In this document: in pieces, positions 1 through 64,000 of the stretch
How positions within the stretch are numbered: position 1 is the stretch's first letter
Layout of the letters: the number at the start of each line of letters is the position of its first letter
Virus record (IMG/VR): IMGVR_UViG_3300009128_000001
DNA from: an uncultured virus (IMG/VR IMGVR_UViG_3300009128_000001)
Lineage: Duplodnaviria; Heunggongvirae; Uroviricota; Caudoviricetes
Length of the DNA stretch: 64,000 nucleotides
Reading direction: 5' to 3' (one strand)
Position numbers and translations under genes: made by a program
Notes under the pieces: generated by a model
Database searches by the model: none
What the model was told of the DNA's origin: nothing
What the model saw: the letters and a program-made list of their open reading frames with translations, nothing else

Positions 1-10
1 TGCCTTTATG

Positions 11-35
11 TTCCGTATCGGTCGGGTTGGGGACA
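11..35. repeat. 25-bp direct repeat, copy 1 (TTCCGTATCGGTCGGGTTGGGGACA)
   Basis: Identical 25-mer at 11-35 and 1189-1213, both non-coding. Confidence 0.9.
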
Positions 36-87
36 CTTTTTTCAAACTTTTCGACCCATGATTAGCTGCTCTTTTGGTTTGGGTTAT

Positions 88-154
88 TGGTGGGAAGTGT
101 AGGACTCGAACCTACTCCAAACACCCGTAAGTGTTTGGCGCCCTATACCATCCC
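88..154 (-). ncRNA. tRNA-like element lacking a D-stem (possibly degenerate tRNA-Val)
   Basis: Minus strand GGGATGGT-ATAGGGCG-CCAAACACT-TACG-GGTGTTTGG-A-GTAGG-TTCGAGT-CCTAC-ACTTCCC-A-CCA: perfect T-arm, acceptor stem with one bulge, encoded CCA, no D-stem. Confidence 0.6.
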
Positions 155-157
155 GCG

Positions 158-412
158 CTACCATGTAAGGCGCGCAGATTCACAACGATGGCTCTCCTCA
201 ATTGCCAGATCAATGTGGTAGTGTACCAAAGTGTCATGTGGAAAACGATCAAGAGCTTTTTTGATCGAGGTAGCTACTAGAGCGTACCTATTCCCCCGCC
301 TTTCCGTTTCAGACAATAGATCCCTTAGTATGTTTTGGGCTAGCCCCTTGTCTTGGCTCATGTGGGTTAGAGCCTTGAATAGTTCGGATCGTATATTGAT
401 CGGCTTAAACAT
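158..412 (-). CDS. hypothetical protein (early cassette)
   Basis: 84-aa ORF downstream of a TTGACA promoter-like site. Confidence 0.6.
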   Translation of the reverse strand: MFKPINIRSELFKALTHMSQDKGLAQNILRDLLSETERRGNRYALVATSIKKALDRFPHDTLVHYHIDLAIEESHRCESARLTW

Positions 413-450
413 TATCCGCCCCTTGTTTGGGTTATCGGGCTATGTGTGGG

Positions 451-491
451 AAGTTAATCACGCTAGGGGCATTGTCAACCCCTAGCGCGAT
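451..491 (-). promoter_or_regulatory. sigma70-like promoter embedded in a stem-loop
   Basis: TTGACA (473-478)-16 nt-TAACTT (451-456); the -35 lies in the loop of inverted repeat CGCTAGGGG/CCCCTAGCG (461-469/479-487). Confidence 0.55.
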
Positions 492-500
492 CTTTTCTGA

Positions 501-1052
501 CTATTGAATTAGAAACTGACCTTTGGGGCCTTCTGCCACTAGTCCCTTGTAATGGGTTTGGAGCAATTGCCAGAGCGCTTTTTCTGCTCTGGCTGGTACG
601 CTGTTCTTTTGGCTCCTACGATGCCAGAACCTACCCCGGATCCCTTTCCAGGCATTAAGGGACGACTTGCGATAGGGCGTCTTGATCTTAATGCGCCAAC
701 CATATTGGCTATGATAACGCTCGATAAAGATCACTGGCTTTTGGGCCGCGCGTTCTGCCTTATCTCCTAGGCGTTTTTCGATCCGATCCGCTAGGGCATC
801 AAAACCTAGGGAGCGGAGCCTTTGAACCTTGGGCGGAATAGTAGGGCCAACTTGATCCCGTGCTATCTGGTAGATTAGCACATTAGCCTCTTTATTCTGT
901 GCCTCGCTGATATGGCTTGTTGACTTGCCATACATCTTTCGACACTTTGGGCCCATCATAACCTGGGCTGACTTTGCGTTGACTAGGGAATACCCACAAG
1001 CCGCGCACCTAATGTCCAAGAGTTTAGTTGCTTTGGCGTTTTCGTGATCCAT
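501..1052 (-). CDS. DUF6011-like Zn-binding protein with HARP-like C-terminus
   Basis: CAACGYSL...S...MGPKC motif; C-terminal KTPY...GRFW...SVP pattern. Confidence 0.55.
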   Translation of the reverse strand: MDHENAKATKLLDIRCAACGYSLVNAKSAQVMMGPKCRKMYGKSTSHISEAQNKEANVLIYQIARDQVGPTIPPKVQRLRSLGFDALADRIEKRLGDKAERAAQKPVIFIERYHSQYGWRIKIKTPYRKSSLNAWKGIRGRFWHRRSQKNSVPARAEKALWQLLQTHYKGLVAEGPKGQFLIQ

Positions 1053-1089
1053 TGTGCCCTCACTTGGTTAGTGTTTCGAGCATACAAGC

Positions 1090-1117
1090 AAACTAAGCAC
1101 GCTTTGGTTGTTGTCAA
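1090..1117 (-). promoter_or_regulatory. sigma70-like promoter, twin of 451-478
   Basis: TTGACA (1112-1117)-8 nt-AGCGTG-2 nt-TAGTTT (1090-1095); same spacing and AGCGTG core as the 451-478 site. Confidence 0.55.
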
Positions 1118-1188
1118 GTGCCTAGGTTGCTTTTTTCCGATCTTTCCCCGCTGCCCCTTTCGTTTGCTGTTTTCGGTTCGCCCTTACT

Positions 1189-1213
1189 TTCCGTATCGGT
1201 CGGGTTGGGGACA
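1189..1213. repeat. 25-bp direct repeat, copy 2
   Basis: Identical to 11-35. Confidence 0.9.
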
Positions 1214-1284
1214 GCTTGCGGGCCAATGATAAGAAGGAATCGCATAACAAGAATCGTGCCAACCCTCCGACCCCCCAACTAATA

Positions 1285-1800
1285 AAAGGATCGCGTAGCA
1301 GAAACCATGCCAACAATCTATGATCCATGGCTTATGTAACCACCTAATATTGCTGGTAATCTAGGTGGTAGCTTACCCTGGCATTTCGTGATCCACCCTC
1401 CTGGTCTTTTCATTAACCACTGGATCATTTTTTTTCAGTGAATAAAAAATCATGGTAAAAAATGATCCAGTTTTAATAATTTCAATAACTTACAATGGAT
1501 CGTTCGGGATCCAAAACTGTAAAACTGGGGTGGCAGTTTACCATGGATCATCGGACGCCCACCTCCCCCGAGAGGGTTTATGGCTCAGAATGCTACTTAA
1601 ATACATCCCAAATCACCCCAATACATCCCCATTCACCCCACTACTTGCCACTATTTACCACCATACTCCACTAATTGTGTTAAAAACCTGCAATCCAAAA
1701 TAAAAACAGATAAATAATTAACTCAACAATAATTACATTATTACAAATGATCTAGAAATCATAAGGAATCCAAGATAAGTACCGATATATAATGTAATAA
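1285..1800. other. candidate replication origin / divergent control region
   Basis: Five exact TGATCCA/TGGATCA heptamers (1321, 1389, 1421, 1463, 1544), 15-bp inverted repeat 1419-1433/1457-1471, AT-rich tract ~1700-1800, C-rich to G-rich switch on + strand. Confidence 0.4.
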
Positions 1801-1835
1801 GTCGAGTGTGAGTCATAGGGAACATAGGAATAGGG

Positions 1836-2042
1836 ATGGAACAGGGAAAGAAGCGAATATTCCGAATAAAATGTGATGGATGCAAAGAGCCAACGATAGT
1901 AAACAAACTAATAAGCTGTGAGGATTGTTATAGGCTGTTATGTTACCGGTGTTATTGGGAGCATACACCAGCGAGCAGAAACAAATCAGGGAAGTTATAT
2001 CGTTTATGGAGAATAGTGCACAACCGATTATTTGTGAGATAA
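1836..2042 (+). CDS. small Cys-rich zinc-finger protein
   Basis: Three CxxC pairs plus His in 68 aa. Confidence 0.6.
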   Translation: MEQGKKRIFRIKCDGCKEPTIVNKLISCEDCYRLLCYRCYWEHTPASRNKSGKLYRLWRIVHNRLFVR

Positions 2043-2045
2043 CAT

Positions 2046-2960
2046 ATGCAATTTATAATAAGCACAGAGAATGATTGTTTTACATATGATTTAAACAAAA
2101 AATTAAAAGTAAAACAGATAAAGCGCGGAACAGAAGGAAAGCGGTGGGCGTATGGTATTTCTTGGTGGGGAGACAGATTATATATAGCCTGGCGTAGTCC
2201 TCATGAAATAGTAGAATATGATCGTAAACTAAAACCAACCGGCAGAGTATGTAAAGTTCCTAAATCTCCCGCTGTAATAGGAGACTTACATCAGATTACA
2301 TGTTATGATAAAAAGATATGGTGTGCAAGTACGGGCACAAATTCTATAGTAACATTTGATTGCGGCACATTAGACTACATAGAGAGTTGGAAGCCACATG
2401 AGGGAGTAGCTGATGATGATGGTCCATATAACCCACCTAAGGGGAAGCCGAGGTATACGGAGGATTACAAGCATTACAATTCGATAATGTTCAGGAGCGG
2501 TCGGATATACATTAATGCTCATATGACGACCCACAATCCACCGAGCAATGTATGGGTATTTACTTATCCTGGTTTAAAATTCATAAAGAAGGTAGAGGGT
2601 GGGGAAAGCTCTCACAACATATTTTTTATAGGAGATGAGTTAACGATATGTGATTCAGGGAACGGTCGATTAATACAGCCTGAGAAGTATTTAGAGATAT
2701 TCCGAGGTGGTATTGGGTCATTTTTGAGGGGAATAAGTCAACCACCTGGCAAGCTAATAATAGGCAGAGCTGATAAATGTATAAAAGCAGATCGTCCAAA
2801 AGCGAGGGGAGGATTGGTAATAATTCATGATAGGAAATTCAAATCGCCAGATCCTCGATGGTTAGGATATGGACCAATAGAAGAGATTAGATGTTTAGAT
2901 GAGGAAGATTTAGCCCATCCTGTTCCTGAGCCATTTTGGGGATCCGGCGTCGCGACATAG
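2046..2960 (+). CDS. beta-propeller-like protein (DUF4915-like)
   Basis: Repeated beta-strand blades with YGISW, LHQI, HYNSI, SHNI, FLRGI motifs. Confidence 0.5.
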   Translation: MQFIISTENDCFTYDLNKKLKVKQIKRGTEGKRWAYGISWWGDRLYIAWRSPHEIVEYDRKLKPTGRVCKVPKSPAVIGDLHQITCYDKKIWCASTGTNSIVTFDCGTLDYIESWKPHEGVADDDGPYNPPKGKPRYTEDYKHYNSIMFRSGRIYINAHMTTHNPPSNVWVFTYPGLKFIKKVEGGESSHNIFFIGDELTICDSGNGRLIQPEKYLEIFRGGIGSFLRGISQPPGKLIIGRADKCIKADRPKARGGLVIIHDRKFKSPDPRWLGYGPIEEIRCLDEEDLAHPVPEPFWGSGVAT

Positions 2961-2967
2961 GTGAAAA

Positions 2968-3324
2968 ATGTTAATGAATCAGCAAGATTACGAGCTATAT
3001 TACATGACCTGGAGATACTATGTACGGAAGGTCATGGGATATATAGTACAGGAGAGTGATTATGGTCCGGTCTGTATATATGATTTATGCAAGGATTGGG
3101 AGGGGACAGATTTGAACCATAAGGCGGATCAATTAATGAGGATACCATTTGAGTATGGGTATCGTCATATAGAGGGAGTGATAGAAGCTTTGGTTAGGTT
3201 TCAGCGGGTATATTTGAGAGCGAATGTTGGGGAAATATTAAAAGAAGAAGCTATGACGCGCGCCGAATTTGATAAATGGCATAGGGAAATAAAGTATAAA
3301 ATTGATGACTTAGGAAGGTATTAA
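2968..3324 (+). CDS. hypothetical protein
   Basis: 118-aa ORF in tightly packed operon. Confidence 0.65.
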   Translation: MLMNQQDYELYYMTWRYYVRKVMGYIVQESDYGPVCIYDLCKDWEGTDLNHKADQLMRIPFEYGYRHIEGVIEALVRFQRVYLRANVGEILKEEAMTRAEFDKWHREIKYKIDDLGRY

Positions 3325-3327
3325 GAA

Positions 3328-3600
3328 ATGATAGACAAGATTAGAAAGAATTTAATATTGAACATATTTTTGGGGATATTGACGATAGCTTCGATGGTAT
3401 TATACATGTTGTGGGATCATGCGGCATTTATAATGGTAGCTAATGTATGTTGGATATATTGGATAGTATTTTTCATATTGCATTTAGTTAAGGCGGAGCG
3501 AGAGGAGTCGGCAGATGTAGGTCGCGAGCGCACATTAGAGGAATGGGAAGCGATAGCCGAGATTAGGGCCGAGCGGAAGCGTAAGCGGGATAGAGACTAA
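3328..3600 (+). CDS. small membrane protein (2 TM)
   Basis: Two hydrophobic segments and a charged tail. Confidence 0.6.
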   Translation: MIDKIRKNLILNIFLGILTIASMVLYMLWDHAAFIMVANVCWIYWIVFFILHLVKAEREESADVGRERTLEEWEAIAEIRAERKRKRDRD

Positions 3601-3656
3601 GGACTGGGGATATTTCAAGAATTTAGCGGATCAACAATTTCAAGAGATAGTGGAAC

Positions 3657-3899
3657 ATGATGATCTGTGTAAGGGATGGTGTCGTGAATGGTTGGAGGGA
3701 AGAGATGAAGGAACTAATGACGAGGACGAACAAGATATGTTTAGTGATAGCGTTGATATTATTGGGGCTGATAATATATGAGTACACGTACAATCGGCCT
3801 GAAGTGATACGGGATGGAAGTGGAGCGACTAATTTTGGGCCTGAGAGGGGAGACCTGCAGGAGCGGGGTTATCAGGGAATAATAGATGGCGGGTTGTAA
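3657..3899 (+). CDS. small single-TM protein
   Basis: Hydrophobic stretch ICLVIALILLGLIIY; true start may be a downstream ATG. Confidence 0.5.
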   Translation: MMICVRDGVVNGWREEMKELMTRTNKICLVIALILLGLIIYEYTYNRPEVIRDGSGATNFGPERGDLQERGYQGIIDGGL

Positions 3900-3990
3900 G
3901 GGCACAAAAATTCGCGCGACGCTTAATAGATTATACTAATAATAGCTTATATTTAGTGAGGTAATTATATCAAACTAAATAGGATATCCA

Positions 3991-4593
3991 ATGATTAAAA
4001 GGCTCTTAAAAATAGCGAATAAATTTGAACACACGATTTATGCGGCCGACAATAAGGCGGAAGAAAACAAACAAATACAAACCGCCATGAACGCAGCAAA
4101 AGAGGCGCTAAAAACGATTAAGGGAGTTTTTCGGTATGATCCTAAAAACCTCCAAAAATTCGGAACTTTAATGGGGCAACTAGATCGCACTCCCCCATTG
4201 CAGATTGACGGTATGATGGGCCCCAAAACCATAGCTATGGGCAATTTATTTGTACAACTATACGGTGCATTTCGTAGTGTTTGGAATCGATTAGAGCTAA
4301 ATCAGACAGCAAAAACAGATTTACATATGCTATATTTTGGTCTGGACAAATTAAATAAAGCTGTTCACACATTACATAATTCGGCGCTTAAAACGTCAGG
4401 TCAGGAGGCGCTAAAGTTGTTTAATGGGGGCATTCAACATATTAAAGATATGGAAAGCAAAATGCAAACATGGGCTCAACAATCTAAAAGCGCACCGAGA
4501 GCGAACGACATAGTAGAAGAGGCAGCCCGAGCCAAAAAGATTATTCAAGATGTGCAGCAAACCTTTCAACCTCTTCAACCAAAAAAACAATAA
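3991..4593 (+). CDS. putative virion-associated protein with LLKIA leader and peptidoglycan-binding-like motif
   Basis: N-terminus MIKRLLKIANKFE; LQIDGMMGPKT resembles the PG_binding_1 DG..Gp.T signature; AATA-N6-TATA upstream. Confidence 0.55.
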   Translation: MIKRLLKIANKFEHTIYAADNKAEENKQIQTAMNAAKEALKTIKGVFRYDPKNLQKFGTLMGQLDRTPPLQIDGMMGPKTIAMGNLFVQLYGAFRSVWNRLELNQTAKTDLHMLYFGLDKLNKAVHTLHNSALKTSGQEALKLFNGGIQHIKDMESKMQTWAQQSKSAPRANDIVEEAARAKKIIQDVQQTFQPLQPKKQ

Positions 4594-4636
4594 TCTATTA
4601 AATTTTAAAATTACGTATTAAGAAAGAGGCGTAAAA

Positions 4637-4858
4637 ATGGGAAAGATGAATGACAAGATAGTGGCGTGGAAGTACAGCCCACTATCCCACAATGTATGTT
4701 GTTTGACATGTTTATTAATATTCATATTAGGGATGATATTATCTGTAAGCATATTTACTGGGGTTGGTGTATGGTTACAGTATGTATTATTCGGGGCATA
4801 TTTATTATCGGTATGGATAGTATATTTAGTATTTAGGAGGAGAGATGGAGAAGCTTAG
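4637..4858 (+). CDS. small membrane protein
   Basis: Two hydrophobic helices. Confidence 0.6.
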   Translation: MGKMNDKIVAWKYSPLSHNVCCLTCLLIFILGMILSVSIFTGVGVWLQYVLFGAYLLSVWIVYLVFRRRDGEA

Positions 4859-5066
4859 AGAGATGTGGCTGACGATGTTTAGGAGTGTGTGGTTTACAAC
4901 ATTCATGACAATAATGGTAGGATGGGGAGCATTATCATTAATCATTAAGGGCGAGATGGACTTCTTTTGGTTTATATTTTACGCGCTAGGATTATATTGT
5001 GGGATAAGGTGTGTACAGAAGGCAAAAGAGTGGCAAAAGGATAATAAAGAGGTAAAAAAGGAGTAA
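4845..5066 (+). CDS. small membrane protein
   Basis: Two hydrophobic helices, overlaps upstream stop, GGAG RBS. Confidence 0.6.
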   Translation: MEKLREMWLTMFRSVWFTTFMTIMVGWGALSLIIKGEMDFFWFIFYALGLYCGIRCVQKAKEWQKDNKEVKKE

Positions 5067-5445
5067 AAGTATCTAGAGATATCTTGGAATTCTGAATAAT
5101 GGGATATTTAATATAGGGTGAAGAAGTTCTGGCAGACATTAAAGTATATAGAGAGAAACTTATTATTAATATTAGTGGGTCTCGTAGGAATCTCTATATT
5201 ATTGCCATTAGCGATATTTATGGGCGTGTTATATTTACTATTTATTTTAATTGGAAATATAATACATTTAATTTACTATAGAAAATGAACACAATATTTT
5301 TAGCAACGGGAGTTTTAACGATATTCTTATTATTGGAATTAATGATAAGGTACAGTTGGAAAAATTATATACAAAGGAAATTTCGCGCAAAGAAATAGCT
5401 ATTATAGTTGTCGAGAACCTGTGGAAAACCAGCACTAACAAGAAT

Positions 5446-5898
5446 ATGAACAAGAGAAAAAAGAAGCATAGGAATTTATACTTTGAAGCATCATATGAAA
5501 TATTAAAAGATTATTGTCAAAACAGTTTAAGGTTAGAGGTAGTAGAGCGGCATCACATAGCGGACGAGATAAGTTATTGGGATCGGGAGATAACGATAAA
5601 TTCTCAACACAACATAGAGACCAAAGTATATGTATTATTGCACGAGATGGGGCATGCATTAGCGGCTCGCGGGAAATATTATGCCTACAAGCACAGCAGA
5701 GCCAACAAGAAATACGCACGGAATGTAATAGACAAGGTAGCAACAGTTGGAGAAGAGTTTGAGGCTTGGGATCGTGGTCTTATGTTAGCGAAAAGACTGG
5801 GGATTCAGATTAATCGTGATAAATTTGATCATGAGAAGAGCATAAGTTTAGCGACATGGTTCAAGTGGGCATTAAAGCGTGGGAATCAGGAGTATTAG
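5446..5898 (+). CDS. HExxH zinc metallopeptidase-like (ImmA/IrrE-like) protein
   Basis: LLHEMGH plus downstream EEFEAW; ATG 5446 preferred over TTG 5356. Confidence 0.6.
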   Translation: MNKRKKKHRNLYFEASYEILKDYCQNSLRLEVVERHHIADEISYWDREITINSQHNIETKVYVLLHEMGHALAARGKYYAYKHSRANKKYARNVIDKVATVGEEFEAWDRGLMLAKRLGIQINRDKFDHEKSISLATWFKWALKRGNQEY

Positions 5899-6069
5899 AT
5901 GGATTTATCGTCATTTTTTGGATTATTATTGGTATTATTTTTTGTAGTATGCGGAGTTATATCTATCAAGAAGTGGTAACTGAATGGAAGATTATTTTGT
6001 AATACTTGCCATTATGGTATTCATTGGATTATATTTAAACGATAGATACCCATGTGACAGACGGCGTAA

Positions 6070-7101
6070 ATGAAGATATTATATTCAGCTGGGAACAGAG
6101 TTGGGGCCGGATTACAACTCTATGAATTTCTTAAGTCTACCAATCATGAGGTAAAGGTCGCGGCATATTCAAAGTCATCTCAATTATTAACACATATAGA
6201 TTGGACATTGGACGCATTATTTCACAAATATTCTATATGTGACAGGGTAAAGTTGACGGAGTTATTTGGAACATACAACATACCATTATCGGGAACAAAA
6301 GAGGCGCAGATATTAATTTCAGACATTGATGATTATGCTCCTGACTTAGTAATATGTGATGGAGAGGGATTAGTAGCTAACATTGCGAAATCAATGGGTA
6401 TAAAGCTATGGTATTGTAGTCCATTACATTTATTAGACGGGATAAAGTGGGAAAGGAATCAGCGCAGATATTTATCATCATTGGAGGGGACGCGTAAATT
6501 CTTATATAAATTACCCATCGCGGATCGCACATTAGTATATTCACCTTTTGGGGATGTACATATGCGACCGATATTAAAGGAGGGATATGAGTGGGTTCGT
6601 CCATATTATCATTCTATTGAGGGCAGATCTGAGAGGAGCAAGCGGATAGTAATAATAAGGGGAGCGGATCGCATATCAAAATTGAGCAAGATATTAAATT
6701 GTATTGCTCCATTTGATTTGACAATGTTTAGCGCATTTTCTTATGATTTTTCTCATTTGGATACAAGGAACATAAATTGTCTGAAGAAGTATGGGCAGAT
6801 GTTATCGGAATGTAGTTGGTATTTTACAACAGGCGAGACGAACCATGTAGCGGATGCCATTTACGGAGAGGTAGGAAGAATTTGTATTACACCTAATTTG
6901 GAGGATCCGGAGACATTATTAAACGCGATATTATGTACGAGTTATAATTTAGGAGATGACATAGCGCAAGTGGAGCGTCTGGGGAAATTTGCAGTAGAAG
7001 TTATTGAAGAGTCCATTAAAAATCCCAGAACAAACAAAGATTATTTAAGCATTCAAAATCGAAAAACATTGGACGAACTGGTAGGAGAAGAAGATGCTTA
7101 G
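6070..7101 (+). CDS. divergent GT-B glycosyltransferase-like protein
   Basis: MKILYS.G start and PDLVICDGE..VANIAKSMGI resemble MJ1255-type glycosyltransferases. Confidence 0.5.
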   Translation: MKILYSAGNRVGAGLQLYEFLKSTNHEVKVAAYSKSSQLLTHIDWTLDALFHKYSICDRVKLTELFGTYNIPLSGTKEAQILISDIDDYAPDLVICDGEGLVANIAKSMGIKLWYCSPLHLLDGIKWERNQRRYLSSLEGTRKFLYKLPIADRTLVYSPFGDVHMRPILKEGYEWVRPYYHSIEGRSERSKRIVIIRGADRISKLSKILNCIAPFDLTMFSAFSYDFSHLDTRNINCLKKYGQMLSECSWYFTTGETNHVADAIYGEVGRICITPNLEDPETLLNAILCTSYNLGDDIAQVERLGKFAVEVIEESIKNPRTNKDYLSIQNRKTLDELVGEEDA

Positions 7102-7420
7102 AACATATTCGCCATTACGGGACGGAATACAATTAACAAACAAAATGGTCGAGGATGGCCATGGTCCTTATGATAGATATATATGCGGAGATTGCAAAGG
7201 GACCGGGTACAGAGATGTAGGAGCTTGTGGTTCTTGTGAGGGCTGCGGAAAATTATGTTGGAAGCCATTTTTATATGATGGGTTGGATGACATGTTGGTA
7301 ATAGTTCCGGGCAAATTTTATAATATGACCCGAAAGCAATGGGAGGAGCATTTGGGAAAAGAGATCGGGTTATTGGAGGAAGCATTTAGAGAATATGAGA
7401 GAGAGAGGAAGCATGAGTAA
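7094..7420 (+). CDS. protein with DnaJ-type CxxCxGxG zinc motifs
   Basis: CGDCKGTG and CGSCEGCG. Confidence 0.6.
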   Translation: MLRTYSPLRDGIQLTNKMVEDGHGPYDRYICGDCKGTGYRDVGACGSCEGCGKLCWKPFLYDGLDDMLVIVPGKFYNMTRKQWEEHLGKEIGLLEEAFREYERERKHE

Positions 7421-8063
7421 GAAATGTGTAGCATTTGATATTGGTAATGTATTATGCGAGGTAGATTTAAACAAATTTATTGGTCCATATAATTCTGAGG
7501 TGCATCATAGTTGGCGAGAGAATTTTGGAGCTATAGAATTTTTAAATGACGCATTGCAACATCAGCAAGACATAGGGATAACCACAGTTGGGAAAAAACT
7601 AACCGAGCTTTGTTTATTTGGGTGTCCAGATTTCCAAGAGCGAAAAATAATGAGGTTGGAAGAAGCTTGGAATGATACAATTATAATTCATGATATGATG
7701 ATTAAATTCAAGAATGATTTATTAAGGCGCGGGGTGCAAGTAGCTTTATTAAGTAACATGGGATTTGAACATAAAGAACACATTAAGGAGAATCATCCTG
7801 AATTATTTGAAGGCTGTATATTACATTTGAGTTGTGATGTTGGGGCAAGAAAGCCCTCCAAGTTATATTTCCAAAGTTTCTTATTAGAGCACCCGGAATT
7901 TAGGGGCGCTCTATATATTGATGATCGCTTGGACAATTTAGCCATGGCGGAACAGATGAAATTCCGTCCGTATCACTTTGAGTTAGAAAAAGTATTAGAA
8001 CATACAGATCATCAAAAAGAAGAATTATGGCGTAATTTGAGGTGGTGTATTTTTAAAAAATAA
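7413..8063 (+). CDS. HAD-superfamily phosphatase (YihX-like)
   Basis: FDIGNVL motif I, LLSN motif II, RKP motif III, YIDD motif IV. Confidence 0.8.
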   Translation: MSKKCVAFDIGNVLCEVDLNKFIGPYNSEVHHSWRENFGAIEFLNDALQHQQDIGITTVGKKLTELCLFGCPDFQERKIMRLEEAWNDTIIIHDMMIKFKNDLLRRGVQVALLSNMGFEHKEHIKENHPELFEGCILHLSCDVGARKPSKLYFQSFLLEHPEFRGALYIDDRLDNLAMAEQMKFRPYHFELEKVLEHTDHQKEELWRNLRWCIFKK

Positions 8064-8070
8064 ACCAAAC

Positions 8071-8113
8071 TCTCTGTTATATTAGTTAATGTAAACAATT
8101 AATATAGCAGAGA
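8071..8113. terminator. long intergenic hairpin (possible terminator or processing site)
   Basis: 17-bp stem 8071-8087/8097-8113 with two G-U pairs, just after the HAD gene stop. Confidence 0.4.
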
Positions 8114-8118
8114 AAATA

Positions 8119-8289
8119 ATGATATTATACAAAACATTAGATCGAGAAGAAATCCTTGAATGGTTGGCTATGTTAATTGTCAGCAGATTACCACGAGATG
8201 TAAATGGAGATATAGAGGTATCCTACAATGATGATGATGGGGTAGATATTACCGTATTGCCAAAAATTAAGTCTGGTGTGGTAAATTAG
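8119..8289 (+). CDS. small hypothetical protein (56 aa, below ORF-track cutoff)
   Basis: ATG 8119 to TAG 8289, MILYKTLDREEILEWLAML... Confidence 0.45.
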   Translation: MILYKTLDREEILEWLAMLIVSRLPRDVNGDIEVSYNDDDGVDITVLPKIKSGVVN

Positions 8290-8312
8290 CAATATTTAAG
8301 TATAAAATTACT

Positions 8313-8858
8313 ATGAAAAAGCTATTAAAAATTGCCAAAAGATTTGAAAGCCAAATTTCTAGAGTTGCCGGCGGACCACGACTAATGTGGACAAAAGAAG
8401 ATATGGATGAACAGCGCCGCATAGCAATAAAAGACATGTTAGATAAAGGTCGCACCGTTGAAGAGATAGAAGCTGCCGGAATTGAGGTGCCTGCTGATCT
8501 TATTCCTCCGACCACAGTTGAGGAAGAGACAGAGTCTATACCAGAAACATTACCCGAGCCTACAGAGGTTGCCCCGCCTACAGTTAAGGAGCCGGGCAGA
8601 GAATGGCAGGAAAAACTACAAGTAGAAAACGATTATACATTAACCAATGCGGACGTTAAGAAGATTGAAGATTTATTAAGATTCCGCATAATGAGCTTGG
8701 AAAGAAATAAAGATAAAGAATTGAAAGAAAGGCGAGAAAAATTACTAACCACCCCAGGTTATGAATCTAGCCCAGATTATGAATCCGCGACATCTATAAC
8801 AAGTGGATTTGACAGAGAGATCAATAGAATTAGAGAGATATTAAGTAAGTTACAATAA
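8313..8858 (+). CDS. putative virion-associated protein with LLKIA leader, acidic Pro/Glu linker
   Basis: MKKLLKIAKRFE leader nearly identical to that of 3991; AATA-N6-TATA at 8291-8304. Confidence 0.6.
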   Translation: MKKLLKIAKRFESQISRVAGGPRLMWTKEDMDEQRRIAIKDMLDKGRTVEEIEAAGIEVPADLIPPTTVEEETESIPETLPEPTEVAPPTVKEPGREWQEKLQVENDYTLTNADVKKIEDLLRFRIMSLERNKDKELKERREKLLTTPGYESSPDYESATSITSGFDREINRIREILSKLQ

Positions 8859-8862
8859 TTTA

Positions 8863-9705
8863 TTAAGTATAAGAATATCTTTTAACTCCCGGAGTATTGG
8901 CAACAGCTTTATACCATTCCGGATGTTTAGATATATCATCCATTTTGGCCTTCTCAACTTTTCCATCTGGATGTATAACCTCGACATTACTATCTATTGG
9001 TCTAATCCATGAAGCATATTCCCAATGATCCCTGGGGCTATGTCCTGTAACCACACTTCCCTCTAAAGGATTTTTATCTTTACCTTGCCAACCGCCAAGG
9101 CCCAGCTTATCAGGATTTCTGGGAGCAAGTATATCTTTTCCATGCCCAGCAACCAATCCTTTTTTTCCTTCAGTTAATTTGTTGGTCTTTTCGTTATAAT
9201 CAAGGCCCGCAGTATTTCTATTAATATGTGAAGCAACAACTTTATCTGGCGGAATGTATCTACCTTCAGGTGTCGTATAACCGCTCGAACTTAAGGGAGT
9301 TGCTCTAATTCGATTTTCCGGTTTAGTTGCCGCAAGAATTTGTCCTGACTGTTTCCATGACGGCAAGTTCAGCTTAAAGCGATCGACAATTTTTTGTGCT
9401 GTTTGTCCGGACACAGAAATTCTAACACCATCTATCATAAGGTAATCAGGCAACACTTTATATCTAAATTTCATTCCATTTGGCCCTTGGACAGTTATTG
9501 GAACCATATTTTTACGTATGCTATCGTATGTATACCGCTTGAATATTTCCGCCAAAATTAATTTTTCGCGTTCTGGTCCATGTCCAACCGCCAATAATTT
9601 CTCTTTAAAGCTAATTTTTTTAGGGCCAAGTTCCTGTTCAACCAGCTTAGTTAATGTTCCGGCGGCTATTTTTTTGAGTGCCATTTTTCTAAAATTTTTA
9701 TTCAT
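8863..9705 (-). CDS. conserved uncharacterised protein with ALKKIAA leader
   Basis: PDYL, TAQKI, LVAGHGKD, GWQ, H..EY motifs recall a bacterial hypothetical family; ATG 9705 has a GAGG RBS. Confidence 0.55.
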   Translation of the reverse strand: MNKNFRKMALKKIAAGTLTKLVEQELGPKKISFKEKLLAVGHGPEREKLILAEIFKRYTYDSIRKNMVPITVQGPNGMKFRYKVLPDYLMIDGVRISVSGQTAQKIVDRFKLNLPSWKQSGQILAATKPENRIRATPLSSSGYTTPEGRYIPPDKVVASHINRNTAGLDYNEKTNKLTEGKKGLVAGHGKDILAPRNPDKLGLGGWQGKDKNPLEGSVVTGHSPRDHWEYASWIRPIDSNVEVIHPDGKVEKAKMDDISKHPEWYKAVANTPGVKRYSYT

Positions 9706-9770
9706 GTCGAGCCTCAAAAGTATTCAAAAATATTGATAATGTATTGCTTAAATCCGCCTAAATTTTGTTA

Positions 9771-9799
9771 TTGACATTTTGACGCCAACTGATTATATT
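9771..9799 (+). promoter_or_regulatory. sigma70-like promoter of PARP gene
   Basis: TTGACA-17 nt-TATATT. Confidence 0.65.
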
Positions 9800-9840
9800 A
9801 TAACGTATGGTCGCGAAAATATTGTGGGAGATAATTAACA

Positions 9841-11319
9841 ATGGCAGTAAAAGTAAATAAAGCGCCGCTACTAGCTGATGGAAAATATGATGTTCAAGAA
9901 GTCAAGGAGTTGAATTTCTTTGATTTATCGGGGCAGAAGGCAAAAACCAAAGGAACGAGCAATAAAAGCTACCATATAGAGCTGCAAACGGCGAAGAGTG
10001 GTGATAAAGCTCAGTTGTACAGTATGTGGGGTCCTACTGGGGGACAACAGCGTGAAGACTGGAGATATTACGATTCAGAATTTGCTGCTCGTAAAGATTT
10101 TGAAAAGATCATCAAGTCCAAAAAGAAAAAGGGCTATGTTGAGGTTGATGTGGCCCAACGCGCGTATGGTTCTAAGGAAGCCAAACAAATAACCAAATCG
10201 GTCATACTAACAAACGCACAGCAGGTCGATCCAAAAGCACCTGTATGTAAGTTGCAGCCTAAGGTACAGGAGTTAGTATCTAAATTATTTGGTAGCACAA
10301 ATGACTTCGTTATTACCACGCTAAAATGTCCGTTGGGCCAATTAACCAACAACCAAATTGATAAGGGGAGGGATGTTTTACAAGAGGCCGAAAAGCTAGT
10401 AAAACAGAAACGAAAAAACAAATCTAAGCTGGAAGATTTGACCAACCAATTTTATGCGGCCATTCCTCATAATCTTGGGTGCGGATCTCGCGGACAAATG
10501 ACGCATCTAATCTTGGACGATCCTATGAAGATTGCTCAAAAAGACGCTGATTTGGATACACTATTAGATGCCAAACAGGTAGGCGCAGTTCTAACCTCAG
10601 ACAATATTACAGATCAATATAATAGTTTAAATTCAGAAATTGAATATTTAGATCCAAAAAGCTATGATTTCCAATGGATAGACGCCATGATTCAAGGAAC
10701 TAGGGCGAGTAATCATCATTGGCTTGGAAAAATCAGGCTACAAAATGTTTGGACAATGAGCAGAAAGGGCGAATCTGATTTATTTTTCAAGAATGCGGAA
10801 AAAATTGCTGGCGCCTGTGGAAAACAACCATTGCCTTCAAAGCTTGCTAAATACGTCAAGGAGCGCCCGAAGATGCCCAAGGGTCATGGCACCCTATTTA
10901 CCAAAGCAAACGTTCTACCGCTCTGTCATGGCACTAGAACGGCCAATTTAATCGGTATCACCAGGAATGGCTTTCTAATTAGGCCATCGGGGGCAGTTTT
11001 AACAGGAGCAATGTACGGAAATGCGGTATATTTCGGCATGTTTTCAAAGGCTGCGAATTATGCCAGTGTAAGATCTTCATATTGGGCTCAGGGAAATGAT
11101 GATACAGGGTTTGTATTTTTATCTGATGTAGCGCTAGGCAAACAAAAAGTCGCGGGGTATTCTGGGAGATATACGTTAAATAATATTAAGCCATGTCACA
11201 GCGTTTGGGCCAAGGGAGGTCACAGTGGCGTAATTAATGACGAGTTTATGGTATACAATCCTGCGGGCAAAAATCAACAACATAAAATCAATTATTTGCT
11301 GGAGTTTAAATGTGGTTAA
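9841..11319 (+). CDS. poly(ADP-ribose) polymerase-like protein (WGR + regulatory + catalytic domains)
   Basis: WGR-like N-terminus (NKSYHIEL, WGPTG, FEK...K.KKGY), regulatory domain (PLGQLT..QI.KG, LTNQFY..IPH), catalytic H-Y-E (HGT, GAMYGNAVYF, KAANY, NDEFMVY). Confidence 0.9.
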   Translation: MAVKVNKAPLLADGKYDVQEVKELNFFDLSGQKAKTKGTSNKSYHIELQTAKSGDKAQLYSMWGPTGGQQREDWRYYDSEFAARKDFEKIIKSKKKKGYVEVDVAQRAYGSKEAKQITKSVILTNAQQVDPKAPVCKLQPKVQELVSKLFGSTNDFVITTLKCPLGQLTNNQIDKGRDVLQEAEKLVKQKRKNKSKLEDLTNQFYAAIPHNLGCGSRGQMTHLILDDPMKIAQKDADLDTLLDAKQVGAVLTSDNITDQYNSLNSEIEYLDPKSYDFQWIDAMIQGTRASNHHWLGKIRLQNVWTMSRKGESDLFFKNAEKIAGACGKQPLPSKLAKYVKERPKMPKGHGTLFTKANVLPLCHGTRTANLIGITRNGFLIRPSGAVLTGAMYGNAVYFGMFSKAANYASVRSSYWAQGNDDTGFVFLSDVALGKQKVAGYSGRYTLNNIKPCHSVWAKGGHSGVINDEFMVYNPAGKNQQHKINYLLEFKCG

Positions 11320-11320
11320 T

Positions 11321-11716
11321 ATGAGATTTTCGCCTCAAGAAAAAGAGCTAATATATTCAGCCCTAAAGCAGAGGCATAATAAAATCCAAAAATTATATTA
11401 CCAATTAGATTTCTCATTTTATGAACACAACTTAAAGCGCCAATTGGTATTAATTATGAATCAACTAGATAAACTGTCTAATTTTATTGGCGCGAATGAC
11501 ATTGTCGAATTAGAAGGATTATCCAATGATGAAGTAGCATTAATAAAAATGGCGCTCCAATCTAAAATAGAGCATTTAAGGATAAGGTATATAAAGTTTT
11601 CGGCCAAACATTCTGTAGAAAAATACGTCAGAAATAACCTGGATGAACTAATAGGGAGATACATAGAATTACAGAAAGATATAATGTTTGCTACATCGGA
11701 TCATCATGTTTTTTAA
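11321..11716 (+). CDS. hypothetical helical protein with internal duplication
   Basis: ELIYSALKQR..KI / ALIKMALQSKIEHL repeat; ATG 11321 directly follows PARP stop. Confidence 0.55.
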   Translation: MRFSPQEKELIYSALKQRHNKIQKLYYQLDFSFYEHNLKRQLVLIMNQLDKLSNFIGANDIVELEGLSNDEVALIKMALQSKIEHLRIRYIKFSAKHSVEKYVRNNLDELIGRYIELQKDIMFATSDHHVF

Positions 11717-11939
11717 TAAGAAAAATAAAAAGAAAAAAATAGTAGATAATGAGGTTGTGTGGGAAGAAGGAAACAATAGGATATTACTCAATAATAATAA
11801 GAAATTGATTGTAGAGAGAAAAATGAGACTAGACTCTTATCACTGCGAACCATTTTGGGCCCAAGAAAGCAATCCTATGCGAGTAATGAAGGCTGTTGGC
11901 AGGGCGTATCTAAAGCTATTGTTGGAAAAATATGAGTAA
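11706..11939 (+). CDS. hypothetical protein
   Basis: ORF coupled to upstream gene. Confidence 0.5.
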   Translation: MFFNKKNKKKKIVDNEVVWEEGNNRILLNNNKKLIVERKMRLDSYHCEPFWAQESNPMRVMKAVGRAYLKLLLEKYE

Positions 11940-12002
11940 TATATAAATTGATCGAGCAAGACAAGGGCCCTGGTTATTATTTTTGGTAATCGGGGCCGAC
12001 TA

Positions 12003-12758
12003 TTATTTATCACCGTTTTTCACACGTTTTAACCATTCTTTTGCCGGCATACACCCCTTTTTAGAATTGCAAGATGTACAAGAGGGTCTGAAGTTAGATA
12101 AGCAATGTGGACCTCCTAGATATAATGGTTTTAGATGATCTATACAATCAAAAGGGCCACCACAATAAGCGCATCTATTTTGAAAAACAGAAAGCCTATC
12201 TTTTAACTGAGATGATGTGAATTTATATATTGTTGCGCGATTTTTTCTTGCCCTACGTCGGTGGGCCATCTCTAAAACTTTTGCAGGATTATTCTTTTTC
12301 CATCTTGCAGCACTTTTGTGGGCATTTTCTTTATTATTTTTGTAATATTTTTTTATAGCTTCTGTCCTTTTATTTTTATTATTTTTTAACCATTTCTTTT
12401 TTATGTTATTAGATTTTTCTCTATTTTCTTCTGCCCACTTTTTGTTTCCATCTAATATTTTTTTTCTATTCGGTTTATATCTTATATCTGAATAACATTT
12501 TCTACATAAACTTTGGTAACCATCTTTTCGCTGAGAGTTTTTACTGAAATTTTCAATTTTTAATTCTTTTTTACAGTGTTTACATGTTTTGGTTTTTATA
12601 TCCGGCTTCGTAGCGTTTTTCAATTTTTCATGAGATTTTTTGGCTCCTATTTTTCTACAACTCTTGCATTGAGAAGTTAATCCGTCAGGCTTGCTTCTCT
12701 GAATATGAAATTCCGTCTTTTCTTTTTCGAGCCCACACTTAGAACATTTCTTTAGCAT
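12003..12758 (-). CDS. HNH homing endonuclease with tandem Zn-ribbon repeats
   Basis: Two KxCxxC...F...DG....CxxC repeats; CAYCG...IDHLKPL..GGPH..SN..PSC..CN..K; antisense to neighbours. Confidence 0.85.
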   Translation of the reverse strand: MLKKCSKCGLEKEKTEFHIQRSKPDGLTSQCKSCRKIGAKKSHEKLKNATKPDIKTKTCKHCKKELKIENFSKNSQRKDGYQSLCRKCYSDIRYKPNRKKILDGNKKWAEENREKSNNIKKKWLKNNKNKRTEAIKKYYKNNKENAHKSAARWKKNNPAKVLEMAHRRRARKNRATIYKFTSSQLKDRLSVFQNRCAYCGGPFDCIDHLKPLYLGGPHCLSNFRPSCTSCNSKKGCMPAKEWLKRVKNGDK

Positions 12759-12841
12759 AATAATCACCCTGTTTATATGATGATTTATTGCCTGTTCTTG
12801 ATGTAAATTTTCGCAACTTACTAAAAAATAAGGATAAAATA

Positions 12842-13948
12842 ATGTTATTGCAAACTGGCCTCTCATATGACGACGTCCTCTTAGTCCCTCAAAGAAGCAA
12901 TATACCCAGCAGATCTGATATTGATTTATCGGTATATCTCGGCAAAGGCATACAATTAGATGTTCCTATCGTCTCGGCCAATATGAAAAATGTAACTGGT
13001 TCTGAAATGGCTAAAAAGATTGCAAAAATGGGCGGTTTGGGATTATTACATAGATTTTGCTCTGTCGAAGAGCAAGTAGACATGTTTAAAGATGCTGCCG
13101 GTAATTATAATACTCTTGGGTGTTCTATTGGTGTACAGGATAAGGATTTTGATCGAGCCGCAGCGCTAATTGAACATGGTTGTGAGATTATTTGTATTGA
13201 CGTTGCACATGGTCATAGCGAGTTATGTTTGAAAATGACGAGCACATTACGCGATTATATAGAGCACCAAAAACTTAATGTTCTTATTATAGCCGGAAAT
13301 GTCGCAACAGCTAGAGGGGCTGAAGATTTATATCAAGCCGGCGCAGATGTAATTAAAGTTGGAATTGGCAGCGGTTCATTATGTAGTACCAGATTAGAAG
13401 CCGGAGCTGGGGTTCCTCAATTAACAGCTCTGGAGAATTGTTTTCATGCAAGCTTGGCAACCAAAATGTATGAAAGTAATGTAAAAATTGAGAGCAACAC
13501 CCATGCTGGCGGTGTAGTGAATCTCGGACCACATGAGATATGGGATTGGGATGCGCCTAGAAAATTCAAGATTATAGCTGATGGTGGAATTAGGCGCGCT
13601 GGAGATTGTGTAAAGGCATTAGCATTTGCTGACGCTGTAATGCTAGGAAATGTTTTAGCCGGCACAGATGAGGCTCCAGGAAATATTATTACAATCAATG
13701 GTATAAAATATAAAGAGTATGAAGGATCTAGCACACATAAGAGCAAGCATGTCGAAGGTGTCAAAGGGATGGTTCCTCTAAAAGGACCGGTTAATTTGGT
13801 GGTAGAAAAATTATTAGAGGGAATTCGCTCTGGATGTTCATATCAAGGCGCGGAAGATCTGGAAGAATTAAAAGAATGTGCGGAATTTATACAGATTAGC
13901 GGGGCAGGATTAGCAGAGAGTCACCCGCATGATATATATTTAAAGTGA
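12842..13948 (+). CDS. IMP dehydrogenase / GMP reductase family protein (no CBS domains)
   Basis: LSYDDVLLVP, SANM, IDVAHGH, GIGSGSLCSTR, IIADGGI, EG..G.V; YEGSS instead of YRGMGS leans to GMP reductase. Confidence 0.9.
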   Translation: MLLQTGLSYDDVLLVPQRSNIPSRSDIDLSVYLGKGIQLDVPIVSANMKNVTGSEMAKKIAKMGGLGLLHRFCSVEEQVDMFKDAAGNYNTLGCSIGVQDKDFDRAAALIEHGCEIICIDVAHGHSELCLKMTSTLRDYIEHQKLNVLIIAGNVATARGAEDLYQAGADVIKVGIGSGSLCSTRLEAGAGVPQLTALENCFHASLATKMYESNVKIESNTHAGGVVNLGPHEIWDWDAPRKFKIIADGGIRRAGDCVKALAFADAVMLGNVLAGTDEAPGNIITINGIKYKEYEGSSTHKSKHVEGVKGMVPLKGPVNLVVEKLLEGIRSGCSYQGAEDLEELKECAEFIQISGAGLAESHPHDIYLK

Positions 13949-13955
13949 GAGGAAA

Positions 13956-14192
13956 ATGAATTTATACACTGTAGGCGGCATTAAAGATACTATTAAAATG
14001 TTTTACCCGACCGTAAAGGAGGTTAGGGTAAAAGAACATATGGGACAATTTAAAGTTACTATAACTGTTATTTTGTACAAATATTCGTGGTTTTATTTAG
14101 GAATCATGCATTATATTATTAAGAAAAAAATAGAAAAATTAGTACATGATCATGGCGCATATTACTACGAATATAAAATCAAGGTAAGATAA
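13956..14192 (+). CDS. hypothetical protein
   Basis: GAGG RBS, operon position. Confidence 0.55.
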   Translation: MNLYTVGGIKDTIKMFYPTVKEVRVKEHMGQFKVTITVILYKYSWFYLGIMHYIIKKKIEKLVHDHGAYYYEYKIKVR

Positions 14193-14193
14193 C

Positions 14194-15021
14194 ATGGATA
14201 AAGAACTAATGAAAGTACATTTATTAATTATTGATCCTCAGGTAGATTTTTGCGATGAGGATGATGGGGTATTAGCTGTTCCTGGAGCAGATGATGATGT
14301 TAGACGATTGGCTCGCTTTATAGATAAGGCCGCCCCTTTTATTGATGAGGTTATAGTAAGTCTAGATATGCACCATAAATATGATATTTCTCATCCGTCA
14401 TGGTTCATAAATACAAAATTAGAATCTCCGGAGCCTTTTTCACAAATAACGGCGCAAGATTTAGAAGAGGGAAAATGGTGTACTGTTCATAATGGACATT
14501 TTGAGCGCACATTAAATTATTTAAAGAAACTAAAAGACAACGAAAGATATCCTCATACTATATGGCCAGAACATTGTCTTATCGGATCTCATGGAGCAGC
14601 AATGGAGATATATGTTGAAGATGCTGTATATAAATGGGCGCATAGGCAAGGCACTGACCCAAGATTTATCATGAAGGGAATGAACCAATTTACTGAACAT
14701 TTTAGCGCGGTTAGAGCGGAAGTAATAGATGATGACGATCCTTCTACCGCCGAAAACCAAGAACTATTCAACACAGTATTACAGGCTGATATGATATTGT
14801 TAGCGGGGGAAGCTGGATCACACTGCCTGGCTAATACGGCACTAGATTTAGTTAAACATTTCGGACACATGCATGCCGCGGAAAAGTTAGTGCTGCTTAG
14901 TGATACTACATCTCCCGTTCCTGGGTTTGAATATTTACAGGAAGGTTTTATTAAAAGGTTGACACCGCTAGGAATGCGAGTTAAAACTACAAAAGAAATG
15001 ATAGAGGAATTATGTTCATAG
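14194..15021 (+). CDS. pncA: nicotinamidase (isochorismatase family)
   Basis: IIDPQVDF, G.LAVPGA, SLDMH, WPEHC..GSHG, KG, GEAGSHC catalytic Cys. Confidence 0.85.
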   Translation: MDKELMKVHLLIIDPQVDFCDEDDGVLAVPGADDDVRRLARFIDKAAPFIDEVIVSLDMHHKYDISHPSWFINTKLESPEPFSQITAQDLEEGKWCTVHNGHFERTLNYLKKLKDNERYPHTIWPEHCLIGSHGAAMEIYVEDAVYKWAHRQGTDPRFIMKGMNQFTEHFSAVRAEVIDDDDPSTAENQELFNTVLQADMILLAGEAGSHCLANTALDLVKHFGHMHAAEKLVLLSDTTSPVPGFEYLQEGFIKRLTPLGMRVKTTKEMIEELCS

Positions 15022-15596
15022 AGCAACAAGTTGGAATGATAGCTATATCTTATCTCGGGAGAGTAATAGGATATGACCGCAATATGTTATTTTTTAATCA
15101 TCATGCTTATTGGGATAGATTTAGCGAAGTAACAGATGATTCAATATTGATCATGGGAAACAGAACATTCAATCTCATTCCAAAAAAAATATTGCACAAA
15201 AAACCAAAACACGTATTAAGCCGTCATGCGCAAGGTTATTATCCAGACACTCAATGGTTTGGAGATTTTAATGATGCATTATTAGCTTGTCCGGTAGATG
15301 CTAAAATTTGGATTGTTGGCGGTTTAGAAATATTTAATCTTGCATTGCCGCTAAGGATTCCAGATTTCGTCGATCTTACAATAGTAGAGCGCACATATAT
15401 TCCGCCCATGCAAGATCCGCCAATTACTATTAAGCAAAAAGTGGAAAGATTGGATGCTATACCGCTAGACTATTCAATAGATTTTGAATATGAGAATCCA
15501 GAAGACGAAACATTACTTCATAGAAGATATTTTTTAAGAAAGAAAAAAGGGACAAAATCGTTTATTAATGAATTGCGCGAAAAAGTGAGTGGCTAA
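15012..15596 (+). CDS. dihydrofolate reductase-like protein (divergent)
   Basis: RVIG, LIMGNRTF, VLSR, IWIVGG.EIF, LTIV. Confidence 0.7.
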   Translation: MFIEQQVGMIAISYLGRVIGYDRNMLFFNHHAYWDRFSEVTDDSILIMGNRTFNLIPKKILHKKPKHVLSRHAQGYYPDTQWFGDFNDALLACPVDAKIWIVGGLEIFNLALPLRIPDFVDLTIVERTYIPPMQDPPITIKQKVERLDAIPLDYSIDFEYENPEDETLLHRRYFLRKKKGTKSFINELREKVSG

Positions 15597-15624
15597 TATT
15601 TTCGCATATATATGGTGTAGTAAT

Positions 15625-16137
15625 ATGAGAACAGTAATAATATTAAGAGGCGTACCAGGCTCCGGAAAATCTACATTTGGCCGGAACCTAATCGAAGAGG
15701 CTAAAAAGCAACAACTGAACACAAAAACAGTAAGTGCCGATCACTTTTTTAATGAATTTGGTGAGGATGGCGGAGAATATAGGTTTGATCGTTCTAAGCT
15801 AGGGACGGCTCATGCCAAATGTTTTCGAAACTTTATAGATGGAATGCAAAAAGGCTCTGATTTAATTGTGGTAGATAATACCAATACGTCCAGCATAGAA
15901 ATAGCCCCTTACAGACAAGGGGCTCATGCGTATGGGTATGACGTAGTAATTAAAACAGTTATGGCAGATCCTGAGGTTGCTTTTGAGCGAGGTTTGCATG
16001 GAGTGCCTATATCCGCAATCAAAAGAATGCACGAAACACTTCATAGAAATCTGCCGCCATATTGGGAAAAGCAGGAGGTATACAGATCGGCAACAACAAC
16101 ATCTGGAGAAGCTATTTTTGCATTAGAAGTAAATTAA
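15625..16137 (+). CDS. P-loop polynucleotide-kinase-like protein (AAA_33 / N4BP2-like)
   Basis: ILRGVPGSGKST, SADHFF, AH..C, VVDNTN, HGVP. Confidence 0.8.
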   Translation: MRTVIILRGVPGSGKSTFGRNLIEEAKKQQLNTKTVSADHFFNEFGEDGGEYRFDRSKLGTAHAKCFRNFIDGMQKGSDLIVVDNTNTSSIEIAPYRQGAHAYGYDVVIKTVMADPEVAFERGLHGVPISAIKRMHETLHRNLPPYWEKQEVYRSATTTSGEAIFALEVN

Positions 16138-16155
16138 CATAGTGAGGACAAATAT

Positions 16156-16530
16156 ATGCCCCGAACACAGGACGCAGGCGCAGCACCTAAAGATAAACAG
16201 AGAGAGCAATTCCTAATCAAAGTAAAAACATTAGAATTAGCCAACCAAGTCCGAAAAGAAATCTTATTCGGAATTAAGCCAAGAATGTGGGTATACGTTA
16301 TTGCCACCCCTCGCGAAGAAGATTTTTATGATATTTTTGTGGCAAACGAACACGGCGGCTCTTTAGAAGACGAAAGAGTAAAAAGCGCCCAATTATTTAT
16401 AGAAAAATTCTTATCGGATAATGACCTTAATATAAAAGAAGAGCCCATTACCAAAAAGGGCTCTTCAGAAGCATCAGATCAGCCTGCTGAATCTGTTGAA
16501 GATTCCGCTAGTCTACAGAAACTGTCTTAA
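16156..16530 (+). CDS. hypothetical protein
   Basis: GAGG RBS, 124 aa. Confidence 0.6.
   Translation: MPRTQDAGAAPKDKQREQFLIKVKTLELANQVRKEILFGIKPRMWVYVIATPREEDFYDIFVANEHGGSLEDERVKSAQLFIEKFLSDNDLNIKEEPITKKGSSEASDQPAESVEDSASLQKLS
16431..16466 (-). terminator. possible intrinsic terminator for the M23-CCA gene
   Basis: Minus strand GAAGAGCCC-11 nt-GGGCTCTTC-TTTTATA about 40 nt past the 16508 stop; lies inside the opposite-strand CDS. Confidence 0.35.
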
Positions 16531-18856
16531 TAAAAGCGATAGCCGCTTCCTTAGTCATTTCAGGCTGTTTGTACATCTCTTCTTTTAGAGCGCGTACCAC
16601 CTGACCAACATGTTTGCCCTCAGTTAATCCTAGGATATTCATGATTTCTCGACCATCTATTGGTGCTTTTACATTCTTTTTGCCACCAGTCATTTTCAGA
16701 TAGTCATTAATCACATTTACAAATACATCATATTTTTTAAGTTCATCCGGATCTTTTTTGGATTTACCCATTGCATCACTCTTAGAGATTTCAATTAGAC
16801 TCGGCCAATCTTTTTCTCCTACTTTGTCCAATAATTTTCTAAGAGCCTCGGGCCTAGTATTGGCGGCATAATTGTGTAACCTCATATGATATCTTATAAG
16901 ATTAACAACACGCTCTCTAATTCTGTTTGGCGCTTTTAGGTCTTTTAATATTTCATCCGCCATTAGAGCCGAAGAATGATGATGGTCATGATATGTGCTA
17001 TGTCCCTTTTTGGGGTGTATTTGTTTTGATCTCGGATCTCCCTTTCCAATATCATGAAGTAACATAGCCAAATTTCTCACCAGCTCGTCATCTTCTTTTC
17101 TACCATTAGCCTCAGGATGATCCGACAATTCGTTTAAATACTTGAGTGACGCCAAGGTGTGTCCCCAAATATTCATATCATGGTATGGATTATTTTGATC
17201 CATCTCCCAAGAAGTAAATCCCTCTTCCCACTTTAATGGTTTACGAGACTTTCTTTTACTCTTTAGTTGTCTTTCTACCGCCCGATCAAGTTGATCCTTG
17301 GTTGGCTTTAGCAACAAATCTCTCAACCCTAATTTTTGTAATAATTCCGCCGCCTTGTGGAAGTTTGGGCCAATCATAAATCCGCGTTTCCAGCCATCTT
17401 TTTCTTCTTGCCCGGCCAGCTCTGTCCAAATTCTTTCTTTGGTAATTTTGTTTTCTAGCGCTTTTTGGACAATGGGATTTTTAGCGGCCTCAATAGCTGC
17501 CGGATCTAATTCAAGATCATATTTGGCGGCAAAACGAATAAGCCTCAAAATTCTTAAAGGATCATCTAGATAAGTTTGCAGAGGATCGATGGGAGTTCTG
17601 GCGCCTCTTTTTTTAATATCTTCAATGCCACCCACATAATCTTCAATTTGGCCGGTGTTGATATTATAAAACAAACTATTGATTGTCAGATCTCTTCGCT
17701 TAGCATCTTCTTCCGGCAAAACGCCTACTACAATTTTTGGATTTCTAGATTTGCTATCATAAACCTCGGTCCTTAATTGCGCAAAATCAATGTGAAAACC
17801 AAGAACAGGCAACATTGCGGATTCCATATGCTTATTTGCTTCAACATTAGCGTCCACAATAGTAACTTCATCGGCGGTTGTATATCCATTTTCTTTCATC
17901 CACTTTAACGCCAACTCAGCAAATTTCTTTCCGCTAATATTATCTGTCACAACATCAATATCATGAGATGGCCTGACCATTAATTTATCTCGAACCCAAC
18001 CGCCAGCCACTCTTAAATTAGTAGTAGGAGCTTTGTCCTCAACTACTTTTAATAATAGGTTAAAGACATCTTTCTCCTTATCTGTCAGTTTGAAATCCAT
18101 ATCTAATTCTGCGGCAATTTTTTTAATAGCAACAGCTCGATATTGTTTATTCAATTGCGATTTTGAGAATTTTTCAAAAATATTATACATTTTTTTAATA
18201 GATTCTGCGGCCTTAGATAATGAGCCTACCGGCCTTCCAATTATACTATGCGGATCTATATATTTACTAGCCCTAAACCTTCCGTTATCATCAAGCTTGC
18301 CTAGTGAGGTTTCCCAATGCAAATGATCACTGGTAGCATTCCCTGTCTGACCAACGGTACCAATTACTGTGGTGGGTCCAACTTCTTGACCTGGAGATAC
18401 ACTTACGGAATGCATATGGGCATAATACGAACCTACCCTGCCATTTTCATGAACTATTTTTACTGTTTTCCCGCCTTTAGAATATATTGGCGTACTAATA
18501 ACCACACCTGGGCCCATTGGATAAATTGGCGTGCCTTGTGGCGCATTTAAATCCATACCATTATGACCATGAGGATGTCCTTTGTTTATATATTTGCCAG
18601 GAATAAATGTGCCAACAATCCAAGGTTTTTGCCCCTCTTCTAATTCGGCATATTCCGCTGCATGTACTGGGCCTCCAATTCTTGTTATTTGGACGGGCCA
18701 TTGATATGTTCCCCCTTCAGTAGGAGTTGTGGGCTCTAGTGGTTCGCCCTCATCGTCTAATACGGCCGGACCAATATCAATAGATACAGGTTTATCCAAT
18801 AATTTGCTCATTGCGCCAGAGAACTCGCGCGAAAATTCATTGCTTCTTTTTTTCAT
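16508..18856 (-). CDS. cca: M23 peptidase fused to class II CCA-adding tRNA nucleotidyltransferase with HD domain
   Basis: M23: HNGMDL, YYAHM, HLHWE; CCA: VAGGWVRD, DIDV, RTEVY, EEDAKRRDLTINSLFYN, DDPLRILR; HD: H...LLHDIGK...H...D. Confidence 0.9.
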   Translation of the reverse strand: MKKRSNEFSREFSGAMSKLLDKPVSIDIGPAVLDDEGEPLEPTTPTEGGTYQWPVQITRIGGPVHAAEYAELEEGQKPWIVGTFIPGKYINKGHPHGHNGMDLNAPQGTPIYPMGPGVVISTPIYSKGGKTVKIVHENGRVGSYYAHMHSVSVSPGQEVGPTTVIGTVGQTGNATSDHLHWETSLGKLDDNGRFRASKYIDPHSIIGRPVGSLSKAAESIKKMYNIFEKFSKSQLNKQYRAVAIKKIAAELDMDFKLTDKEKDVFNLLLKVVEDKAPTTNLRVAGGWVRDKLMVRPSHDIDVVTDNISGKKFAELALKWMKENGYTTADEVTIVDANVEANKHMESAMLPVLGFHIDFAQLRTEVYDSKSRNPKIVVGVLPEEDAKRRDLTINSLFYNINTGQIEDYVGGIEDIKKRGARTPIDPLQTYLDDPLRILRLIRFAAKYDLELDPAAIEAAKNPIVQKALENKITKERIWTELAGQEEKDGWKRGFMIGPNFHKAAELLQKLGLRDLLLKPTKDQLDRAVERQLKSKRKSRKPLKWEEGFTSWEMDQNNPYHDMNIWGHTLASLKYLNELSDHPEANGRKEDDELVRNLAMLLHDIGKGDPRSKQIHPKKGHSTYHDHHHSSALMADEILKDLKAPNRIRERVVNLIRYHMRLHNYAANTRPEALRKLLDKVGEKDWPSLIEISKSDAMGKSKKDPDELKKYDVFVNVINDYLKMTGGKKNVKAPIDGREIMNILGLTEGKHVGQVVRALKEEMYKQPEMTKEAAIAFIKTVSVD

Positions 18857-18941
18857 GGTATTAAATAATTTAGGATATATACAATTATGCGTTTAAAGTG
18901 ATATAACACAAACAGTTCGAGCTTGTGCCTCTCGATACGAT

Positions 18942-18970
18942 AATATAAATACTAATTCGATTTTTGTCAA
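18942..18970 (-). promoter_or_regulatory. sigma70-like promoter upstream of M23-CCA gene
   Basis: TTGACA (18965-18970)-17 nt-TATATT (18942-18947), same boxes as the PARP promoter. Confidence 0.55.
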
Positions 18971-18980
18971 GAGTTTTATT

Positions 18981-19208
18981 ATGGAAAAACAAAAACAATA
19001 TTATACTGTAAAAGTTGAAGCTACCGCACCCATTGAACTAACTTATCGAGTATGGGCAGAAGATCCAGAAGAGGCTCTGGAAATATTCGAAACATCCTCT
19101 TTTTATTCTCCTCCCAGACCAATTTTGTCGAGGATGAGAAAGATCAAGGCAACGGTTTATCGGTCTGGAACCACAATTATAGAGACGATCAAAAACTTTA
19201 GAGGTTAA
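18981..19208 (+). CDS. hypothetical protein
   Basis: 75-aa ORF; WAEDPEEALE pattern common in small phage proteins. Confidence 0.6.
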   Translation: MEKQKQYYTVKVEATAPIELTYRVWAEDPEEALEIFETSSFYSPPRPILSRMRKIKATVYRSGTTIIETIKNFRG

Positions 19209-19211
19209 ATA

Positions 19212-19637
19212 ATGAAAAAAATTACATTAGGGATTATGGCCGGAATTATTGGTATATGCGCAACATATTTTATATCATGTAGTAGCGGAGAAACGAGTAC
19301 ACATCCGCCATCGCCAGTAGATTGGACAACCAACACTGATACAGATGATAACTGTCCTGTATGTCCAGATTATCCAATTACAGAAATAGATACCACAGGT
19401 TCTGGAGGAGCCGGAGGAAATTCTGGATCTGGCGGACAAGATGGAAGTGCTGGAGCTGGGGGAGATGGGATGAAGTGCAATGAGGAGCCAACTAAATATC
19501 AATGTAAACATTGTTGTAAAGAAGAGAAATGGATCTGCATAAAAGAATGCGACTATTTTTGCGAGAACCCTAAATACAAAGGCTGCATTAAGCAGTGCGT
19601 ATTAGATTATTGGAAGTGCAAGAAAACTTGTAAATAA
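19212..19637 (+). CDS. Cys-rich lipoprotein with GGAGG linker
   Basis: Signal peptide ending FISC, GSGGAGGNSGSGG linker, CxxxC-rich tail. Confidence 0.7.
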   Translation: MKKITLGIMAGIIGICATYFISCSSGETSTHPPSPVDWTTNTDTDDNCPVCPDYPITEIDTTGSGGAGGNSGSGGQDGSAGAGGDGMKCNEEPTKYQCKHCCKEEKWICIKECDYFCENPKYKGCIKQCVLDYWKCKKTCK

Positions 19638-19655
19638 AAGGAAAGTCAAATAGTT

Positions 19656-20234
19656 ATGGAATATTATATTATCGATACAGAAACTACCGGACTAAAAGCC
19701 GGCCATCATGAAATTACGGATATTTCAATTGTTAGATGTACAGATCGTGCACAACTAACCAAAAAAATCAAAATAGATCACCCAGACCGGGTTTCTATGC
19801 AAGCCCTTGAAGTTACTGGGAGAAATTACGAAGACATTCTAGGCGGTGAAGACAAGTTTGAGGTAGTAGAAAGGTGTGAAGAATTTTGGCGCGAGGACGG
19901 ATTAACCCCAGAACACAGATGTATGGTAGCTCATAACGCCCCGTTTGACAAGCGATTTTGCCATGCATTATGGGAAGATGTTGGTAAGGAATTTCCGGTA
20001 GTATGTTGGATGGATACTATTAAATTCGCGAAAACGTGGGCTAAAGAAATTGGAGTATACCAAAAAAGCTTTAAATTAGAGCTTGCATTAAAGTTTGCCG
20101 GAATAAGTGAATTACCTGGGGCACATACAGCTGCCGGGGATGCTAGAAATACTTATTTATTATGGAAGAAAGGTATGGATAACGGTGTAGATCACTTGCC
20201 AGCAATTCAAAGATATCCGCATATAATCAAATGA
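19656..20234 (+). CDS. DEDDh 3'-5' exonuclease (DnaQ-like)
   Basis: IDTETTGL, VAHNAPFD, AHTAAGD. Confidence 0.9.
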   Translation: MEYYIIDTETTGLKAGHHEITDISIVRCTDRAQLTKKIKIDHPDRVSMQALEVTGRNYEDILGGEDKFEVVERCEEFWREDGLTPEHRCMVAHNAPFDKRFCHALWEDVGKEFPVVCWMDTIKFAKTWAKEIGVYQKSFKLELALKFAGISELPGAHTAAGDARNTYLLWKKGMDNGVDHLPAIQRYPHIIK

Positions 20235-20770
20235 GCCTAGAATTATCCATAGGCAACATAATCAAGGCGGGAACGCCAGAATTACCCGATAAAAATCTGG
20301 CGCCAAATATCTCAGAAAAAGATGTTGACAAAACAATTCAAATTATCCTACAATGTGCGAGAGAAAATCCTGACTGGCTATTAACCGAAGCAATTTTATC
20401 TCCAAATTCACCTATGATACCGTTTGTAATGGCAGCATTATTTTCTAAGGTTGACAGTTCTTACTTTGATGATTATAATTGTATGGAGTTGATCAACATA
20501 ATTTTTGGAACCCAGGACGCTCAAAAATTATTAGAATTTGTGGAATATTTAAAAAGCGGTTCTTTTGGCAAGAAATTAGGATCTAGGCCTCAAAAGATTG
20601 TAAAAAGGATAATGGAATCTTGGGACGATACCACTCTAGAAAGACATATCAGAAGGCAACCAAATTCGTTTTATGGGCTTCTTCGAGTGGTACACCCTAA
20701 GTATACTGGCAACCGTGGAAATTTAATTAGAGAGCTGATTAAGCGCCGCAAACAGCAAGGTACGAAATGA
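20231..20770 (+). CDS. truncated TROVE/Ro60-like protein
   Basis: FVEYLKSG.FGKKLGSRPQKIV...W...LLRVVHPK matches the core of bacterial TROVE proteins; no vWA domain. Confidence 0.55.
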   Translation: MSLELSIGNIIKAGTPELPDKNLAPNISEKDVDKTIQIILQCARENPDWLLTEAILSPNSPMIPFVMAALFSKVDSSYFDDYNCMELINIIFGTQDAQKLLEFVEYLKSGSFGKKLGSRPQKIVKRIMESWDDTTLERHIRRQPNSFYGLLRVVHPKYTGNRGNLIRELIKRRKQQGTK

Positions 20771-20838
20771 GGTAAGTTTTAGCGCATATAAAACAATATA
20801 TGACCTACGAAATGTGCATAATTTTGTATGTCATTATT

Positions 20839-21444
20839 ATGGAACAAAAAATAGATAGAAAATGCAAAGAATGTACAAATATACTTACCGAAACCCAAAA
20901 ACAATTCTGTTCTAATACATGTGCGCAAAGATCTTGTAGAAAAAGAAAAAAACAAAAGAGCCTTTGTTGGCAATGTTCGGAACCTATTAGTGAGGGCTCC
21001 TATTGCAAGAAATGTTTAGACAACTATAGAGAAATTAATAAGAAATGTTTTTCTAAAAATTATCGCAAAAGAAACAGATATCTAGATCAAAGTAAAACAC
21101 TTATAACATCAGCTAAAAACCGGGCAAAAAAAAGAAACCTAGAATTTAGTATAACAGAAAATGATATTAAGCCACTACCACAGATTTGCCCTGTGTTTGG
21201 AATTCCGCTGCAAAGAGGAATTGGAAGGCCTCACGACAACTCATTAACTGTAGATCGTATAGACAACAAATATGGATACACAAAAGAAAATGTTGCTATA
21301 ATATCATACAGGGCTAATTGTCTAAAAAGAGATGCATCGCTAGAAGAGTTGATTAGGTTAGTCGAATATGTTGCCACCCACAAATACAAAAAAGAAATGA
21401 AGTGTGTATTAGGGGAAAAAGAGGATAAGCATGATAACATATGA
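20839..21444 (+). CDS. HNH-type (His-Me finger) endonuclease
   Basis: N-terminal Zn fingers; AKNRAKK..LEF.IT, CPVFG, TVDRIDN..GY...NV..IS..AN..K. Confidence 0.8.
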   Translation: MEQKIDRKCKECTNILTETQKQFCSNTCAQRSCRKRKKQKSLCWQCSEPISEGSYCKKCLDNYREINKKCFSKNYRKRNRYLDQSKTLITSAKNRAKKRNLEFSITENDIKPLPQICPVFGIPLQRGIGRPHDNSLTVDRIDNKYGYTKENVAIISYRANCLKRDASLEELIRLVEYVATHKYKKEMKCVLGEKEDKHDNI

Positions 21445-21616
21445 ATATAAGTGTTCCTCCTGTAAACATGAGTGGGAGGTGGAGCAACGGATCATAGATA
21501 AAAAAATCACAAAATGCCCCAAATGCAAGAAAAAAACAGCGCAAAGACTAATATCGTGCGGAAATTTCATATTAAAAGGTGGAGGATGGGCTAAAGAAGG
21601 ATATAGCTCAAAATAA
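21431..21616 (+). CDS. FmdB-family zinc-ribbon protein
   Basis: YEYKC..C.HE.E, CPKC, RLIS...F.LKG.GW...GY. Confidence 0.85.
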   Translation: MITYEYKCSSCKHEWEVEQRIIDKKITKCPKCKKKTAQRLISCGNFILKGGGWAKEGYSSK

Positions 21617-21618
21617 AA

Positions 21619-22503
21619 ATGATTGTACAATTGGAGAAAACAGCAGATCATATTTCAGATTGGATCAAAGAATACGCAGATAATGCCGGAATCAAATCAT
21701 TAATTGTGGGATTATCGGGTGGTATTGATTCAGCGTTAGTGGCCTTATTATGTAAACAAACACTTATTCCAACAATTTGTGTCGGTTTGCCATGTGATTC
21801 ATCATCTGTAGCTAGTAATGCAGATGCTTTTGCTAAAGATTTTGGATTAAAATACCTAAAAATAGATTTAGAAAATACATTTGCTACTCTTATGGGAAGA
21901 ATTATTGACGTCACAAAAAATGAGCCCCATAAAATACAGAACAATTTATTTGAAAAAGTATCCGCCGGAACACTCAGATCTTGCTTAAGAACTCCGGTGT
22001 TATCATATCTAGCTCATCTTTACAAGGGCATTATAGTTGGCACAGGAAATCGCTGTGAGGACAATTTAGTTAGATATTACAATAAATTTGGCGATGGCTG
22101 TGTTGATATATCGCCCATCGGAGATTTATATAAAAGCGAAGTATATGAATTGTTTGAGTTTTTAGCCGCAGACGAAGATTATAATATTCCTGACAGCGCT
22201 AAAGCTATTATCGACACCGCTCCAACGGCTGATTTGTGGGGGCCAGATGCAAACCAAACAGACGAAGAAGAGATGGGCTTGACATACGATGAAATAGAAT
22301 GGGCTGATAGGGAAGACGAAATATACGGAATTATTAAAAGCAATATTGAGCCAACAAAAGATCCTGAATGGTTAAGATATACAGGAAGGCAAAGGCAAAT
22401 AATAGCGCTTATACACCAAATGGAAAAAATAACCAGACATAAACACAACCCAGCGCTTCCTGTATGTATGATTGATGGAAGGGCGGGATTAGTAAGACGA
22501 TAA
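21619..22503 (+). CDS. nadE: NH3-dependent NAD+ synthetase
   Basis: VGLSGGIDSA, GTGN..E, KFGDG..DI.PIGDLYKSEV, PTADLW...QTDEEEMG.TY, HK. Confidence 0.92.
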   Translation: MIVQLEKTADHISDWIKEYADNAGIKSLIVGLSGGIDSALVALLCKQTLIPTICVGLPCDSSSVASNADAFAKDFGLKYLKIDLENTFATLMGRIIDVTKNEPHKIQNNLFEKVSAGTLRSCLRTPVLSYLAHLYKGIIVGTGNRCEDNLVRYYNKFGDGCVDISPIGDLYKSEVYELFEFLAADEDYNIPDSAKAIIDTAPTADLWGPDANQTDEEEMGLTYDEIEWADREDEIYGIIKSNIEPTKDPEWLRYTGRQRQIIALIHQMEKITRHKHNPALPVCMIDGRAGLVRR

Positions 22504-22505
22504 AA

Positions 22506-23123
22506 ATGCCTCAAAAAATAAACAAACAACAAGCGCTAGCAAGTGTTGCAGCATTTTTGCCAGACGCACCAGAAATCAAAGATATTATTGAAATTTGCGA
22601 TTTATATCCCACAAAATCCTGGAGACAATGGACCGATCATTTAGGAAATCATATTAAAATAACAAATAATAAAAAGATAGTATCAACCGAAAATGTGACA
22701 AAAAACAATGAGGAGCATATTATCACTGACATTTATTTTAATTCTCCTCCAGATAAAATTTCACAGATGAGCGATTGGGCATTTATATCATTTGGACGAG
22801 ATAATGATAATCAATTTAATATCTGTTTTATGTGGTTTTTAGGGATAGATGGGCGCCTAAGATTATTATCTGTTTTGAAAGATTCTTGGAATAAAAATCA
22901 AGCCCCACTAATTTGCGGGATCAATACATTACGGCCAATTGTAAAAAATATAAATATCGAAAATTACAAAGCTGTTGATATATTAAGGATAAAAGGTCCT
23001 ATTGCCGCTAAAGTTACAAAATCCTGGGCAACAAAATGGCCTCCTAGTGATGAATTAAAAAAGAAAATGAGATCTTACAGCAAATCACTGACGGATAAAA
23101 TAATAAAAGATTGTAAGATATAA
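22506..23123 (+). CDS. hypothetical protein
   Basis: 205-aa ORF between nadE and macrodomain gene. Confidence 0.65.
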   Translation: MPQKINKQQALASVAAFLPDAPEIKDIIEICDLYPTKSWRQWTDHLGNHIKITNNKKIVSTENVTKNNEEHIITDIYFNSPPDKISQMSDWAFISFGRDNDNQFNICFMWFLGIDGRLRLLSVLKDSWNKNQAPLICGINTLRPIVKNINIENYKAVDILRIKGPIAAKVTKSWATKWPPSDELKKKMRSYSKSLTDKIIKDCKI

Positions 23124-23135
23124 CCGGAGACAATA

Positions 23136-23636
23136 ATGCAACAACCAAATTTTTTTGCGGGACATTTAAGGTACAAAACCGGAGATGCCACCATTCCATT
23201 TTCAGCTGGACACAGGATAATCATTCAAGTATGTAATGATGTAGGCGCATATGGAGCTGGTTTTAGTGGGGCTGTAGCTAAGAGATGGCCAAAAGTAGAG
23301 GAAGAATATCGCAGATGGTGTAGGTCACAACACAAATTTGTACTTGGAGAGATTCAGGTAATTAATGTACAATCTGATACTACAATAGTCAATATGATCG
23401 CACAACAAGGAATAAAAAAAGCTAAAACCAAAAAAGATCTTATGGATTATGCTGCGCTTGAAAAATGTTTAAACCAAATAATCCCGATTGCTAAAGACAA
23501 CGGCAGCAGTGTACATGGGCCAAGAATTGGTGCTGGGCTCTGCGGCTCTGATTGGAAAAAGATCGAGCCCGTAATAAACGACACACTAATAAAAAGCGGT
23601 ATAAATGTAACAATATACGATTTACCAAATGAATGA
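23136..23636 (+). CDS. macrodomain ADP-ribosylhydrolase (SCO6735/TARG1-like class)
   Basis: GDAT, VCND.G..G.GF..AV..RWP, VNMIAQ.G, SVH.PRIGAGL.G..W, V.IYD. Confidence 0.88.
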   Translation: MQQPNFFAGHLRYKTGDATIPFSAGHRIIIQVCNDVGAYGAGFSGAVAKRWPKVEEEYRRWCRSQHKFVLGEIQVINVQSDTTIVNMIAQQGIKKAKTKKDLMDYAALEKCLNQIIPIAKDNGSSVHGPRIGAGLCGSDWKKIEPVINDTLIKSGINVTIYDLPNE

Positions 23637-24087
23637 TTCGACAAACATAAATCTTAAACAATTATCTGACGCTTGGGTGGTGGTAACATATGCCATACTG
23701 GAATGTGTAAACCATCTTGTACCAAAATGTATGGAGCATATACATTATGGGCTTATGACGCATTTCGGGGAGGAAATCAAAGCACGCAACCTCCCAACAA
23801 TTACAGTAGATGACGACATTTTAGAAAAACCACCAGGATTACCATATGGATCTCCGATGATAGAGTGGGCAAAAAGCCAACCGCCTCCAGATGAATCATT
23901 TAGCATATACGATGAAGGAGATGACTATGTGAAATTTTGGTGGGCTTTGGCTGCAGAAGTAGAAGATTTTTCAAGTTTAGGCTGGGGAATAAGATATTAT
24001 GTAGATGAATTGTGGAGACAAGCTAATTTTATAATAAAAGACAGAAAAATAAAACGTGAGTTTTTCTGCGATCTAGAAAAAACATAG
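23629..24087 (+). CDS. hypothetical protein
   Basis: 152-aa ORF overlapping upstream stop. Confidence 0.55.
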   Translation: MNDSTNINLKQLSDAWVVVTYAILECVNHLVPKCMEHIHYGLMTHFGEEIKARNLPTITVDDDILEKPPGLPYGSPMIEWAKSQPPPDESFSIYDEGDDYVKFWWALAAEVEDFSSLGWGIRYYVDELWRQANFIIKDRKIKREFFCDLEKT

Positions 24088-24089
24088 GA

Positions 24090-24587
24090 ATGAAAAAAAT
24101 GACAGACAAACAAGAAATTCAAAATATAAATTGGCACAAACCTAATCGTCAAGAATATAGAGAAATGTTGCGCAAAGAGTCCGTAAAGAGACAAGAACAA
24201 CATGACGGCCTTAGCACGATGGAAAAAATTAAAAAATTAGACGATAGGCTCGGACCTAACGTTGGGGCTAAAAAAGAACGAGCCAAACTAAAAAAACAGC
24301 TAGAACAAGAAGAAGTCGTTAAAATAGCCGCTGAAGAGGAGTCTAAAAAAATCGGACAAAAAATCCAGAAAACTGCCAAAAAAACTGCGGCAAAGAAGAG
24401 CAAGCGAGCCGACAGAGAAAAAAAGAGAAATGCAAGAAAGTCCGGCGCTAGAAGGACAGAACAAAAAGCTCCAAAGAAACATAAAAAGGCCGAAAGAAAA
24501 GCGCCTCCCGAGCCGCCTGAGCCTGAGGAAGTAATGGTGAATACAAAATCAGGCTTTTCTATGGAAAATAAAAAACGACCTACTTAA
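24090..24587 (+). CDS. Lys/Arg-rich basic protein
   Basis: LD.RLG..VGAKKERAKL core followed by a basic low-complexity tail. Confidence 0.6.
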   Translation: MKKMTDKQEIQNINWHKPNRQEYREMLRKESVKRQEQHDGLSTMEKIKKLDDRLGPNVGAKKERAKLKKQLEQEEVVKIAAEEESKKIGQKIQKTAKKTAAKKSKRADREKKRNARKSGARRTEQKAPKKHKKAERKAPPEPPEPEEVMVNTKSGFSMENKKRPT

Positions 24588-25488
24588 ATAAATTCTTCAG
24601 GAATGATAATATTGTCATAATTAGAGCTAAAAACTTATTTATCTGCTTGTCTGGCTCTGTATTGTTATTATCTGGTAAGTCCGGTTCTGGTTTGGGATCG
24701 GGCTTTTCTATATCTGGGGCCGGAGGATCATCAATAACCGGCCCCTCTTGTTTTGACCACCGCTCACCCAAGAATTGCCATAACCTTTTACTTACATGCC
24801 AGGCAATATAAACGTGATCAGGACGATCATTACCACTATAATGTAATTGAATTAAATTCCCAGCGCTGTTGTGAGCTATTAATGGGTCTTTCTTCCATGT
24901 TTTGGATATTGGGGGTAAATTACCTGAGCCGCCCAGTGATATAGTAACTCCTTGTGGTGGCAACTTGGCATCCAAAATATAATCTGGTATTTCTGCAGCC
25001 TCTACGGGTTTAGTTTGTGCTGCCTCCGATTGATCAAAAATCCTGGTATTAGAGATTGTTGTACTAATAAATGGCGGTTTTATACTAGAATGCGCCATAG
25101 CCATAAAAGCATCCCCATTTGCCGCTCTAATTCCCAAATCCACCCAACAATCCAAAAGACTTGTATGGCATCCATCTAGAAGAAGATAAGCATCGAGACG
25201 ATCTCTTTCTTTCTTAAATTTTAATAGCTCGTCCGTAAATATCCAGCCAAGAGAAAAGGTTGTCAATCCCCGCCTTCCCACTTCCACATTTTTTAAAGTT
25301 GGGAAGTATTCTTTTAATGCTGCGGCAAAAGCATCTCCAGTTTTTGACCACTGTATCGCTTTCGGCCTAAATTGATTGGCCGGAACATTAATAATTAAAG
25401 GAGGATCGGTAAAGAAGCTTTCGGCCCAAGTATGACACGGAGCGGCGGCCGAACAACTATATACATTTATAATAACGTCTTTTTTCAT
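24580..25488 (-). CDS. alpha/beta-hydrolase-like protein with Pro/Asp linker and C-terminal amphipathic helix
   Basis: FSLG elbow, LLLDGCH, late DH; tail KFLALIMTILSFLKNLFK. Confidence 0.5.
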   Translation of the reverse strand: MKKDVIINVYSCSAAAPCHTWAESFFTDPPLIINVPANQFRPKAIQWSKTGDAFAAALKEYFPTLKNVEVGRRGLTTFSLGWIFTDELLKFKKERDRLDAYLLLDGCHTSLLDCWVDLGIRAANGDAFMAMAHSSIKPPFISTTISNTRIFDQSEAAQTKPVEAAEIPDYILDAKLPPQGVTISLGGSGNLPPISKTWKKDPLIAHNSAGNLIQLHYSGNDRPDHVYIAWHVSKRLWQFLGERWSKQEGPVIDDPPAPDIEKPDPKPEPDLPDNNNTEPDKQINKFLALIMTILSFLKNLFK

Positions 25489-25493
25489 GCTAC

Positions 25494-26270
25494 TTATTTC
25501 TGTTGTTCTAATAATCTTTTTCTTTCGCGCTGTTTTCTTTTTTTCTCTCTTTCTTTTTCTCTCATCTTTGCTCGATATTCCGGATCCTGCATTCGTTTTT
25601 TACGCTCTTCTCTCTTCCTATGGCGCCGGGCTTCTTTTTCCTCAGCAGTTTCTGTTTCCATCTTTTTTTGTCTAGATTTTGTATCTATCTGGCGCCTTCT
25701 CTTTCTAAACTCAGGATCATCTCTCATCTTTTCGCGATATTTTCTATCTATTTCTCGCATCTGCTCCACACGTCTCTTATATTCTTCCGGATTATGTTCC
25801 TTTAAATATTTCATGTCTAATTTTCGCTGAAGAGTTTCTTTTTTAACGTCTCTCATTTCCCGTCTCTTACCTTTCTGATACTGATGAGCTTCATACAGTT
25901 TTTGTTCCATTTTCTCTGGAACAGATATCTCTTCTGAGCCTTGTTCCGCATATTCTGTTGCATACTCTGGCTCATCATACGTATCTTGGCTCAACATCAT
26001 AAAATTCGCATACAAATTTTGCAGTTCACTTCGAGCGCTTTCGTCAGCAAATTCATTAATACCACGCATCAACTCGGCTGCCTCTCGAAGTAAATCTTCT
26101 CTTTCTCTTTCTGAAGAATATCCAATAGAGTCCAATAACTCCTTTAATCGGTCTACAACGCCGTCGTCAACCACCCCATATAATTCAGTCCAATCTATAG
26201 CGTGCTGACCAAGCGCAACTAATGAATAAAATCTTCTGGCGAGTTTTAATATATAGTCGACTCTATGCAT
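25494..26270 (-). CDS. charged coiled-coil protein with LKLARRF leader
   Basis: N-terminus YILKLARRF; E/K/R-rich tail with DPE(F/Y)R repeats. Confidence 0.6.
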   Translation of the reverse strand: MHRVDYILKLARRFYSLVALGQHAIDWTELYGVVDDGVVDRLKELLDSIGYSSEREREDLLREAAELMRGINEFADESARSELQNLYANFMMLSQDTYDEPEYATEYAEQGSEEISVPEKMEQKLYEAHQYQKGKRREMRDVKKETLQRKLDMKYLKEHNPEEYKRRVEQMREIDRKYREKMRDDPEFRKRRRQIDTKSRQKKMETETAEEKEARRHRKREERKKRMQDPEYRAKMREKEREKKRKQRERKRLLEQQK

Positions 26271-26272
26271 TA

Positions 26273-27091
26273 CTAATCCTTTTTATTTATCTTAATTAAT
26301 TTAGCCGCCGCGAGTAATTTTTTTAATAAACTCCAATGCGATGGTAACTTACACTCTTCTTTTTTTAACGCTAATTCTTGTATCCTATTTTCCACCCATT
26401 CTATATCAAACCCTAGAGGATCTGGCTTTCTTCTGGTGATGTTATAATGTGATAAAAGCCCCTTATAATGTTCCGGATTGCTAATTGTTGTTTTAATGAT
26501 ATTGCCATTATTATCTCTTGGAAATTTCGGATCTATATCGGGGAACAATTGTGTAAACCCCCACAACAGTCTGGCACAAGCTTCATGTTGAGCTTTTGTT
26601 GGTGCAAACACCTTGCTAAAAGCATATCCGTGCACCTTATCAGATACTATATCATGAGGTTGTACTCCAAATTTATCTTGATAATATTTTGAATATAAAT
26701 TGCTATTTTCCCATGCCTCTGGATGATAACTAATCTCTACACCTGGTCCCTCTTCATTTAATGGCACATGAGACCAGCACCCCTCTTTAATGTCAGCGCA
26801 TTGATAAATAGTTGCAATGCCATCATCATTAATATCATCATCAATCATAAAATTACAACTTAAACCGCGAGCATTTAAGCCACGGAACATACTATGCGCG
26901 GTATATGTAACAGAGTGATGTACCACAAAACAATTAATAATTTCTCGGAGATGATCTAGTGATATATCTCTTTTATAAAAACTGCCTTTGGGATAAAAAG
27001 AAAGCCCCTCTTCTTCATTCCATAACACAACGCGGCAGCCTATATCAAACCCTTTACCAGATGCAATTATTTTGGTGTTTTTATCAGTCAT
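26273..27091 (-). CDS. N-acetylmuramoyl-L-alanine amidase (Amidase_2), endolysin candidate
   Basis: VVHHS, SCNFMID, IYQ..D, WSH, GVEI, LSHYNI...K.DP. Confidence 0.85.
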   Translation of the reverse strand: MTDKNTKIIASGKGFDIGCRVVLWNEEEGLSFYPKGSFYKRDISLDHLREIINCFVVHHSVTYTAHSMFRGLNARGLSCNFMIDDDINDDGIATIYQCADIKEGCWSHVPLNEEGPGVEISYHPEAWENSNLYSKYYQDKFGVQPHDIVSDKVHGYAFSKVFAPTKAQHEACARLLWGFTQLFPDIDPKFPRDNNGNIIKTTISNPEHYKGLLSHYNITRRKPDPLGFDIEWVENRIQELALKKEECKLPSHWSLLKKLLAAAKLIKINKKD

Positions 27092-27108
27092 ATTAACCTC
27101 TTAACAAT

Positions 27109-27705
27109 ATGGCAAATAATCGGTATAAATATATGAAGGAAAAATTACTTAAAGTATTCAAGATCTTAACCGTAACATTAACAATCTTACTTATCTCGGG
27201 CGGAATAACACATGCCAAATATAAGAATCCAAACAGGGTTCCGAAGGTACACACGCCAATTGCAACTGTACCACTAGCTCAAGTATTAAAAGAGGGGCAT
27301 ATAGAAATTTTCGGATATGCCCCTTCTAATAAGAGATTGGCTGTGGCCTGGAGTCAAGTGGCAATAGAAAATGGACAAGGGCGTCTTACATATAATCATA
27401 ATCTGGGCAATATAAGCACGCTAAAAAAGGTTCCATATTATGTTGTGGCCGGACATCCGTTTAGGTCATTCCCTAATTTTAAGAAGGGAGCTGCGGCATA
27501 CTGGAGCGTAATAAACAATATGTGCAAGTCTTCATTGCCAGCTTTTGACGCCGGGGCTCCAGAATGGGCTGCTAAAGTATTATATGGGTGCGGTTATTAT
27601 GGGGCCGATCCTGTAAAATATGGCAAAGCAATGAGACAATTATACGCCAAAGCAACCTACCAGGTATTGCCCAAAATGAAAAAAACCAAAAAGAAAAAGA
27701 AATAA
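27109..27705 (+). CDS. glucosaminidase/muramidase-like (GH73/FlgJ-like) protein with N-terminal signal
   Basis: SQVAIENG, NHNLGNI, FRSF, GYY.ADP..Y; hydrophobic N-terminus (start may be 27133). Confidence 0.65.
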   Translation: MANNRYKYMKEKLLKVFKILTVTLTILLISGGITHAKYKNPNRVPKVHTPIATVPLAQVLKEGHIEIFGYAPSNKRLAVAWSQVAIENGQGRLTYNHNLGNISTLKKVPYYVVAGHPFRSFPNFKKGAAAYWSVINNMCKSSLPAFDAGAPEWAAKVLYGCGYYGADPVKYGKAMRQLYAKATYQVLPKMKKTKKKKK

Positions 27706-28458
27706 CTAATCTTTTTTAGCGGCAAATAAACCAATAATAAACGTCCATATCGTCATGAAAATTTTGACGATTAGGTTCATTTTCTCTTCATTAGGATCTT
27801 TCTTTGGATCTTTTTCTTCCGGAATTAAATCAGTTACATCATGCTCCGGCTCATCTATATCTGGCGGCGATTCATATGGATCTTCGGCCGGCTGTTCTGG
27901 CGGCTCAAACTCTAATAATAAGTCAGATTTCTTCATGAATTCATTATATAAACCCACAACTACGGCCGTATAGCTCTGTAATGGCGCTGTAAAATAACCG
28001 CCTTGTTTTAATTCGAATACATATTTCCGCACATTACCATTAACTAATTCTTGCCATGCCCTTTTGTAATTTGAACGTGTGGCCAGAAAATTTAGATGGA
28101 ATTTAGCTCCCTCTAGTGCTGACTCATGCGCGGAAAATAAAGTTTGCGGATGATATGGATAGAAATAATAATGCTCGCCATTTATATATTCAGAGCAAAA
28201 ATAAGAAGTATAATGGACATTTTTGCGTTTTTTGACATTGCCCCAGTTATAATTCCTCAACTGTTTCCATCTACCAGTTTCTAAAGCTGATTGAGCCCAA
28301 AGGATTCCCAAACTTTCAAGAGAAGGATAATCACCATATAACTCTTTCCAAGCTTCTCTCAAATAGTACGTAGCCTCTGCCTCTTTTAGCGGAGTTTTTT
28401 TACAATGAATGAATAAAGAATCGTCAGGCGGCGTATTATATTTTGGATCTAGTTTCAT
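27706..28458 (-). CDS. glucosaminidase/muramidase-like (GH73/FlgJ-like) protein with amphipathic tail
   Basis: AQSALETG, NYNWGNVK, LKQGGYFTA...Y; acidic Pro linker then IFMTIWTFIIGLF. Confidence 0.7.
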   Translation of the reverse strand: MKLDPKYNTPPDDSLFIHCKKTPLKEAEATYYLREAWKELYGDYPSLESLGILWAQSALETGRWKQLRNYNWGNVKKRKNVHYTSYFCSEYINGEHYYFYPYHPQTLFSAHESALEGAKFHLNFLATRSNYKRAWQELVNGNVRKYVFELKQGGYFTAPLQSYTAVVVGLYNEFMKKSDLLLEFEPPEQPAEDPYESPPDIDEPEHDVTDLIPEEKDPKKDPNEEKMNLIVKIFMTIWTFIIGLFAAKKD

Positions 28459-28472
28459 ACATATATGGCAAA

Positions 28473-28817
28473 TTATAAACCAAATATATATAGATCGCCC
28501 CAATCGAGATTCACGAGGGGATATGTTTGTCCTGGGGGCCCGAATTTATTTTCCTCAATTTTGACGAGCCCATGAGAATAAAAGCATACTACATCAGCAT
28601 ACTCTCGATTTTGCAGCTCTTCAAATGATCGAACAACCATCAATCGCATGTCTAAGATCTTTAAATCACGGACATAATTAGGATCTGCGGCAATGCGATC
28701 ATCAAATACATATCCATCAATTACGGAATTAATATGAAGTTGACGCACAAACATATCTTGTACATTTGCTGTCAAGTCATTATTAACAAAAATTACTGCT
28801 GCGGGGCGTACAACCAT
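28473..28817 (-). CDS. hypothetical protein
   Basis: ATG 28817 abuts upstream stop. Confidence 0.6.
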   Translation of the reverse strand: MVVRPAAVIFVNNDLTANVQDMFVRQLHINSVIDGYVFDDRIAADPNYVRDLKILDMRLMVVRSFEELQNREYADVVCFYSHGLVKIEENKFGPPGQTYPLVNLDWGDLYIFGL

Positions 28818-28818
28818 T

Positions 28819-29355
28819 TTACTCTCGGAAAAACATTCCACTAAAGTCATCCGCCAAATTTACATCTTCACACGCATCATCTGGCGGGGGCGCATCATCA
28901 TCGGGAGGGTCTTTTTTGGGAACGGTTTTTGGTTTCTTATTCTTGATGCGTTTTATAAGCGTGGTATCCCCATCCTCATCGGTACCAACATCATATTCTA
29001 CACCGTCAGAAATATACCCAACATCTTGCGCTTCATTATCGTAGAACACTGCCTTATTAGAATCTGTCAGGTCTAAGTTTTGCAGCGCCTTCTGTTTATT
29101 AAGCATTTCGGTGCGCGCCTTTTTCATAGCGTCGCGAGCATCTGACAGCTTGGTATCTAATGATTCTTTTTCCTTAGCCAGCTGAACACATTCTCTTTTT
29201 AGCTTTAGATATTCCCCCCTAAGCTTGCCAATAATCTTCTCTAATTGTTTCCGAGACATGGTGACCGATTTGCTCTTTTTTGCCGCGGTCTTATCACGCA
29301 AACCATTCAATTTAAGATCAAGGTTTTTTGCTACTTTATTAATTTTATTAGTCAT
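28819..29355 (-). CDS. coiled-coil protein with KVA/KTAA leader
   Basis: MTNKINKVAKNLD...DKTAA; heptad-rich middle; AATA-N6-CATA upstream. Confidence 0.6.
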   Translation of the reverse strand: MTNKINKVAKNLDLKLNGLRDKTAAKKSKSVTMSRKQLEKIIGKLRGEYLKLKRECVQLAKEKESLDTKLSDARDAMKKARTEMLNKQKALQNLDLTDSNKAVFYDNEAQDVGYISDGVEYDVGTDEDGDTTLIKRIKNKKPKTVPKKDPPDDDAPPPDDACEDVNLADDFSGMFFRE

Positions 29356-29407
29356 ACTGGTACGCCCTTTCCTCATACTAGTATGTAAAATTATTAGCCC
29401 TTATATT

Positions 29408-29680
29408 CTAATTTAAATCTGAAACCATCTTATCGAAATCATCTTCTAATAATTTGTCCTGAATGGCATCTTCTTCTAATTGTTTCTTATAAAATTCTGG
29501 CCAATGTAAGAACAGCTGATATATCTCATCTGCCGACAGCTCTTTTAATCTGGCCAACAAAATCTTCGACTCAGTTTCTACCAAAATGTCTGGAGTGGCG
29601 GTCTCTTTTTTTAATTGAAAATATCTGTACAAACTTCTAACTGCCCAATATATTTTTGAATTTTCTTCCGTTTCTATCAT
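29408..29680 (-). CDS. hypothetical protein
   Basis: 90-aa ORF in leftward operon. Confidence 0.6.
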   Translation of the reverse strand: MIETEENSKIYWAVRSLYRYFQLKKETATPDILVETESKILLARLKELSADEIYQLFLHWPEFYKKQLEEDAIQDKLLEDDFDKMVSDLN

Positions 29681-29693
29681 ACAATAATCATCC

Positions 29694-30014
29694 CTAATTT
29701 AATTTCGAAACATCTAAATGAATAATCTTTCTTGATAATTCATTTAATTGTTCTTCTACTTGTTTATAAATATCTTCGCTAATAAATAAAAATTCCTCTT
29801 TATCGATACCAATTTCCGCTGATATCTGCGAGCTAAAAGAAATTAATATAGATAATAATTCCATCGTGCAATTTTTGTCTAAATTGCCCTTTATTACTGC
29901 GTTTATCGTCTCTTCTATTTTTGATGCAAACTGCTTTAATACTTCCTCATCTAAATCGTATTCATCGGTTTTGATAGGATCTTTTTCTGTTTTAGTAGGG
30001 TCATCCTCTGTCAT
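29694..30014 (-). CDS. hypothetical acidic protein
   Basis: 106 aa, GGAG RBS. Confidence 0.6.
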   Translation of the reverse strand: MTEDDPTKTEKDPIKTDEYDLDEEVLKQFASKIEETINAVIKGNLDKNCTMELLSILISFSSQISAEIGIDKEEFLFISEDIYKQVEEQLNELSRKIIHLDVSKLN

Positions 30015-30062
30015 AAATGCTCCGATCTGTAAAGGTATAGTGGTATGTCAATATATTAACCC

Positions 30063-30752
30063 TTACGACCAGAGGCCTTTGCGGATTTTAATCAAACGAA
30101 CTAATGCTTCCTGTTCATCCTCATCACACTTTTTATGTGCTTCTAACCAAACCTCCCGAATTTCCTCGTATTTTTCCTTATCTTCTTGTTCGTTCATTTT
30201 TTTGTATAAAGCGGTAGAATTATCTGCACTCTCTTTAGCGCCCTCAGTCCAATATTTATACAAGGCGAGCACCTCTAAATAATCTTCGTACTGTGTTTTT
30301 ACCGCAGGATCGTTTTGCAGCTCTTCTTCAGAATAATGATCGGCGGGGTTATACACCTTTTCATTTTCAACATAATCAACAAGAATACTAAAATTCGCCA
30401 GTAATACTTTTTGGCACGGATCGAGATATCCCCATCGATATCCCCAAAACTCATTATCTTTCGGTTGGCGTAAGTCCAATAAATGGTCTCTCCTGAATAG
30501 AAAGGATTTTACCCAATACCACCAATTAGATATAACCATTATTATATGAACAGAAAACCACGTACTAAATGTATAGTTCAAAAAATACTTGAAAGGATAT
30601 TGTTCTTTCATCTCCGCTTCATAATCTTCCCAACAATATCCTTCTTCAAATTTATCAAAACGCCTAGATGGCAGAGCATTATATGTACTTTTGCCAAGTT
30701 CTACAACGGTTGGCAGTTTTAAAAATTTTGGGTATATACTTTTTATTCTCAT
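30063..30752 (-). CDS. hypothetical phage protein
   Basis: 229 aa; L.ANF.ILVDYVE.E, LYKYWT and L.RLIKIR..LW pattern. Confidence 0.65.
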   Translation of the reverse strand: MRIKSIYPKFLKLPTVVELGKSTYNALPSRRFDKFEEGYCWEDYEAEMKEQYPFKYFLNYTFSTWFSVHIIMVISNWWYWVKSFLFRRDHLLDLRQPKDNEFWGYRWGYLDPCQKVLLANFSILVDYVENEKVYNPADHYSEEELQNDPAVKTQYEDYLEVLALYKYWTEGAKESADNSTALYKKMNEQEDKEKYEEIREVWLEAHKKCDEDEQEALVRLIKIRKGLWS

Positions 30753-31402
30753 TTGTCTATCTCCACATAGCAGTCACAAAAAGATTCGGAAGCAACTGGT
30801 TTGATGGCTTCTAGCATTCTCAATAATAAATCTGTTGTCATCTGTACGTCACCAGCGGCAGTATGTGCTTTTGCTTTTTTTACACCAAATGCTTTTATAA
30901 GAGACGTTAAATTATAATGTCTTCGCCTCTTTCCGGTACACAGATCAATCATCACCGCTAATTGTTTTGTATCAATAATTCTATTTCCCGTTTCTAGCGC
31001 AAATGGAAAAGTATCCGGACTTTCCATTTTTTTCCACAATTCTTCGAGAGCCCTAACATCAAACTTTGGATTTTGTCCGGCGAATATTCTATCCATCGCA
31101 GAAACACCATCCTCCATAACCCAATCCTCAATCTCAATAATTACCTCGGACGGATCTTTATAATTTTCTCGGCCAAATTTTGTGAGATGTAAAATATCAT
31201 CTCTTTTATGTTTGTTTATATTTAGGGCTTCTTCGCTAATTGTTCTTGGATTAAGCGCTTTTAGCATCCAAGTTTTCTGTTCTCGCTCAGTTTGCTGGCC
31301 GAACACTAATCTACACGCAGAAATTTCTATCACATCATTTTCTACCGCGTCCAATCCAGTAGTTTCCGTATCAATCACATAAATTACATATTCATCGCTC
31401 AT
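30749..31402 (-). CDS. DEDDh 3'-5' exonuclease (second paralogue)
   Basis: IDTETTGL, AGQNPKFD, IDT, AHTAAGD. Confidence 0.88.
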   Translation of the reverse strand: MSDEYVIYVIDTETTGLDAVENDVIEISACRLVFGQQTEREQKTWMLKALNPRTISEEALNINKHKRDDILHLTKFGRENYKDPSEVIIEIEDWVMEDGVSAMDRIFAGQNPKFDVRALEELWKKMESPDTFPFALETGNRIIDTKQLAVMIDLCTGKRRRHYNLTSLIKAFGVKKAKAHTAAGDVQMTTDLLLRMLEAIKPVASESFCDCYVEIDK

Positions 31403-31521
31403 AACTTTCCTCCGCAATGTATATAAACATACGATCCATCACGCCTGGCTCGACCAATTTGTAATGAAACCCTGTTATTTTAAGCGCAAATTAAATAATA
31501 CTTCTATCAACTTAGCTAACA

Positions 31522-31710
31522 TTAATCAGTTGGTTCATCATTGCCATGCTCGACGATTTTGTTCTCATGTATAGCAATCTTGTTCAAATACATGCTAATT
31601 CTTTTCGCCGTAAGCTCATCAATAGGAACATCAACCTGCTCTTTGCGTTCATTTAAAAAGGTAATAAAATAAACTTTATCTGTCTGCTTTATTCCGCCAT
31701 ACTTAATCAT
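31522..31710 (-). CDS. hypothetical protein
   Basis: 62-aa ORF coupled to upstream gene. Confidence 0.5.
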   Translation of the reverse strand: MIKYGGIKQTDKVYFITFLNERKEQVDVPIDELTAKRISMYLNKIAIHENKIVEHGNDEPTD

Positions 31711-32053
31711 TATTCTTTTTCCACAATTCTTTTAACATCTTTTTTATCTTCGCATAAGATTTATTTCCCATCTTATACTGATCCATCAATGCGCGAATTC
31801 CATCAACAGATCTCAACACACTACGTTCTCTTTTAGTTAAACGGATACCCTTAACCACATGCACCACTCGATTATTTTCTACTATTTCCCAATCCTCGCC
31901 GTCATGTGGAAGAGAAACCCTTCTAACACTCAGAACTTTTTGCACAACATTTTGATCATCGTCATAAAGATCGTCATTCAATTTTAACGATGGAAATGAT
32001 GGGCCGCTACTCTCATTGTATGGATAATTATCACTAAAATATCTTGGTACCAT
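31703..32053 (-). CDS. hypothetical protein
   Basis: 116-aa ORF. Confidence 0.6.
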   Translation of the reverse strand: MVPRYFSDNYPYNESSGPSFPSLKLNDDLYDDDQNVVQKVLSVRRVSLPHDGEDWEIVENNRVVHVVKGIRLTKRERSVLRSVDGIRALMDQYKMGNKSYAKIKKMLKELWKKNND

Positions 32054-32057
32054 ATTT

Positions 32058-33263
32058 TCACCTACAAGCGCTATTAGCAGCTATTATACCACTAACTGTT
32101 GCGCCAAGAATACCCCTTATACCAGCAGACTCTCCGGCAATATACATCCCATTTATTTCCGATTCTAAATTGTCTCCCAGCCTTACGCTTGCTGCAATAG
32201 GGGCAATATGAGGGACGTACATATAACCCTTAGAACATAATCCCGGAATAATATTTTCTAGATTATCTAGGTCATCTTTTAACCAACTATATTCCGGCAA
32301 TAAATTTAACAAACTATTATTCTTCATAAACGTAGATATTTTCTCCTTACTAACACGATCATTGAATAATAAGAATGACAATTTTCCCATCCTATCAGAC
32401 TGAGCACACCCTCCATTTTTTATATATATAGATTTTAGCACAGAAAATGATACTTTTTCTGAGCGCCATCGATCTTCGTTAGATCTAAACGCAGATATTA
32501 CCAAATCAGAATGATCTTCGGGTATTATTGTTCCAAACCAATTTAATGGGCCTACTTCTAAATCTTCACTAACCAATCTACATGGAGACTTATTAAATGG
32601 CCTTAAATGACAAGAGGGAATTTCTACACGCACACCATATTCGGCATAATCATCCTCGGCTACTATTCCTAATTGCTTGTACAAATTAGTAACCCACCGC
32701 CATCCACTCCTCCCAACACATAGAATTATCCGCCTACAAGCAGTATCGCCCTGTTTATGCGATAACATAAACCATTTTCTATTTTTGCGTATTGAGGTAA
32801 TTTCTGTATCAAAACAAAAATGTATATTGGGCGATTCCTCAAAAATACCGGAAGCTAATTTAGACAATTTATGAACGCTTTCGGGTTTCCACTGATAATA
32901 ATCATTCAACTCTGCATCAAATCCAGCATTTTCTATTTTATGTAACATGGATGCGGACAATTTGGAACTTTTAATCAGCTTCATTGGGTTCACTTCTTTG
33001 AAATATTTCATCGCCCATTTAAATGCCGGTGTAACTCTCCTTCCATCCGTTAAATCTAACAATTGCTCCAGATCATTCATATAAATCTGACCATTGCCAG
33101 TAGGAAAACAACCTAAAAACCCTTCCAGCTGCCGTCTACGTTTTTGGGGTGGGCGGCCAATTTCAAATACAACGCATTTACAGTTCTTATGCTTTTCCGC
33201 AATTTTTAGGGCGGCAAAAGTACCTGCAACACCACATCCGATTATTCCAACATCAAAAGCCAT
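32058..33263 (-). CDS. FAD-dependent oxidoreductase (COG2509-like)
   Basis: IIGCGVAG Rossmann motif, VGRSG..W, GVRVE, G.YIAGESAG..GI..A..SG. Confidence 0.8.
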   Translation of the reverse strand: MAFDVGIIGCGVAGTFAALKIAEKHKNCKCVVFEIGRPPQKRRRQLEGFLGCFPTGNGQIYMNDLEQLLDLTDGRRVTPAFKWAMKYFKEVNPMKLIKSSKLSASMLHKIENAGFDAELNDYYQWKPESVHKLSKLASGIFEESPNIHFCFDTEITSIRKNRKWFMLSHKQGDTACRRIILCVGRSGWRWVTNLYKQLGIVAEDDYAEYGVRVEIPSCHLRPFNKSPCRLVSEDLEVGPLNWFGTIIPEDHSDLVISAFRSNEDRWRSEKVSFSVLKSIYIKNGGCAQSDRMGKLSFLLFNDRVSKEKISTFMKNNSLLNLLPEYSWLKDDLDNLENIIPGLCSKGYMYVPHIAPIAASVRLGDNLESEINGMYIAGESAGIRGILGATVSGIIAANSACR

Positions 33264-33338
33264 ATACCCATTCCGTTAATAATGATTTCACTAACTTAAT
33301 ATAACGGAATTATTCGATGTGTGCTAAATATGTATTTT

Positions 33339-34037
33339 CTATACGCTGCTGTTACTAAAATCTTCTGCTAACTGTCGATAAAAATCATCTTCTTCAATAA
33401 TTTGGCCGCTTATTATTTTATCTATATTATTTTGTAGCTGTTTTTTTATCCCAAAAGGCCACATAAAATAATAATCGGAAGAGACAAACTGATCATTAAT
33501 CCCCTCTATCCGATGTTCTAATAAGCCTTTCCGATCTGTTTTGGTCCAACCTCGCTCTTTTAGTACCTCATTATATAAGAATAAGGTTGTAACATACCCT
33601 TTTAATTCATAATGCATACGTCCAGGAGCAGGTAGTGGGGTTAAAAATACTACAAATAAAATTAGCGACAACCAAATAGAAACCGGCAATAATAATAACA
33701 TAAATGGCGCCAATATTTGTGGGAACAAATATGCCAAAACAAACCAGATAGATTTCCAAAAGCCGCGAGAATCATAAACGTGCCGAAATTCATGTCCCAA
33801 TGTTATAGAATATCTTGGACTATCATCGGTCTCCACCTCTTTTTTGCTAGTAAAATATGCTGTCTTGCCAATGGTGGTGGTAACATTAGTCATAAACCCG
33901 CGATTAAAAAACAATAGAAATCCCAAAATTTTCATAAACACAGATTGGTCTTTATATTTTACCTTAAACCCATCGACCCTTTCTGATAAAATACTGACAA
34001 AATTCATAAACCTTAAAAAATATTTATTATCAGACAT
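33339..34037 (-). CDS. membrane protein with HExxH motif
   Basis: HEFRH, hydrophobic hairpin, then R..YEL.GY. Confidence 0.6.
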   Translation of the reverse strand: MSDNKYFLRFMNFVSILSERVDGFKVKYKDQSVFMKILGFLLFFNRGFMTNVTTTIGKTAYFTSKKEVETDDSPRYSITLGHEFRHVYDSRGFWKSIWFVLAYLFPQILAPFMLLLLPVSIWLSLILFVVFLTPLPAPGRMHYELKGYVTTLFLYNEVLKERGWTKTDRKGLLEHRIEGINDQFVSSDYYFMWPFGIKKQLQNNIDKIISGQIIEEDDFYRQLAEDFSNSSV

Positions 34038-34107
34038 AATTCCCTCCAATTATATGACAAAATATCGCAACCACCGCCGCTATTAATAATAATGCATATT
34101 TATAGGT

Positions 34108-34761
34108 GTGTCAAGCTTATTATTAACAATACTAATTCTATTAAATATAACCTTATTGCCTATCGGTGTATATTTATTAAAGAGAATCGAAGAGCGGGTT
34201 GGGTACAAGGCCATCTCCAAGCACCCGCTGCCGCCCATAATTATTAGGAAAATTTATATTGATCGTGCGTTTACAACAAAAGAACGCACTATTATAAAAA
34301 CAGCCCTGTCTCAGTGGGAAAAGATAACCAACGGATTAGTTCGTTTGCGCATTATAGACTCTTCCGCAATATCTCTGTCGGAAGGATACCATTGTCGTGA
34401 ACAACATTCATATGATGAATATTGCAGCCGCATTTATCTTTCTAAAGCCCTTTCCTCCGACGACAAAATACAAGAAATTGATGCATACGAAAAAACAAAT
34501 ATTTGGGGCTATGCCTATATGACATATGTGCCAAGAATAGCGATTATAGTTACTGATAGAATCCCTAACGAACAACAATTACAAAAAATAATCATTCACG
34601 AAATAGGACATCTCCTAGGAATTCCTCATGGCTCACAGCACCACTCGCTTATGCACCAATATTGTTCTGCAAGTAAAAAGCAACAAATTACAGAAGAAGA
34701 TTTGCGATACATAATTCGCACCGCATTGAGAGATGTTGAACTACAATACAGACGCCACTGA
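34108..34761 (+). CDS. matrixin/M10-like zinc metalloprotease, N-terminal TM
   Basis: HEIGHLLGIPH plus SLM Met-turn. Confidence 0.8.
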   Translation: MSSLLLTILILLNITLLPIGVYLLKRIEERVGYKAISKHPLPPIIIRKIYIDRAFTTKERTIIKTALSQWEKITNGLVRLRIIDSSAISLSEGYHCREQHSYDEYCSRIYLSKALSSDDKIQEIDAYEKTNIWGYAYMTYVPRIAIIVTDRIPNEQQLQKIIIHEIGHLLGIPHGSQHHSLMHQYCSASKKQQITEEDLRYIIRTALRDVELQYRRH

Positions 34762-35118
34762 TTACATAATAGACATGCACATTTCACAAAGACACAATCC
34801 AGACCTGCACTGATCATCACCATCACACTTGCCTACAGTTTTTAGCTCACAAATACTGGTGGTATAATCGCAGTAGTGTTCCGGATCGCAATCTCTTTGC
34901 AATATACATGTGTCTAAACACTCGCCAGATTCTTCGTCTGTTACGTAACCGCCACAACCATAGTCAACGGGCGTATAATTTTCATCTGTTTCCGCAAATT
35001 TCTCAATCAAATCTTGACAAAGCTCTTGCTTGATCTCCATTTTTTCGATATTTATCTCAAAAGTACAAGCAGTAAATAAAAAAGCAATTCCCCACAAAAT
35101 ACAAAAATACTTCCACAT
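34762..35118 (-). CDS. Cys-rich lipoprotein
   Basis: Signal ending FTAC; multiple Cys motifs (C..D.QC.SG.C.C..C). Confidence 0.65.
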   Translation of the reverse strand: MWKYFCILWGIAFLFTACTFEINIEKMEIKQELCQDLIEKFAETDENYTPVDYGCGGYVTDEESGECLDTCILQRDCDPEHYCDYTTSICELKTVGKCDGDDQCRSGLCLCEMCMSIM

Positions 35119-35167
35119 AACCTTCCCTTAAGTTAGAGGTGTATAATAGGTTATATATCAGCGCTTA

Positions 35168-37501
35168 TTAAATTTTTTCGCCGGGCGTCCACTTTACTCC
35201 GCTTACAGACACAGTAAGTACATCAATATCAGTATTATCAACCCCATCATCGTCTAATTCTAATCTCCACAATATAAGATCGTCTTCATAGTAATCGTCA
35301 ATACTAAATGGTCCAAAAGTCAACATCCCTACTTTAGTATTAGCCACCAGTCCGATGGAGCCTGTCGTAACTGTATCTGTCTGGGCTGCATTTGTCGTTA
35401 ACGTATCTGTATTAGCATACGTTCTGGCGGTTGGCGTTGTCCCTCCCGTTGGATCGGCCACTTCAACTGCCACCACCTCAACTGGCAACAAACTGCCAAT
35501 AAGAGTTACTGTGTTTGAGCCAACAAGTGTGCGCCTAAGAGTCACTTTAAAATATAGCGGAAATTGCGTTGCTACTCCTTGAGGTAAATTAAATTGATAC
35601 TGAATTGCATCACCATTAGTGTTAAGCCTCGAATTCTTGATAGTATGTGTCCAGCCAGAAGGCGCTCCTCCCGATCCAACAGAAAAAGATCCGTCACCAA
35701 CGCCACCGCCACCTTCTTCACCAAAAACATTTCCAGTAGCCTGTAATGTTTCAGACCATTGTGCCAACCCATGATATGTAGATAGCCCTGTTGAGCCCAC
35801 ATCATTATGACTGAATGCCATCTTCCACTGTTCAAATACTGGAGCAGTAGTTGAGCTGGTAGTAATTCGCACACGCAACCAATATGCCATTGTCCCATTA
35901 ATTGACTTGGTAGCCCACGTTGTATTTTCATCTAAATTTAGCCTGATATATTCTTCACTATTGGCGCGGAGGAATGGGTTGCTACCGTACTCATAATGCT
36001 CATCATCATCCGTAACCATCATCTCTACTGTTTGCCACGATACACCAGACCACACCTCAAATATATACACGCCATCTGCCGCACTAGCGGTAGTCTGTTT
36101 AATTTTATGGCCCCAATACTTAACATAACCATCAGTATTGGTTACGGTGCTCCCAATTAAGATTGAATAGCCGGCAGTTTTACCCTGGAATGTAAATGTA
36201 GATCCAGAGCTACTAGATGCAGCAGCTGTTTCATCTACAAAATTATCACCATCGTCTCCAACCGCCGCCGTATCATCTGTTGTCAGCACCACCATTCCAT
36301 GAGTTGTTGAGGGCCCTTGTCCAAACGCACAGCTTCTCGCAAACTCGGGTGATCCTACCCTAAGCTTACTCCAGCAAAACATACCCTCATTACCACTCTC
36401 TGCGTTTCCAAATAACATAAGAAAAGGAACATTATCCATGTACGTACCTGGGATGTCCATTTTTGATCGATCCATATCTACGCCCATGATATTCATTAAG
36501 CCAGATGTGGTGGCACTATCTACTGCCAAACAATAAGAGGTAGATTCGATTCTTCCAGAATTTACAATAAGTTCATGGCCATCTCCCTCAACATAGATGC
36601 CAATGTCGCCCGATAAAAACACAGCCCTGCCAATTTGTGCTTTTGCGGCCTCCACCACCAGGCATTCGTTAATAACGCATCCTTGCTGGACGCCCATGGT
36701 TTCTGCAATTAATGTTCCCCCACTAGCAATGTCCCACCCATAGTCCAAAGTTCCAGACCAAATATAAGTCATAACTGCCGTCATTTTTCCGCCAGTTACC
36801 TGGAAAGCGGCATCAGCAGTTCCGCTATTATAAAAACAATTGCGAAGAAATAAGTCACCATTTTGACATCTTATACCAACACCAGAGCCCCCTTGGCCCT
36901 CCAATCTGATATTATAACAAAGAGCCTCATCACTAGAACCGCTAGGACCATTAATAGCATAGGCGGCATCAGTTGGCAGCTCAACTGTTAGATCTTGTAC
37001 GGTTGAGCCATTGCTTAGCGCAATACGAGTTCCAGTCGCTGCTGCGCCATCTATTATTGTTCGGAACCCACCCCCTTGTAGTTTAACGCCCGCTGGAACA
37101 GTTACAGATTCACTATAAGTTCCAGGACCTACACGCACTATATCTCCAGAACTAGCTGCTGCCAAAGCCGCTGTTATTGTGGAATATGTTGACACCGATG
37201 AATCAGTAATTAACGAAATACCAGAACCTCCGGCCTCACTAAGCAATGCCACATCCTGAGCCGAACCATCAACATATAAGCTTATACGACCACTAGATGT
37301 ATTCATACCCAAATCGCCAGCTTGCAATGCCGCCTGAGTTCCATCCCATCGAAACAAATCAAGACCATCTGGGGCGCCCTCAATTGTATTGCTGCCAATC
37401 TGTACATTTTTAAAAGCACCACAAACCAAACATCTTTTAGTTCTCTGCCAAGGCCAAGTCCAAAGGTGCTTCCCTAATTTTTCGCATAAAGTTTTTTTCA
37501 T
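35168..37501 (-). CDS. tail-spike/fibre-like protein: Cys/His N-terminal module plus beta-helix-like domain
   Basis: YSTITAALAAA.SGD.V.VGPGTY.ESV pectin-lyase-fold cap; N-terminal module shared with three paralogues. Confidence 0.65.
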   Translation of the reverse strand: MKKTLCEKLGKHLWTWPWQRTKRCLVCGAFKNVQIGSNTIEGAPDGLDLFRWDGTQAALQAGDLGMNTSSGRISLYVDGSAQDVALLSEAGGSGISLITDSSVSTYSTITAALAAASSGDIVRVGPGTYSESVTVPAGVKLQGGGFRTIIDGAAATGTRIALSNGSTVQDLTVELPTDAAYAINGPSGSSDEALCYNIRLEGQGGSGVGIRCQNGDLFLRNCFYNSGTADAAFQVTGGKMTAVMTYIWSGTLDYGWDIASGGTLIAETMGVQQGCVINECLVVEAAKAQIGRAVFLSGDIGIYVEGDGHELIVNSGRIESTSYCLAVDSATTSGLMNIMGVDMDRSKMDIPGTYMDNVPFLMLFGNAESGNEGMFCWSKLRVGSPEFARSCAFGQGPSTTHGMVVLTTDDTAAVGDDGDNFVDETAAASSSSGSTFTFQGKTAGYSILIGSTVTNTDGYVKYWGHKIKQTTASAADGVYIFEVWSGVSWQTVEMMVTDDDEHYEYGSNPFLRANSEEYIRLNLDENTTWATKSINGTMAYWLRVRITTSSTTAPVFEQWKMAFSHNDVGSTGLSTYHGLAQWSETLQATGNVFGEEGGGGVGDGSFSVGSGGAPSGWTHTIKNSRLNTNGDAIQYQFNLPQGVATQFPLYFKVTLRRTLVGSNTVTLIGSLLPVEVVAVEVADPTGGTTPTARTYANTDTLTTNAAQTDTVTTGSIGLVANTKVGMLTFGPFSIDDYYEDDLILWRLELDDDGVDNTDIDVLTVSVSGVKWTPGEKI

Positions 37502-37504
37502 TTG

Positions 37505-40500
37505 TTACTCTCTACAATCTGCATGTATTGGTACGGCATAACTTATAGTTCTTCCACATGAATCCGCCTCCTGCTTACGAATTCTAAACACCACATCCTC
37601 ATTTTCTTGGAACCTTTGACCACAACATGGGCAAGCCTCATCGTCAAACCCCATATCGCCCTGGACAACAGTTTTAGCTCGAATTCGGCTGAACCTATTG
37701 GTATCTGAGCCTATATATCCCTCGTCATCATTTTCTGGCTCAAAATAACCATCATTCTGTAGCTCCATATTGCCGCCAAAAATAACATTTCCAGCTCCCA
37801 TCTCCCAATTTGGATCGCCAGTGGCTGTAACAGAAGTTGAGCTAAAGTCTACAGTATCATCGCCTATGCTGAACTGAGTTGCAGTAGATGCATCGGCTAT
37901 ATTGACAGTACCATTTGTTGAGCCAGCCCCGGGTATAATCGTGACAGTTCCGCCGGTATAGCTATCCAAAATATCATTTCCACCACTTAGAAGAAGACCT
38001 CCACCATTACCAGCATTTGCGTCGCCACCGCCGACCCACATCAATCCAGCATGAGAAGGCCCTGCTCCAATAGTACCCTGGCTACGTATTTGAAGCTGTC
38101 TGCCATCTGTGGTTGCCGAAGATTGTGATGCTTGGAATATATAAGGATCTACGACATCTTCACCAAATACTAATCCATAACCACCACCACTAGCCCCAAG
38201 TAAGATTTCACTCGCTTGGAGGCGCATATATCGGGTTCCGGCAATCATGGTATGGTATCCGCCTCCCGTTGGTACGTGGAAATGCATATCATTTACTGCA
38301 GTAGCGTCATTATTGCCGTAGATAATATTATTCGTATCTGTTACCCCCTCTCGTTCAGTTGTAACCAACGTAATATCAGCTGTATCGCCAAAGTTTCTAG
38401 CAATAATTCCGGCTTCACTTTCCATTCTGATTGCGCCATTACCAGGAACAATTGTACCTACTTCCAAAAATCCTTCAAACCTGCTGTCGCCAACAACCCT
38501 AAAGTCTTCAGCACCAGCCATGGAATTGGCCCCTATAACAACTGAGTCTGTTGCCCAATCTTCTGGGTACAAGGTCTGATTACCAGCATCGCGCGACCAA
38601 TATCCGTCAGACGATGGTGGGAAAGGAAACACAGTAACAAATGGATCGCCATCCAAAGATGCTCTAACTTCTTTTGCCGTATCATCATAAATAACACGAA
38701 GATGACCGGGAGAAGAAATCTCCGCATTTTCTCCATTGGCAATATCAAGAAATGCGCCATTACCAGGATCTTCTATAAAGACGCCAATCGGATCTAGGTA
38801 TCCATCTACAGTTAACTTGCCATCGATTTGTACATCGCCAGAGAACGTAGCCTCGGCTCCATCAATCTCTAATACTGTAGGGCCGCCCACCCTAAAGTAA
38901 TGAGATTCTCCGGCTGGAACCTGATAATATATGCTGGCCTGGTTAGCATCATTTTCACCAATACCTATAGATCCTGCAGCACATTGAAGAACATCCAGAT
39001 TATTCGAGAGCCCATCATCCCATTGTATAGAATCACCATTACTTAGGTTTAATCTACCCCCAGTTGCAGGATCTGGACCAAGATCCAGATCTCCCACAAT
39101 CTCTACATCATCATTGAACTCTGCAGCAACATCACATGACGCTAAGACCTCACTTACACTAAATCGTGTTATCCCGTTAGCCCTAAGCTGTATTTCTTTA
39201 TTTGCGGCGGCATACAGAATAACATCATTAACGCTGCCAAGATCGTCACCAACCGTTATGTTGTTATAACCGTCAACAAAAATACCCCTAATATCATCTC
39301 CATTACCAGCATTTCTCCAGTACACAGAGGCGTTATTTGCCAGCCTTAGAGCGCCAACCTGAGCTGGTATAGATCCTATTTCTACAAAGTTAGTTGCATC
39401 AAAACTAGAAGCATTAACTTCATTACCAAACGTAGCAACTCCTGCTCCAAAGTGCCAACTAGGGTTACCAGTGGCGGTAACCGAGGCTGTACCACCCATG
39501 ATAAAATCTAGTCCCGAATCACCAATGTCTATCATAGCATTTCCGGCACCATCATCCAGATAAAGAGAGCCATCAGCGTCAACACCCCCACCAGGCCTAA
39601 TTCGTATATCTCCACCTGAAGAAGCTAACCCGGTACAAGTTTGCGCCCGAATAAGAAGCATATCTCCTGTTTCTGATGGAGTTGCGTCATCATCTTGGGT
39701 TATTATTGGATCTGTTGAAACATTTGCGCCAAACTCTAGAAGCGGCACGCCAAGTTCTACTTTATTTGTATCGGCATCTATTGCGGCCACAGCGCCAGAC
39801 TGTAAAATTATACTGCTCGTAGGATTGACAGAGATTATTACATCATTTAAAGAGCCATGATCTGATCCTAGATGGAAATTATCGGCTCCATCTAATCCCA
39901 CCAAATCAATCTCAGCAGTCATACCACTGTCAGGCCACTTAATAAAGGTGTTATTGGCTAGCGATATTTCATCAGTACCTATTATTGGAGATAAGGTTCC
40001 TTCGACAGGATCTCTATACCAGTACCCATCACTCGCGCCTCCACCTGTGGGAGCTTGCCAGGTAGCATTCCCCAAACTATCCGAAGTTAACACATAACCA
40101 TTATTTGTAGGACTTCCAGTTATTTGCAGCGTGTCCAGTATAGTTTGTCCCGAAACATCCAACGGAGCTGTTGGCGTATCATTACCTATTCCGACATATC
40201 CATCTCCATCTATAATAAATACGCTATTTCCTTCATCCTCACAATTAAAGAAGTTACCTAACGTACCTCCCTCATTTTGAAGAGTAAGCATCGATGACAA
40301 CCTGGTGTTATACCCATCAATCTCGTCAGGCAATACCATAATCATGCCTGCGGCCAATTCCGAGCTGGTATCTATCGCGCCAACTTCCATCACCACGCCG
40401 ACTGCAGCCGAATCAACCCCCATGTTGCCACTAAATTTAGAATCTATACTAAGGCCTACAGCAAATGCGTCTGCTCCTATGTCTCCCAAAACACCTGTAT

Positions 40501-43500
40501 TTATTGTAAAGCCAGTACGCTCAGTACTATCAGGTATGTCATTTACCTCAAGATTAAATTCTACAGTATCTTCGCTACCGGGCTGTACATCTGATAATGC
40601 ACGAGATACATACATCACAGGAGACAGATCGTCACCAATGATTTTAAGTTTGTGACTGCCACTTGTATCAACAGTGCCGATAACAACATCATAATCAGGC
40701 TGTTGCGGCCTTATGGCATCTACACCATCCTGTATCCATAAGCCGCCGCCAGCGTAGCCATCACCAATAGGCTGGTATGATCCGCCATTATAAGATGCTC
40801 GCAATTCATTATTATACTGATCATATACTAGACGGCATGTGTTTGGAGGTGACAGATCTGCGCCATCTCCAACGCCCAACTCCAAAAAGGCATCTGCTGT
40901 TGGGCTATCTATAATAACAGCAATAGGATCTAAATATCCGTCTACTGTTAATTTTCCATCAATTTGTACGTCAGAACTAAACTCGGCATCCATTACACAT
41001 GAAAACAGTGATTCATCCACTCTGAAAACAGTGCTTACGGGGGCAAGTCCATCTTCTATCTCGAAATAGGCTCCCGACAGAGTTCCTCCCTCTTTTTCCA
41101 CCTTTAAAATAGTATCCATGTAAGACGCACTACCACCAATTAATGCCGGCTGTAATATATGTACGCCAGTAAATTCGCCATCCGCATCAATTTTGCCTGA
41201 AGATACTCTTAACCCAATGCCCTCCGCTGAAGCATCCCAAGATCCATCACTACCAGCATCAATATCTAGCCCTATACCAGTTCCACTAGTATTAGCGCCA
41301 AGACCGCCAAGAATACGCATAGCAGTAAAGGTGTTGCCAGAAGTCACGTCCGCTCTCGCTTGAACGTCCATAGCGATTTGTGTAGACACTGCGGTGCTTC
41401 CTGGACGAACAAATAATGCCATGGGCTCACCGGGAGTACCAAGAACTCTAATGGTTTCATTGCCAGACATTCCGGTAGTGCCTATAGCAACATTATCATC
41501 AAACACTGCATTGCCGACAACTCGGAACATTTCAGATCCGGCCATCTCGTCATCACCGACAACAACCTGATCAGTTAAATAACCATCTGGGAAAATTACA
41601 TTAGCCACCTCTGTCCATGGACTGCTGTCTGATTCGGTTAGGATATCTTCATAAGTATTTCCGTCCATTGAAGCCTGGAATGTTTGCGTAGACTCGTTAT
41701 AAATTATGCGGCCTTCGTCTGACTTACTAACATCGGAATTTTGACCATCATCCATCTCAAGACACATAGCCTGCCCGGACGGATCCTGAAGCCTAAACTG
41801 ATATTGACCAACAGGATCTTCTAAGAAGCGGGACCGCAACGCACCGCCAATATTGAATACAATTCCCTGCTGAGATGGAACGACCAAAGAAATAGAGGTC
41901 ATGTCAAAATCATTACCACCGATACTTACTCCATCACCCAAAGTATTAAGAATGGGAACGTCACCCAAACCACCAGCTGTTCTTGCATATATTTGTGTAT
42001 TAGCAGTTAAACGAATATCTCCTGTTTGCGCAGGAGTATCACCAAACTCTACATACTCGGAAACAAGAGATACATAAGAGTCAGTATCACCTACATTTGT
42101 ACCAACCTCTATTGCACCTCTGCCGTAACCATCTGTTATATAGACAATTCCATTTACGAAATCACCCTCTCCAGGCCTAATGAATAATGCTCCTCCAGTA
42201 CCGCCAGGATTTAAAGAGTCGCCGCCTTGTACAAATACGGAACCCCCACCTCCTCCAACAGCGCTTGCCTGACCTCGGATTGTAAGGTTGTTTGCCGCGC
42301 CACCGCCCGTATGATCAAAAAACGTTATAATACCCGAGCCCGAAGTGGGGTTTTCAGTAAACCTGAAAACTCCGCCACCACAAACAATATTTCCATCAAG
42401 TCTTAATTGCTCGCCAGAAACAGGTGATGACGCGCCCATTCCAAGCCCAATATAACCGCCGTTTACAGCCCCAGATACAACAACAGTTTGCACGCCACCA
42501 TGATCGAACAAATAAGCCTCACCAGATGTGGCCGAATAAAAGAACTCTGGTCCTCCGAATACTCCTGTGGCAAAATCACCTTGGACAGAACCAGATACTG
42601 TCGTGCCAATATTACCATAACCTTCCACGCCAAAAACAGCTGCAGGAGTTGTTCCATCACTATCTAGGAATTCAACCATTGTCCCGCTAGCGCCCGGAGC
42701 ACTAATAACAGTTAGAGTTCCGCCAACAGTGCTTGTACCTTCACCTTGGCCCAACAGAACTTGCATGGAGCCTCCCTCTCCATTCTGCATCCCATCACCA
42801 CTATAACCATCGCCCAGGTCTACAACAAGATCGCCACCATTCGCTGCAAATCCAGCACCAACCGCGGCGCCCCTTCCAGTAATAATACGCACCTGCGCTC
42901 CATCATAACTGCCAGAAGAGCCTCCAACAGCAGACGAACCTACTTCTAACTTGATATCACCGCTGTATCCATCAGAAGCTTCTGCAGTAATAATTGAAAT
43001 ATCAGGTATCCAACCAATTGGGCTTGTCGGAGGTCGGGCGCAAACTATATTTAGTTGTTGATCAAGGCACATAAAAGCAAATTCATGAACATTATCACCG
43101 GCATCCTCTCCCAAAACGGTAAAAGCGGACATCCAAGTGTTAGGATTGCCTTTTTCTGGAACTTCTGCAGTAAAAGCAGATATAAAAGCATCACCATCGT
43201 CACCGGCAAAACTTCTAGTATCAGACTTGAAACAATGAACCATATCATTGGGCCCAAGGGGATTCATGCGACGCATTTCTGTGTTTACTAAAGTGGCATC
43301 ATCAAAATCACACCACCCAGAAACATAGAGCACATCTTCATCTCCTGGCTGCCCATCCAAGAAGGTTATACCCTGAACGCGTAACTTTTCACCCTCTCCA
43401 GATGTAAACATTCCACCAATTACTACATCCCACTGGGTGTTCTGCGGAGAAAGCATGTACCCATCTCTTAATGACCAAAAGCCGTCATAGCCATCATATC

Positions 43501-44968
43501 CATCAGAACCAATAGGAATCCACCCATTAGTATCAGGAGTGGACATCTCCCATTCTCTCTCAAATTCATTATACCGCAATCTTCCAAAATCATCTGCGGG
43601 ACCTACTGGAGCTGCAAAACTTCCATCATGTGCTTCATAATATGCGGCATCTCCACCAGAATCTTCGATAATTACGGCCGTAGGATCAATAATACCAGCT
43701 ACCGTTAATTTGCCGCCTATAACAGCATCACCAACTACCTGGAATTGCTCTCCACCAATTGGACCTGCTGTTGCTGCCGGACCTATCCCTACATAACCGC
43801 TGTTTGTAAATGCATCCAGCAAAATATTGGTACTATTAAACTGATCATATAGCATCAATGATTCTTGTGTCTGCGAATAATACATGCGAGCCACATTCAA
43901 CTGTCCCGCAGAAAGATCCCCCTGATTAGTTGCATCAGCGGCAGACCCAAGTTGTAAGTTTCCTTCCAACTGTGTATTACCAACCACGCGAAGTTTTTCA
44001 CTACCAGTTGTAAAAGTATCGCCGATAACTACATTGTAATCTGTGTCATCAGGGAATAAATCATCTCCGTTTAACCTCCAATAATCATACCCATCATAAC
44101 CATCACCGCCAGGAGCCCAATGAACAAATCCCCAGGCATCAGATGTTAAAACATAGCCAGGTTGTGCGCCATCAACTAAGAAATACCGGCCGTCAGAACT
44201 GATACCAGAAAAAACATGACCATCACTACGAGTAAATCTAACTAAATCCCTAAATTGTCCGGGCGCACCCTGTAATCTGAATAATTGCTGCTGTCCATCT
44301 TGTGACTCAAATATAACTTGACCGTGTTCGCCACCAGCATATGCTAACCCGGGCCGTACTATAAAGCTACCGCCGGTCGAAACTGGATCTGGAACTGTTG
44401 CATTAGTATCACCCAAATCAAAAACAGCATCACCAGCACTATGAAAATATCCATCACCAGTGGAAACATGAAAATCGTAACCGTAACCATCAGATCCCTG
44501 CCATATTTCGATATTACAGTCGTTATCTAAGCATAAAATAGCAGTATCCCATCGAGACGGCAGCCCCCCTCCACCAGGGCCAGCCCCACTTACTAGCATG
44601 GCCGCAGCATGGGCATCACCAGCTGGATCTCTATTAGGCTCTATAGCTGCATATCCCGCTAATATTGATTGGAAAGCATCGCCAGCAACCTCAGAAACTT
44701 GAGCAAAATAACAAACAAGACCCTCTCCCTCATTCATCGGTGCTGTCCTAGTTATAGCTGCACCTACAACACCAGTATTTACAACACCAGGACCAAATGT
44801 GATATCAAAAATAACTGGAGGGGGACCTGGAACATCTAGAGTGGCTAGTACACCTAAATTCAATCCAGAGTCACGATCTCCGCTAATAGCTACTACGTTA
44901 TTTTGATCATAGCCATCTACCAGTACTATTTCTGGGATGCTTCTGTTATATATGAAACCATTCGCCAT
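37505..44968 (-). CDS. giant acidic Gly-rich modular fibre-like protein (2487 aa)
   Basis: Repeated KLTV.G..DP, GG...I..G.G and VGIG modules; 21 DGY; C-terminal CPCC...H..C. Confidence 0.7.
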   Translation of the reverse strand: MANGFIYNRSIPEIVLVDGYDQNNVVAISGDRDSGLNLGVLATLDVPGPPPVIFDITFGPGVVNTGVVGAAITRTAPMNEGEGLVCYFAQVSEVAGDAFQSILAGYAAIEPNRDPAGDAHAAAMLVSGAGPGGGGLPSRWDTAILCLDNDCNIEIWQGSDGYGYDFHVSTGDGYFHSAGDAVFDLGDTNATVPDPVSTGGSFIVRPGLAYAGGEHGQVIFESQDGQQQLFRLQGAPGQFRDLVRFTRSDGHVFSGISSDGRYFLVDGAQPGYVLTSDAWGFVHWAPGGDGYDGYDYWRLNGDDLFPDDTDYNVVIGDTFTTGSEKLRVVGNTQLEGNLQLGSAADATNQGDLSAGQLNVARMYYSQTQESLMLYDQFNSTNILLDAFTNSGYVGIGPAATAGPIGGEQFQVVGDAVIGGKLTVAGIIDPTAVIIEDSGGDAAYYEAHDGSFAAPVGPADDFGRLRYNEFEREWEMSTPDTNGWIPIGSDGYDGYDGFWSLRDGYMLSPQNTQWDVVIGGMFTSGEGEKLRVQGITFLDGQPGDEDVLYVSGWCDFDDATLVNTEMRRMNPLGPNDMVHCFKSDTRSFAGDDGDAFISAFTAEVPEKGNPNTWMSAFTVLGEDAGDNVHEFAFMCLDQQLNIVCARPPTSPIGWIPDISIITAEASDGYSGDIKLEVGSSAVGGSSGSYDGAQVRIITGRGAAVGAGFAANGGDLVVDLGDGYSGDGMQNGEGGSMQVLLGQGEGTSTVGGTLTVISAPGASGTMVEFLDSDGTTPAAVFGVEGYGNIGTTVSGSVQGDFATGVFGGPEFFYSATSGEAYLFDHGGVQTVVVSGAVNGGYIGLGMGASSPVSGEQLRLDGNIVCGGGVFRFTENPTSGSGIITFFDHTGGGAANNLTIRGQASAVGGGGGSVFVQGGDSLNPGGTGGALFIRPGEGDFVNGIVYITDGYGRGAIEVGTNVGDTDSYVSLVSEYVEFGDTPAQTGDIRLTANTQIYARTAGGLGDVPILNTLGDGVSIGGNDFDMTSISLVVPSQQGIVFNIGGALRSRFLEDPVGQYQFRLQDPSGQAMCLEMDDGQNSDVSKSDEGRIIYNESTQTFQASMDGNTYEDILTESDSSPWTEVANVIFPDGYLTDQVVVGDDEMAGSEMFRVVGNAVFDDNVAIGTTGMSGNETIRVLGTPGEPMALFVRPGSTAVSTQIAMDVQARADVTSGNTFTAMRILGGLGANTSGTGIGLDIDAGSDGSWDASAEGIGLRVSSGKIDADGEFTGVHILQPALIGGSASYMDTILKVEKEGGTLSGAYFEIEDGLAPVSTVFRVDESLFSCVMDAEFSSDVQIDGKLTVDGYLDPIAVIIDSPTADAFLELGVGDGADLSPPNTCRLVYDQYNNELRASYNGGSYQPIGDGYAGGGLWIQDGVDAIRPQQPDYDVVIGTVDTSGSHKLKIIGDDLSPVMYVSRALSDVQPGSEDTVEFNLEVNDIPDSTERTGFTINTGVLGDIGADAFAVGLSIDSKFSGNMGVDSAAVGVVMEVGAIDTSSELAAGMIMVLPDEIDGYNTRLSSMLTLQNEGGTLGNFFNCEDEGNSVFIIDGDGYVGIGNDTPTAPLDVSGQTILDTLQITGSPTNNGYVLTSDSLGNATWQAPTGGGASDGYWYRDPVEGTLSPIIGTDEISLANNTFIKWPDSGMTAEIDLVGLDGADNFHLGSDHGSLNDVIISVNPTSSIILQSGAVAAIDADTNKVELGVPLLEFGANVSTDPIITQDDDATPSETGDMLLIRAQTCTGLASSGGDIRIRPGGGVDADGSLYLDDGAGNAMIDIGDSGLDFIMGGTASVTATGNPSWHFGAGVATFGNEVNASSFDATNFVEIGSIPAQVGALRLANNASVYWRNAGNGDDIRGIFVDGYNNITVGDDLGSVNDVILYAAANKEIQLRANGITRFSVSEVLASCDVAAEFNDDVEIVGDLDLGPDPATGGRLNLSNGDSIQWDDGLSNNLDVLQCAAGSIGIGENDANQASIYYQVPAGESHYFRVGGPTVLEIDGAEATFSGDVQIDGKLTVDGYLDPIGVFIEDPGNGAFLDIANGENAEISSPGHLRVIYDDTAKEVRASLDGDPFVTVFPFPPSSDGYWSRDAGNQTLYPEDWATDSVVIGANSMAGAEDFRVVGDSRFEGFLEVGTIVPGNGAIRMESEAGIIARNFGDTADITLVTTEREGVTDTNNIIYGNNDATAVNDMHFHVPTGGGYHTMIAGTRYMRLQASEILLGASGGGYGLVFGEDVVDPYIFQASQSSATTDGRQLQIRSQGTIGAGPSHAGLMWVGGGDANAGNGGGLLLSGGNDILDSYTGGTVTIIPGAGSTNGTVNIADASTATQFSIGDDTVDFSSTSVTATGDPNWEMGAGNVIFGGNMELQNDGYFEPENDDEGYIGSDTNRFSRIRAKTVVQGDMGFDDEACPCCGQRFQENEDVVFRIRKQEADSCGRTISYAVPIHADCRE

Positions 44969-45109
44969 TATTATCTCACTATGTGTCTTGTTATTTTAAA
45001 CCAATTTACAATAAAATTGCTAAATTCAGCGCTTACAGCAATGCGAATTTAGGCGTTGGATGGTCCAAAATTTTGTTATTATTATGTTATTTTATTCAAG
45101 AAAAAAATA

Positions 45110-45925
45110 TTATAATGTTTTCATTGGCCACCAAGCAAGGGTCGCTCGCGATCCATCCTGGAAAAAATCAGTAATATCTGTAACTAAAGCGATAGATGTA
45201 ACATTTGCCCCGATGGCCGAGTGCGCTATCCTCATGTAAGAATGTTGTGTAGAAGAATAAGTTACAGCATCGCCCCAATGCATTACCCCTGCCCTAGTAT
45301 TTGCCATTATATATGTGTTATCTCTACCAGGCCAAATCCATGTTTGAAACCACCCCTCGTGCGGATTCACAAAATCACCATTATCTCCATGAAGTATAGC
45401 GGTTCTACTTCCAGAATAAATATTTTCAGATGCCGCACCTAAAGTTTCTTCAATTACGTAATAATTATTACCAGGATCTGGTCCATTTCCATTTATATCA
45501 AGGTACATTAAATACTCTGTTGTTGGGGCGTCCATTAGGCCAATATACATACAGGTAAGGCAGTAAGCTCCATCGCCATCGCCATCAAGATCAATAAACC
45601 TTATTTCATTTGCGGGGCTCCCAACAACCCTAATCGTTTCAATTTGTGTTAAAGACTCATCTATATGTATCAAATCACGACTGGTCCCCCCTCTAAACAT
45701 TTGGGGCCTTCCATTTGACACGTCCATTCCCAAATCACCAGCCTGTAACGCATTTTGTGATCCAGACCATCTAAGCACATCATGTCCAAGCACAGGAGTC
45801 GATTCAATAGTATTTTCACCAGCCTGCAAGCTTTGAAATGCACCACATACAATACACCTTTTACTTTGTTGCCACGGCCACAACCAAGTATGCTTTCCTC
45901 TTTTTTTGCATAGAGATTTCTTCAT
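45110..45925 (-). CDS. putative fibre-tip/receptor-binding protein, paralogue 1
   Basis: CKKRGKH.W.WPWQ..KRC.VCGA module; HEGWFQTWIW; ends WWPMK. Confidence 0.6.
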   Translation of the reverse strand: MKKSLCKKRGKHTWLWPWQQSKRCIVCGAFQSLQAGENTIESTPVLGHDVLRWSGSQNALQAGDLGMDVSNGRPQMFRGGTSRDLIHIDESLTQIETIRVVGSPANEIRFIDLDGDGDGAYCLTCMYIGLMDAPTTEYLMYLDINGNGPDPGNNYYVIEETLGAASENIYSGSRTAILHGDNGDFVNPHEGWFQTWIWPGRDNTYIMANTRAGVMHWGDAVTYSSTQHSYMRIAHSAIGANVTSIALVTDITDFFQDGSRATLAWWPMKTL

Positions 45926-45938
45926 TATTTTCCTGTTG

Positions 45939-46760
45939 TTACGGGAGATCTTTCATCGGCCACCATGTTAAAGTAAACCTACTTCCAGGTTCAAAAAAAG
46001 CACCAATATTACCATCAACTTGTATGGAGGTTATCTGATCTGCTTCTAAACGTAAAAATGAATGTGATGTAACAACAAAATCGTCGCCACCAAAATTTTC
46101 CGTATGTCCTGACAAAGTGTTTGCAAATATCCAATCATATGATTTTAATGCCCAAATCCAAGTCTGAAACCAACCCTCATGAATTTCACCATCGCCATTC
46201 CTAATCCACATAATTGGATGCGCTGTAGTTCCAGAAGTATGATCTTCGGAGATAGGGCCGCCTGGTAATTCATATCGTGTTTTTTCAATTCTATATTGTT
46301 CATTAACAGTTCCAGGATTACTATTAATATCAAGCTCAATCCAATGCGGAACTCCGGCATTATCTCCCTCAAAATAACCGGTCAAACAATAGGCAATATC
46401 CTCGTCGCCATTAATCCCAGTAAAATTGATTATTTGCGTTGGCACCCCCACTAGAGCGGTTCTTATTTGAACCATAGTTTCATCAATGTGTACCAAATCT
46501 CTATCCAAAGTGTGTATATAGGCCCTGGGACGCCCATTTCCGCTGCCTGTGGTCATTCCCAAGTCACCGGCCTGAGAGGTACCATTTGAGCTAGACCATC
46601 TCAAAATATCTGTAACTGGCGTAAGATCTGGACTCCAAGTTATTGTATTTTCTCCTACTTTCAGATTTTTAAACGCACCACACACAGCACAACGCTTAGT
46701 TTGTTGCCATGGCCATAGCCAAACATGCTTTCCTCTTTTTTTACATATACCAACGCTCAT
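45939..46760 (-). CDS. putative fibre-tip/receptor-binding protein, paralogue 2
   Basis: Same modules as 45110-45925. Confidence 0.6.
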   Translation of the reverse strand: MSVGICKKRGKHVWLWPWQQTKRCAVCGAFKNLKVGENTITWSPDLTPVTDILRWSSSNGTSQAGDLGMTTGSGNGRPRAYIHTLDRDLVHIDETMVQIRTALVGVPTQIINFTGINGDEDIAYCLTGYFEGDNAGVPHWIELDINSNPGTVNEQYRIEKTRYELPGGPISEDHTSGTTAHPIMWIRNGDGEIHEGWFQTWIWALKSYDWIFANTLSGHTENFGGDDFVVTSHSFLRLEADQITSIQVDGNIGAFFEPGSRFTLTWWPMKDLP

Positions 46761-46773
46761 ATATTGCCTTAAA

Positions 46774-47580
46774 TTACGGTATAATCTTCATGGGCCACCA
46801 AGCTACAGTAAACCTAGATGCAGGCTGAAAAAATCCGCTAGAATTTGCATCTATTTCAATTTGACTAAAATCTTCCACTCTAAACATCCTAGTATAAGCG
46901 TGCGATGTAACAATAATATCATTCACGCGATGCTCTGTAAATCCTGATTGCGTATTAATAGTTAACCAAGCCTGATCGTCAATAACCCAGAAAAAAGACT
47001 GAAACCAACCCTCATGAAGCTCTGCCTCATCATCGAAATCCAAATACATTATGCCATGAGCATTATGGCCAACATGATTTTCGGAAGTGGCACCCCCAAT
47101 TGTATATCGTGTGCGCTCAATAACATCATAATCCGTGCCTGCTACTGACCACCCGGCCGGACGCATTTCAATTAGAGTGCTCGTGCCGTCATTTCTGCTT
47201 AGAAACGAACCAGAAACCGCAACAGCAATATCGACACCGCTAGCATATATATTCATTGTAACAACTGTTTGTGGTGCGCTTAATCTTTGCGTTTCCATCT
47301 GCACCATTGACTCATCTATATGAATTAAATCTCTGTCATTTAAATGAATATATGCGGAGGGTCTGCCGGAGGAGGTGTCCATCCCTATATCACCTTCGTT
47401 AAGAGCCGGCTGCGTTCCGGACCAGCGCATAACATCACCTACACCGCCTGGATTAGCAGATATAGTGTTCTCTCCGGTACACAAATTCTTTACAGCCCCA
47501 CAAACAGCACACCTTTTAGTATGCTGCCACGGCCACAACCACATATGCTTACCAAGTTTTTTACAAAGTGTTCTACTCAT
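46774..47580 (-). CDS. putative fibre-tip/receptor-binding protein, paralogue 3
   Basis: Same modules as 45110-45925 (HEGWFQSFFW variant). Confidence 0.6.
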   Translation of the reverse strand: MSRTLCKKLGKHMWLWPWQHTKRCAVCGAVKNLCTGENTISANPGGVGDVMRWSGTQPALNEGDIGMDTSSGRPSAYIHLNDRDLIHIDESMVQMETQRLSAPQTVVTMNIYASGVDIAVAVSGSFLSRNDGTSTLIEMRPAGWSVAGTDYDVIERTRYTIGGATSENHVGHNAHGIMYLDFDDEAELHEGWFQSFFWVIDDQAWLTINTQSGFTEHRVNDIIVTSHAYTRMFRVEDFSQIEIDANSSGFFQPASRFTVAWWPMKIIP

Positions 47581-47592
47581 TTGTTATCTTTA

Positions 47593-50500
47593 TTATACAT
47601 ATAATACTTCAATATAAGCACCAGCAAGTTCTCCAGTATAACTTCCGGTATAAGTTACCTCTATTACATAAATACCAGGATCTGGAACAAAATGACTTGA
47701 AGTCCTATGTTCCCACGAGGTAGAAGATGTAGTCGTCGCACTTCCAGCTATAGCGCTGCCGCCAACTTCTTTAATTTTAACAGATAAAGTTCCGCTAGTA
47801 GTTATTCTTCCTACTATGTGTAATAGGCATTGTAGTCGCCCGGCAGGCCAATCATCTGATGGCAAATAAACGTAACCACCCTCTTCTGATGCCGCCCCGC
47901 TTATATCTGTAATGATAGCAAAAAGCGGGAATGTATAGACTGTTCTAGATCTAAGAGGAAGCGATCTAACTCCGTCAGACTGACACTCTACAAACCCATC
48001 ATCTCCAGCGCCTGCACCACCACCGGCGTCAAGAATAACATTACCACCATCACTACCACTATCGGTTGTTGTCTGTGCCTGAAGCGTTATATTTCTTCCG
48101 GCAACATCGCTATCATCTTCCATTGTAATTAGAGCGGTATCATCACCATTAAACGCAATCTTGTTATCTGTACCATCGTTTATGACCCTAAGTACTGTCG
48201 TGCTACCAGTTGTCATAGTTATATAATTACGGGTTCCACTTCCCCACGTTCCAGAAGAAATTTGAACTCCACCAGCAACATCACCTGACCCACCGCCACT
48301 ATTTCCGCCTTGAAGGATTAATGTACCAGCATTAGCATCAGTAGATGTTTGTGCTCTTAAATAAAAATTATCACAGTTGCCTGAAGCATCGGCCTGAGTT
48401 ATAAGGGGAATAGCAACGTCTGCCCCAAATGTTAGGTCGCTACCATCCGAATTTACACTAAGCAAAGCACTAGCTGCATCGTCCTGAATTTCAAAAAGGT
48501 TTGCTGTCTGAGATCCGGCCGCCATAATAGTGATGGGCGTTTGGGCTGCTTCTTGCGCTTCAAAGAAACAAGTCCCGCTAGTACCATTACCATCCTTAAG
48601 TCCGGGCTCGAAGTTGATATTGCCACCACTACCATTTGTATTGGTTGAAGTTCCGCCTTTCAGCACTAGCGCGCCACCATCATTCTGGTCGTTTCCTTGA
48701 GCCGCTATTGTGAAATTAACTGATGCCGCCCCAGATGTTTGCGAGTACTGCCTTAACTCCGGTGACGTCATATTTGCATTCATCAACATGTCGCCTGTGG
48801 CAGTATTGATATCTAGACACTTGTCTCCATCTTGCTGTCGAATCTGGATGTACGAGCCATCGAGGTATACCTGGCCCGCTATGCCACCCTGGGGAGTGCC
48901 GCCCTTTAGGTGAACATCTCCACCACCATGCGCGCCACCCGTCCCAGCATTACCACCATTAAGGTTAAGTGTTCCGCCATTGCCACCAGTTGTTGACGAC
49001 TGCGCAGAGATAGTAAAATCAACACCACCTGTCGAAGCTGCCGAAGTTTGGCTAATCGCTAGTGAAGTCGGGCCGTCCACAAACGTGAGACTAGTTGCCC
49101 CATCAACATCAGGAGTTAAATTAAGAACCTCTACATTTTTCTCATAGAATCTGATAGAATCACCAGTTCCACAATCTAGCTGAACAATTCCATCAGTCTT
49201 AAAGCTAATATAATCATTAGCAAGTAATGAAATATCCGCAGTAGATGGGGAATTGGTGACATCCAATGTGATAGAACCAGAATCATTCCTGATAAACGCA
49301 TCATCTAAGAACCACAAATAACTATAATTTCCATCATGACGCATATACGCGATATCAGTTGCGCCACCCCTGAAGTAAACAGTTCCGGCAGTAGAGCCCG
49401 CATCACCAACACCACCGCCAAGTACCACATTTCCACCATTACCCGTATCAGTGGTCTGCGCTAGAACATACAGGTGATCTCCAGCGCTACCAGTGCGGTC
49501 TGCTTGTGTAATAACCGGATCATCTGTGGCCGAATCAGAAAATTCCAATCTGTCTACCGTGTTAGTTACCGGGGTTAATACATCAGAGCTTCTTGTCCAC
49601 TCAGCGGTTCCAGAGCCCGTAGCTATTTGAGCATAACTGCCGCCATTTTCAGAAATCTCAAAATGATTAGTGGAGGAATTATAGACAATCCTTCCCTGAT
49701 TAGAGGAGCTAGCTACAGCATTTTGTCCTGCCGTCAACTCTACATAGGCGCCTTGGCCTGACGGATCGTCTATAGTAATACCAATAGGATCTATATAACC
49801 ATCTACCGTTAACTTGCCGGTAACAGTAAGGTCATTATCTATAGTAACCAGCGTCGGCGTTACCGTAATATTATCTGTTGTCCCATTGCGAATGTATACA
49901 TCACCGTCAGCACCGGCACCATTACCCGCTCCGCCTTGGAGATATAAGTCGCCACCAGCAGAATCCGTGAAACCTCCCTGAGCATACACGGTCAGATTTG
50001 CGCCAGCTCCCGAACCGTCTGTTACATGTCCAAGCGCAACATTTCCCATACTTTCATCAAACAAGATCTGAGTAACATAAGGTTGAATGACGTTGCCATC
50101 CTTGTTCATAAGTAACACATTACTGCCACCACGGCTGAATGTGTAATAACCAGAGCCGCCTGCGCCAACATCAAATGTCATTGCGTCCAAATCATCCTGA
50201 TCTTCACCAATTTCAAGACTATTACCATTCCACTGTAAAATCTGAGCATTGTCGGCATTATCTGTGCGGCCGAACATTGTAAAGCCACTACGAACTCGCA
50301 AATCACCTTCTGTAGATGGATCCGTAGCGCCAATTCGCAGATATGAGGCGTCAGATAGTAGAACATCTCCGCCAAATGTTGCGGTATTTGTTCCAAAGTT
50401 CCATGTCGGATTCCCATTCGCAGTAATAGTGGCAGTTCCAGCCATTGCAAAATCAAGACCGCCGCTGCCAACAGTTAACATGCTATTTGATGAGGCATCT

Positions 50501-53500
50501 TGTAATGCTGCTACGCCTTCTGTATTTCCATCACCAGCTCTAAGAATAGCATCACCGCCCGTAGCAGAGCCGCCATCTGCCCCACCAATTAATATAAGAT
50601 CTCCACCGTTCTGATTGGTAAATCCCTGCTGCGCTACAATTGTAAAAATTTCACCGGCAGCCGATCCGTGTTGAGCCTGATTAATACTAGGCGTTGAAAC
50701 TGTATCGGCCCAGGTCATATTTGAAACCCACGGCTGGATATAGTTGGGATGAACTGTAAGTAAATTAGTACTACCGTTATCTGTCCTTAGAAGAACATAC
50801 CCCTCTGCGCCGGCATCAGTAGGTGTTCCGCCATCAATACAAACACGACCAGCAGCCTTATTGCTTCCGGCGGCACTTCCAGCTTTGAGATATAAAGGAG
50901 CGCCTGCGTCATCGGTACTATCGGGAGCTTGAATAAACAAGCCGTCAGGAGCTGCACCACTGACATCATCAACGCCTATTGTTGGGTTTGAAGCGGTTGC
51001 CGAAAATGCAATCAAATTTACAGTATCATCCGTTGGCGAAAACGTAGTGGTTACCTTTGTCCAATAAGTAGCGCCAGCATACTGCGTGTGATTGTGTGAG
51101 CCGTCTGCGTTACCGCTGTCTACACAAGCACCTAACTTTGCTGCGGTGAGTGCTGCAGGCATTGATTGGCCGGCAATTTGAAAGTCAGCCCCCTGCGGAA
51201 GATCAACCCGTCCAGGAATATGTACAACTGAAGTACTACCTGTCGTGCCAATCCAAATATCTCCACTTGCTGCCGTGTCCAATATACCTATACGAGGATT
51301 GGTTAGATTGGTGTTGATATGAATGAACGGGACGCTGCCAACCATGATCCGATAGGCATTCGAATGGTTATCGGACACCAATATCGTGCCGCTCTTGCCC
51401 GGATCCATATCCAGCGTGTAGTCGCCGGTAGGATCTAGATCAATATCTGCACCTGTAAAAGTAATATTTCCACCATCAACATCCAGGCCGGCATGCATAT
51501 CTACATTGCCAGTCACATCCATAGTTCCGGCGACACCAACCTCCCCAGAACCAGCAAAATTATAAGCAGGATTGTCAGTAGAATTGCCAAATATAAAGGT
51601 TTCGGTATCAGTGTCAATATCAATAAGGACGTTAGATCCGTCATTTATATGGAAGGCTCCGGAGGATCCGTCAGACGCAACAATGGTGACTGTTTGCTCA
51701 TTATCCATGCTTAGATGGAATGTGCCGGTAGGATCTAGATCGATATTTGTACCATCAAAATCAAATACTTGTCCAGCTGATACCTTTAAACCACCAGTAC
51801 ATTCGACTTGCTCGTCATCTGTAGGCGTAAGAACAGATCCGCCGTCTGTCCAAAGTGAGGCGCCAGCAGCAATTTCTTCATAAGCATTATTATTAGCAGA
51901 CATTTCCCAACGCTGCTCTGTCTGGTTGTACCTAATTCTTCCCTCGTCAACGGAACTTCGACCGGCAGCTGAACCATCTCTCATTTCAAAGAAAGCACCA
52001 TCACCAGAAAGTTTGTCCTCAATAATAATAGCTATAGGATCTATATATCCATCTACAGTAAGCTTTCCGGCAACCTCAACATCACCACCAAATGACCATG
52101 TGGCACTATCAGTTACAACGTCAGAACCATCATATTCAAAAGAGGCTCCGCCAGCCATATTTGATCCCAAATGAATTGGAACATTATCAGGAAGCTGCAG
52201 CCCTATGTCATAATTAAATGGACCAGGCACACACAGGAACCCTATACGCAATGCATCAGAATCCGTTTGTAGTGGTAGCGCCCCATATACAGCAATTCCT
52301 GCCGTAGCCGAATCGCCAGCATAACCATCAACCGCTCCTCCCCATACCGTAAAGAAATTCGTGCCAGTTAGGGCCTCATTCCTGGATACAGTTGTGCTAA
52401 CTGCTGATATATTACTACCGTCTCCAACGGTAACAAAGAATTGCACAGCATCATTAGACGAAACAGGTTGTATCGCATTAAACTCTAGAGTATTATCTAT
52501 AGAATCATGGTAGATACGAAAACCTGCTGGGCCAAAGTACATCTCCTGACCGTCAGCCATATAGATGCTACCCCACTCATCTCCCACTGTAGAGCCAAGG
52601 TCACTACCACCAGTAACCATCGGAAGTATATCATGGCACGTTACAGTGCCATTTTCATCTATATCGAAAACAGACTGATCGGTTATATCGAAAACAGACT
52701 GATCGGTATAGCCATCTACAACTTCAAAGTACGGCCTGTTTTGGCCGGCGGCGCCATAAATGGTAAATGGTACGGCATCCGGGCCACCACCATAAGCGCC
52801 CACACCTTCAGATCCGCCGCCATAACCATCACCCATGCCGCCTCGCAATATAAGCCTGCCACCATCTCCTCCACCACCAAATGCCATCGACTGAGCTTGT
52901 ATAGTAAGGTTTGTGGCGTCACCGGGTCCTGAATTATTTTCTTGTCTAATAGTTGGTGCCGGAACATTCTCACCAAATACTACATCACCATAACCATCAA
53001 CCTCAAATAATGTATCGTCAAACTCAGTCATTATCTCAAATAATGGATCTGATTGTCCGGCAAACGATCTAATTAAAACCGGTATAGATTCCGGAGAAGA
53101 TGACTCAAATAAAGACTCACCAACAACACGAAGCTTTTCCGCACTATCTTGCGTAGTCGTGCCGATCAACACGTCCCAACTAGTATTGTTGGTATAAACT
53201 AATCCGGCAGCTTCTGTCCATGGGCTAGTAGAACCGCCTGTGGAAATAGCCACGTAAGGATCACCATTAGCAGAAAGTTCCCACTGAGTAGATACATTAT
53301 TATATCTAATACGACCCTCTCCTGCCAAACTACGGCCAGCAGATTGTCCAGGACCCATTTCTAGGAAAGCATCATCTCCGGCGCTTTCTATAATTACAGC
53401 AACAGGATCTAAATATCCGTCTACGGTTAACTTACCATCTATTTGGACATCACCTTCAAACGTAGATAGTGAAGAGCCAAAATTAAATGTAGGATCGCCA

Positions 53501-54846
53501 GTTGCAGTTACAGTATCTGTGGTGGTAAAGTCTATATTTGAATCAGTAATAATGAGCTTGTCATCTAGATCTACATTAAAATTAATCCTGTTTTCAGATC
53601 CTAAAGTAATCTCATTAGGCCATGGTGCCCAACCAGCATCTGTTCTTCCTACAACTAACTGATCATAACCATCCACATAAAGAGCTTGGATTTCACCATC
53701 ATCCGTGCCATTACGAAATACCATGGCATCGCTGTTGCTCATCCTTAATTGACCAAGTTGTGCTGGGTTGGATCCTATCTCAAGATCAATAGCTACGGAT
53801 ACTATTCCAGTAGCAGCATCTACTGTAAGCCTGTCAGCACCGCCCCCCTGAAATCTTATAATGTTTGAGCCATTTACGCCCATTATTATTTCATTTAGGT
53901 CACCATCATTACCACCAATGATCATATTATCACTGTTATCGACCTTTATACCAGGAATTCCATCACCACCAGCATTTCTTTGCCAATTAATCTCGTCATT
54001 ATTGGACAGCCTGATGCGTCCAAAATCGGCAGGGGCTGCACCTAGATACAAATTCCCTAAAAATGTTGCAGTTCCAGTTCCAAAATGCCAAGTTGGATTT
54101 CCCGTAGCCGTTACACTATCAGTCCCCGGGCCGAGATCAAATAAATTACTTTCAGAATCAAACTCTGCCATAGTAGCAGCAAGGGCTGTTTGTATAAGTA
54201 TAGACCCCTGAGTGTCTCCTAACCCGGCCGCAATTACAACATCACCACCAATTGACGATCCGAGAGTTGCAGCATCACCAGCATACAGATACAAATTACC
54301 AGCTGTTTCGGTATCATCGGTGGTATTTTGCGCGCGGATTGTAAGGTGAGTTGTGCCCCCAGTAGACTCATAATGCAATATATTCGGGCCTGAAACTGTA
54401 GGCTCTATTGTTAAACTACCACCAAAGGCAGAATCTCCAATAACACGAAAACGCTCACCACCAAACATAGATGAACCACCAACAACAACATCCCAAGCGG
54501 CATTATCAGGATACACTATAGTTGCAGTCTCTGTCCACGGCCCAGCACTACTTCCCGTAGCTATACTAACATAAGCACCACCATCAGCCGAAACCTCCCA
54601 TTGCTGAGCACCGGTATTATATCTTATACGGCCCTCATCGGGATTGCTAACATCGGCCAAAGATCCATCACCCATAGCCAAAAAGGCATCGGTACCACCA
54701 ACAGCATCTATAAAAAGATATCCATCGATATGCACAGTTTCATCACCAGATATAGTGGTTGTACCTACCGATATTTTTTCGGGAAATGAAACAACACCAT
54801 CAGTATGAATGATAGTACCATCAATATTATTTTTAGTGAAACCCAT
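47593..54846 (-). CDS. giant acidic Gly-rich modular fibre-like protein (2417 aa)
   Basis: Shares repeat modules with 37505 and 54891 proteins; 9 DGY. Confidence 0.7.
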   Translation of the reverse strand: MGFTKNNIDGTIIHTDGVVSFPEKISVGTTTISGDETVHIDGYLFIDAVGGTDAFLAMGDGSLADVSNPDEGRIRYNTGAQQWEVSADGGAYVSIATGSSAGPWTETATIVYPDNAAWDVVVGGSSMFGGERFRVIGDSAFGGSLTIEPTVSGPNILHYESTGGTTHLTIRAQNTTDDTETAGNLYLYAGDAATLGSSIGGDVVIAAGLGDTQGSILIQTALAATMAEFDSESNLFDLGPGTDSVTATGNPTWHFGTGTATFLGNLYLGAAPADFGRIRLSNNDEINWQRNAGGDGIPGIKVDNSDNMIIGGNDGDLNEIIMGVNGSNIIRFQGGGADRLTVDAATGIVSVAIDLEIGSNPAQLGQLRMSNSDAMVFRNGTDDGEIQALYVDGYDQLVVGRTDAGWAPWPNEITLGSENRINFNVDLDDKLIITDSNIDFTTTDTVTATGDPTFNFGSSLSTFEGDVQIDGKLTVDGYLDPVAVIIESAGDDAFLEMGPGQSAGRSLAGEGRIRYNNVSTQWELSANGDPYVAISTGGSTSPWTEAAGLVYTNNTSWDVLIGTTTQDSAEKLRVVGESLFESSSPESIPVLIRSFAGQSDPLFEIMTEFDDTLFEVDGYGDVVFGENVPAPTIRQENNSGPGDATNLTIQAQSMAFGGGGDGGRLILRGGMGDGYGGGSEGVGAYGGGPDAVPFTIYGAAGQNRPYFEVVDGYTDQSVFDITDQSVFDIDENGTVTCHDILPMVTGGSDLGSTVGDEWGSIYMADGQEMYFGPAGFRIYHDSIDNTLEFNAIQPVSSNDAVQFFVTVGDGSNISAVSTTVSRNEALTGTNFFTVWGGAVDGYAGDSATAGIAVYGALPLQTDSDALRIGFLCVPGPFNYDIGLQLPDNVPIHLGSNMAGGASFEYDGSDVVTDSATWSFGGDVEVAGKLTVDGYIDPIAIIIEDKLSGDGAFFEMRDGSAAGRSSVDEGRIRYNQTEQRWEMSANNNAYEEIAAGASLWTDGGSVLTPTDDEQVECTGGLKVSAGQVFDFDGTNIDLDPTGTFHLSMDNEQTVTIVASDGSSGAFHINDGSNVLIDIDTDTETFIFGNSTDNPAYNFAGSGEVGVAGTMDVTGNVDMHAGLDVDGGNITFTGADIDLDPTGDYTLDMDPGKSGTILVSDNHSNAYRIMVGSVPFIHINTNLTNPRIGILDTAASGDIWIGTTGSTSVVHIPGRVDLPQGADFQIAGQSMPAALTAAKLGACVDSGNADGSHNHTQYAGATYWTKVTTTFSPTDDTVNLIAFSATASNPTIGVDDVSGAAPDGLFIQAPDSTDDAGAPLYLKAGSAAGSNKAAGRVCIDGGTPTDAGAEGYVLLRTDNGSTNLLTVHPNYIQPWVSNMTWADTVSTPSINQAQHGSAAGEIFTIVAQQGFTNQNGGDLILIGGADGGSATGGDAILRAGDGNTEGVAALQDASSNSMLTVGSGGLDFAMAGTATITANGNPTWNFGTNTATFGGDVLLSDASYLRIGATDPSTEGDLRVRSGFTMFGRTDNADNAQILQWNGNSLEIGEDQDDLDAMTFDVGAGGSGYYTFSRGGSNVLLMNKDGNVIQPYVTQILFDESMGNVALGHVTDGSGAGANLTVYAQGGFTDSAGGDLYLQGGAGNGAGADGDVYIRNGTTDNITVTPTLVTIDNDLTVTGKLTVDGYIDPIGITIDDPSGQGAYVELTAGQNAVASSSNQGRIVYNSSTNHFEISENGGSYAQIATGSGTAEWTRSSDVLTPVTNTVDRLEFSDSATDDPVITQADRTGSAGDHLYVLAQTTDTGNGGNVVLGGGVGDAGSTAGTVYFRGGATDIAYMRHDGNYSYLWFLDDAFIRNDSGSITLDVTNSPSTADISLLANDYISFKTDGIVQLDCGTGDSIRFYEKNVEVLNLTPDVDGATSLTFVDGPTSLAISQTSAASTGGVDFTISAQSSTTGGNGGTLNLNGGNAGTGGAHGGGDVHLKGGTPQGGIAGQVYLDGSYIQIRQQDGDKCLDINTATGDMLMNANMTSPELRQYSQTSGAASVNFTIAAQGNDQNDGGALVLKGGTSTNTNGSGGNINFEPGLKDGNGTSGTCFFEAQEAAQTPITIMAAGSQTANLFEIQDDAASALLSVNSDGSDLTFGADVAIPLITQADASGNCDNFYLRAQTSTDANAGTLILQGGNSGGGSGDVAGGVQISSGTWGSGTRNYITMTTGSTTVLRVINDGTDNKIAFNGDDTALITMEDDSDVAGRNITLQAQTTTDSGSDGGNVILDAGGGAGAGDDGFVECQSDGVRSLPLRSRTVYTFPLFAIITDISGAASEEGGYVYLPSDDWPAGRLQCLLHIVGRITTSGTLSVKIKEVGGSAIAGSATTTSSTSWEHRTSSHFVPDPGIYVIEVTYTGSYTGELAGAYIEVLYV
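52660..52707. repeat. perfect 24-bp tandem duplication (TDQSVFDI x2)
   Basis: TATATCGAAAACAGACTGATCGGT twice, in frame. Confidence 0.9.
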
Positions 54847-54890
54847 TACTCAATTTCCTTGTTGCGATTTCTTTGTAATTATTCGAACGA

Positions 54891-57800
54891 TTATAGCTCT
54901 ACTTTTGTAAACTTAACTGTAGCTCCCCACTTTAGATTATTACCCAAAGCACCAGTACAAATGATATCAAGCTCATCATTGCCACCTGTATCAACATCTA
55001 AATCACAGTCCCAAGCGCCCGTGCTTTCATCGCTTATTACTGTTTTATCCGGAGCATTGACCTCAGAAACGGTGCCGCCATAATGTTTGGTTGAATAGTA
55101 AAAATGCCACGAAGCCACATTGCCATTATCGCTATTTATAACCGTCACCAGTATATCAAAAACATAAGACGAGTCATCCTCCAATTGAAGCTCTTGAGAT
55201 ACTCCATCCAGGAACAATCGTGTAGGTGTAGCGTCTGTTGTTTCATTGGACATACCGAACGCTACACCGCTAATCACATCGGCAGAGTCATGTTCGATAT
55301 TTCCATTAATCTCTACTAGACCAGCTCTGCCATTAGCGCCATAACCATCACCAACAACGAGAACAAGATTTCCGCCATTAGTGTCAGCCCCCGAATCAGA
55401 ACCAGGTTGGGCCATAATTGTAAGATCCCTACCATCACCTGTAGTGGCATTTTCCTGAAGTATAACTGGAGTAACATCTGGATTAAATTCAAACAGAGTG
55501 GCATATCCATCAATCTTCAGGGAGGCCATATGCTCAACATAACCGCTATAAAAATCTATACTTCCATTATCTGCGCCTGGGCCGGCAGTTTCTCCACTGT
55601 ATAGTATCAAATTTCCACCATCACCACTTGCCGGATTAGTAGCAGCGCCAGCCAATATCTCCATATCAGCACCATCGCCAGTGGAGCTGCTTTGTGCCTC
55701 TATAAAGAACGAGTCGGCAACGCCTGTAGTATCAGCGTGTGCAATTCTAGCAACAATCCCATCATCAAAAATGAGGTTGCCAGCAGCATTTATTGATACC
55801 ATAACATCGCTTGAGCCATCTTGTATCTCTACGATATTTTCAATTTGACCAGGAGCAGCCATTACTGTAAGCGGAGTATTATTGGCATCGTCACTTTCTA
55901 TTAAGGAACGACCATATGCTTTGAAGTTTTCCGTTCCACTAAGTGCACTATCTCCAATTACAACACTATCAGATACAATCTCTGGATATAAAACGCCACT
56001 AGGATCGCGAGACCAATAACCATCGCCAGCGCCTCCGCCACCTACCAATGGTTGATATGGGTTGCCATCTGATGACTCTTCCCAGCGATTAAGAACCCCA
56101 TTATACCTAAGCCTACCACTACCTGCGGGAGAGGTTAATGCATTCTCGCCTCCCTCAAACTGCATAAAGGCATCATAACCGTCTCCGCCATATAGTATAA
56201 CCCCGCCACCATAACCAGCGCCAGAGCCATCCCCCAGTTCTATGGCAAAATTTCCACCATGCGCAGCGAGACCGCCGTTTGAATCTGCCCTACCGGTACG
56301 GATCGTAACATCTGCACCATCAACTTCTCCACCAAGACTAGCGGCAGCGTCACCAGCCCGGAGTAATATATCGCCTCCGGTATAACTGCCAGCAGAAGAC
56401 GCCATAGCCGAACCAGAAGCAATTGTTATGTCACCACCAGCACCATTATTGAAAGCATTAGCTGCCTGTAATACAATACCGTAACCGTCTGTATCACCAA
56501 GGGCGCCAGTTAACATTACATTTAACACCATGTCTTGATCTAGCGTAACAACAGTACCATCATATGCATGCTGGCCACGCATAGATAACAAGGCACAAGT
56601 GTAAGGATCTTCATTAGTTCCGTTAGATCCTAGTGCGGCAAACGAAGCTACTATACTTTGCGTGCTATCACTTGCCATGGTCCGAGAATTGGCCAATATG
56701 CCGCCTATAATACTTCCACTTCCTAATGCGTCATATCGCTCCATGTCGGCGTATATTATACCAGACTGAGATGCACCAAGAGAACCATCTACCCGTAATC
56801 CAAACTCTCCGCTTAATATGTTCCCAGCATTATTAAATTGCTGCCCCTCAACATGCAGAACTTCATTAGCAGTAGGGGTCATACCGCCTACCACTACGGT
56901 ATCAGCAAACGGCTGCCTTGGATAAATAATTGTTCCATTACGATCCCACTCAGAGTCATAGCCATCATCTGTAGCAATGGGGACATACGGCGCACCATCC
57001 TGAGAGATCATAAACTGCTGTACTGAGGTGTCATAGATAAGGCGACCAGAATTTCCTGGTGAAACAGCTGCATTCTGGCTATCATTAATTTGTAAATAAA
57101 ATTCGTCATGACCTGTTCCAGAAAGAACAACACCACCACCATGGCCACTATAACCATCACCAGGGCCGGTGACCATTTGAACATCACCACCATTGACAGA
57201 TCCTCCCCCTGGCCCGCTAGCTGCCGCGCCAGTATACATTCTGATATCAGAACCAGCTGCCGCTGCATTAGCTCCTGCCGCAGAATCACCAACTATTAAA
57301 TAAATAATTCCAGCACTATACGCACTGCCAGGCGATGTAGCTGTGGCATCCAGACTTTCCATCTCAAGGAATCCGGATCCTCCCTCACCATTTGGATAAC
57401 CAGTGTTTAGACGTATAGGATAAGAACTACCGGGGGTACTTCTGGCAGTACTAATGTTACATGACTGATTTAAAGTCATCACAGCGGTGTCATAATTGTT
57501 GCCAGCCGCTTCATCGCCACTAAACACAAGACCAAACATACCATTGCCGGCTGTTTTTGTTGGAACATCAGCATGAAAAGCCGTCATCCAAACGCCTGAG
57601 TCACCAGCATGATTGACAAGGGCCGTGTTATACGCTGCTATCATCTGGCCAGCAGTAGCCGCAGCATTACGAGTATAAGCTACATCAACACCATAATTAG
57701 TACCAATGGCATCTACCGTTTGATCAATATACAAGCTTCGTCCGCCTGTCACTTGCGTATATTCTATTTCAACCTTAGAGCCGGCAACTGGAGCAACAGT

Positions 57801-60800
57801 TCCGATTCCAACCTGATCAAAAGTAACATCTAGTGCTGTAACGCCATCTTCTTGTATCTGAACGTGCTGACCAGAACCAACATCAATTATCACGTCCGCT
57901 AAATACCCGTCATTATCGCCTATTAACAAATTGTTGGAAATATCAGTCCCAATTACAGTGATATTTCCATCATCTGTGGCATTTCTTGCAATAATAGATG
58001 CGTCATTTTCAAGTCGAATAGCACCCGCCCCAGGTAATATTGTTCCTATCTCGACCCAGCCTTCCAGTCTAGAATCACCAGCAACACGGAACGTTTCAGA
58101 GCCCGCCATAGAAGTATCGCCAACAACAACGTTCCAAGCTGCATTGTCAGGATAAACAACGCCACCAGCTTCATTCCAAGGTCCAGCACCAGTGCCTGTA
58201 GCTATTTGGACATACGAGCCCCCGCCTTCAGAAACCTCAAAACGACCAGTAGCATCATTATAACGTAATCTACCATCGCCAAGACCACTTAATCCGGCAT
58301 TTTGGCCATTACCCAGCTCTAAGAAGGCATCAGCTGTAGCGCTTTCTATAATAACAGCAACAGGATCAATATAACCATCTACAGTAAGTTTCCCGGCAAT
58401 ATCTACATCGCCACCAAACGTAGCTTGTGAAGTTCCAAAGTCCCAAGTAGGATTACCAGTAGCCGTAACAGTTCCTACACCACCAGCAAAATCAATCAGA
58501 TCATCCCAAAGTCTAACCATATTTAACAAAGATGCGTTTCTAATAAATACGCTTCCTTCGGTATCTCCGTCTCCTGGAGCAAGAATCACACTGCCGCCAA
58601 AAGATCCCATTGCAGTTGCTGGTGCCTGGCCGCCCGTAATCCATAAACTACCCGCAGCATAACCATCATCAGTGGTGCTTTGAGCCAATATAGACATATT
58701 TTCAGCATTACCAGCTGCAGTCGTTGTTTGAGAGATTGTGGGAGTAACAGTATTTACGCCAAATGTAAAATCGTCTTCTAATAATAAATCTCCACCAGTT
58801 ACTCTCAGCGCCTCAAGCCCTACGACAGAAGAAGCCCCAACAACCACTTGATCAGTAGTGGTAGATGGATATACAAACCCGGCGACATCCCTAGTCCAAA
58901 CAACAGGTCCGCCAGTTGCAAGATCTATATATGGTGCAGTATTAAATGACGCCTGGAATGTACCTGTAGCCTGATTGTAAATTAAACGAGCAGTATTAAT
59001 ATTGGATGTTGCGGCATTTTGTCCGTCTGCGATTTGTATGTGCTGCCCTTGGTGGAACAAAACATCTGCCAACCACAAGCCACCACCATCACCACCGCCA
59101 GCGCCCTGTCCGGTGACCATGACTATATTTCCACCATCAGCCGAACCACCACCAATGCCTGAGGCGCCATCTCCGGTAGTCATCCAAACACCACCACCAT
59201 CATCTTGATCGGCGCCTATGGCCTCCGCCGATGAGCCAGCTAAAAAGACTATAGCGCCAGGATTGGCATCATTAGGACCGGTGGTAGCGGCAGGATCACC
59301 AGCGATAATACTTACAGAACCGCCCGTGCCGTCGGTCATAGCATCCCCGCCCGAAAGATTGGCATCAAATCCAGATCCAGGAGTAATTCGTGTAGATCTT
59401 AACTCCAAATCGTGGTTTTCGGCAACTAATGTGGCGGTATATTCATCACTACTAGCAGGCCCTGGGGTTCTAGCTAAAAATGCATAACAATCATTTGGAT
59501 CGCCAGCACCAATAGATGGGGGTGCCGCCGTGAATGCCGAAACATAAGAACTAGCATTATCAGTTGCCAGCGTTTCAGCATAAGAAACTACACCAGCAAT
59601 ATGCTCGTTGGCAGTTAATGGGTTGGATCTTGACATTTCTACTTCGACAACGTTTACTTCATCGTCATCGAGAGTTGCTCTAAGCAGTGTACCACCACCG
59701 GCTACAGCAATTGTACCAGCATCAACATAGAACCGCTCCGGACCTGCCATAGCCGTATTACCAACCACCAAATCATGATCTATACTGGTATGTGTGGCAT
59801 TTACCGTAAGATAATCAGTAGCAGCAATACGTGCTACAAATACCGAATTAGCAACGGCCCTTATTGTTCCTGGCCTATTAGAGGCATTAGTATCACCAAT
59901 AAGTAGGACATCTGAACTGTCCAGACCAATAAGAGAGACATCGCCAATACCAACTACTTGGGGAGCACGAATAAATTCACTATTAGGTATGCGTATAACC
60001 CCGCTATCTGCAGGATTTGCACCAATAGCTATATCATCACCAATAACCTCCGGATACAAGAAACCGGAAGGATCTCTAGCCCAGTAACCGTCGGAATCTG
60101 TGCCGGTCAATAGTGGTGTATACGGGCCGCCATCAACAGATACCATAAGTCTAGTAGTTAAATCATCATATATAATTCGGGCAGTATCTGTCGGAGATAG
60201 GGCAGCATTTTGTCCCTCTCCTAATTCCAAAAAGGCGTCATCAGTTGCGCTTTCGATAATAACACCAATAGGATCCAGATACCCATCAACAGTTAATTTG
60301 CCGTCTATTTGTACGTCACCACCGAAAGTAGATAACGATGTTCCAAAATGAAAAGTAGGATTTCCAAGTGCAGTAACCGCCTGAGTTCCAGCGCCAAAAT
60401 CAACCACGCCGGTATCAGAATAAAATCTTACCATCTCTGCTAAAGAGGCAGTTCTTATTATAACGCGCCCTTCAGTATCTCCATCTCCAGGTTGCAAGAA
60501 TATAGAGCCACCTGCAGATGATCCTAATAATCCCGCACTTCCAGCCTGCAATAAAACATTTCCACCAGTAACAGTATTATCTGTAGTACTTTGGGCAAAA
60601 ATAGACAATGTTGTTGTAGCACCAGTTGTATCTTCGTGAGAAATAAGTGGTGATACAGTTGCAGCAGTAAATGTTAGGTTGCCACTAAGAACCTCGCTTC
60701 CATCAACATATAAAGATTCAGTGGCATATGGCGCCGTTGCTCCAGCACCAATGCCCACAAAACCACTGTTGGATACTGCGTCTAATGTTATTGTCTGCGC

Positions 60801-63800
60801 GCCAAAACTATCATACAGCAACAAGGAAGACGAACTTTGATCATATGACATTCTTCCATAACCGTCTATACCGGCGGTAAGATCTCCATAGGCAGAAGCA
60901 TCATTGGAAGAGCCGATACTCACCCAGCCATCGACCCCAGCTCTAAATACCAAATCGCCCAGCTGACTAACCATCCGCACAAATTCACCAGTAGCGAGTG
61001 TGGCCCCTGTAACTGTAAATACACCGTCAGAAGCCTGCCCAGAGCCTAACCTTACATCAAGCCCTCCTCCAGCACATAATGGGCCGGTTCCATCGCCACA
61101 CCATATAAGGGCTCCGCCACCATCACCAGCAAAACCACCGATTTGATTGCCATGACCACATAACAGCTGGATATCGCCACCACTATAACCACCAGGAGCT
61201 ACATCAGTCTGTCCGTTAGCAGCTATTAGCACCAAATCAGGACCAGGACCTTCAGGGACATTACTTGTCGAATGGATCTCAAATTGAGGCGACGCGCCAA
61301 GAGGATCCATCCCTCCTAACAACCTCGTAGCATAACCATCAAAATCAACCCTGACATTTCTGTTAGAGACCGTTTCCGAAACATCAAAAACACCAAACTC
61401 TCCGCCGGTTGGTCCATCGCCCTCTCCAACCTGTATAGCTACACTACCACCACGGACAATCTCGCCATCAGTACTGCTTCCGCTGCCACACTGTATAATA
61501 ACACCAGATCCATTGGCATGGGAAAGATTAGAGTCTGCATTACCAGTAGCTATAAACAACGATCCAGCAACGCGGCCTGTGCCAGGAGGAGCCAAACTAG
61601 CATCTCCGCTACCAGTTATTATATTGACCGATCCGCCATAACCATCATCAGCACCATCACCTGCACGCAAAGCAAGAACAGGGCCATCCCCAGATGAGAA
61701 AAATCTCTCTGTGCTCATTATCATCGGCTGATTTAGACATGTGACAATTGATGCATACTGCGTGTTCGGAGCAGAATCATCCCCTAAAACAAGAATAGCA
61801 GCATTTGGAGATGATGTGTCGGCAAAAGACGGGGTGTCAAATAAAATACCAAGAGTAGGAACAGACGGGCCATCACCGAGCGCATTTTCACATGATACCT
61901 TTACTGCAGATATGATTGCACCCGGAGGCGACGGATCTATTCTGTTCAAATCGAAATGTGCAAGTGAGGCATTTCCGCTATCACCAAGTCCAGTGAAATA
62001 TAAACCGTCTCCACCTGACGGAATCAATCCAGAATCAACTACTGTGCGACCATCTACAAAAAACTTCTCATCAGTGCCAAACATAGAAGACGATCCGACA
62101 GCAACATTCCACGCCTCCTGTTGTGGATAAACAGTATAACCATCTAAAAACCAAAGATCACCATACCCATCGTCTGTTTGTAAGCCAGTCCATCCAGCAG
62201 AAATAGGTGTAGAAACTTCCCACCTTTCAAGAACATCATTATAACGCAATCTACCAATGTTTTCAAACGGCAATACAGATGCTGCCGAACTACCATCATG
62301 AGCCTCATAATAAGCTCCGGTACCAGCGAATTTGTCCTCTACTATAACGGTAATTGGATCAATCACTCCCGTCACTGTTAGTTTTCCGCCAATATTTACA
62401 TCGCCGTCTACATTAAGCTGTTCTCCCCCAACTGGACCCATAACTGCAGTAGCGCCAATACCGATATAGCCACCATTTGTAAAGGCATCCAATAGAATGG
62501 TTGCCTGATCTGTGCCGTCTATTAGAGTTAATGATTCTTGTGGTTGAGAATATGTCATCCTGGCATAACCATCTATACCAACCCACAGATCTCCCTGTAA
62601 ATAAGTGTCGCCAACAACATGCAACTTCATCCCAGCGGTAGGCGTGGGAGTGCCTATTCCAACAGCATCTGTAACAGTGGTCAATCTTACAACTACGCCA
62701 TCATCTGTCCAACCGCCAGCTGTTGCGGCGGAAAGTGGAATATATGGCGCTCCAGCATATGACACAGCTAAAGAATTCATTCCGGCATGATAAATCAACC
62801 GTGCCTCAGGAGCTATCAAAGACGGAAACGCAAACTGACCATCGCCAAATTCTATATACCCTCCCGAAAATATCGTATCTTCTATACGCAAGCCGGACAT
62901 TGGGCTGTCTATTCTTACTGTTTCAGGATTAATCGGATTTATAGGTCCAGGTGCGACAACTGTTCCAAAACCAATAGCAACGTAAGGAAGTGTAGACACA
63001 GTGTTAAGTGCTTGTATCTGTATTATACCTTGATTTAGGTTGTCATAAAATGTCAAATCTTCGCTGGACTGATCATAAAATATCCTAGCGGCACCAGTCA
63101 AACCTGCCGATAAATCACCAACAGCAACAGCATCTGTAGATGTTCCGACACTTAACCATCCATCTACAACAGAATCGCCAGCCACACGGAATTTCTCTCC
63201 AGCCCCAGACATTGCGGTATCGCCAACAACAACGTCATAGTCTGTGTCTAAAGGAAATACAACATCGTTAAACAAAAGCCATAGATCATACCCGTCATAT
63301 CCATCTCCTGGGGGCTGCCACGAAGCTATACCAGCGGCATCAGACGTCAACACAAATCCTGGAGAAGCCCCGTCTATCATCTGAAAGTGGCCATTGCCAG
63401 TTACAGCGGCGAGTAATGTTCCGACGGGATCTTCCCATCTAGTTAAATCGGCAGTAGCGGGTACGGCAGATATAATCCTCATTGGGGTCTGATCGGCAAC
63501 AATGCTCCAAAATATAGCTGAGCCATGATTAGCTCCAGAGGGGCTAATTCCAGGAAACACTATAAAATTACCGCCACCACCAATTGTAGAGCCATATCCC
63601 AAAGTGAAAATGGCATCACCGCCAGCATACCCGTCATAACCATCGCCAGGCGCAGTATTAACGAGAAAATCTAGCCCAGGGCCTTGATCCCACCTATTAG
63701 TAGTAATCACACAATCATTACCGACAGTAGCTAAAGCATGGTCCCACGTGTTGCCGCCAGCCTGATCTCCAAACACAGTATAAGCAGCAGTATTTTGAAC

Positions 63801-64000
63801 TGTATGCGGTGATGTACGCCTAGGCTCTAGCGCTATATATCCAGCCAAAATTCCTTCTGCAGGATCTGCTGGATGCTCCTCAATTTGCGCAAGATAACAA
63901 CCAATACCACCAAAACCAACCATCGGCCCAGATCTAGATATATTAGAAGCAACAGCCGATTGATTTTGAATCCCGGCCCCAAAGTCCACATCAAATGTTA
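54891..64000 (-). CDS. giant acidic Gly-rich modular fibre-like protein (>3032 aa, 5' end outside window)
   Basis: Frame stays open to the window edge; start region aligns with residues ~52 onward of the 2487-aa paralogue (FDVDFGAG vs FDITFGPG); 22 DGY. Confidence 0.7.
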   Translation of the reverse strand, partial: TFDVDFGAGIQNQSAVASNISRSGPMVGFGGIGCYLAQIEEHPADPAEGILAGYIALEPRRTSPHTVQNTAAYTVFGDQAGGNTWDHALATVGNDCVITTNRWDQGPGLDFLVNTAPGDGYDGYAGGDAIFTLGYGSTIGGGGNFIVFPGISPSGANHGSAIFWSIVADQTPMRIISAVPATADLTRWEDPVGTLLAAVTGNGHFQMIDGASPGFVLTSDAAGIASWQPPGDGYDGYDLWLLFNDVVFPLDTDYDVVVGDTAMSGAGEKFRVAGDSVVDGWLSVGTSTDAVAVGDLSAGLTGAARIFYDQSSEDLTFYDNLNQGIIQIQALNTVSTLPYVAIGFGTVVAPGPINPINPETVRIDSPMSGLRIEDTIFSGGYIEFGDGQFAFPSLIAPEARLIYHAGMNSLAVSYAGAPYIPLSAATAGGWTDDGVVVRLTTVTDAVGIGTPTPTAGMKLHVVGDTYLQGDLWVGIDGYARMTYSQPQESLTLIDGTDQATILLDAFTNGGYIGIGATAVMGPVGGEQLNVDGDVNIGGKLTVTGVIDPITVIVEDKFAGTGAYYEAHDGSSAASVLPFENIGRLRYNDVLERWEVSTPISAGWTGLQTDDGYGDLWFLDGYTVYPQQEAWNVAVGSSSMFGTDEKFFVDGRTVVDSGLIPSGGDGLYFTGLGDSGNASLAHFDLNRIDPSPPGAIISAVKVSCENALGDGPSVPTLGILFDTPSFADTSSPNAAILVLGDDSAPNTQYASIVTCLNQPMIMSTERFFSSGDGPVLALRAGDGADDGYGGSVNIITGSGDASLAPPGTGRVAGSLFIATGNADSNLSHANGSGVIIQCGSGSSTDGEIVRGGSVAIQVGEGDGPTGGEFGVFDVSETVSNRNVRVDFDGYATRLLGGMDPLGASPQFEIHSTSNVPEGPGPDLVLIAANGQTDVAPGGYSGGDIQLLCGHGNQIGGFAGDGGGALIWCGDGTGPLCAGGGLDVRLGSGQASDGVFTVTGATLATGEFVRMVSQLGDLVFRAGVDGWVSIGSSNDASAYGDLTAGIDGYGRMSYDQSSSSLLLYDSFGAQTITLDAVSNSGFVGIGAGATAPYATESLYVDGSEVLSGNLTFTAATVSPLISHEDTTGATTTLSIFAQSTTDNTVTGGNVLLQAGSAGLLGSSAGGSIFLQPGDGDTEGRVIIRTASLAEMVRFYSDTGVVDFGAGTQAVTALGNPTFHFGTSLSTFGGDVQIDGKLTVDGYLDPIGVIIESATDDAFLELGEGQNAALSPTDTARIIYDDLTTRLMVSVDGGPYTPLLTGTDSDGYWARDPSGFLYPEVIGDDIAIGANPADSGVIRIPNSEFIRAPQVVGIGDVSLIGLDSSDVLLIGDTNASNRPGTIRAVANSVFVARIAATDYLTVNATHTSIDHDLVVGNTAMAGPERFYVDAGTIAVAGGGTLLRATLDDDEVNVVEVEMSRSNPLTANEHIAGVVSYAETLATDNASSYVSAFTAAPPSIGAGDPNDCYAFLARTPGPASSDEYTATLVAENHDLELRSTRITPGSGFDANLSGGDAMTDGTGGSVSIIAGDPAATTGPNDANPGAIVFLAGSSAEAIGADQDDGGGVWMTTGDGASGIGGGSADGGNIVMVTGQGAGGGDGGGLWLADVLFHQGQHIQIADGQNAATSNINTARLIYNQATGTFQASFNTAPYIDLATGGPVVWTRDVAGFVYPSTTTDQVVVGASSVVGLEALRVTGGDLLLEDDFTFGVNTVTPTISQTTTAAGNAENMSILAQSTTDDGYAAGSLWITGGQAPATAMGSFGGSVILAPGDGDTEGSVFIRNASLLNMVRLWDDLIDFAGGVGTVTATGNPTWDFGTSQATFGGDVDIAGKLTVDGYIDPVAVIIESATADAFLELGNGQNAGLSGLGDGRLRYNDATGRFEVSEGGGSYVQIATGTGAGPWNEAGGVVYPDNAAWNVVVGDTSMAGSETFRVAGDSRLEGWVEIGTILPGAGAIRLENDASIIARNATDDGNITVIGTDISNNLLIGDNDGYLADVIIDVGSGQHVQIQEDGVTALDVTFDQVGIGTVAPVAGSKVEIEYTQVTGGRSLYIDQTVDAIGTNYGVDVAYTRNAAATAGQMIAAYNTALVNHAGDSGVWMTAFHADVPTKTAGNGMFGLVFSGDEAAGNNYDTAVMTLNQSCNISTARSTPGSSYPIRLNTGYPNGEGGSGFLEMESLDATATSPGSAYSAGIIYLIVGDSAAGANAAAAGSDIRMYTGAAASGPGGGSVNGGDVQMVTGPGDGYSGHGGGVVLSGTGHDEFYLQINDSQNAAVSPGNSGRLIYDTSVQQFMISQDGAPYVPIATDDGYDSEWDRNGTIIYPRQPFADTVVVGGMTPTANEVLHVEGQQFNNAGNILSGEFGLRVDGSLGASQSGIIYADMERYDALGSGSIIGGILANSRTMASDSTQSIVASFAALGSNGTNEDPYTCALLSMRGQHAYDGTVVTLDQDMVLNVMLTGALGDTDGYGIVLQAANAFNNGAGGDITIASGSAMASSAGSYTGGDILLRAGDAAASLGGEVDGADVTIRTGRADSNGGLAAHGGNFAIELGDGSGAGYGGGVILYGGDGYDAFMQFEGGENALTSPAGSGRLRYNGVLNRWEESSDGNPYQPLVGGGGAGDGYWSRDPSGVLYPEIVSDSVVIGDSALSGTENFKAYGRSLIESDDANNTPLTVMAAPGQIENIVEIQDGSSDVMVSINAAGNLIFDDGIVARIAHADTTGVADSFFIEAQSSSTGDGADMEILAGAATNPASGDGGNLILYSGETAGPGADNGSIDFYSGYVEHMASLKIDGYATLFEFNPDVTPVILQENATTGDGRDLTIMAQPGSDSGADTNGGNLVLVVGDGYGANGRAGLVEINGNIEHDSADVISGVAFGMSNETTDATPTRLFLDGVSQELQLEDDSSYVFDILVTVINSDNGNVASWHFYYSTKHYGGTVSEVNAPDKTVISDESTGAWDCDLDVDTGGNDELDIICTGALGNNLKWGATVKFTKVEL

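Follow-up and report, generated by a model that had tools for sequence, protein, structure and literature searches.

Within a 64,000-nucleotide stretch of DNA from an uncultured virus (hereafter the window), we identified an intact gene for a three-domain PARP-type ADP-ribosylating enzyme of a very large bacteriophage, an assignment confirmed by comparing its sequence and predicted fold with those of known PARPs. On balance, we favor a reading in which the product is a catalytically competent H-Y-E, NAD+-dependent ADP-ribosyltransferase of a huge phage, with an altered trigger and a mark that would be reversed by a macrodomain. The gene and its immediate surroundings comprise the following features.

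9771..9799, + strand: sigma70-type promoter, TTGACA-17-TATATT, read directly from the sequence, scoring 11/12
9827..9830, + strand: GGAG resembling a Shine-Dalgarno site, 10 nt ahead of the start codon, read directly
9841..11319, + strand: PARP gene, 492 aa, with WGR, helical regulatory and ART domains and an ATG start
9943..10146, + strand: WGR domain, residues 35-102 (Pfam PF05406)
10246..10626, + strand: PARP regulatory (helical) domain, residues 136-262 (Pfam PF02877), with helices in the AlphaFold model
10660..11292, + strand: PARP catalytic (ART) domain, residues 274-484, with H363, Y397, Y407 and E468
10765..10911, + strand: clade-specific helical insert between the first ART strand and the H-G motif, residues ~309-357
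11321..11716, + strand: 131-aa ORF, 1 nt downstream of the PARP stop codon
11966..11997, + strand: terminator-like hairpin with a 14-bp stem, between the PARP unit and a convergent HNH gene

All three domains exceed their curated Pfam cut-offs (WGR, E 2.4e-9, 37.6 bits against 22; PARP_reg, E 5.5e-19, 69 bits against 26.8; catalytic domain PF00644, E 5.6e-20, 72.1 bits against 26.7). The top sequence matches among solved structures are PARP2 and PARP1 (E ~3e-22), and the AlphaFold model (mean pLDDT 78.9), whose WGR part forms a beta-sheet and helix (block pLDDT 85-94), is recognized by Foldseek as similar to chain 8g0h_B of PARP1 (WGR-CAT; E 5.6e-24, prob 1.00, TMq 0.57) and to PARP2 7aeo_A, with a prob of 1.00 to the catalytic domains of both enzymes. 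The WGR-regulatory-catalytic architecture that an earlier note had proposed for this gene is thus borne out by domain scores and fold alike. The only PHROG match of the protein, phrog_23333 'polymerase', covers the catalytic part. Compared with the WGR-HD-ART core of human PARP2 and PARP1 (7aeo, 8g0h, 4dqy), the window protein has the same three domains in the same order, its H-G-[ST], Y-F, S-K-x-x-N-Y and N-E motifs correspond to theirs, and Foldseek pairs the folds at E 1e-23 to 1e-24 with a prob of 1.00; however, identity is only ~20%, zinc fingers and BRCT are lacking, and a proline replaces the WGR arginine. The interval from the 'ALG' strand to the catalytic glutamate is also ~26 residues shorter than in human PARP1/2 (24 vs 50), or, in the superclade alignment, 34 residues vs 58-63 in eukaryotic PARP1-like rows.

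The H-Y-E triad consists of H363, Y397 and E468, which align with the HGS, YF and NE motifs of PARP1/2 and are invariant in 23/23 aligned relatives. A broader search returned 295 homologues at E<=1e-5; PARP and PARP_reg occur in all of the best 120 of these, and a WGR call in 111. Within this set, H363 and Y407 are kept in 120/120 and Y397 and E468 in 119/120. The triad, including its glutamate, had been described as retained, and this description holds across the family; at the level of sequence, such conservation of the active site across 120 homologues is purifying selection. H-Y-E is necessary and not sufficient for poly-ADP-ribosylation, because PARP4, an H-Y-E enzyme, is named a mono-ADP-ribosyltransferase in the PDB. 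An argument for mono-activity from the short acceptor loop was considered and rejected, as this loop spans 30-45 residues in every non-eukaryotic PARP included in the comparison. The PAR-forming CdPARP of Clostridioides difficile CD160 has nearly the same triad spacing (H322/Y359/E428 as given in PMC5966428), so that a short loop before the glutamate is no argument against chain building. Ahead of the H-G motif, the window protein has ~33 residues more than human PARP1/2. This insert, which is predicted as three helices (block pLDDT 74-91) and divides PDB alignments into two stretches, lengthens the interval to 50-63 residues in the 47-row superclade alignment vs 15-26 in other PARPs, and it is carried by the wider clade, being common to the window clade and its arginine-retaining sister groups.

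To place the gene, we weighed the possibility that the window is cellular DNA, either mis-binned or a proviral segment, and that its PARP is a bacterial gene. Capsid, portal and terminase gave no match within the window, one related record (G003) is labelled 'provirus' in IMG/VR, and superclade members occur in Kofleriaceae MAGs, as detected in a genome scan with a 7-sequence alignment, an alignment of 30 diverse PARPs being too divergent. Moreover, a clade-specific scan of 185,579 GTDB species genomes recovered a single relative in an Omnitrophota MAG, though on a contig of a mere 2,848 bp. However, an alignment-based scan of IMG/VR, where a single-protein scan had found nothing, recovered 14 full-length relatives, 11 of them on contigs of at least 200 kb. 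The IMG/VR contigs with matching gene order around the PARP span 54-459 kb, and at least eight neighboring genes are in the same order in loci L001-L009. The terminase large subunit (TerL, phrog_675) is present in both syntenic records checked (1.7e-61 and 1.8e-50), PHROGs having settled a call that Pfam PF03237 made only below threshold, in two of five records, and CheckV rates two of the syntenic contigs 100% and 91% complete. The window itself carries two HNH endonucleases, many family-less ORFs and giant repetitive fiber-like proteins, and no tRNA, ribosomal or other housekeeping families among the 48-49 ORFs scanned. A cellular origin is highly improbable in light of these data, and the phage setting assumed at the outset is supported by synteny with terminase-bearing contigs. 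In the sequence collections surveyed, the window PARP clade is almost confined to phage contigs; a metagenome scan contributed only four loci, all distant, and recovered no relative at 70-76%, and megablast of positions 9000-24000 against 50,697 phage records gave no match. The clade forms a separate branch in a quick LG+G4 tree, which is unrooted, has few labelled tips, omits HaPARP (Herpetosiphon aurantiacus) and CdPARP, and is not used here to infer who donated the gene or which way it moved; the nearest relatives outside the clade include an Aneurinibacillus plasmid, a butterfly and Paramecium.

In the 123-nt intergenic gap (9718-9840) between divergent genes, TTGACA (9771-9776) and, after 17 nt, TATATT (9794-9799) lie 41 nt upstream of the gene, confirming the near-consensus sigma70 promoter noted earlier. 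The window contains four motifs of the form TTGACA-N16-18-TATAWT, where 0.12 would be expected, and 0/100 shuffles reached four. Such a promoter makes it plausible that the host polymerase transcribes the gene, perhaps early; because the promoter is not shared by the 14 related loci, the early expression that had been proposed would apply to this phage only. Together with the Shine-Dalgarno site and the downstream hairpin (-22 kcal/mol, z -4.97, 0/200 shuffles folding as well, T tail weak), the promoter is shown by these sequence signals to frame a predicted two-gene unit, in which the 131-aa ORF is probably co-transcribed with the PARP. This ORF has no Pfam, PHROG or NCBIfam match and no tblastn match across 21 related loci. 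A conserved small partner gene was rejected at the sequence level, as the ORF after the PARP varies among the 14 related loci: it encodes LAGLIDADG endonucleases in L004 and L008, Cpn10 followed by IMPDH in L006, and proteins of ~525 aa in L001, L002 and L005 and of 514 aa in L014, with DUF4379 zinc-finger matches in L001, L002 and L014 (the three scanned); the post-PARP ORFs of the remaining related loci are without matches.

The WGR motif reads W63-G64-P65-T66-G67 instead of W-G-R, in agreement with the 'WGP' variant first noticed, and is accompanied by a conserved K97-G98-Y99. Among the best 120 of 295 homologues, position 65 is proline in 89, alanine in 30, glutamine in one and arginine in none; the arginine is present in 98/105 PARPs outside the clade, counting rows with a residue there. 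Studies of the eukaryotic enzymes describe DNA-dependent activity as abolished by mutation of this residue in PARP1 (R591A), PARP2 (R140A) and PARP3 (R103A) (PMC4081085), and G58/R59 are reported as the top-scoring WGR positions across 72 bacterial PARPs (PMC5966428). The earlier note's interpretation of the enzyme as a DNA-break sensor is weakened by this substitution, and since the arginine is lost clade-wide, the enzyme would be activated otherwise than by the canonical route of PARP1/2/3, in which DNA breaks act through this arginine. Position 63 is aromatic in 119/120 homologues (W 59, Y 51, F 9, H 1), and Y99 is kept in 120/120. In DNA-dependent PARPs of the PARP1/2/3 type, an aromatic residue at the W of W-G-R contacts the DNA end. 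With this residue and the K-G-Y motif retained, DNA could still activate the enzyme through a modified route.

The canonical alternative, favored in the earlier note and in the 2024 jumbo-phage paper (PMC11662467), is that the enzyme senses DNA breaks and builds poly(ADP-ribose) at nicks or ends of phage DNA to recruit or organize repair, like PARP1/2 and HaPARP. The domain order, the H-Y-E triad, its CdPARP-like spacing, and the conserved aromatic 63 and Y99 are all consistent with such a role, and a Myxococcota relative from the same superclade (L030) adjoins an NAD-dependent DNA ligase. HaPARP and CdPARP, which by published descriptions rather than direct alignment resemble the window protein in their compact WGR-regulatory-catalytic architecture, size and H-Y-E triad, are described as the only non-eukaryotic PARPs shown active in vitro (PMC8120803), where they make PAR with activated DNA (PMC8120803, PMC5966428). 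However, these enzymes are reported to keep G-R in the WGR motif (PMC5966428), whereas the window clade has proline or alanine, and they reside in cellular genomes paired with a DUF2263-type PARG, whereas the window clade is on phage contigs and a bacterial-type PARG was found neither in the window nor in any of five related records, although both working bacterial PAR systems are described as encoding one (PMC5966428). Neither a ligase nor a repair gene adjoins the PARP in the window. Given that the WGR arginine needed in PARP1/2/3 is absent from 120/120 close homologues, we consider the canonical role unlikely. A further proposal, which we offer tentatively as one possibility, is that the clade, hundreds of sequences strong, has rewired its sensor by losing the arginine, while also carrying the catalytic-domain insert common to its arginine-retaining sister groups. 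Instead of DNA breaks, the cue would be one particular to the phage, for example RNA, a partner protein, or an intermediate of replication or packaging, and with an SCO6735-type macrodomain and no PARG the enzyme would constitute a reversible ADP-ribosylation switch in the infected bacterium.

The macrodomain and the NAD-related genes lie farther downstream.

14194..15021, + strand: weak nicotinamidase/isochorismatase-like N-terminus, uncertain (PF00857, 26.6 bits, cut-off 27)
21619..22503, + strand: NAD+ synthase NadE (Pfam 1.7e-42; TIGR00552, 146 bits, above cut-off)
23136..23636, + strand: SCO6735/BT1257-type macrodomain, candidate eraser (Pfam Macro 1.2e-6)

The macrodomain matches the structures 2fg1 (7.4e-38), 2afc (7.8e-38) and 5e3b (1.8e-34) over the whole domain. 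SCO6735 is reported to remove Glu-linked mono-ADP-ribose from PARP1 E988Q and PARP10 (PMC5087735); the window macrodomain differs from SCO6735 and BT1257 (5e3b, 2fg1) in being phage-encoded, and it is located 13 kb downstream of the PARP and outside its operon, its eraser role being putative. A Macro or ARH gene was detected in 6/6 related records at least 49% complete, one of the Macro matches falling below the Pfam cut-off. Because Macro domains are described as common in jumbo phages generally (PMC7824862), the pairing of PARP and macrodomain may be coincidental, and the macrodomain could instead counter host ADP-ribosylating defenses. PARG was not found among the 48 ORFs of at least 100 aa scanned with Pfam in the window, which is a fragment. 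In the five related phage records, PF10021 was found in 0/5, a D. radiodurans control being positive, and PF05028 in 0/5, though its control was silent. NadE accompanies the PARP in only one of five related records, and the nicotinamidase call is weak (NF008623, E 1.1e-9, residues 6-72 only; PDB 3pl1, E 0.0098); an NAD-salvage module is accordingly not claimed.

A non-signaling role in host takeover or anti-defense would have the enzyme mono-ADP-ribosylate host proteins (e.g., the transcription or translation machinery), consume NAD+, or ADP-ribosylate nucleic-acid ends against host nucleases. Iyer et al. (2021; PMC7824862) proposed that phage PARPs act on host proteins like phage ARTs. Early expression would suit a promoter of the host type, the C-terminal half can be aligned to PARP4, a mono-transferase, with no difference in length, and PARG was not found among the window ORFs and five related records. 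However, retention of the WGR call in 111/120 homologues, together with the autoinhibitory helical domain, points to a regulated enzyme and not a constitutive toxin-like one, and a phage-encoded NadE is ill-suited to deliberate NAD+ depletion; this role thus seems quite unlikely. Its mono-ADP-ribosylating form would be like that of T4 Alt, ModA and ModB, but with H-Y-E chemistry. These T4 enzymes resemble the window protein in function only, as phage ADP-ribosyltransferases used in infection; they are R-S-E mono-transferases without WGR or helical domains, the window gene is not a member of their family, and the R-S-E Alt/Mod family is absent among its Pfam and PHROG matches.

Under the favored reading of a competent ADP-ribosyltransferase with an altered trigger, host RNA polymerase would transcribe the gene in infected cells, and the enzyme would attach ADP-ribose, as one unit or several, to acidic residues of its own and of target proteins. 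Its helical domain would gate NAD+ access, as in other PARPs, and the WGR domain may still dock on nucleic acid, with activation being either constitutive or triggered by some other signal. The SCO6735-type macrodomain would strip the protein-proximal ADP-ribose, and the mark would therefore be reversible, while phage NadE may help sustain the NAD+ supply.

While the gene might appear novel for a phage, publications have catalogued its kind for some time: PARP-family genes were listed in phages in 2014 (PMC4245714), reports of jumbo-phage PARPs followed in 2021 (PMC7824862) and 2022 (PMC9503650), and in 2024 those of gut NAD-jumbo phages received the name 'DNA damage sensor PARP1' (PMC11662467). 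Annotated examples, which resemble the window gene in being phage-encoded members of the H-Y-E PARP family, include those of Xanthomonas phage XacN1 (BBA65562.1), Klebsiella phages vB_KpM_FBKp34 and 05F01, Stenotrophomonas phages CM1 and RAS14, Cellulophaga phage phi4:1 and Aeromonas phage Aeh1. The GenBank phages match the window protein over the catalytic part only (residues ~356-492, 31-39% identity), and none of the 50,697 phage records covers 80% of it, the widest match being an uncultured 595-kb phage (residues 169-489, 28% identity). As an annotation, the find is therefore ordinary, phage PARPs being catalogued already; our literature search found no biochemical work on any of them.

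PARP biology is known almost wholly from eukaryotes, and to our knowledge only two bacterial PARPs, and no phage PARPs, have been assayed. In huge phages, compact PARPs form a large and well-conserved clade in which purifying selection is clear, and the enzyme must therefore matter during infection. Loss of the WGR arginine, which couples DNA binding to activation in PARP1/2/3, poses a sharp and testable question, namely what turns these enzymes on, and the arginine-less clade is a natural experiment in which the allosteric model of PARP activation can be examined. If the macrodomain is the eraser, the phage would carry a minimal pair of writer and eraser that could be studied in bacteria. Should the rewired-sensor proposal prove true, these enzymes would represent the first phage-owned ADP-ribose signaling circuit, as opposed to a one-way, toxin-like modification.

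The PARP gene of the window is a single ORF whose three Pfam domains all score above the curated cut-offs:

9841-11319 (+): PARP ORF, 492 aa, ATG start
residues 35-102: WGR domain, E 2.4e-9
residues 136-262: PARP regulatory domain, E 5.5e-19
residues 274-484: PARP catalytic domain, E 5.6e-20

PARP2 and PARP1 are the top matches among all PDB sequences (E about 3e-22), and an AlphaFold model built on 23 relatives (mean pLDDT 78.9, pTM 0.59) matches the multi-domain PARP1 chain 8g0h_B (E 5.6e-24, TMq 0.57) and the PARP2 chain 7aeo_A, in both cases with the WGR domain included. Predicted viral structures that it matches are the PARP of Bodo saltans virus and two further proteins of ~415-420 aa, one of them from a 'Bacteriophage sp.' and annotated as an NAD(+) ADP-ribosyltransferase. 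The catalytic residues H363 (H-G-T-R), Y397 (V-Y-F), Y407 (S-K-A-A-N-Y) and E468 (N-D-E) align to the PARP1/2 motifs, so the earlier note described the protein correctly, including its W-G-P variant of the WGR motif (residues 63-65).

Among the 295 homologues that a word-indexed search identified (E<=1e-5), the best 120 (47-100% identity, 458-512 aa; contigs as long as 459 kb) all have the PARP and PARP_reg domains, with a WGR call too in 111. An exhaustive comparison with 1.84 billion cluster representatives returned 2,571 hits at E<=1e-3, 1,064 at E<=1e-10 and 32 at E<=1e-30, with about ten full-length clusters above 270 bits and the next scores at ~150 bits and 28-34% identity; the 20 representatives looked up include one PARP from a butterfly, one from Paramecium and a protein of an Aneurinibacillus plasmid. 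In the genomes of cellular bacteria, PARPs are not unusual: a Bacillota-type alignment scan recovered 159 relatives, many on megabase contigs, from Bacillus, Syntrophomonas, Spirosoma, Larkinella, Kofleriaceae and Saprospiraceae, among others. In an unrooted tree of 130 rows (quick IQ-TREE search, LG+G4, SH-aLRT support), built without the in-vitro-active bacterial enzymes HaPARP and CdPARP, the window PARP belongs to a 20-row clade (support 97) with the IMG/VR loci L004, L006, L008 and L009 and an Omnitrophota fragment. This clade is nested in a 47-row group (support 97), whose other members are a second IMG/VR clade (L010-L014), three Kofleriaceae-type rows (the representative P0123 plus two MAG loci) and two metagenome groups of 13 and 5 rows. 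The eukaryotic PARP1-like group falls outside the 47-row group, as do those Bacillota and Bacteroidota PARPs that carry names. At the Kofleriaceae MAG locus L030 (contig of 189 kb), an arginine-retaining PARP of the larger group is divergently adjacent to a BRCT-domain NAD-dependent DNA ligase (974-2926 (-) and 2977-4482 (+)).

The 47-row group is further marked by 41-63 residues between the first ART strand and the H-G motif (53 in the window PARP), compared to 15-26 in other PARPs. This insert is modelled by AlphaFold as three helices (block pLDDT 74-91) and splits the PDB alignments into two stretches; since sister groups that retain the WGR arginine also have it, the insert is older than the arginine loss and belongs to the wider clade as an additional trait. 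Ahead of the catalytic Glu, eukaryotic PARP1-like rows have 58-63 residues, whereas the window PARP has 34 (G433 to E468; 24 versus 50 in the pairwise alignment). We rejected this short stretch as a sign of mono-activity, because it is short (30-45 residues) in all non-eukaryotic PARPs compared and because the triad of CdPARP, an enzyme that forms PAR in vitro, is spaced (H322/Y359/E428) similarly to that of the window PARP (H363/Y397/E468).

The WGR motif takes the form [WYF]-G-[PA]-[TV]-G in the best 120 of the 295 homologues, where the Trp position stays aromatic (W 59, Y 51, F 9, H 1) and the K-G-Y motif is kept, with Y99, presumably the counterpart of PARP2 Y188, present in 120 of 120. 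At position 65, the site of the activation arginine, the same 120 homologues have Pro (89), Ala (30) or Gln (1) and never Arg. Similarly, all 18 clade rows of the tree set that cover the region have Pro or Ala, compared to Arg in 98 of the 105 rows outside the clade with a residue there. In published work, DNA-dependent activity is abolished by each of the mutations R591A (PARP1), R140A (PARP2) and R103A (PARP3), with the DNA-independent activity of PARP2 and PARP3 unaffected by R140A and R103A (Langelier et al., 2014, PMC4081085), and G58/R59 are the top-scoring WGR positions across 72 bacterial PARPs (Garcia-Saura et al., 2018, PMC5966428). Given the behavior of these mutants, loss of the arginine is expected to matter for function. 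A canonical DNA-break sensor acting in repair would fit the three domains, aromatic residue and K-G-Y motif that are retained, as well as a Myxococcota relative that adjoins an NAD-dependent DNA ligase; the absence of the arginine from all 120 homologues weakens this break-sensor interpretation, which the earlier note had attached to observations of domains, W-G-P motif and promoter that themselves stand, and we consider it unlikely. Taken as a whole, the interpretation in the earlier note is supported in part. We favor instead a PARP whose activation would differ from the arginine-dependent DNA-break route.

Around the gene, the following signals were read in the sequence:

9771-9776 and 9794-9799: sigma70-type promoter TTGACA-17 nt-TATATT, score 11/12
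11321-11716 (+): ORF of 131 aa, starting 1 nt past the PARP stop
11966-11997: strong hairpin (-22 kcal/mol, z -4.97), directly ahead of a convergent HNH gene

The near-consensus promoter reported earlier is therefore present. Loose sigma70-like matches occur at chance level (82 versus 73.7 +/- 9.5 expected in 5001-25000), and the strict form TTGACA-N16-18-TATAWT has four copies in the 64-kb window versus 0.12 expected, with a maximum of one in any of 100 shuffles. Two of the four are intergenic and gene-facing, namely the PARP copy, in a 123-nt gap separating divergent genes, and 18970-18942 (-), ahead of the gene 16508-18856. The latter gene (-), conserved in L003, L004 and L009, encodes a 782-aa fusion of an M23 peptidase, a CCA-adding/poly(A) polymerase head and an HD domain. 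Together with a GGAG 10 nt 5' of the PARP ATG, the promoter, the abutting ORF and the hairpin suggest that two genes form one unit transcribed by a host-type polymerase. In none of 14 related loci is the promoter conserved (best upstream match 7-10/12); there PARP lies directly 3' of a co-directional gene. Two family-less ORFs found only in the window, 8313-8858 (+) and 8863-9717 (-), separate the conserved upstream neighbor from PARP, and their insertion would have produced the divergent gap that carries the promoter.

No capsid, portal or terminase match was found in the window, so its assignment to a phage is indirect but consistent. An alignment-based scan of IMG/VR identified 14 full-length PARP relatives (39-54% identity) on contigs of 54-459 kb, 11 of them at least 200 kb. 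In tblastn searches of window ORFs against the loci, L001-L009 share the neighbors of the window PARP, including homologues of 6070-7101 and 7395-8063 directly upstream, the downstream IMPDH/GMP-reductase-like gene (12788-13948), the M23-CCA enzyme, two RNase T-type exonucleases and the genes at 31703, 32058 and 33339. Two related records carry a large terminase (phrog_675, E 1.7e-61 and 1.8e-50), and CheckV completeness is 100% and 91% for two. The window has two HNH endonucleases, three giant paralogous Gly/Asp/Thr-rich proteins and no tRNA, and 32 of its 49 scanned ORFs lack a PHROG match. One related record is labeled a 'provirus' in IMG/VR, a caveat that would suit cellular DNA. A scan of 185,579 prokaryote species (one genome each) with clade-specific patterns gave 15 matches, of which one proved a true relative; its contig, from an Omnitrophota MAG, is 2,848 bp long. 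With the gene order common to IMG/VR contigs, two of them terminase-bearing, a cellular origin is highly improbable, and we treat the window as phage DNA.

No partner gene conserved among the relatives was found beside PARP. The site 3' of PARP looks like an insertion point favored by selfish elements: it is mostly followed by homing-endonuclease-like genes in the relatives, with LAGLIDADG genes directly after PARP in L004 and L008, and by an HNH gene on the other strand in the window (12003-12866 (-); the second HNH gene is 20800-21444 (+)). In L001, L002 and L014, DUF4379 zinc-finger proteins of ~515-525 aa directly follow PARP. The IMPDH/GMP-reductase-like gene (+), conserved near PARP in eight related loci, overlaps the HNH gene end by 79 nt from its listed TTG start, so its true start may be further in. 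In L001-L009 (~3300-7400), homologues of 33339, 32058, 31703 and 30749 lie directly upstream of the 6070/7395 homologues and PARP; in the window this block (30749-34049 (-)) lies 20 kb from PARP on the opposite strand, which points to a rearrangement. The giant paralogues (37505-63989 (-); 2487, 2417 and at least 3032 aa) are internally repetitive, have no Pfam or PHROG match, and look like a fiber or adhesin cassette. Three paralogous ORFs of ~270 aa (45110-47580) lie between the first two, and their N-terminal Cys-rich motif also starts the 776-aa protein 35168-37501. In L023, the locus of record G005 from a related huge phage, a 985-aa large terminase (877-3834) has a LAGLIDADG endonuclease-like segment (residues 310-483) ahead of the terminase part, which may be an intein or inserted homing endonuclease.

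The window also encodes candidate ADP-ribose and NAD+ functions:

23136-23636: macrodomain, Pfam 1.2e-6
21619-22503: NadE NAD+ synthase
14194-15021: nicotinamidase-like N-terminus, weak

The macrodomain is close kin to BT1257 (2fg1, E 7.4e-38; 2afc likewise) and SCO6735 (5e3b, E 1.8e-34), the latter described as stripping Glu-linked mono-ADP-ribose off PARP1 E988Q and PARP10 (PMC5087735). No PARG or ARH family member was found among the 48 window ORFs of at least 100 aa scanned. Four of five related phage records carry Macro (three above cut-off), and the fifth, a complete record, carries ARH; bacterial-type PARG was found in none (positive control in D. radiodurans), nor was eukaryotic-type PARG, although that search, having no positive control, carries no information. 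Among four further related records, L010's left out, one has Macro, the three without a match being 10-30% complete. Each of the six records at least 49% complete thus encodes Macro or ARH, and PARG was detected in none. Because jumbo phages commonly carry Macro domains anyway (PMC7824862) and the comparison has no PARP-free set, we offer a PARP-macrodomain writer/eraser pairing as a hypothesis. An NAD-salvage 'module' is unsupported, with NadE in one of five related records and a weak nicotinamidase match.

Phage PARPs as a kind are already known and catalogued. Earlier studies list PARP genes for the phages Aeh1 (Aeromonas) and phi4:1 (Cellulophaga) (Perina et al., 2014, PMC4245714) and note PARPs 'in few jumbo phages (e.g., BBA65562.1)', with a suggested role like phage ARTs but chain-adding (Iyer et al., 2021, PMC7824862). 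The PARP family has been counted as one of the commonest among viral ARTs (Iyer et al., 2022, PMC9503650), a 'DNA damage sensor PARP1' is described for many NAD-jumbo phages (2024 Microbiome paper, PMC11662467), and in-vitro activity is stated for HaPARP and CdPARP only (Mikolcevic et al., 2021, PMC8120803). The literature searched yielded no phage PARP assay and no mention of the arginine loss, and a 2026 preprint on how the PARP regulatory and catalytic domains are coupled is silent on phages. Of 50,697 GenBank phage records, 16 match the window PARP, none over 80% of its length, and isolates match in the catalytic part only (31-39% identity). Judged from the sequences compared, the variant is new in one documented respect, the absence of the activation arginine throughout the clade.

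A takeover or anti-defense transferase without signaling is, in our view, improbable. Taken together, we think it somewhat probable that the window PARP is an active, regulated PARP-family transferase that would work for a huge phage during infection, with transcription by the host polymerase in this phage, activation off the arginine-dependent DNA-break route, and possibly the SCO6735-type macrodomain of the window as its eraser partner.

Follow-up and report, generated by a model that had tools for sequence, protein, structure and literature searches.

An uncultured huge phage of marine origin carries the 782-residue open reading frame (ORF) described here, which is a genuine gene. It joins a predicted cell-wall peptidase to a predicted tRNA 3'-end maturation or repair enzyme. 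It lies in a stretch of 64,000 nucleotides (the whole stretch analysed, hereafter "the window") and comprises, from the N- to the C-terminus, an N-terminal peptide, an M23 peptidase, a helical linker, a CCA-type nucleotidyltransferase, and an HD domain (Table 1). The fusion is the product of joining two neighbouring genes, and the coupling of a wall hydrolase with a CCA enzyme recurs in related proteins. Our best guess, which we hold tentatively, is that it is a virion-borne wall-opening protein carrying a tRNA 3'-end repair enzyme.

Table 1. Features of the window discussed in the text (residue numbers refer to the protein named in each row).
Feature	Position	Strand	Remarks
280-aa ORF	8863..9705	-	Phage family; modular N-terminal leader helix and core
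280-aa ORF leader, residues 1-34	9604..9705	-	First 16 residues resemble the linker motif
AAA_33 / polynucleotide-kinase-like P-loop kinase	15589..16137	+	Close to where the fusion gene ends; RNA-repair context
Whole fusion ORF	16508..18856	-	ATG start, 782 aa, no internal stops
Fusion, HD (HDIG-type) phosphohydrolase, residues 564-678	16823..17167	-	Pfam E 1.1e-10
Fusion, class II nucleotidyltransferase head (PolyA_pol), residues 281-417	17606..18016	-	Pfam E 2.3e-26
Fusion, linker, residues 211-258	18083..18226	-	Two helices (212-231, 237-251), low confidence
Fusion, linker motif NKQYRAVAIKKIAAEL	18104..18151	-	
Fusion, M23 metallopeptidase, residues ~50-210	18227..18709	-	HxxxD and HxH intact
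Fusion, Pfam Peptidase_M23 core, residues 97-184	18305-18568	-	E 1.7e-22
Fusion, N-terminal region, residues 1-47	18716..18856	-	Helix 2-20 and disordered spacer
75-aa ORF	18981..19208	+	Divergent from the fusion; conserved in L082 and L130
RNase_T-type exonuclease	19656..20234	+	Conserved syntenic marker of the hydrolase slot
Amidase_2-type wall hydrolase	26273..27091	-	E 1.2e-5, just above the Pfam cut-off; second separate endolysin candidate
Glucosaminidase-type wall hydrolase	27706..28503	-	Acidic spacer; C-terminal hydrophobic stretch (by eye); separate endolysin candidate

An earlier note on this DNA had described the ORF as uninterrupted and its M23 motifs as intact, a description upheld by the frame check, the Pfam matches, and the residue alignments. 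M23 peptidases are recognized by HxxxD and HxH motifs and an extra histidine. The corresponding residues of the fusion (H98, D102, H147, H178, and H180) are invariant across 17 aligned subfamily members, including that of the window, and the Peptidase_M23 profile (PF01551) scores 79.8 bits, above its cut-off of 28.7. The nearest named relatives are ShyA, ShyC, MepM(-like), and LytM, all scores lying below the NCBIfam equivalog cut-offs. The M23 half is predicted to be a peptidoglycan endopeptidase. It is preceded by an N-terminal region with pLDDT values below 50 at residues 1-7 and 18-47 of the predicted structure, in which no hydrophobic signal peptide was seen by eye. A conserved peptide, [VI]D-x-L-I-x-x-L-[IL]-G, was found by regular expression in 17 of the 24 N-termini of relatives examined. 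No obvious Shine-Dalgarno sequence precedes the fusion, many neighbours having GAGG-type sites (judged by eye and not decisive).

Class II nucleotidyltransferase heads carry the motifs GGxxRD, DxD, RRD, and [ED]DxxR. At these motifs, the fusion possesses G285, G286, R289, and D290; D299 and D301; R387, R388, and D389; and D432, P433, L434, and R435, all invariant in 22 homologues, while its PolyA_pol head domain reaches 93.1 bits (cut-off 23). The HD profile PF01966 scores 42.2 bits, above its cut-off of 22, and the putative metal ligands H566, H601, D602, H625, H657, H661, and D694 are invariant in the homologue alignment; the HDIG profile stays below its cut-off (22.7 vs 27.6). The earlier note had listed a complete class II CCA nucleotidyltransferase and an HD domain, of which the head motifs and the HD pair are confirmed. 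Every NCBIfam equivalog falls below its cut-off: the best, tRNA_CCA_actino, scores 175.5 vs 438.8 bits, PcnB 88.5 vs 305.65, and the A-adding model 39.3 vs 1440. The nearest solved chains are tRNA nucleotidyltransferases cca1/cca2 and a "polynucleotide adenylyltransferase family protein". This half is a predicted CCA-type nucleotidyltransferase of class II combined with an HD phosphohydrolase, probably devoted to tRNA 3'-end maturation or repair; its product may be CCA, only A, or longer tails.

Coverage across the linker joins the two halves. A single Logan contig (2090 bases, depth ~6) from run X1, possibly the source sample, spans positions 17600-18586 with zero differing letters; the three other runs yielded fragments only, none crossing the linker. 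Since, in addition, the same architecture is found on no fewer than 15 further contigs of several origins, an assembly artefact fusing two genes is contradicted and can practically be dismissed.

The search for homologues bore out the recurrence of the fusion. Among the best 120 homologues, 15 further proteins combine M23 and CCA domains, a CHAP domain occupies the M23 position in three according to Pfam and in P0015 by alignment, and an M15_4/VanY domain does so in four. These domains are always N-terminal to the CCA head, and the swapping of CHAP and M15/VanY for M23 supports the view that hydrolase and CCA enzyme probably belong together. A CCA tree of 76 rows requires at least 11 architecture changes, and its starred branches force at least four changes involving M23, two CHAP, and two M15. 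On the other hand, 51 of the 76 rows carry no fused hydrolase, and wall hydrolases made up only 2 of the 27 upstream neighbours scanned.

Split forms document how the fusion arose. In L082, the separate genes for M23 and CCA share 44 nt, and in L130 they lie 20 nt apart, both with the order and strand of the fusion; in two near-complete relatives, the M23 gene stands alone at the same syntenic slot. These split and stand-alone forms identify the fusion as joined neighbours and not as an obligate polyprotein. Nor are the two functions mutually required, since the genes are 148 kb apart in relative G002 (100% complete) and relative G001 (96% complete) has the M23 gene and lacks a close CCA gene. 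Small M23 proteins of phages form a large subfamily that includes the upstream partner; they are devoid of an export signal and composed of an amphipathic N-terminal peptide, a disordered spacer, an intact M23 domain, and a helical tail. Searching viral contigs for the locus with a single protein returned no relative, in contrast to an alignment-based query; for the M23 locus scan, an alignment of 17 rows was too divergent and one of 8 rows gave three loci.

Both modules also have other partners. The same M23 module bears HExxH-like repeat modules as C-terminal cargo in P0135, P0139, P0140, and P0159. Other huge-phage CCA proteins include a 2366-aa ORF with topoisomerase IB and 2H phosphoesterase (L018), a 1233-aa ORF in which DPYGEEDW linkers recur (L081), and proteins with helical extensions of ~490 aa (P0057). 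There is also a possible, only marginally supported, small domain common to the C-terminal extension of P0125/P0129 and the pre-M15 region of P0042/P0070 (pairwise E ~1e-3).

The linker consists of the tail of the hydrolase gene followed by the N-terminal extension of the CCA gene, and is flexible and helical. In the predicted structure it packs on neither domain, with pLDDT below 50 at residues 231-252. It had been proposed to copy the leader of another gene, the 280-aa ORF. For the first half of this leader, the resemblance stands: the linker peptide (18104-18151) and the ORF N-terminus (9655-9702) share 9 of 16 residues, plus an F/Y and an I/L pair, and the pattern NK.[FY]R..A[IL]KK occurs at exactly these two sites in the six-frame window. 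The pair is the top non-self 16-mer match of ~128,000 positions (runners-up with 8, 7, and 7 identities), and nine identities were reached in 3 of 5000 shuffles of the fusion protein. The match is above chance, modest, and not overwhelming. The full leader fares differently, its profile missing the linker at E <= 20. Conversely, when 402 ORFs are ranked by a profile of the CCA-side linkers, the 280-aa N-terminus comes third (E = 2), and the linker profile matches CCA homologues and its own training members only over all six-frame ORFs searched. The idea that the two are demonstrably one element was dropped because these cross-family profiles miss each other. The DNA over the motif is ~69% identical, with differing synonymous codons, and is therefore not a recent copy.

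The 280-aa ORF itself has no Pfam or PHROG match. Its predicted core displays a weak likeness to the C-type-lectin/formylglycine-enzyme fold (VIA-align Z 6-7.7, a range common for this tool), and Foldseek returned nothing at E <= 0.001 from the PDB or BFVD. No longer fused forms of the family were found, which is weak evidence. The leader also occurs on an unrelated hydrolase in a relative, and appears to be a modular N-terminal element common to unrelated proteins.

In this phage clade, the hydrolase gene has a conserved place, running opposite to the genes around it and diverging from an operon with the exonuclease. The window, L001, L082, L130, L162, and L164 all show exonuclease and small ORF followed by the divergent hydrolase, a small ORF being found at the position of the 75-aa ORF also in L162 and L164. 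In the window, L001, L162, and L164, the neighbours of the gene are DHFR, kinase, exonuclease, IMPDH, and NAD synthase genes, a P-loop kinase-like gene also lying near the M23 gene in L164. In these four, the gene sits in nucleotide-metabolism surroundings, neither within nor adjoining recognisable structural genes. No prohead protease, portal, or capsid gene was recognised within the 64-kb window, which is part of a 176-kb contig, and its giant ORFs and 777-aa ORF have no match in the phage collection, which leaves the minus-strand block without structural assignment.

According to the reading that we tentatively favour, the protein would be made without secretion, built into the virion, and ejected at infection. 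Its N-terminal hydrolase would cut the peptidoglycan locally, and the CCA/HD part would enter the cytoplasm with the DNA, restoring damaged tRNA 3' ends ahead of any phage gene expression; proteolysis of the linker would be possible but not required. Consistent with this are the reality and recurrence of the fusion with three interchangeable N-terminal families, the order and strand kept by the split forms in a conserved slot, the missing signal peptide, the disorder of N-terminus and linker, and the other C-terminal cargo of the M23 module. The two other wall hydrolases of the window could serve as endolysins. Phage M23 domains are, moreover, found mostly in virion proteins: in PHROG, the fusion M23 matches profiles of tape-measure proteins, minor head proteins, and large "endolysins", and M23 domains occur in solved phage chains named "Internal protein" and "Gp16". 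Cyanophage A4 gp28, as described in PMC12002296, is a capsid-internal pre-ejectosome protein with transglycosylase and M23-like domains. Against the virion-borne reading stand the nucleotide-metabolism surroundings of the gene, the rows of the CCA tree without a hydrolase together with the rarity of wall-hydrolase neighbours, and the unlinked or missing CCA gene of G002 and G001. None of the 267 matching cultured phage records covers at least 80% of the fusion protein, and none of 390 records covers that share of its N-terminal part.

A bolder version of this reading holds that a clade of uncultured huge phages injects the CCA/HD enzyme on a virion wall hydrolase, reversing acceptor-end damage from host tRNA-targeting defences before expression, and that the short terminal helices of the hydrolase, the lectin-like 280-aa family, and an alpha/beta-hydrolase constitute a new, position-independent particle-loading signal. 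We regard it as unlikely. In four related records, a search for the N-terminal M23 peptide (with a short profile of low sensitivity) brought up no further ORF. This speaks against a general packaging signal and is one more point against the virion-borne reading. Over all six-frame ORFs searched, the profile of the peptide matches M23 genes only.

A cytoplasmic bifunctional protein is the main rival, in which the CCA/HD enzyme would repair or mature tRNA while the hydrolase stays idle until holin lesions form and then acts as an auxiliary endolysin, the fusion serving merely to co-express neighbours. The missing export signal also suits this rival, as do the location outside a recognisable structural block, the split and unlinked arrangements, and the exchange of M23, CHAP, and M15 at the N-terminus, which resembles that of modular endolysins; such swapping of catalytic modules is an endolysin habit and weighs against the virion-borne reading. 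The earlier note had also reasoned that a wall hydrolase and a tRNA enzyme have different destinations. This premise is not compelling, since canonical endolysins, too, stay in the cytoplasm until the holin has made its lesions. Yet the window already encodes a glucosaminidase with a hydrophobic C-terminal tail and an Amidase_2 protein, and the conserved N-terminal peptide and disordered spacer are not features of endolysins. The C-terminal part of the fusion is a CCA/HD enzyme, no gene for a small membrane protein was seen flanking the ORF, and the fusion of an endolysin with a large cytoplasmic enzyme has no example known to us. We consider the cytoplasmic protein a serious contender, if a doubtful one.

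A neutral accident is an improbable alternative: fusion of adjacent genes is common in huge phages, and the hydrolase and CCA roles would be unrelated and share no destination. The quite different partners of other huge-phage CCA proteins (L018, L081, and P0057) and the further C-terminal partners of the M23 module fit such a view. Three unrelated hydrolase families at the same N-terminal position of closely related CCA enzymes, with at least eight forced changes, go beyond a single accident.

Still harder to credit is the proposal of the earlier note, a head-packaged polyprotein in which the prohead protease cuts the linker at K-x-A to free a wall hydrolase and a CCA enzyme. A K-x-A specificity has no precedent known to us, and such a cleavage finds no support here. 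The linker is nonetheless flexible and partly conserved, and the natural split forms break within the same stretch. The computational checks that the earlier note named came out mostly positive: besides the covered junction and the recurring fusion, 12 of the 20 fused or stand-alone CCA homologues examined contain the linker core R-x3-[LM]-x-K-[IVL]-A. The motif is absent from seven fusions (P0017, P0018, P0019, P0021, P0042, P0063, and P0070). In P0010, an extra segment of ~230 aa is inserted between KKIA-type motifs. Of 13 CCA-side motif instances compared, 8 continue into [AS]-x-E, vs 0 of 6 leaders of the 280-aa family, and the KKIAAE segment of the fusion resembles A-x-E, given in PMC10052503 as the motif at which the giant-phage SPN3US prohead protease gp245 cleaves and SPN3US ejection proteins are cut. 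The acidic position is, however, lost in P0002, P0003, P0012, P0023, and all the 280-aa leaders, and neither a prohead protease nor a capsid gene was recognised in the window. Finally, fusion arose several times from adjacent genes, for which no cleavage is needed.

It is very improbable that the N-terminal domains spare the wall and instead free tRNA 3' ends of attached amino acids or peptides ahead of CCA/HD repair: the sole point in favour is that each of the three families hydrolyses peptide or amide bonds and is joined to an enzyme of tRNA 3' ends, whereas the M23 residues and nearest solved relatives (ShyA, MepM-like, and LytM) are those of peptidoglycan endopeptidases, and stand-alone members of the same subfamily are known from genomes that lack a close CCA gene.

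Taken singly, virion wall hydrolases and the CCA-adding enzymes of phages are well known. Among the papers searched, none dealt with a fusion of phage tRNA nucleotidyltransferase and M23, and a repeated coupling of CCA enzymes to wall hydrolases of three interchangeable families was not found in print. If virion-borne, the fusion would be the first RNA-repair enzyme to be injected and a novel type of pre-emptive counter-defence, and, as a defined candidate, would make the contents of huge-phage heads a testable question. If not, it would still represent a clear recurrent gene fusion with non-orthologous domain replacement in huge phages, and define a subfamily of small M23 proteins with leaders, large and so far unannotated, along with a modular leader at the N-terminus of unrelated proteins.

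Among known systems, the closest to the C-terminal half are the phage class II CCA and HD enzymes of PHROG 2244: fusion residues 282-742 match phrog_2244 (E 6.8e-46), the head motifs and HD pair are kept, and a polynucleotide-kinase-like gene lies near the fusion. Unlike them, the fusion carries an N-terminal wall hydrolase. As in modular endolysins, its N-terminal catalytic domain is exchanged among M23, CHAP, and M15 and no signal peptide is present, but a cytoplasmic enzyme of 520 aa takes the place of a wall-binding domain at its C-terminus, and a conserved N-terminal peptide and disordered spacer are added. Virion-associated hydrolases are exemplified by T7 gp16 and by M23 domains embedded in tape-measure proteins. 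With these hydrolases and ejection proteins, including A4 gp28 (PMC12002296), the fusion shares an export-signal-free wall hydrolase on a larger protein; its partner, by contrast, is a soluble RNA-repair enzyme and not a structural or channel-forming one. The jumbo-phage survey PMC7824862, in its excerpted text, mentions CCA enzymes and contains no occurrence of "M23". The N-terminal peptide and linker could be targeting or cleavage elements comparable to capsid-targeting propeptides, in contrast to which they show neither a common signal on other ORFs of related genomes nor a consistently kept cleavage motif. In concept, the virion-borne reading comes nearest to packaged anti-defence proteins such as the T4 internal proteins and P1 Dar, in which an enzyme carried in the head is injected and acts before gene expression.

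The fusion is a real and recurrent union of a signal-less wall endopeptidase and a tRNA 3'-end enzyme, with a flexible helical linker between them. Its 782 codons are open from the ATG and encode three Pfam domains. Residues 282-742 resemble phrog_2244, a family of phage tRNA nucleotidyltransferases (PHROGs, E 6.8e-46), and the M23 part matches PHROGs profiles labelled tape-measure, minor head, "endolysin", and peptidase. The catalytic residues of the M23 domain (H98, D102, H147, H178, and H180), the nucleotidyltransferase motifs (GG..RD, DxD, RRD, and DDxxR), and the HD residues H601 and D602 are all intact. Since the protein scores below every NCBIfam equivalog cut-off (best 175.5 bits vs. 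438.8), CCA addition is the most likely, not a proven, specificity of the nucleotidyltransferase as judged from its sequence. In the AlphaFold model (mean pLDDT 83.3), both enzymes are confident; pLDDT falls below 50 at residues 1-47 and 231-252, and the two linker helices (212-231 and 237-251) are free, packing on neither domain.

Features of the window and of related loci (window positions unless a locus is named)
Feature	Position	Strand	Remarks
Fusion ORF	16508-18856	-	782 aa
Peptidase_M23	fusion residues 97-184		Pfam, well above cut-off
PolyA_pol nucleotidyltransferase head	fusion residues 281-417		Pfam, well above cut-off
HD domain	fusion residues 564-678		Pfam, well above cut-off
280-aa ORF	8863-9705	-	leader, residues 1-34
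PARP	9841-11319	+	WGR, PARP regulatory and catalytic domains; eukaryote-type
HNH/endonuclease VII-like gene	12003-12866	-	overlaps listed TTG start of IMPDH
IMPDH	12788-13948	+	Pfam match in two stretches
RNase_T exonuclease	19656-20234	+
NAD synthase	21619-22503	+
Macro domain protein	23136-23636	+
Glucosaminidase-type hydrolase	27706-28503	-	acidic spacer, C-terminal hydrophobic tail
Matrixin (peptidase M10) homologue	34108-34761	+	in a phage contig; E 2e-11
777-aa ORF	35168-37501
Giant ORF	37505-44968	-	2487 aa
Tandem ORFs, 268-273 aa	45110-45925, 45939-46760, 46774-47580	-	between giant ORFs
Giant ORF	47593-54846	-	2417 aa
Giant ORF	54891-63989	-	>3032 aa
Glucosaminidase-type hydrolases	L093 106-702; L098 530-1414		same acidic spacer and hydrophobic tail
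74-aa ORF	L082 11262-11486		directly after CCA gene, same strand; Smr-like by eye
Alpha/beta-hydrolase-like ORF	L164 18802-19746		G002, at about 191.8 kb
CCA gene of G002	L169 1222-3063		stand-alone, 613 aa; basic Gly/Pro-rich C-terminal spacer, terminal helix
1233-aa ORF	L081 853-4554		LR756501, 735-kb uncultured phage; ends in CCA enzyme
2366-aa ORF	L018 6665-13765		topoisomerase IB N-terminal, CCA/HD enzyme mid, then 2H phosphoesterase

The earlier note had left room for a misassembly at the junction. A Logan contig of sequencing run X1, possibly from the source sample (2090 bases, depth about 6), is identical to the window in every letter over 17600-18586, a stretch that runs from the M23 domain across the linker into the CCA head; three other runs yielded only fragments. 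Homologous fusions on other contigs are stronger evidence: 15 others among the 120 best homologues combine M23, PolyA_pol, and HD domains (HD in all but one), with 42-57% identity and from several sources, so that the fusion does recur.

The other genes of the window point to a huge phage. They include PARP, a Macro domain protein, NAD synthase, IMPDH, DHFR, HNH and endonuclease VII-like nucleases, two exonucleases, two more wall hydrolases, and three ORFs of 2417 to >3032 aa; no tRNA genes were found in the window. The database record of the fusion protein names a contig of 176 kb, and the runs holding the contig are marine metagenomes. The region shared by PARP, the Macro domain protein, and NAD synthase is an ADP-ribosylation/NAD module, and a PARP homologue is also present in the related loci L096 and L097. 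A homing endonuclease may have inserted beside or inside IMPDH. The three giant ORFs (G+C 0.43-0.47 vs. about 0.37) match neither Pfam nor PHROGs, and the 2487-aa one and the 777-aa ORF have zero matches among 50,697 phage records. The three tandem ORFs look like paralogues: for two of them, the bases immediately before the ORF, which belong to the 3' end of the one ahead of it, are alike.

The hydrolase gene occupies a conserved slot. The window and loci L001, L082, L130, L162, and L164 share the order RNase_T exonuclease, small ORF, and divergent hydrolase gene. L001 harbors a CHAP-CCA fusion surrounded by IMPDH, DHFR, and NAD synthase. In the metagenome loci L082 and L130, the two genes are split: L082 has an M23 gene of 238 aa that shares 44 nt, in a different frame, with a CCA gene of 503 aa, and in L130 a gap of 20 nt separates an M23 gene of 233 aa from the CCA gene downstream. 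The related genomes G002 (435 kb, CheckV 100% complete) and G001 (409 kb, 96% complete) possess an M23 gene alone in the slot; the CCA gene of G002 lies 148 kb off, and the search of G001 returned only a distant 248-aa head-domain match. At the N-terminal position of the CCA clade, a CHAP domain is found in P0014, P0017, and P0018 (Pfam) and P0015 (alignment), and an M15_4/VanY domain in P0042, P0046, P0063, and P0070. A quick tree built from the CCA regions of 76 proteins, with SH-aLRT support only (3 of 79 candidates were left out, their GG.VRD box being missed by the motif rule), requires at least 11 architecture changes. Its well-supported branches alone force at least four changes for M23, two for CHAP, two for M15, and seven for "stand-alone" forms; the CHAP forms P0014 and P0015 group with P0005, nested among M23 forms, and stand-alone P0020 is the sister of fused P0010. 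Tree, split loci, and lone M23 genes therefore tell one history: the slot gained a downstream CCA gene in one subclade, the two genes were fused and separated several times, and the hydrolase was swapped in place by unrelated families. CCA enzymes have other partners too (L018), and in L081 unrelated N-terminal parts are connected by DPYGEE[DR]W repeats, a further type of recurring linker from a huge phage.

Residues 1-235 of the fusion, compared with 1.84 billion representatives, gave 60,958 matches at E <= 0.001 and 19 at E <= 1e-30, the best being mainly small proteins of 190-300 aa; 0 of 390 cultured-phage records cover 80% or more, and no close cultured relative was found among them. From N- to C-terminus, these proteins have in common an amphipathic [VI]D-x-L-I-x-x-L-[IL]-G-type peptide, a spacer rich in P/S/T/E, a YQxPV box, the M23 domain, a GSLSKKA box, and a helical tail. 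In the homologues P0135, P0139, P0140, and P0159, the leader-M23 module carries one to three C-terminal modules with an HExxH-like box; these are unannotated and have a conserved WRKAVKEFYK-type end. P0137, P0150, and P0157 look like fusions that have undergone a deletion of the CCA enzyme: after M23 and linker, only its last ~60 residues are left.

Of 20 CCA homologues tested, fused or stand-alone, 12 have the linker core, R-x3-[LMF]-x-[KR]-[ILVM]-[AVS], as do 6/7 leader-bearing members of the 280-aa family; the rule was written with both sequence sets already in view and is hence not an independent test. The core lies N-terminally in the stand-alone CCA enzymes P0023, L006, L084, and L102 and C-terminally in P0134, an M23 protein standing alone, and occurs twice in P0010, flanking an extra segment of ~230 aa. 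The linker resembles the leader of the 280-aa ORF only over the leader's first half. There, 9 of 16 residues are identical, a level that 3 of 5000 shuffled versions of the fusion protein reach, and the match is the top non-self one in the six-frame window; the DNA is about 69% identical, with differing synonymous codons. Independent profiles do not confirm a single common element: one of 11 CCA-side linkers ranked the 280-aa N-terminus third among 402 window ORFs (E = 2), one of five 280-family leaders missed the linker in its top eight, and one of the full 34-residue leader did not find it at E <= 20 among 20,176 ORFs. The window pair is the best among 78 cross-family pairs, and P0003 with P0123 (both records having a 15,250-bp longest contig) is joint best in its row, which hints that linker and leader co-vary within genomes.

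The 280-aa ORF matches neither Pfam nor PHROGs. Among its 10 homologues (37-45% identity), six have the leader and four begin at the core and end in a spacer and C-terminal helix; by eye only, the C-terminal helix of the G002 CCA enzyme resembles these tails. Its model (pLDDT 83.8, leader helix of low confidence) has no Foldseek matches in PDB or BFVD at E <= 0.001, and the core gives only middling matches (Z 6-7.7) to C-type-lectin/formylglycine-enzyme-like folds such as CarF, TvpA, and Mtd. The ESM Atlas returns phage clusters and, by structure, also bacterial ones, one bearing a type IX secretion tail. In the window, 6.8 kb separate the gene from the fusion; in G001, its distance to the M23 gene is about 5.6 kb. 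It runs against its neighbours in both. The leader itself is modular: the top non-family match of its profile (E 0.012) is the N-terminus of an unrelated G002 ORF with a GWSAG box and a weak Peptidase_S9 match, which hhalign aligns with the 280 family over the leader alone (E 0.0012). The distance between this ORF and the G002 M23 gene is about 9 kb; its strand carries 94 of the 695 ORFs kept for G002.

The hydrolase would reach the peptidoglycan by one of two routes, either as a virion protein acting from outside or via holin lesions from within. The virion route is tentatively favoured, because the hydrolase module acts as a carrier of varied C-terminal parts, combines a conserved terminal peptide with a disordered spacer, and is accompanied in the window by two other endolysin candidates, and because phage M23 domains typically belong to virion or ejection proteins, as exemplified by cyanophage A4 gp28 (PMC12002296). 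Three observations speak against the virion route: the gene's neighbours are metabolic, hydrolase and CCA genes are mutually independent in relatives, and the M23 N-terminal peptide was not found on other ORFs of four related records. A fusion acting in the cytoplasm and in lysis is a serious, if somewhat doubtful, rival. A proteolytic cut in the linker, placed by the earlier note at K-x-A of a head-packaged polyprotein, is improbable: KKIAAE suits A-x-E, the motif of the SPN3US prohead protease (PMC10052503), better than K-x-A, but the A-x-E-like motif is inconsistently kept. The glucosaminidase-type hydrolases with hydrophobic tails may be endolysins tethered to the membrane; in L093 and L098, the next gene downstream of theirs encodes a stand-alone CCA enzyme. 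Recurrent coupling, in-place swapping of three hydrolase families, and modular terminal helices were not found in the portions of the literature searched; each component of the fusion is itself already known.

Follow-up and report, generated by a model that had tools for sequence, protein, structure and literature searches.

Asp-Gly-Tyr, a strict tag on the outer virion proteins of one huge-phage clade and a candidate sequon for tyrosine O-glycosylation

Three giant fibre proteins of an uncultured phage are densely marked with the tripeptide Asp-Gly-Tyr (DGY), which is very probably a surface motif under selection, a three-residue tag on the outward-facing virion proteins of one huge-phage clade. 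The reading that we prefer, that the tag is a putative acceptor for phage-encoded Tyr O-glycosylation, is drawn from sequence patterns and is a tentative one that we place somewhat short of even odds. A more far-reaching version, at a probability of roughly 0.35, is that this clade has its own cytoplasmic protein glycosylation, with a strict Asp-Gly-Tyr sequon and a Tyr-O linkage, coating fibres, baseplate and outer sheath. Even without glycosylation, a three-residue tag so strict, and restricted in one clade to virion proteins that face outward, demands explanation.

The window, by which we mean the whole 64,000-nucleotide stretch of DNA that was analysed, encodes the following features:

35168..37501, minus strand: D, a 777-aa protein with an N-terminal head as in E, F and G; 1 DGY
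37505..44968, minus strand: giant fibre protein A (P0001), an ORF of 2487 aa; 21 DGY
45110..47580, minus strand: E, F and G, three paralogous proteins of ~270 aa with a Cys/His-rich head; 0 DGY in each
47593..54846, minus strand: giant fibre protein B (P0007), an ORF of 2417 aa; 9 DGY
54891..64000, minus strand: giant fibre protein C (P0004), 3035 aa in the window and 3086 aa at full length; 22 DGY in the window and one further DGY at residue 18, past the window edge
57822..58469, minus strand: the modelled module of C (P0004 1895-2110), a shaft with KLTV-DGY-IDP, then a small beta domain, then a second DGY

Modules are common to A, B and C, which together are very acidic (9% Asp, 0.8% Lys). 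The giants had no Pfam or PHROG family and no PDB sequence match, tblastn against 50,697 phage records matched none of them, and no cultured relative was found. The window is collinear with a related genome, G001, at a mean identity of 60%; B aligns to its best G001 match, an ORF at contig positions 75989-80935, with 60% identity over 582 residues. G001 has sheath-initiator and Baseplate_J genes and another relative, G022, has sheath, portal and terminase genes; by collinearity with G001, the giants belong to a tailed phage's tail/baseplate module, as suits fibres. E, F and G are probably small receptor-binding or accessory proteins, and the triplet is kept in L001. A role as enzymes was rejected for E, F, G and D, which match no family and look like small fibre or adaptor proteins, the lone DUF1565 match of D being sub-threshold (E 0.0063, 16.3 bits versus a cut-off of 20.3).

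The first-pass annotation had counted DGY in the three giants by hand, and a program recount returned identical numbers, four tandem DGYDGY and all 11 of the quoted strings, the paired contexts being visibly homologous. It had roughly estimated that composition would predict only a few copies. The expected values are 1.08 for A, 0.93 for B and 1.28 for C, or 3.30 in all versus 52 observed (15.8-fold), and no other tripeptide is as enriched as DGY. Every type of shuffle fell far below 52, whether of single residues (3.30 ± 1.84, maximum 12, n = 2000), of 10-residue blocks (4.18, maximum 12, n = 1000) or with dipeptides preserved (10.21 ± 2.96, maximum 19, n = 500). Correction for repeats, by clustering on in-register flank identity with percentiles taken from random pairs, left 25 clusters with the 99th percentile as cut-off and 39 with the 99.9th; KLTV-DGY-[LI]DP is the largest context family, with 7 members. 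DGY is thus more than the by-product of one repeat, as had been claimed. In proteins that are Gly- and Asp-rich and modular, composition, repeats or DNA-level sequence might be suspected of producing an artefact, but we reject this as next to impossible, given the shuffles, including those that preserve dipeptides, the 25-39 independent contexts and the codons, which occur in 12 different versions of DGY and differ between the two copies in each tandem. DGY acts at the protein level.

Asp, Gly and Tyr are all required. The giants contain few near-variants (DGF 2, DGW 2, NGY 1, TGY 1) and few permutations (YGD 3, GDY 1, DYG 0), and Asp and Tyr are coupled across Gly with an odds ratio of 21.7 ([[52,114],[21,997]]). 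The tag is clade-specific, and the proteins that carry it are confined to the outer tail, the baseplate and the fibres. Within window positions 1-35167, the other 43 ORFs (9789 aa) hold 2 DGY versus 1.44 expected. The annotation had predicted that enrichment would be confined to structural proteins across the proteome, and this held in one complete relative, the 435-kb G022, where 10 of 453 ORFs carry 63 DGY versus 2.7 expected. All ten are outer tail, baseplate or fibre proteins; they include a tail protein with 19 copies and the sheath, in which the DGY sites fall beyond the conserved core. The portal, terminase, head protease, RNR and a 1667-aa tail protein with lysin activity have none, and the other 443 ORFs together have 37 versus 15.8 expected. 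A further DGY-rich protein, P0082, has a different repeat; no locus was found for it.

Within the clade the tag is conserved at a level above background. P0003, the orthologue of C (53% identity), keeps 16 of 23 DGY, or 16 of 21 where the Tyr aligns, and several DGY sites of a dockerin-like protein are kept in 5-7 of 8 orthologues. Where a DGY Tyr is lost, it becomes Phe or Trp in 10 of 242 substitution pairs (4%), compared to 1024 of 2864 (36%) for other Tyr, and polar or Gly in 66% compared to 39%, the pairs lacking phylogenetic independence. This pattern is the one expected of an exposed site, and by it the DGY positions are exposed-like.

Distant homologues show what the module does elsewhere. 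At the same module position in 72 instances the residues include TGA 24, TGV 11, TGL 7, DGA 6 and TGS 6, with DGY in 1, and about 200 distant fibre proteins with the common module have TG[A/V/L] at the site and Gly/Ser linkers, so the tag is specific to the clade and the fold does not need it. Across 144 distant matches there were 33 DGY versus 16.9 expected. The annotation's central idea, that the tripeptide is a short linear motif under selection of its own at exposed positions, is supported by the repeat-corrected enrichment, the D-Y coupling, the residues of distant homologues and the polar substitution spectrum.

We model the giants as intertwined homotrimeric fibres. An AF2 monomer of the C module (pLDDT 81.6) is extended over residues 1-53, and an ESMFold2 homotrimer of module residues 1-150 (pLDDT at least 89, contact agreement at least 96%) has an ipSAE of 0.88 versus 0.00 for the best of three controls. 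Among proteins solved as pairs of one chain, 20 of 30 attain this ipSAE mark, compared to 1 of 23 among those solved as single chains, counts that are only rough here because our own alignment and three copies were used. With the monomer model, Foldseek returned no match at E ≤ 1e-3, and a Pfam search on 20 module relatives returned a single sub-threshold YadA_head match and nothing else. The shaft-module DGY lies inside the modelled trimer interface (residues 6-43), so that access of an enzyme after assembly is uncertain.

This location would also suit a structural staple, in which an Asp-Gly turn and a Tyr, joined by an Asp-Tyr hydrogen bond within or between chains, stiffen turns and Gly-rich linkers with no enzyme or partner. 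Direct Asp-Tyr contact would produce the D-Y coupling, the module family has a [T/D]-G-hydrophobic turn at this position, and many sites are preceded by a hydrophobic run that is beta-strand-like (V 13 and I 5 at position -1) or by a Gly (12). However, a local structural motif should not be limited to one clade and its outer proteins, whereas the 72 instances of the same module elsewhere favour TG[AVL] and 17 control fibres have 8 DGY versus 3.6 expected. The register of the linker DGY varies ahead of a conserved Trp, in the dockerin-like protein the tag also falls on position 7, a variable one, of canonical Ca loops, and the lost Tyr gives way to polar residues rather than Phe. We therefore consider a staple unlikely.

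A metal-binding turn, which the annotation had also proposed, fared worse. Binding of Ca2+ as in EF-hand or dockerin loops, or of Fe3+ by Tyr/Asp triads on the threefold axis, would be in keeping with such acidic fibres, and two DGY sites in the relatives' dockerin-like baseplate protein do occupy positions 5-7 of a canonical-type loop (DVNGDGYITxxD). These two are the only DGY sites with the canonical loop D-x-[DN]-x-D-G-x-[ILV]-x-x-x-[DE] around them; none of the 52 window sites fits it, fully or partly, and it occurs nowhere in A, B or C. Position 7 of EF-hand and dockerin Ca loops binds through the backbone, and among the orthologues this position is Y, I, E, K, V, F, S or T, so metal binding leaves the Tyr requirement unexplained. 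The varying linker register also argues against this reading, which is highly improbable.

Alternatively, DGY may form a non-covalent recognition patch that makes weak multivalent contacts to a host surface polymer, to an assembly chaperone or to accessory virion proteins such as E, F, G and D, which have a common adaptor-like head and are located among the giants. The exposed-like spectrum, the restriction to outer proteins and the many copies per fibre would be consistent with this. Yet three residues with featureless flanks (129 non-redundant sites, 20 proteins) in unrelated structural contexts would be a poor binding site, the sites far outnumber the candidate partners, and the strict order of the three residues is more in keeping with something that reads linear sequence than with a sticky surface. 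We regard such a patch as decidedly unlikely.

A candidate reader of linear sequence is encoded in the related genomes, where the annotation had suggested looking for co-occurring glycosyltransferases; the result was positive, with negative controls. A glycosyltransferase island led by a GT4 enzyme adjoins the baseplate genes in seven of seven DGY-positive relatives. The gene order, seen in every relative with DNA available, runs from Baseplate_J through a LamG giant and the DGY-rich dockerin-like protein to the GT4 and GT2 genes. The island, ~32 kb in one relative, has a conserved retaining GT4 directly after the baseplate/fibre genes, then several GT2 enzymes and a GT9-like one. The GT4 is present in 7/7 DGY-positive records and in 0/15 controls with the same fibre module, all 15 of which lack DGY enrichment; because the GT4-positive records are probably one clade, this split may reflect one evolutionary event rather than repeated co-evolution. 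The GT4 (Pfam PF00534, PF13439 and PF13692) is modelled with a GT-B fold (AF2 pLDDT 94.5) and matches GlgM, MshA, BshA, PglA and PimA in Foldseek (E 5e-15 to 5e-12, TM ~0.47-0.72). The substrates of these nearest solved relatives are sugars, lipids or small molecules, and the fold therefore lends no weight to a protein acceptor. The conserved GT9-like ORF resembles heptosyltransferases by predicted structure (TM 0.64/0.69) and had no Pfam match or PDB sequence match, and we treat this likeness as a lead only.

The island was seen in relatives only; it is not in the 64-kb window, and no GT4 homologue was traced to the window's contig among the best 120 of 692. We infer an island in this phage from the collinearity of the window with G001 only. 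A window ORF at 6070-7101 is glycosyltransferase-like at a sub-threshold score (E 0.0094); it has a 40% homologue in G022, no match in G001 and no solved relative. Such islands could instead serve modification of DNA or of the host surface.

The requirement for Tyr rather than Phe would also fit other chemistry on the Tyr hydroxyl, namely sulfation, phosphorylation, nucleotidylation, ADP-ribosylation or oxidative dityrosine cross-links between fibres. The G001 island has four sulfotransferase genes, and the products of the window include a PARP-like protein, a macro domain and an NAD synthase. Against this, the sulfotransferase families PF17784 and PF00685 occur in 1/5 and 2/5 DGY-rich records and in neither of the two complete DGY-rich genomes, which led us to reject the idea that the conserved partner is a phage sulfotransferase. 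The ORFs scanned contained no protein kinase family, and the window PARP has WGR and regulatory domains, which are typical of DNA-break-sensing PARP enzymes. Other Tyr chemistry is thus very unlikely.

We return to Tyr O-glycosylation as the preferred reading. A factor specific to this clade would read the tag, the best candidate being the phage's own glycosyltransferase island. In the cytoplasm, while the fibre assembles or afterwards, the GT4, the GT2 enzymes and the GT9-like enzyme would assemble a glycan directly on the hydroxyl of the Tyr and so give sugar-coated fibres. Judged from the island enzymes, these glycans would be fucosylated, methylated and, in some members, sulfated, and the three giants would carry ~150 of them per set of trimers. 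If this is correct, phage virion glycosylation would have its first defined acceptor motif in DGY, which would also be a rare example of protein Tyr O-glycosylation whose code can be read, and for hundreds of uncultured huge phages the sequence would suffice to predict glycan-coated fibres. Such coats would bear on host encounter, evasion of recognition and survival outside cells, and the compact tag-and-enzyme pair could be of use in glyco-engineering. We found no literature under the name "DGY motif", and literature on tyrosine glycosylation together with phage or tail fibre gave only toxin-related mentions.

Virion glycosylation by phage-encoded glycosyltransferases has been described in mycobacteriophages (Freeman et al. 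2023, as cited in PMC12619734). There too, the enzymes are encoded beside structural genes and glycans are proposed or shown on virion proteins, but in the account available they are at the C-termini of capsid and tail-tube subunits (PMC12619734). Here, a strict DGY extends over fibres, baseplate and outer sheath with Tyr as the putative acceptor, a system predicted from sequence alone. Among roles of phage glycosyltransferases, the same source lists DNA, host serotype and virion modification; it describes several core glycosyltransferase gene families in the "moraphages", likewise large uncultured aquatic phages, with the target not established, and its passages on them mention no acceptor motif (PMC12619734).

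In Gram-positive S-layer proteins, beta-Glc or beta-Gal is attached O-glycosidically to Tyr, on a surface-displayed, self-assembling protein as is putatively the case here (PMC2943079). In that system the glycan is built on a lipid carrier and transferred during secretion by an O-oligosaccharyltransferase, and the review uses neither the word "consensus" nor the word "sequon" (PMC2943079). In contrast, the phage islands showed no such lipid-linked en bloc machinery: Wzx, Wzy, priming transferase, ABC exporter and OTase families were absent from 81 ORFs of G001, 18 of L009-L011 and 34 of L013, L015 and L017, which cover parts of those genomes only.

Known autotransporter heptosyltransferases modify Ser, whereas Tyr is the putative acceptor here and the GT9 likeness is a structural lead. 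The parallel to these enzymes, TibC and AAH, is that they hyperglycosylate a long, repeat-rich surface adhesin in the cytoplasm, one dedicated enzyme serving many sites (PMC4358343), and the island of the DGY-positive phages encodes an ORF that is GT9-like by predicted structure.

The window is a piece of a huge-phage genome. It is collinear with a 119,629-bp relative (G001), in which all 23 window ORFs at 21.6-64 kb have ordered counterparts (mean 60% identity), and the complete 435,004-bp relative G022 encodes homologues of 17 of the 50 window ORFs (mean 40% identity). No cultured relative was found in our searches, which included tblastn of 50,697 deposited phage records. The left half encodes NAD synthase, a PARP-like protein, a macro domain, IMPDH, DHFR, exonucleases and peptidoglycan hydrolases. 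An NAD/ADP-ribose set, comprising the PARP-like protein (with WGR, regulatory and catalytic domains), NAD synthase, the macro domain and an isochorismatase-like protein that is possibly a nicotinamidase, occupies 9841-11319, 14194-15021, 21619-22503 and 23136-23636, all on the plus strand; homologues of the PARP and NAD synthase occur in the relatives G022 and G001. On the minus strand, seven consecutive genes run from 64000 to 35168 in the order C, B, G, F, E, A, D, where A, B and C are giant fibre proteins. The features that concern us are as follows.

6070-7101, plus strand: 343-aa glycosyltransferase-like ORF (sub-threshold Glyco_trans_1_3 match, E 0.0094)
16508-18856, minus strand: one 782-aa ORF fusing an M23 peptidase, a CCA-adding enzyme (PolyA_pol head) and an HD domain
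34108-34761, plus strand: matrixin-like zinc metalloprotease, adjoining the fibre cluster
35168-37501, minus strand: D, 777 aa, with an N-terminal head common to D, E, F and G
45110-47580, minus strand: E, F and G, tandem paralogues of ~270 aa each
Minus strand: giant A, 2487 aa
Minus strand: giant B, 2417 aa
Minus strand: giant C, 3035 aa inside the window, 3086 aa at full length (P0004)

The M23/CCA fusion has a 42% homologue in G022. The 343-aa ORF has one there at 40%, but no counterpart was found in the part of G001 that was searched, and it has no solved relative. The metalloprotease has a 66% counterpart at the equivalent place in G001, where the E/F/G triplet is also kept. The head of D, E, F and G is rich in Cys and His (CKK.GKH.W.WPW..KRC.VCG) and may be a zinc-binding adaptor to which different receptor-binding bodies are docked. 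The giants are modular, with modules repeating within and between them at 22-37% identity, and together contain 15% Gly, 9% Asp and only 0.8% Lys. They match no Pfam or PHROG family and gave no tblastn match among the 50,697 phage records.

The first-pass annotation counted 21, 9 and 22 copies of the tripeptide Asp-Gly-Tyr (DGY) in A, B and C, and held that composition would predict only a handful. Its counts are exact, and the expectation is indeed low (1.08, 0.93 and 1.28; 52 observed against 3.30), making DGY the most over-represented tripeptide of all in the giants. No shuffle attains 52, whether single residues (3.3±1.8, maximum 12, 2000 shuffles) or 10-residue blocks (4.2, maximum 12, 1000 shuffles) are permuted or dipeptides are preserved (10.2±3.0, maximum 19, 500 shuffles). 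Repeats were corrected for by clustering the 52 sites on in-register flank identity relative to random pairs, which left 25 clusters when the 99th percentile set the threshold and 39 with the 99.9th; with seven members, KLTV-DGY-[LI]DP is the largest family. The motif is strict: near-variants are rare (DGF 2, DGW 2, NGY 1, EGY 3, TGY 1, SGY 3, DAY 0, DSY 2), as are permutations (YGD 3, GDY 1, DYG 0). DGY accounts for 52 of the 73 Gly-Tyr dipeptides and 52 of the 243 tyrosines of the giants, and Asp and Tyr are coupled across Gly with an odds ratio of 21.7 (table [[52,114],[21,997]]). Twelve codon versions encode it, and the copies within each of four tandem DGYDGY use different codons, which indicates that selection acts on the protein and that the tandems are not fresh slippage. 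Elsewhere in the window DGY is scarce, with two copies against 1.44 expected in the other 43 ORFs (1-35167) and 1, 0, 0 and 0 in D, E, F and G.

DGY had also been described as coming and going at equivalent positions of homologous modules; all the cited pairs are present, in clearly homologous contexts. With 1200 residues of C as the query, exhaustive searching of 1.84 billion representatives yielded 210 proteins (E ≤ 1e-3), of which just six are close giants, namely the three of the window (P0001, P0007 and P0004 for A, B and C) and P0002, P0003 and P0008, which are as rich in DGY (15, 26 and 10). Among 144 distant matches (91,070 aa) there are 33 DGY against 16.9 expected, with P0015 (7 against 0.74) and P0082 (8 against 0.19) as exceptions. 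At the shaft position of KLTV-DGY, 72 distant instances carry TGA (24), TGV (11), TGL (7), DGA (6), TGS (6) and others, and DGY once, in P0015. Linkers between modules in the distant family are Gly/Ser/Ala runs followed by a conserved Trp, and those of the window carry DGY at a shifting register before this Trp (SDGYW, DDGYGDLW, DDGYDSEW, GDGYAGGGLW, DGYDGYDGFW). Judged from these alignments, the fold does not demand DGY. Across 216 sites (129 non-redundant) in 20 DGY-rich proteins, no flanking residue is enriched more than 2.7-fold, and that maximum itself comes from tandem copies. A 5319-aa giant of G001 has 38 DGY against 2.2 expected, and no DGF. This giant is one uninterrupted ORF (L001:10956 through L006:6215), an unusual length for a gene of this kind in phages.

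The orthologue P0003, 53% identical to C, retains 16 of its 23 DGY, or 16 of 21 where the Tyr aligns, including some in stretches of just 31-36% local identity; in reverse, 16 of 26 P0003 sites are retained in C, and 8 of 15 P0002 sites in A. We pooled five orthologue sets (a dockerin-like protein ×9, a LamG giant ×7 and three giant pairs), and of 767 ordered comparisons, 525 retain the DGY Tyr. Where it is lost, its replacement was Phe or Trp in only 10 cases of 242 (1024 of 2864 for other Tyr of the same proteins) and a polar residue or Gly in 66% against 39%; p-values for these contrasts are inflated because ordered pairs are not phylogenetically independent. The size of the replacement effect indicates that the Tyr ring does not lie in a packed core.

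To model the fibre, we took one 216-residue module of C and aligned it (A1) to 14 paralogous copies plus 33 distant relatives. The monomer model (pLDDT 81.6) matched no solved fold at E ≤ 1e-3, and the module has no PDB sequence relative. Its first 53 residues, including KLTV-DGY-IDP, are extended and have no intrachain partners, and a small beta domain follows. Three copies of residues 1-150 gave an ipSAE of 0.88 against 0.00 for the best of three controls (pLDDT ≥89, contact agreement ≥96%), with residues 6-43 of every chain in the interface. In calibration, 20 of 30 proteins solved as same-chain pairs attained the ipSAE mark, as did 1 of 23 solved as single chains; with our own alignment and three copies, these counts hold only roughly here. 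The prediction would make the giants intertwined trimeric fibres.

The first-pass annotation predicted that enrichment would be confined to structural proteins. In G022, the 453 ORFs of at least 100 aa contain 100 DGY against 18.6 expected. Ten DGY-rich ORFs (8505 aa), all within 197-296 kb, hold 63 against 2.7, and the other 443 hold 37 against 15.8. The prediction is upheld in that the DGY-rich ORFs are outward-facing virion proteins, among them a 1147-aa tail protein (19 DGY), two baseplate-proximal proteins and the tail sheath, whose three DGY all lie outside the conserved core. The portal, large terminase, head protease, RNR and a 1667-aa tail protein with lysin activity have none. DGY-rich outer virion proteins are also strongly depleted in Lys (window 37505-64000; G022 197-296 kb), with 1-3% in the ten G022 ORFs where most other large ORFs have 7-11%; fibres of unrelated control phages with the KLTV module are also Lys-poor, so the depletion is a wider property of such fibres. 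DGY is a real, selected, clade-specific tag that marks exposed-like parts of outer virion proteins. Why it is limited to a single clade and to outer proteins would not be explained by a purely local structural turn.

After Baseplate_J, G001 encodes a 2232-aa Laminin_G protein (5 DGY) and a 990-aa dockerin-like protein (12 DGY against 0.30 expected), and an island of roughly 32 kb comes next. In the relatives' dockerin-like protein, two DGY occupy canonical Ca²⁺ loops, in which orthologues vary at the residue after DG (Y, I, E, K, V, F, S, T). The metal-binding turn proposed in the first pass fails as a canonical Ca²⁺ loop, which none of the 52 window sites fits. At the C-terminal end of the G001 protein encoded at L002:10653-13622, a DGY site kept in 6 of 8 orthologues is expanded to DGYDDGYSDGYSDGYG, a local array of the tag with a four-residue period.

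The island encodes nine Pfam-supported glycosyltransferases (GT1/GT4, five GT2, GT10, GT11 and Glyco_trans_1_2), a GDP-mannose dehydratase, two epimerases, a DegT aminotransferase, WbqC, a hexapeptide acyltransferase, four sulfotransferases, four methyltransferases and a thioredoxin-like protein. Given these sulfotransferases, Tyr sulfation might be considered, but both complete DGY-rich genomes lack such enzymes. The order Baseplate_J, LamG giant, dockerin-like protein, GT4 and GT2 genes recurs in loci L009/L016, L013, L014, L015 and L017 and in the viral record G016, and partly in L010 and L011; across these loci the LamG giant has 3-7 DGY, the dockerin-like protein 3-12 and the enzymes almost none. 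The 81, 18 and 34 ORFs scanned included no family of flippases, polymerases, priming transferases or ABC exporters. One conserved ORF of the island, ~320 aa long and belonging to no Pfam family (L002:17609-18580 in G001; counterparts in L009, L013, L015 and L017) has no PDB sequence match; its predicted structure resembles GT9 heptosyltransferases (TM 0.64/0.69), and it is possibly a protein-directed transferase. The island also holds a LAGLIDADG/NUMOD3 homing-endonuclease-like ORF (L003:4091-5167), and G001 encodes a TubZ/PhuZ-like tubulin and a ribonucleotide reductase split by a LAGLIDADG intein (L004:6008-7369 and L004:13713-17522).

For GT4, the conserved glycosyltransferase heading the island, 692 homologues were found (E ≤ 1e-10), and contigs of 200-460 kb carry many of them. 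Its model (pLDDT 94.5) is a generic retaining GT-B fold nearest to GlgM, MshA, BshA, PglA and PimA, and this fold does not reveal the acceptor. The island is not within the 64-kb window, and no GT4 homologue on the window's own contig was found among the best 120 of the 692. As negative controls, 17 other viral contigs sharing the KLTV module have 8 DGY against 3.65 expected in matched ORFs, with at most two per ORF. The suggested co-occurrence with glycosyltransferases in related genomes held: GT4 is present in all six DGY-positive records searched and absent from 15 of the 16 control records searched, although the GT4-positive records are probably one clade, so the association may be a single evolutionary event. 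The one GT4-positive control (G016, 52% identity) has the most DGY of all controls, with 5 against 0.19 and 7 against 0.48 expected in its baseplate pair.

The most plausible reading, to which we give a probability of roughly 40%, is that DGY would be the acceptor site of a phage-encoded Tyr glycosylation system. The tag may instead be a non-covalent binding or docking site. A literature search found no paper under 'DGY motif'. Tyr O-glycosylation by lipid-linked transfer is described in a review on the glycans of S-layers (PMC2943079), which uses neither the word 'consensus' nor 'sequon'. Adhesins are hyperglycosylated by TibC-type enzymes (PMC4358343). Large aquatic phages have four core glycosyltransferase families, and the known roles cited for such enzymes include mycobacteriophage virion glycosylation, at capsid and tail-tube C-termini (PMC12619734).
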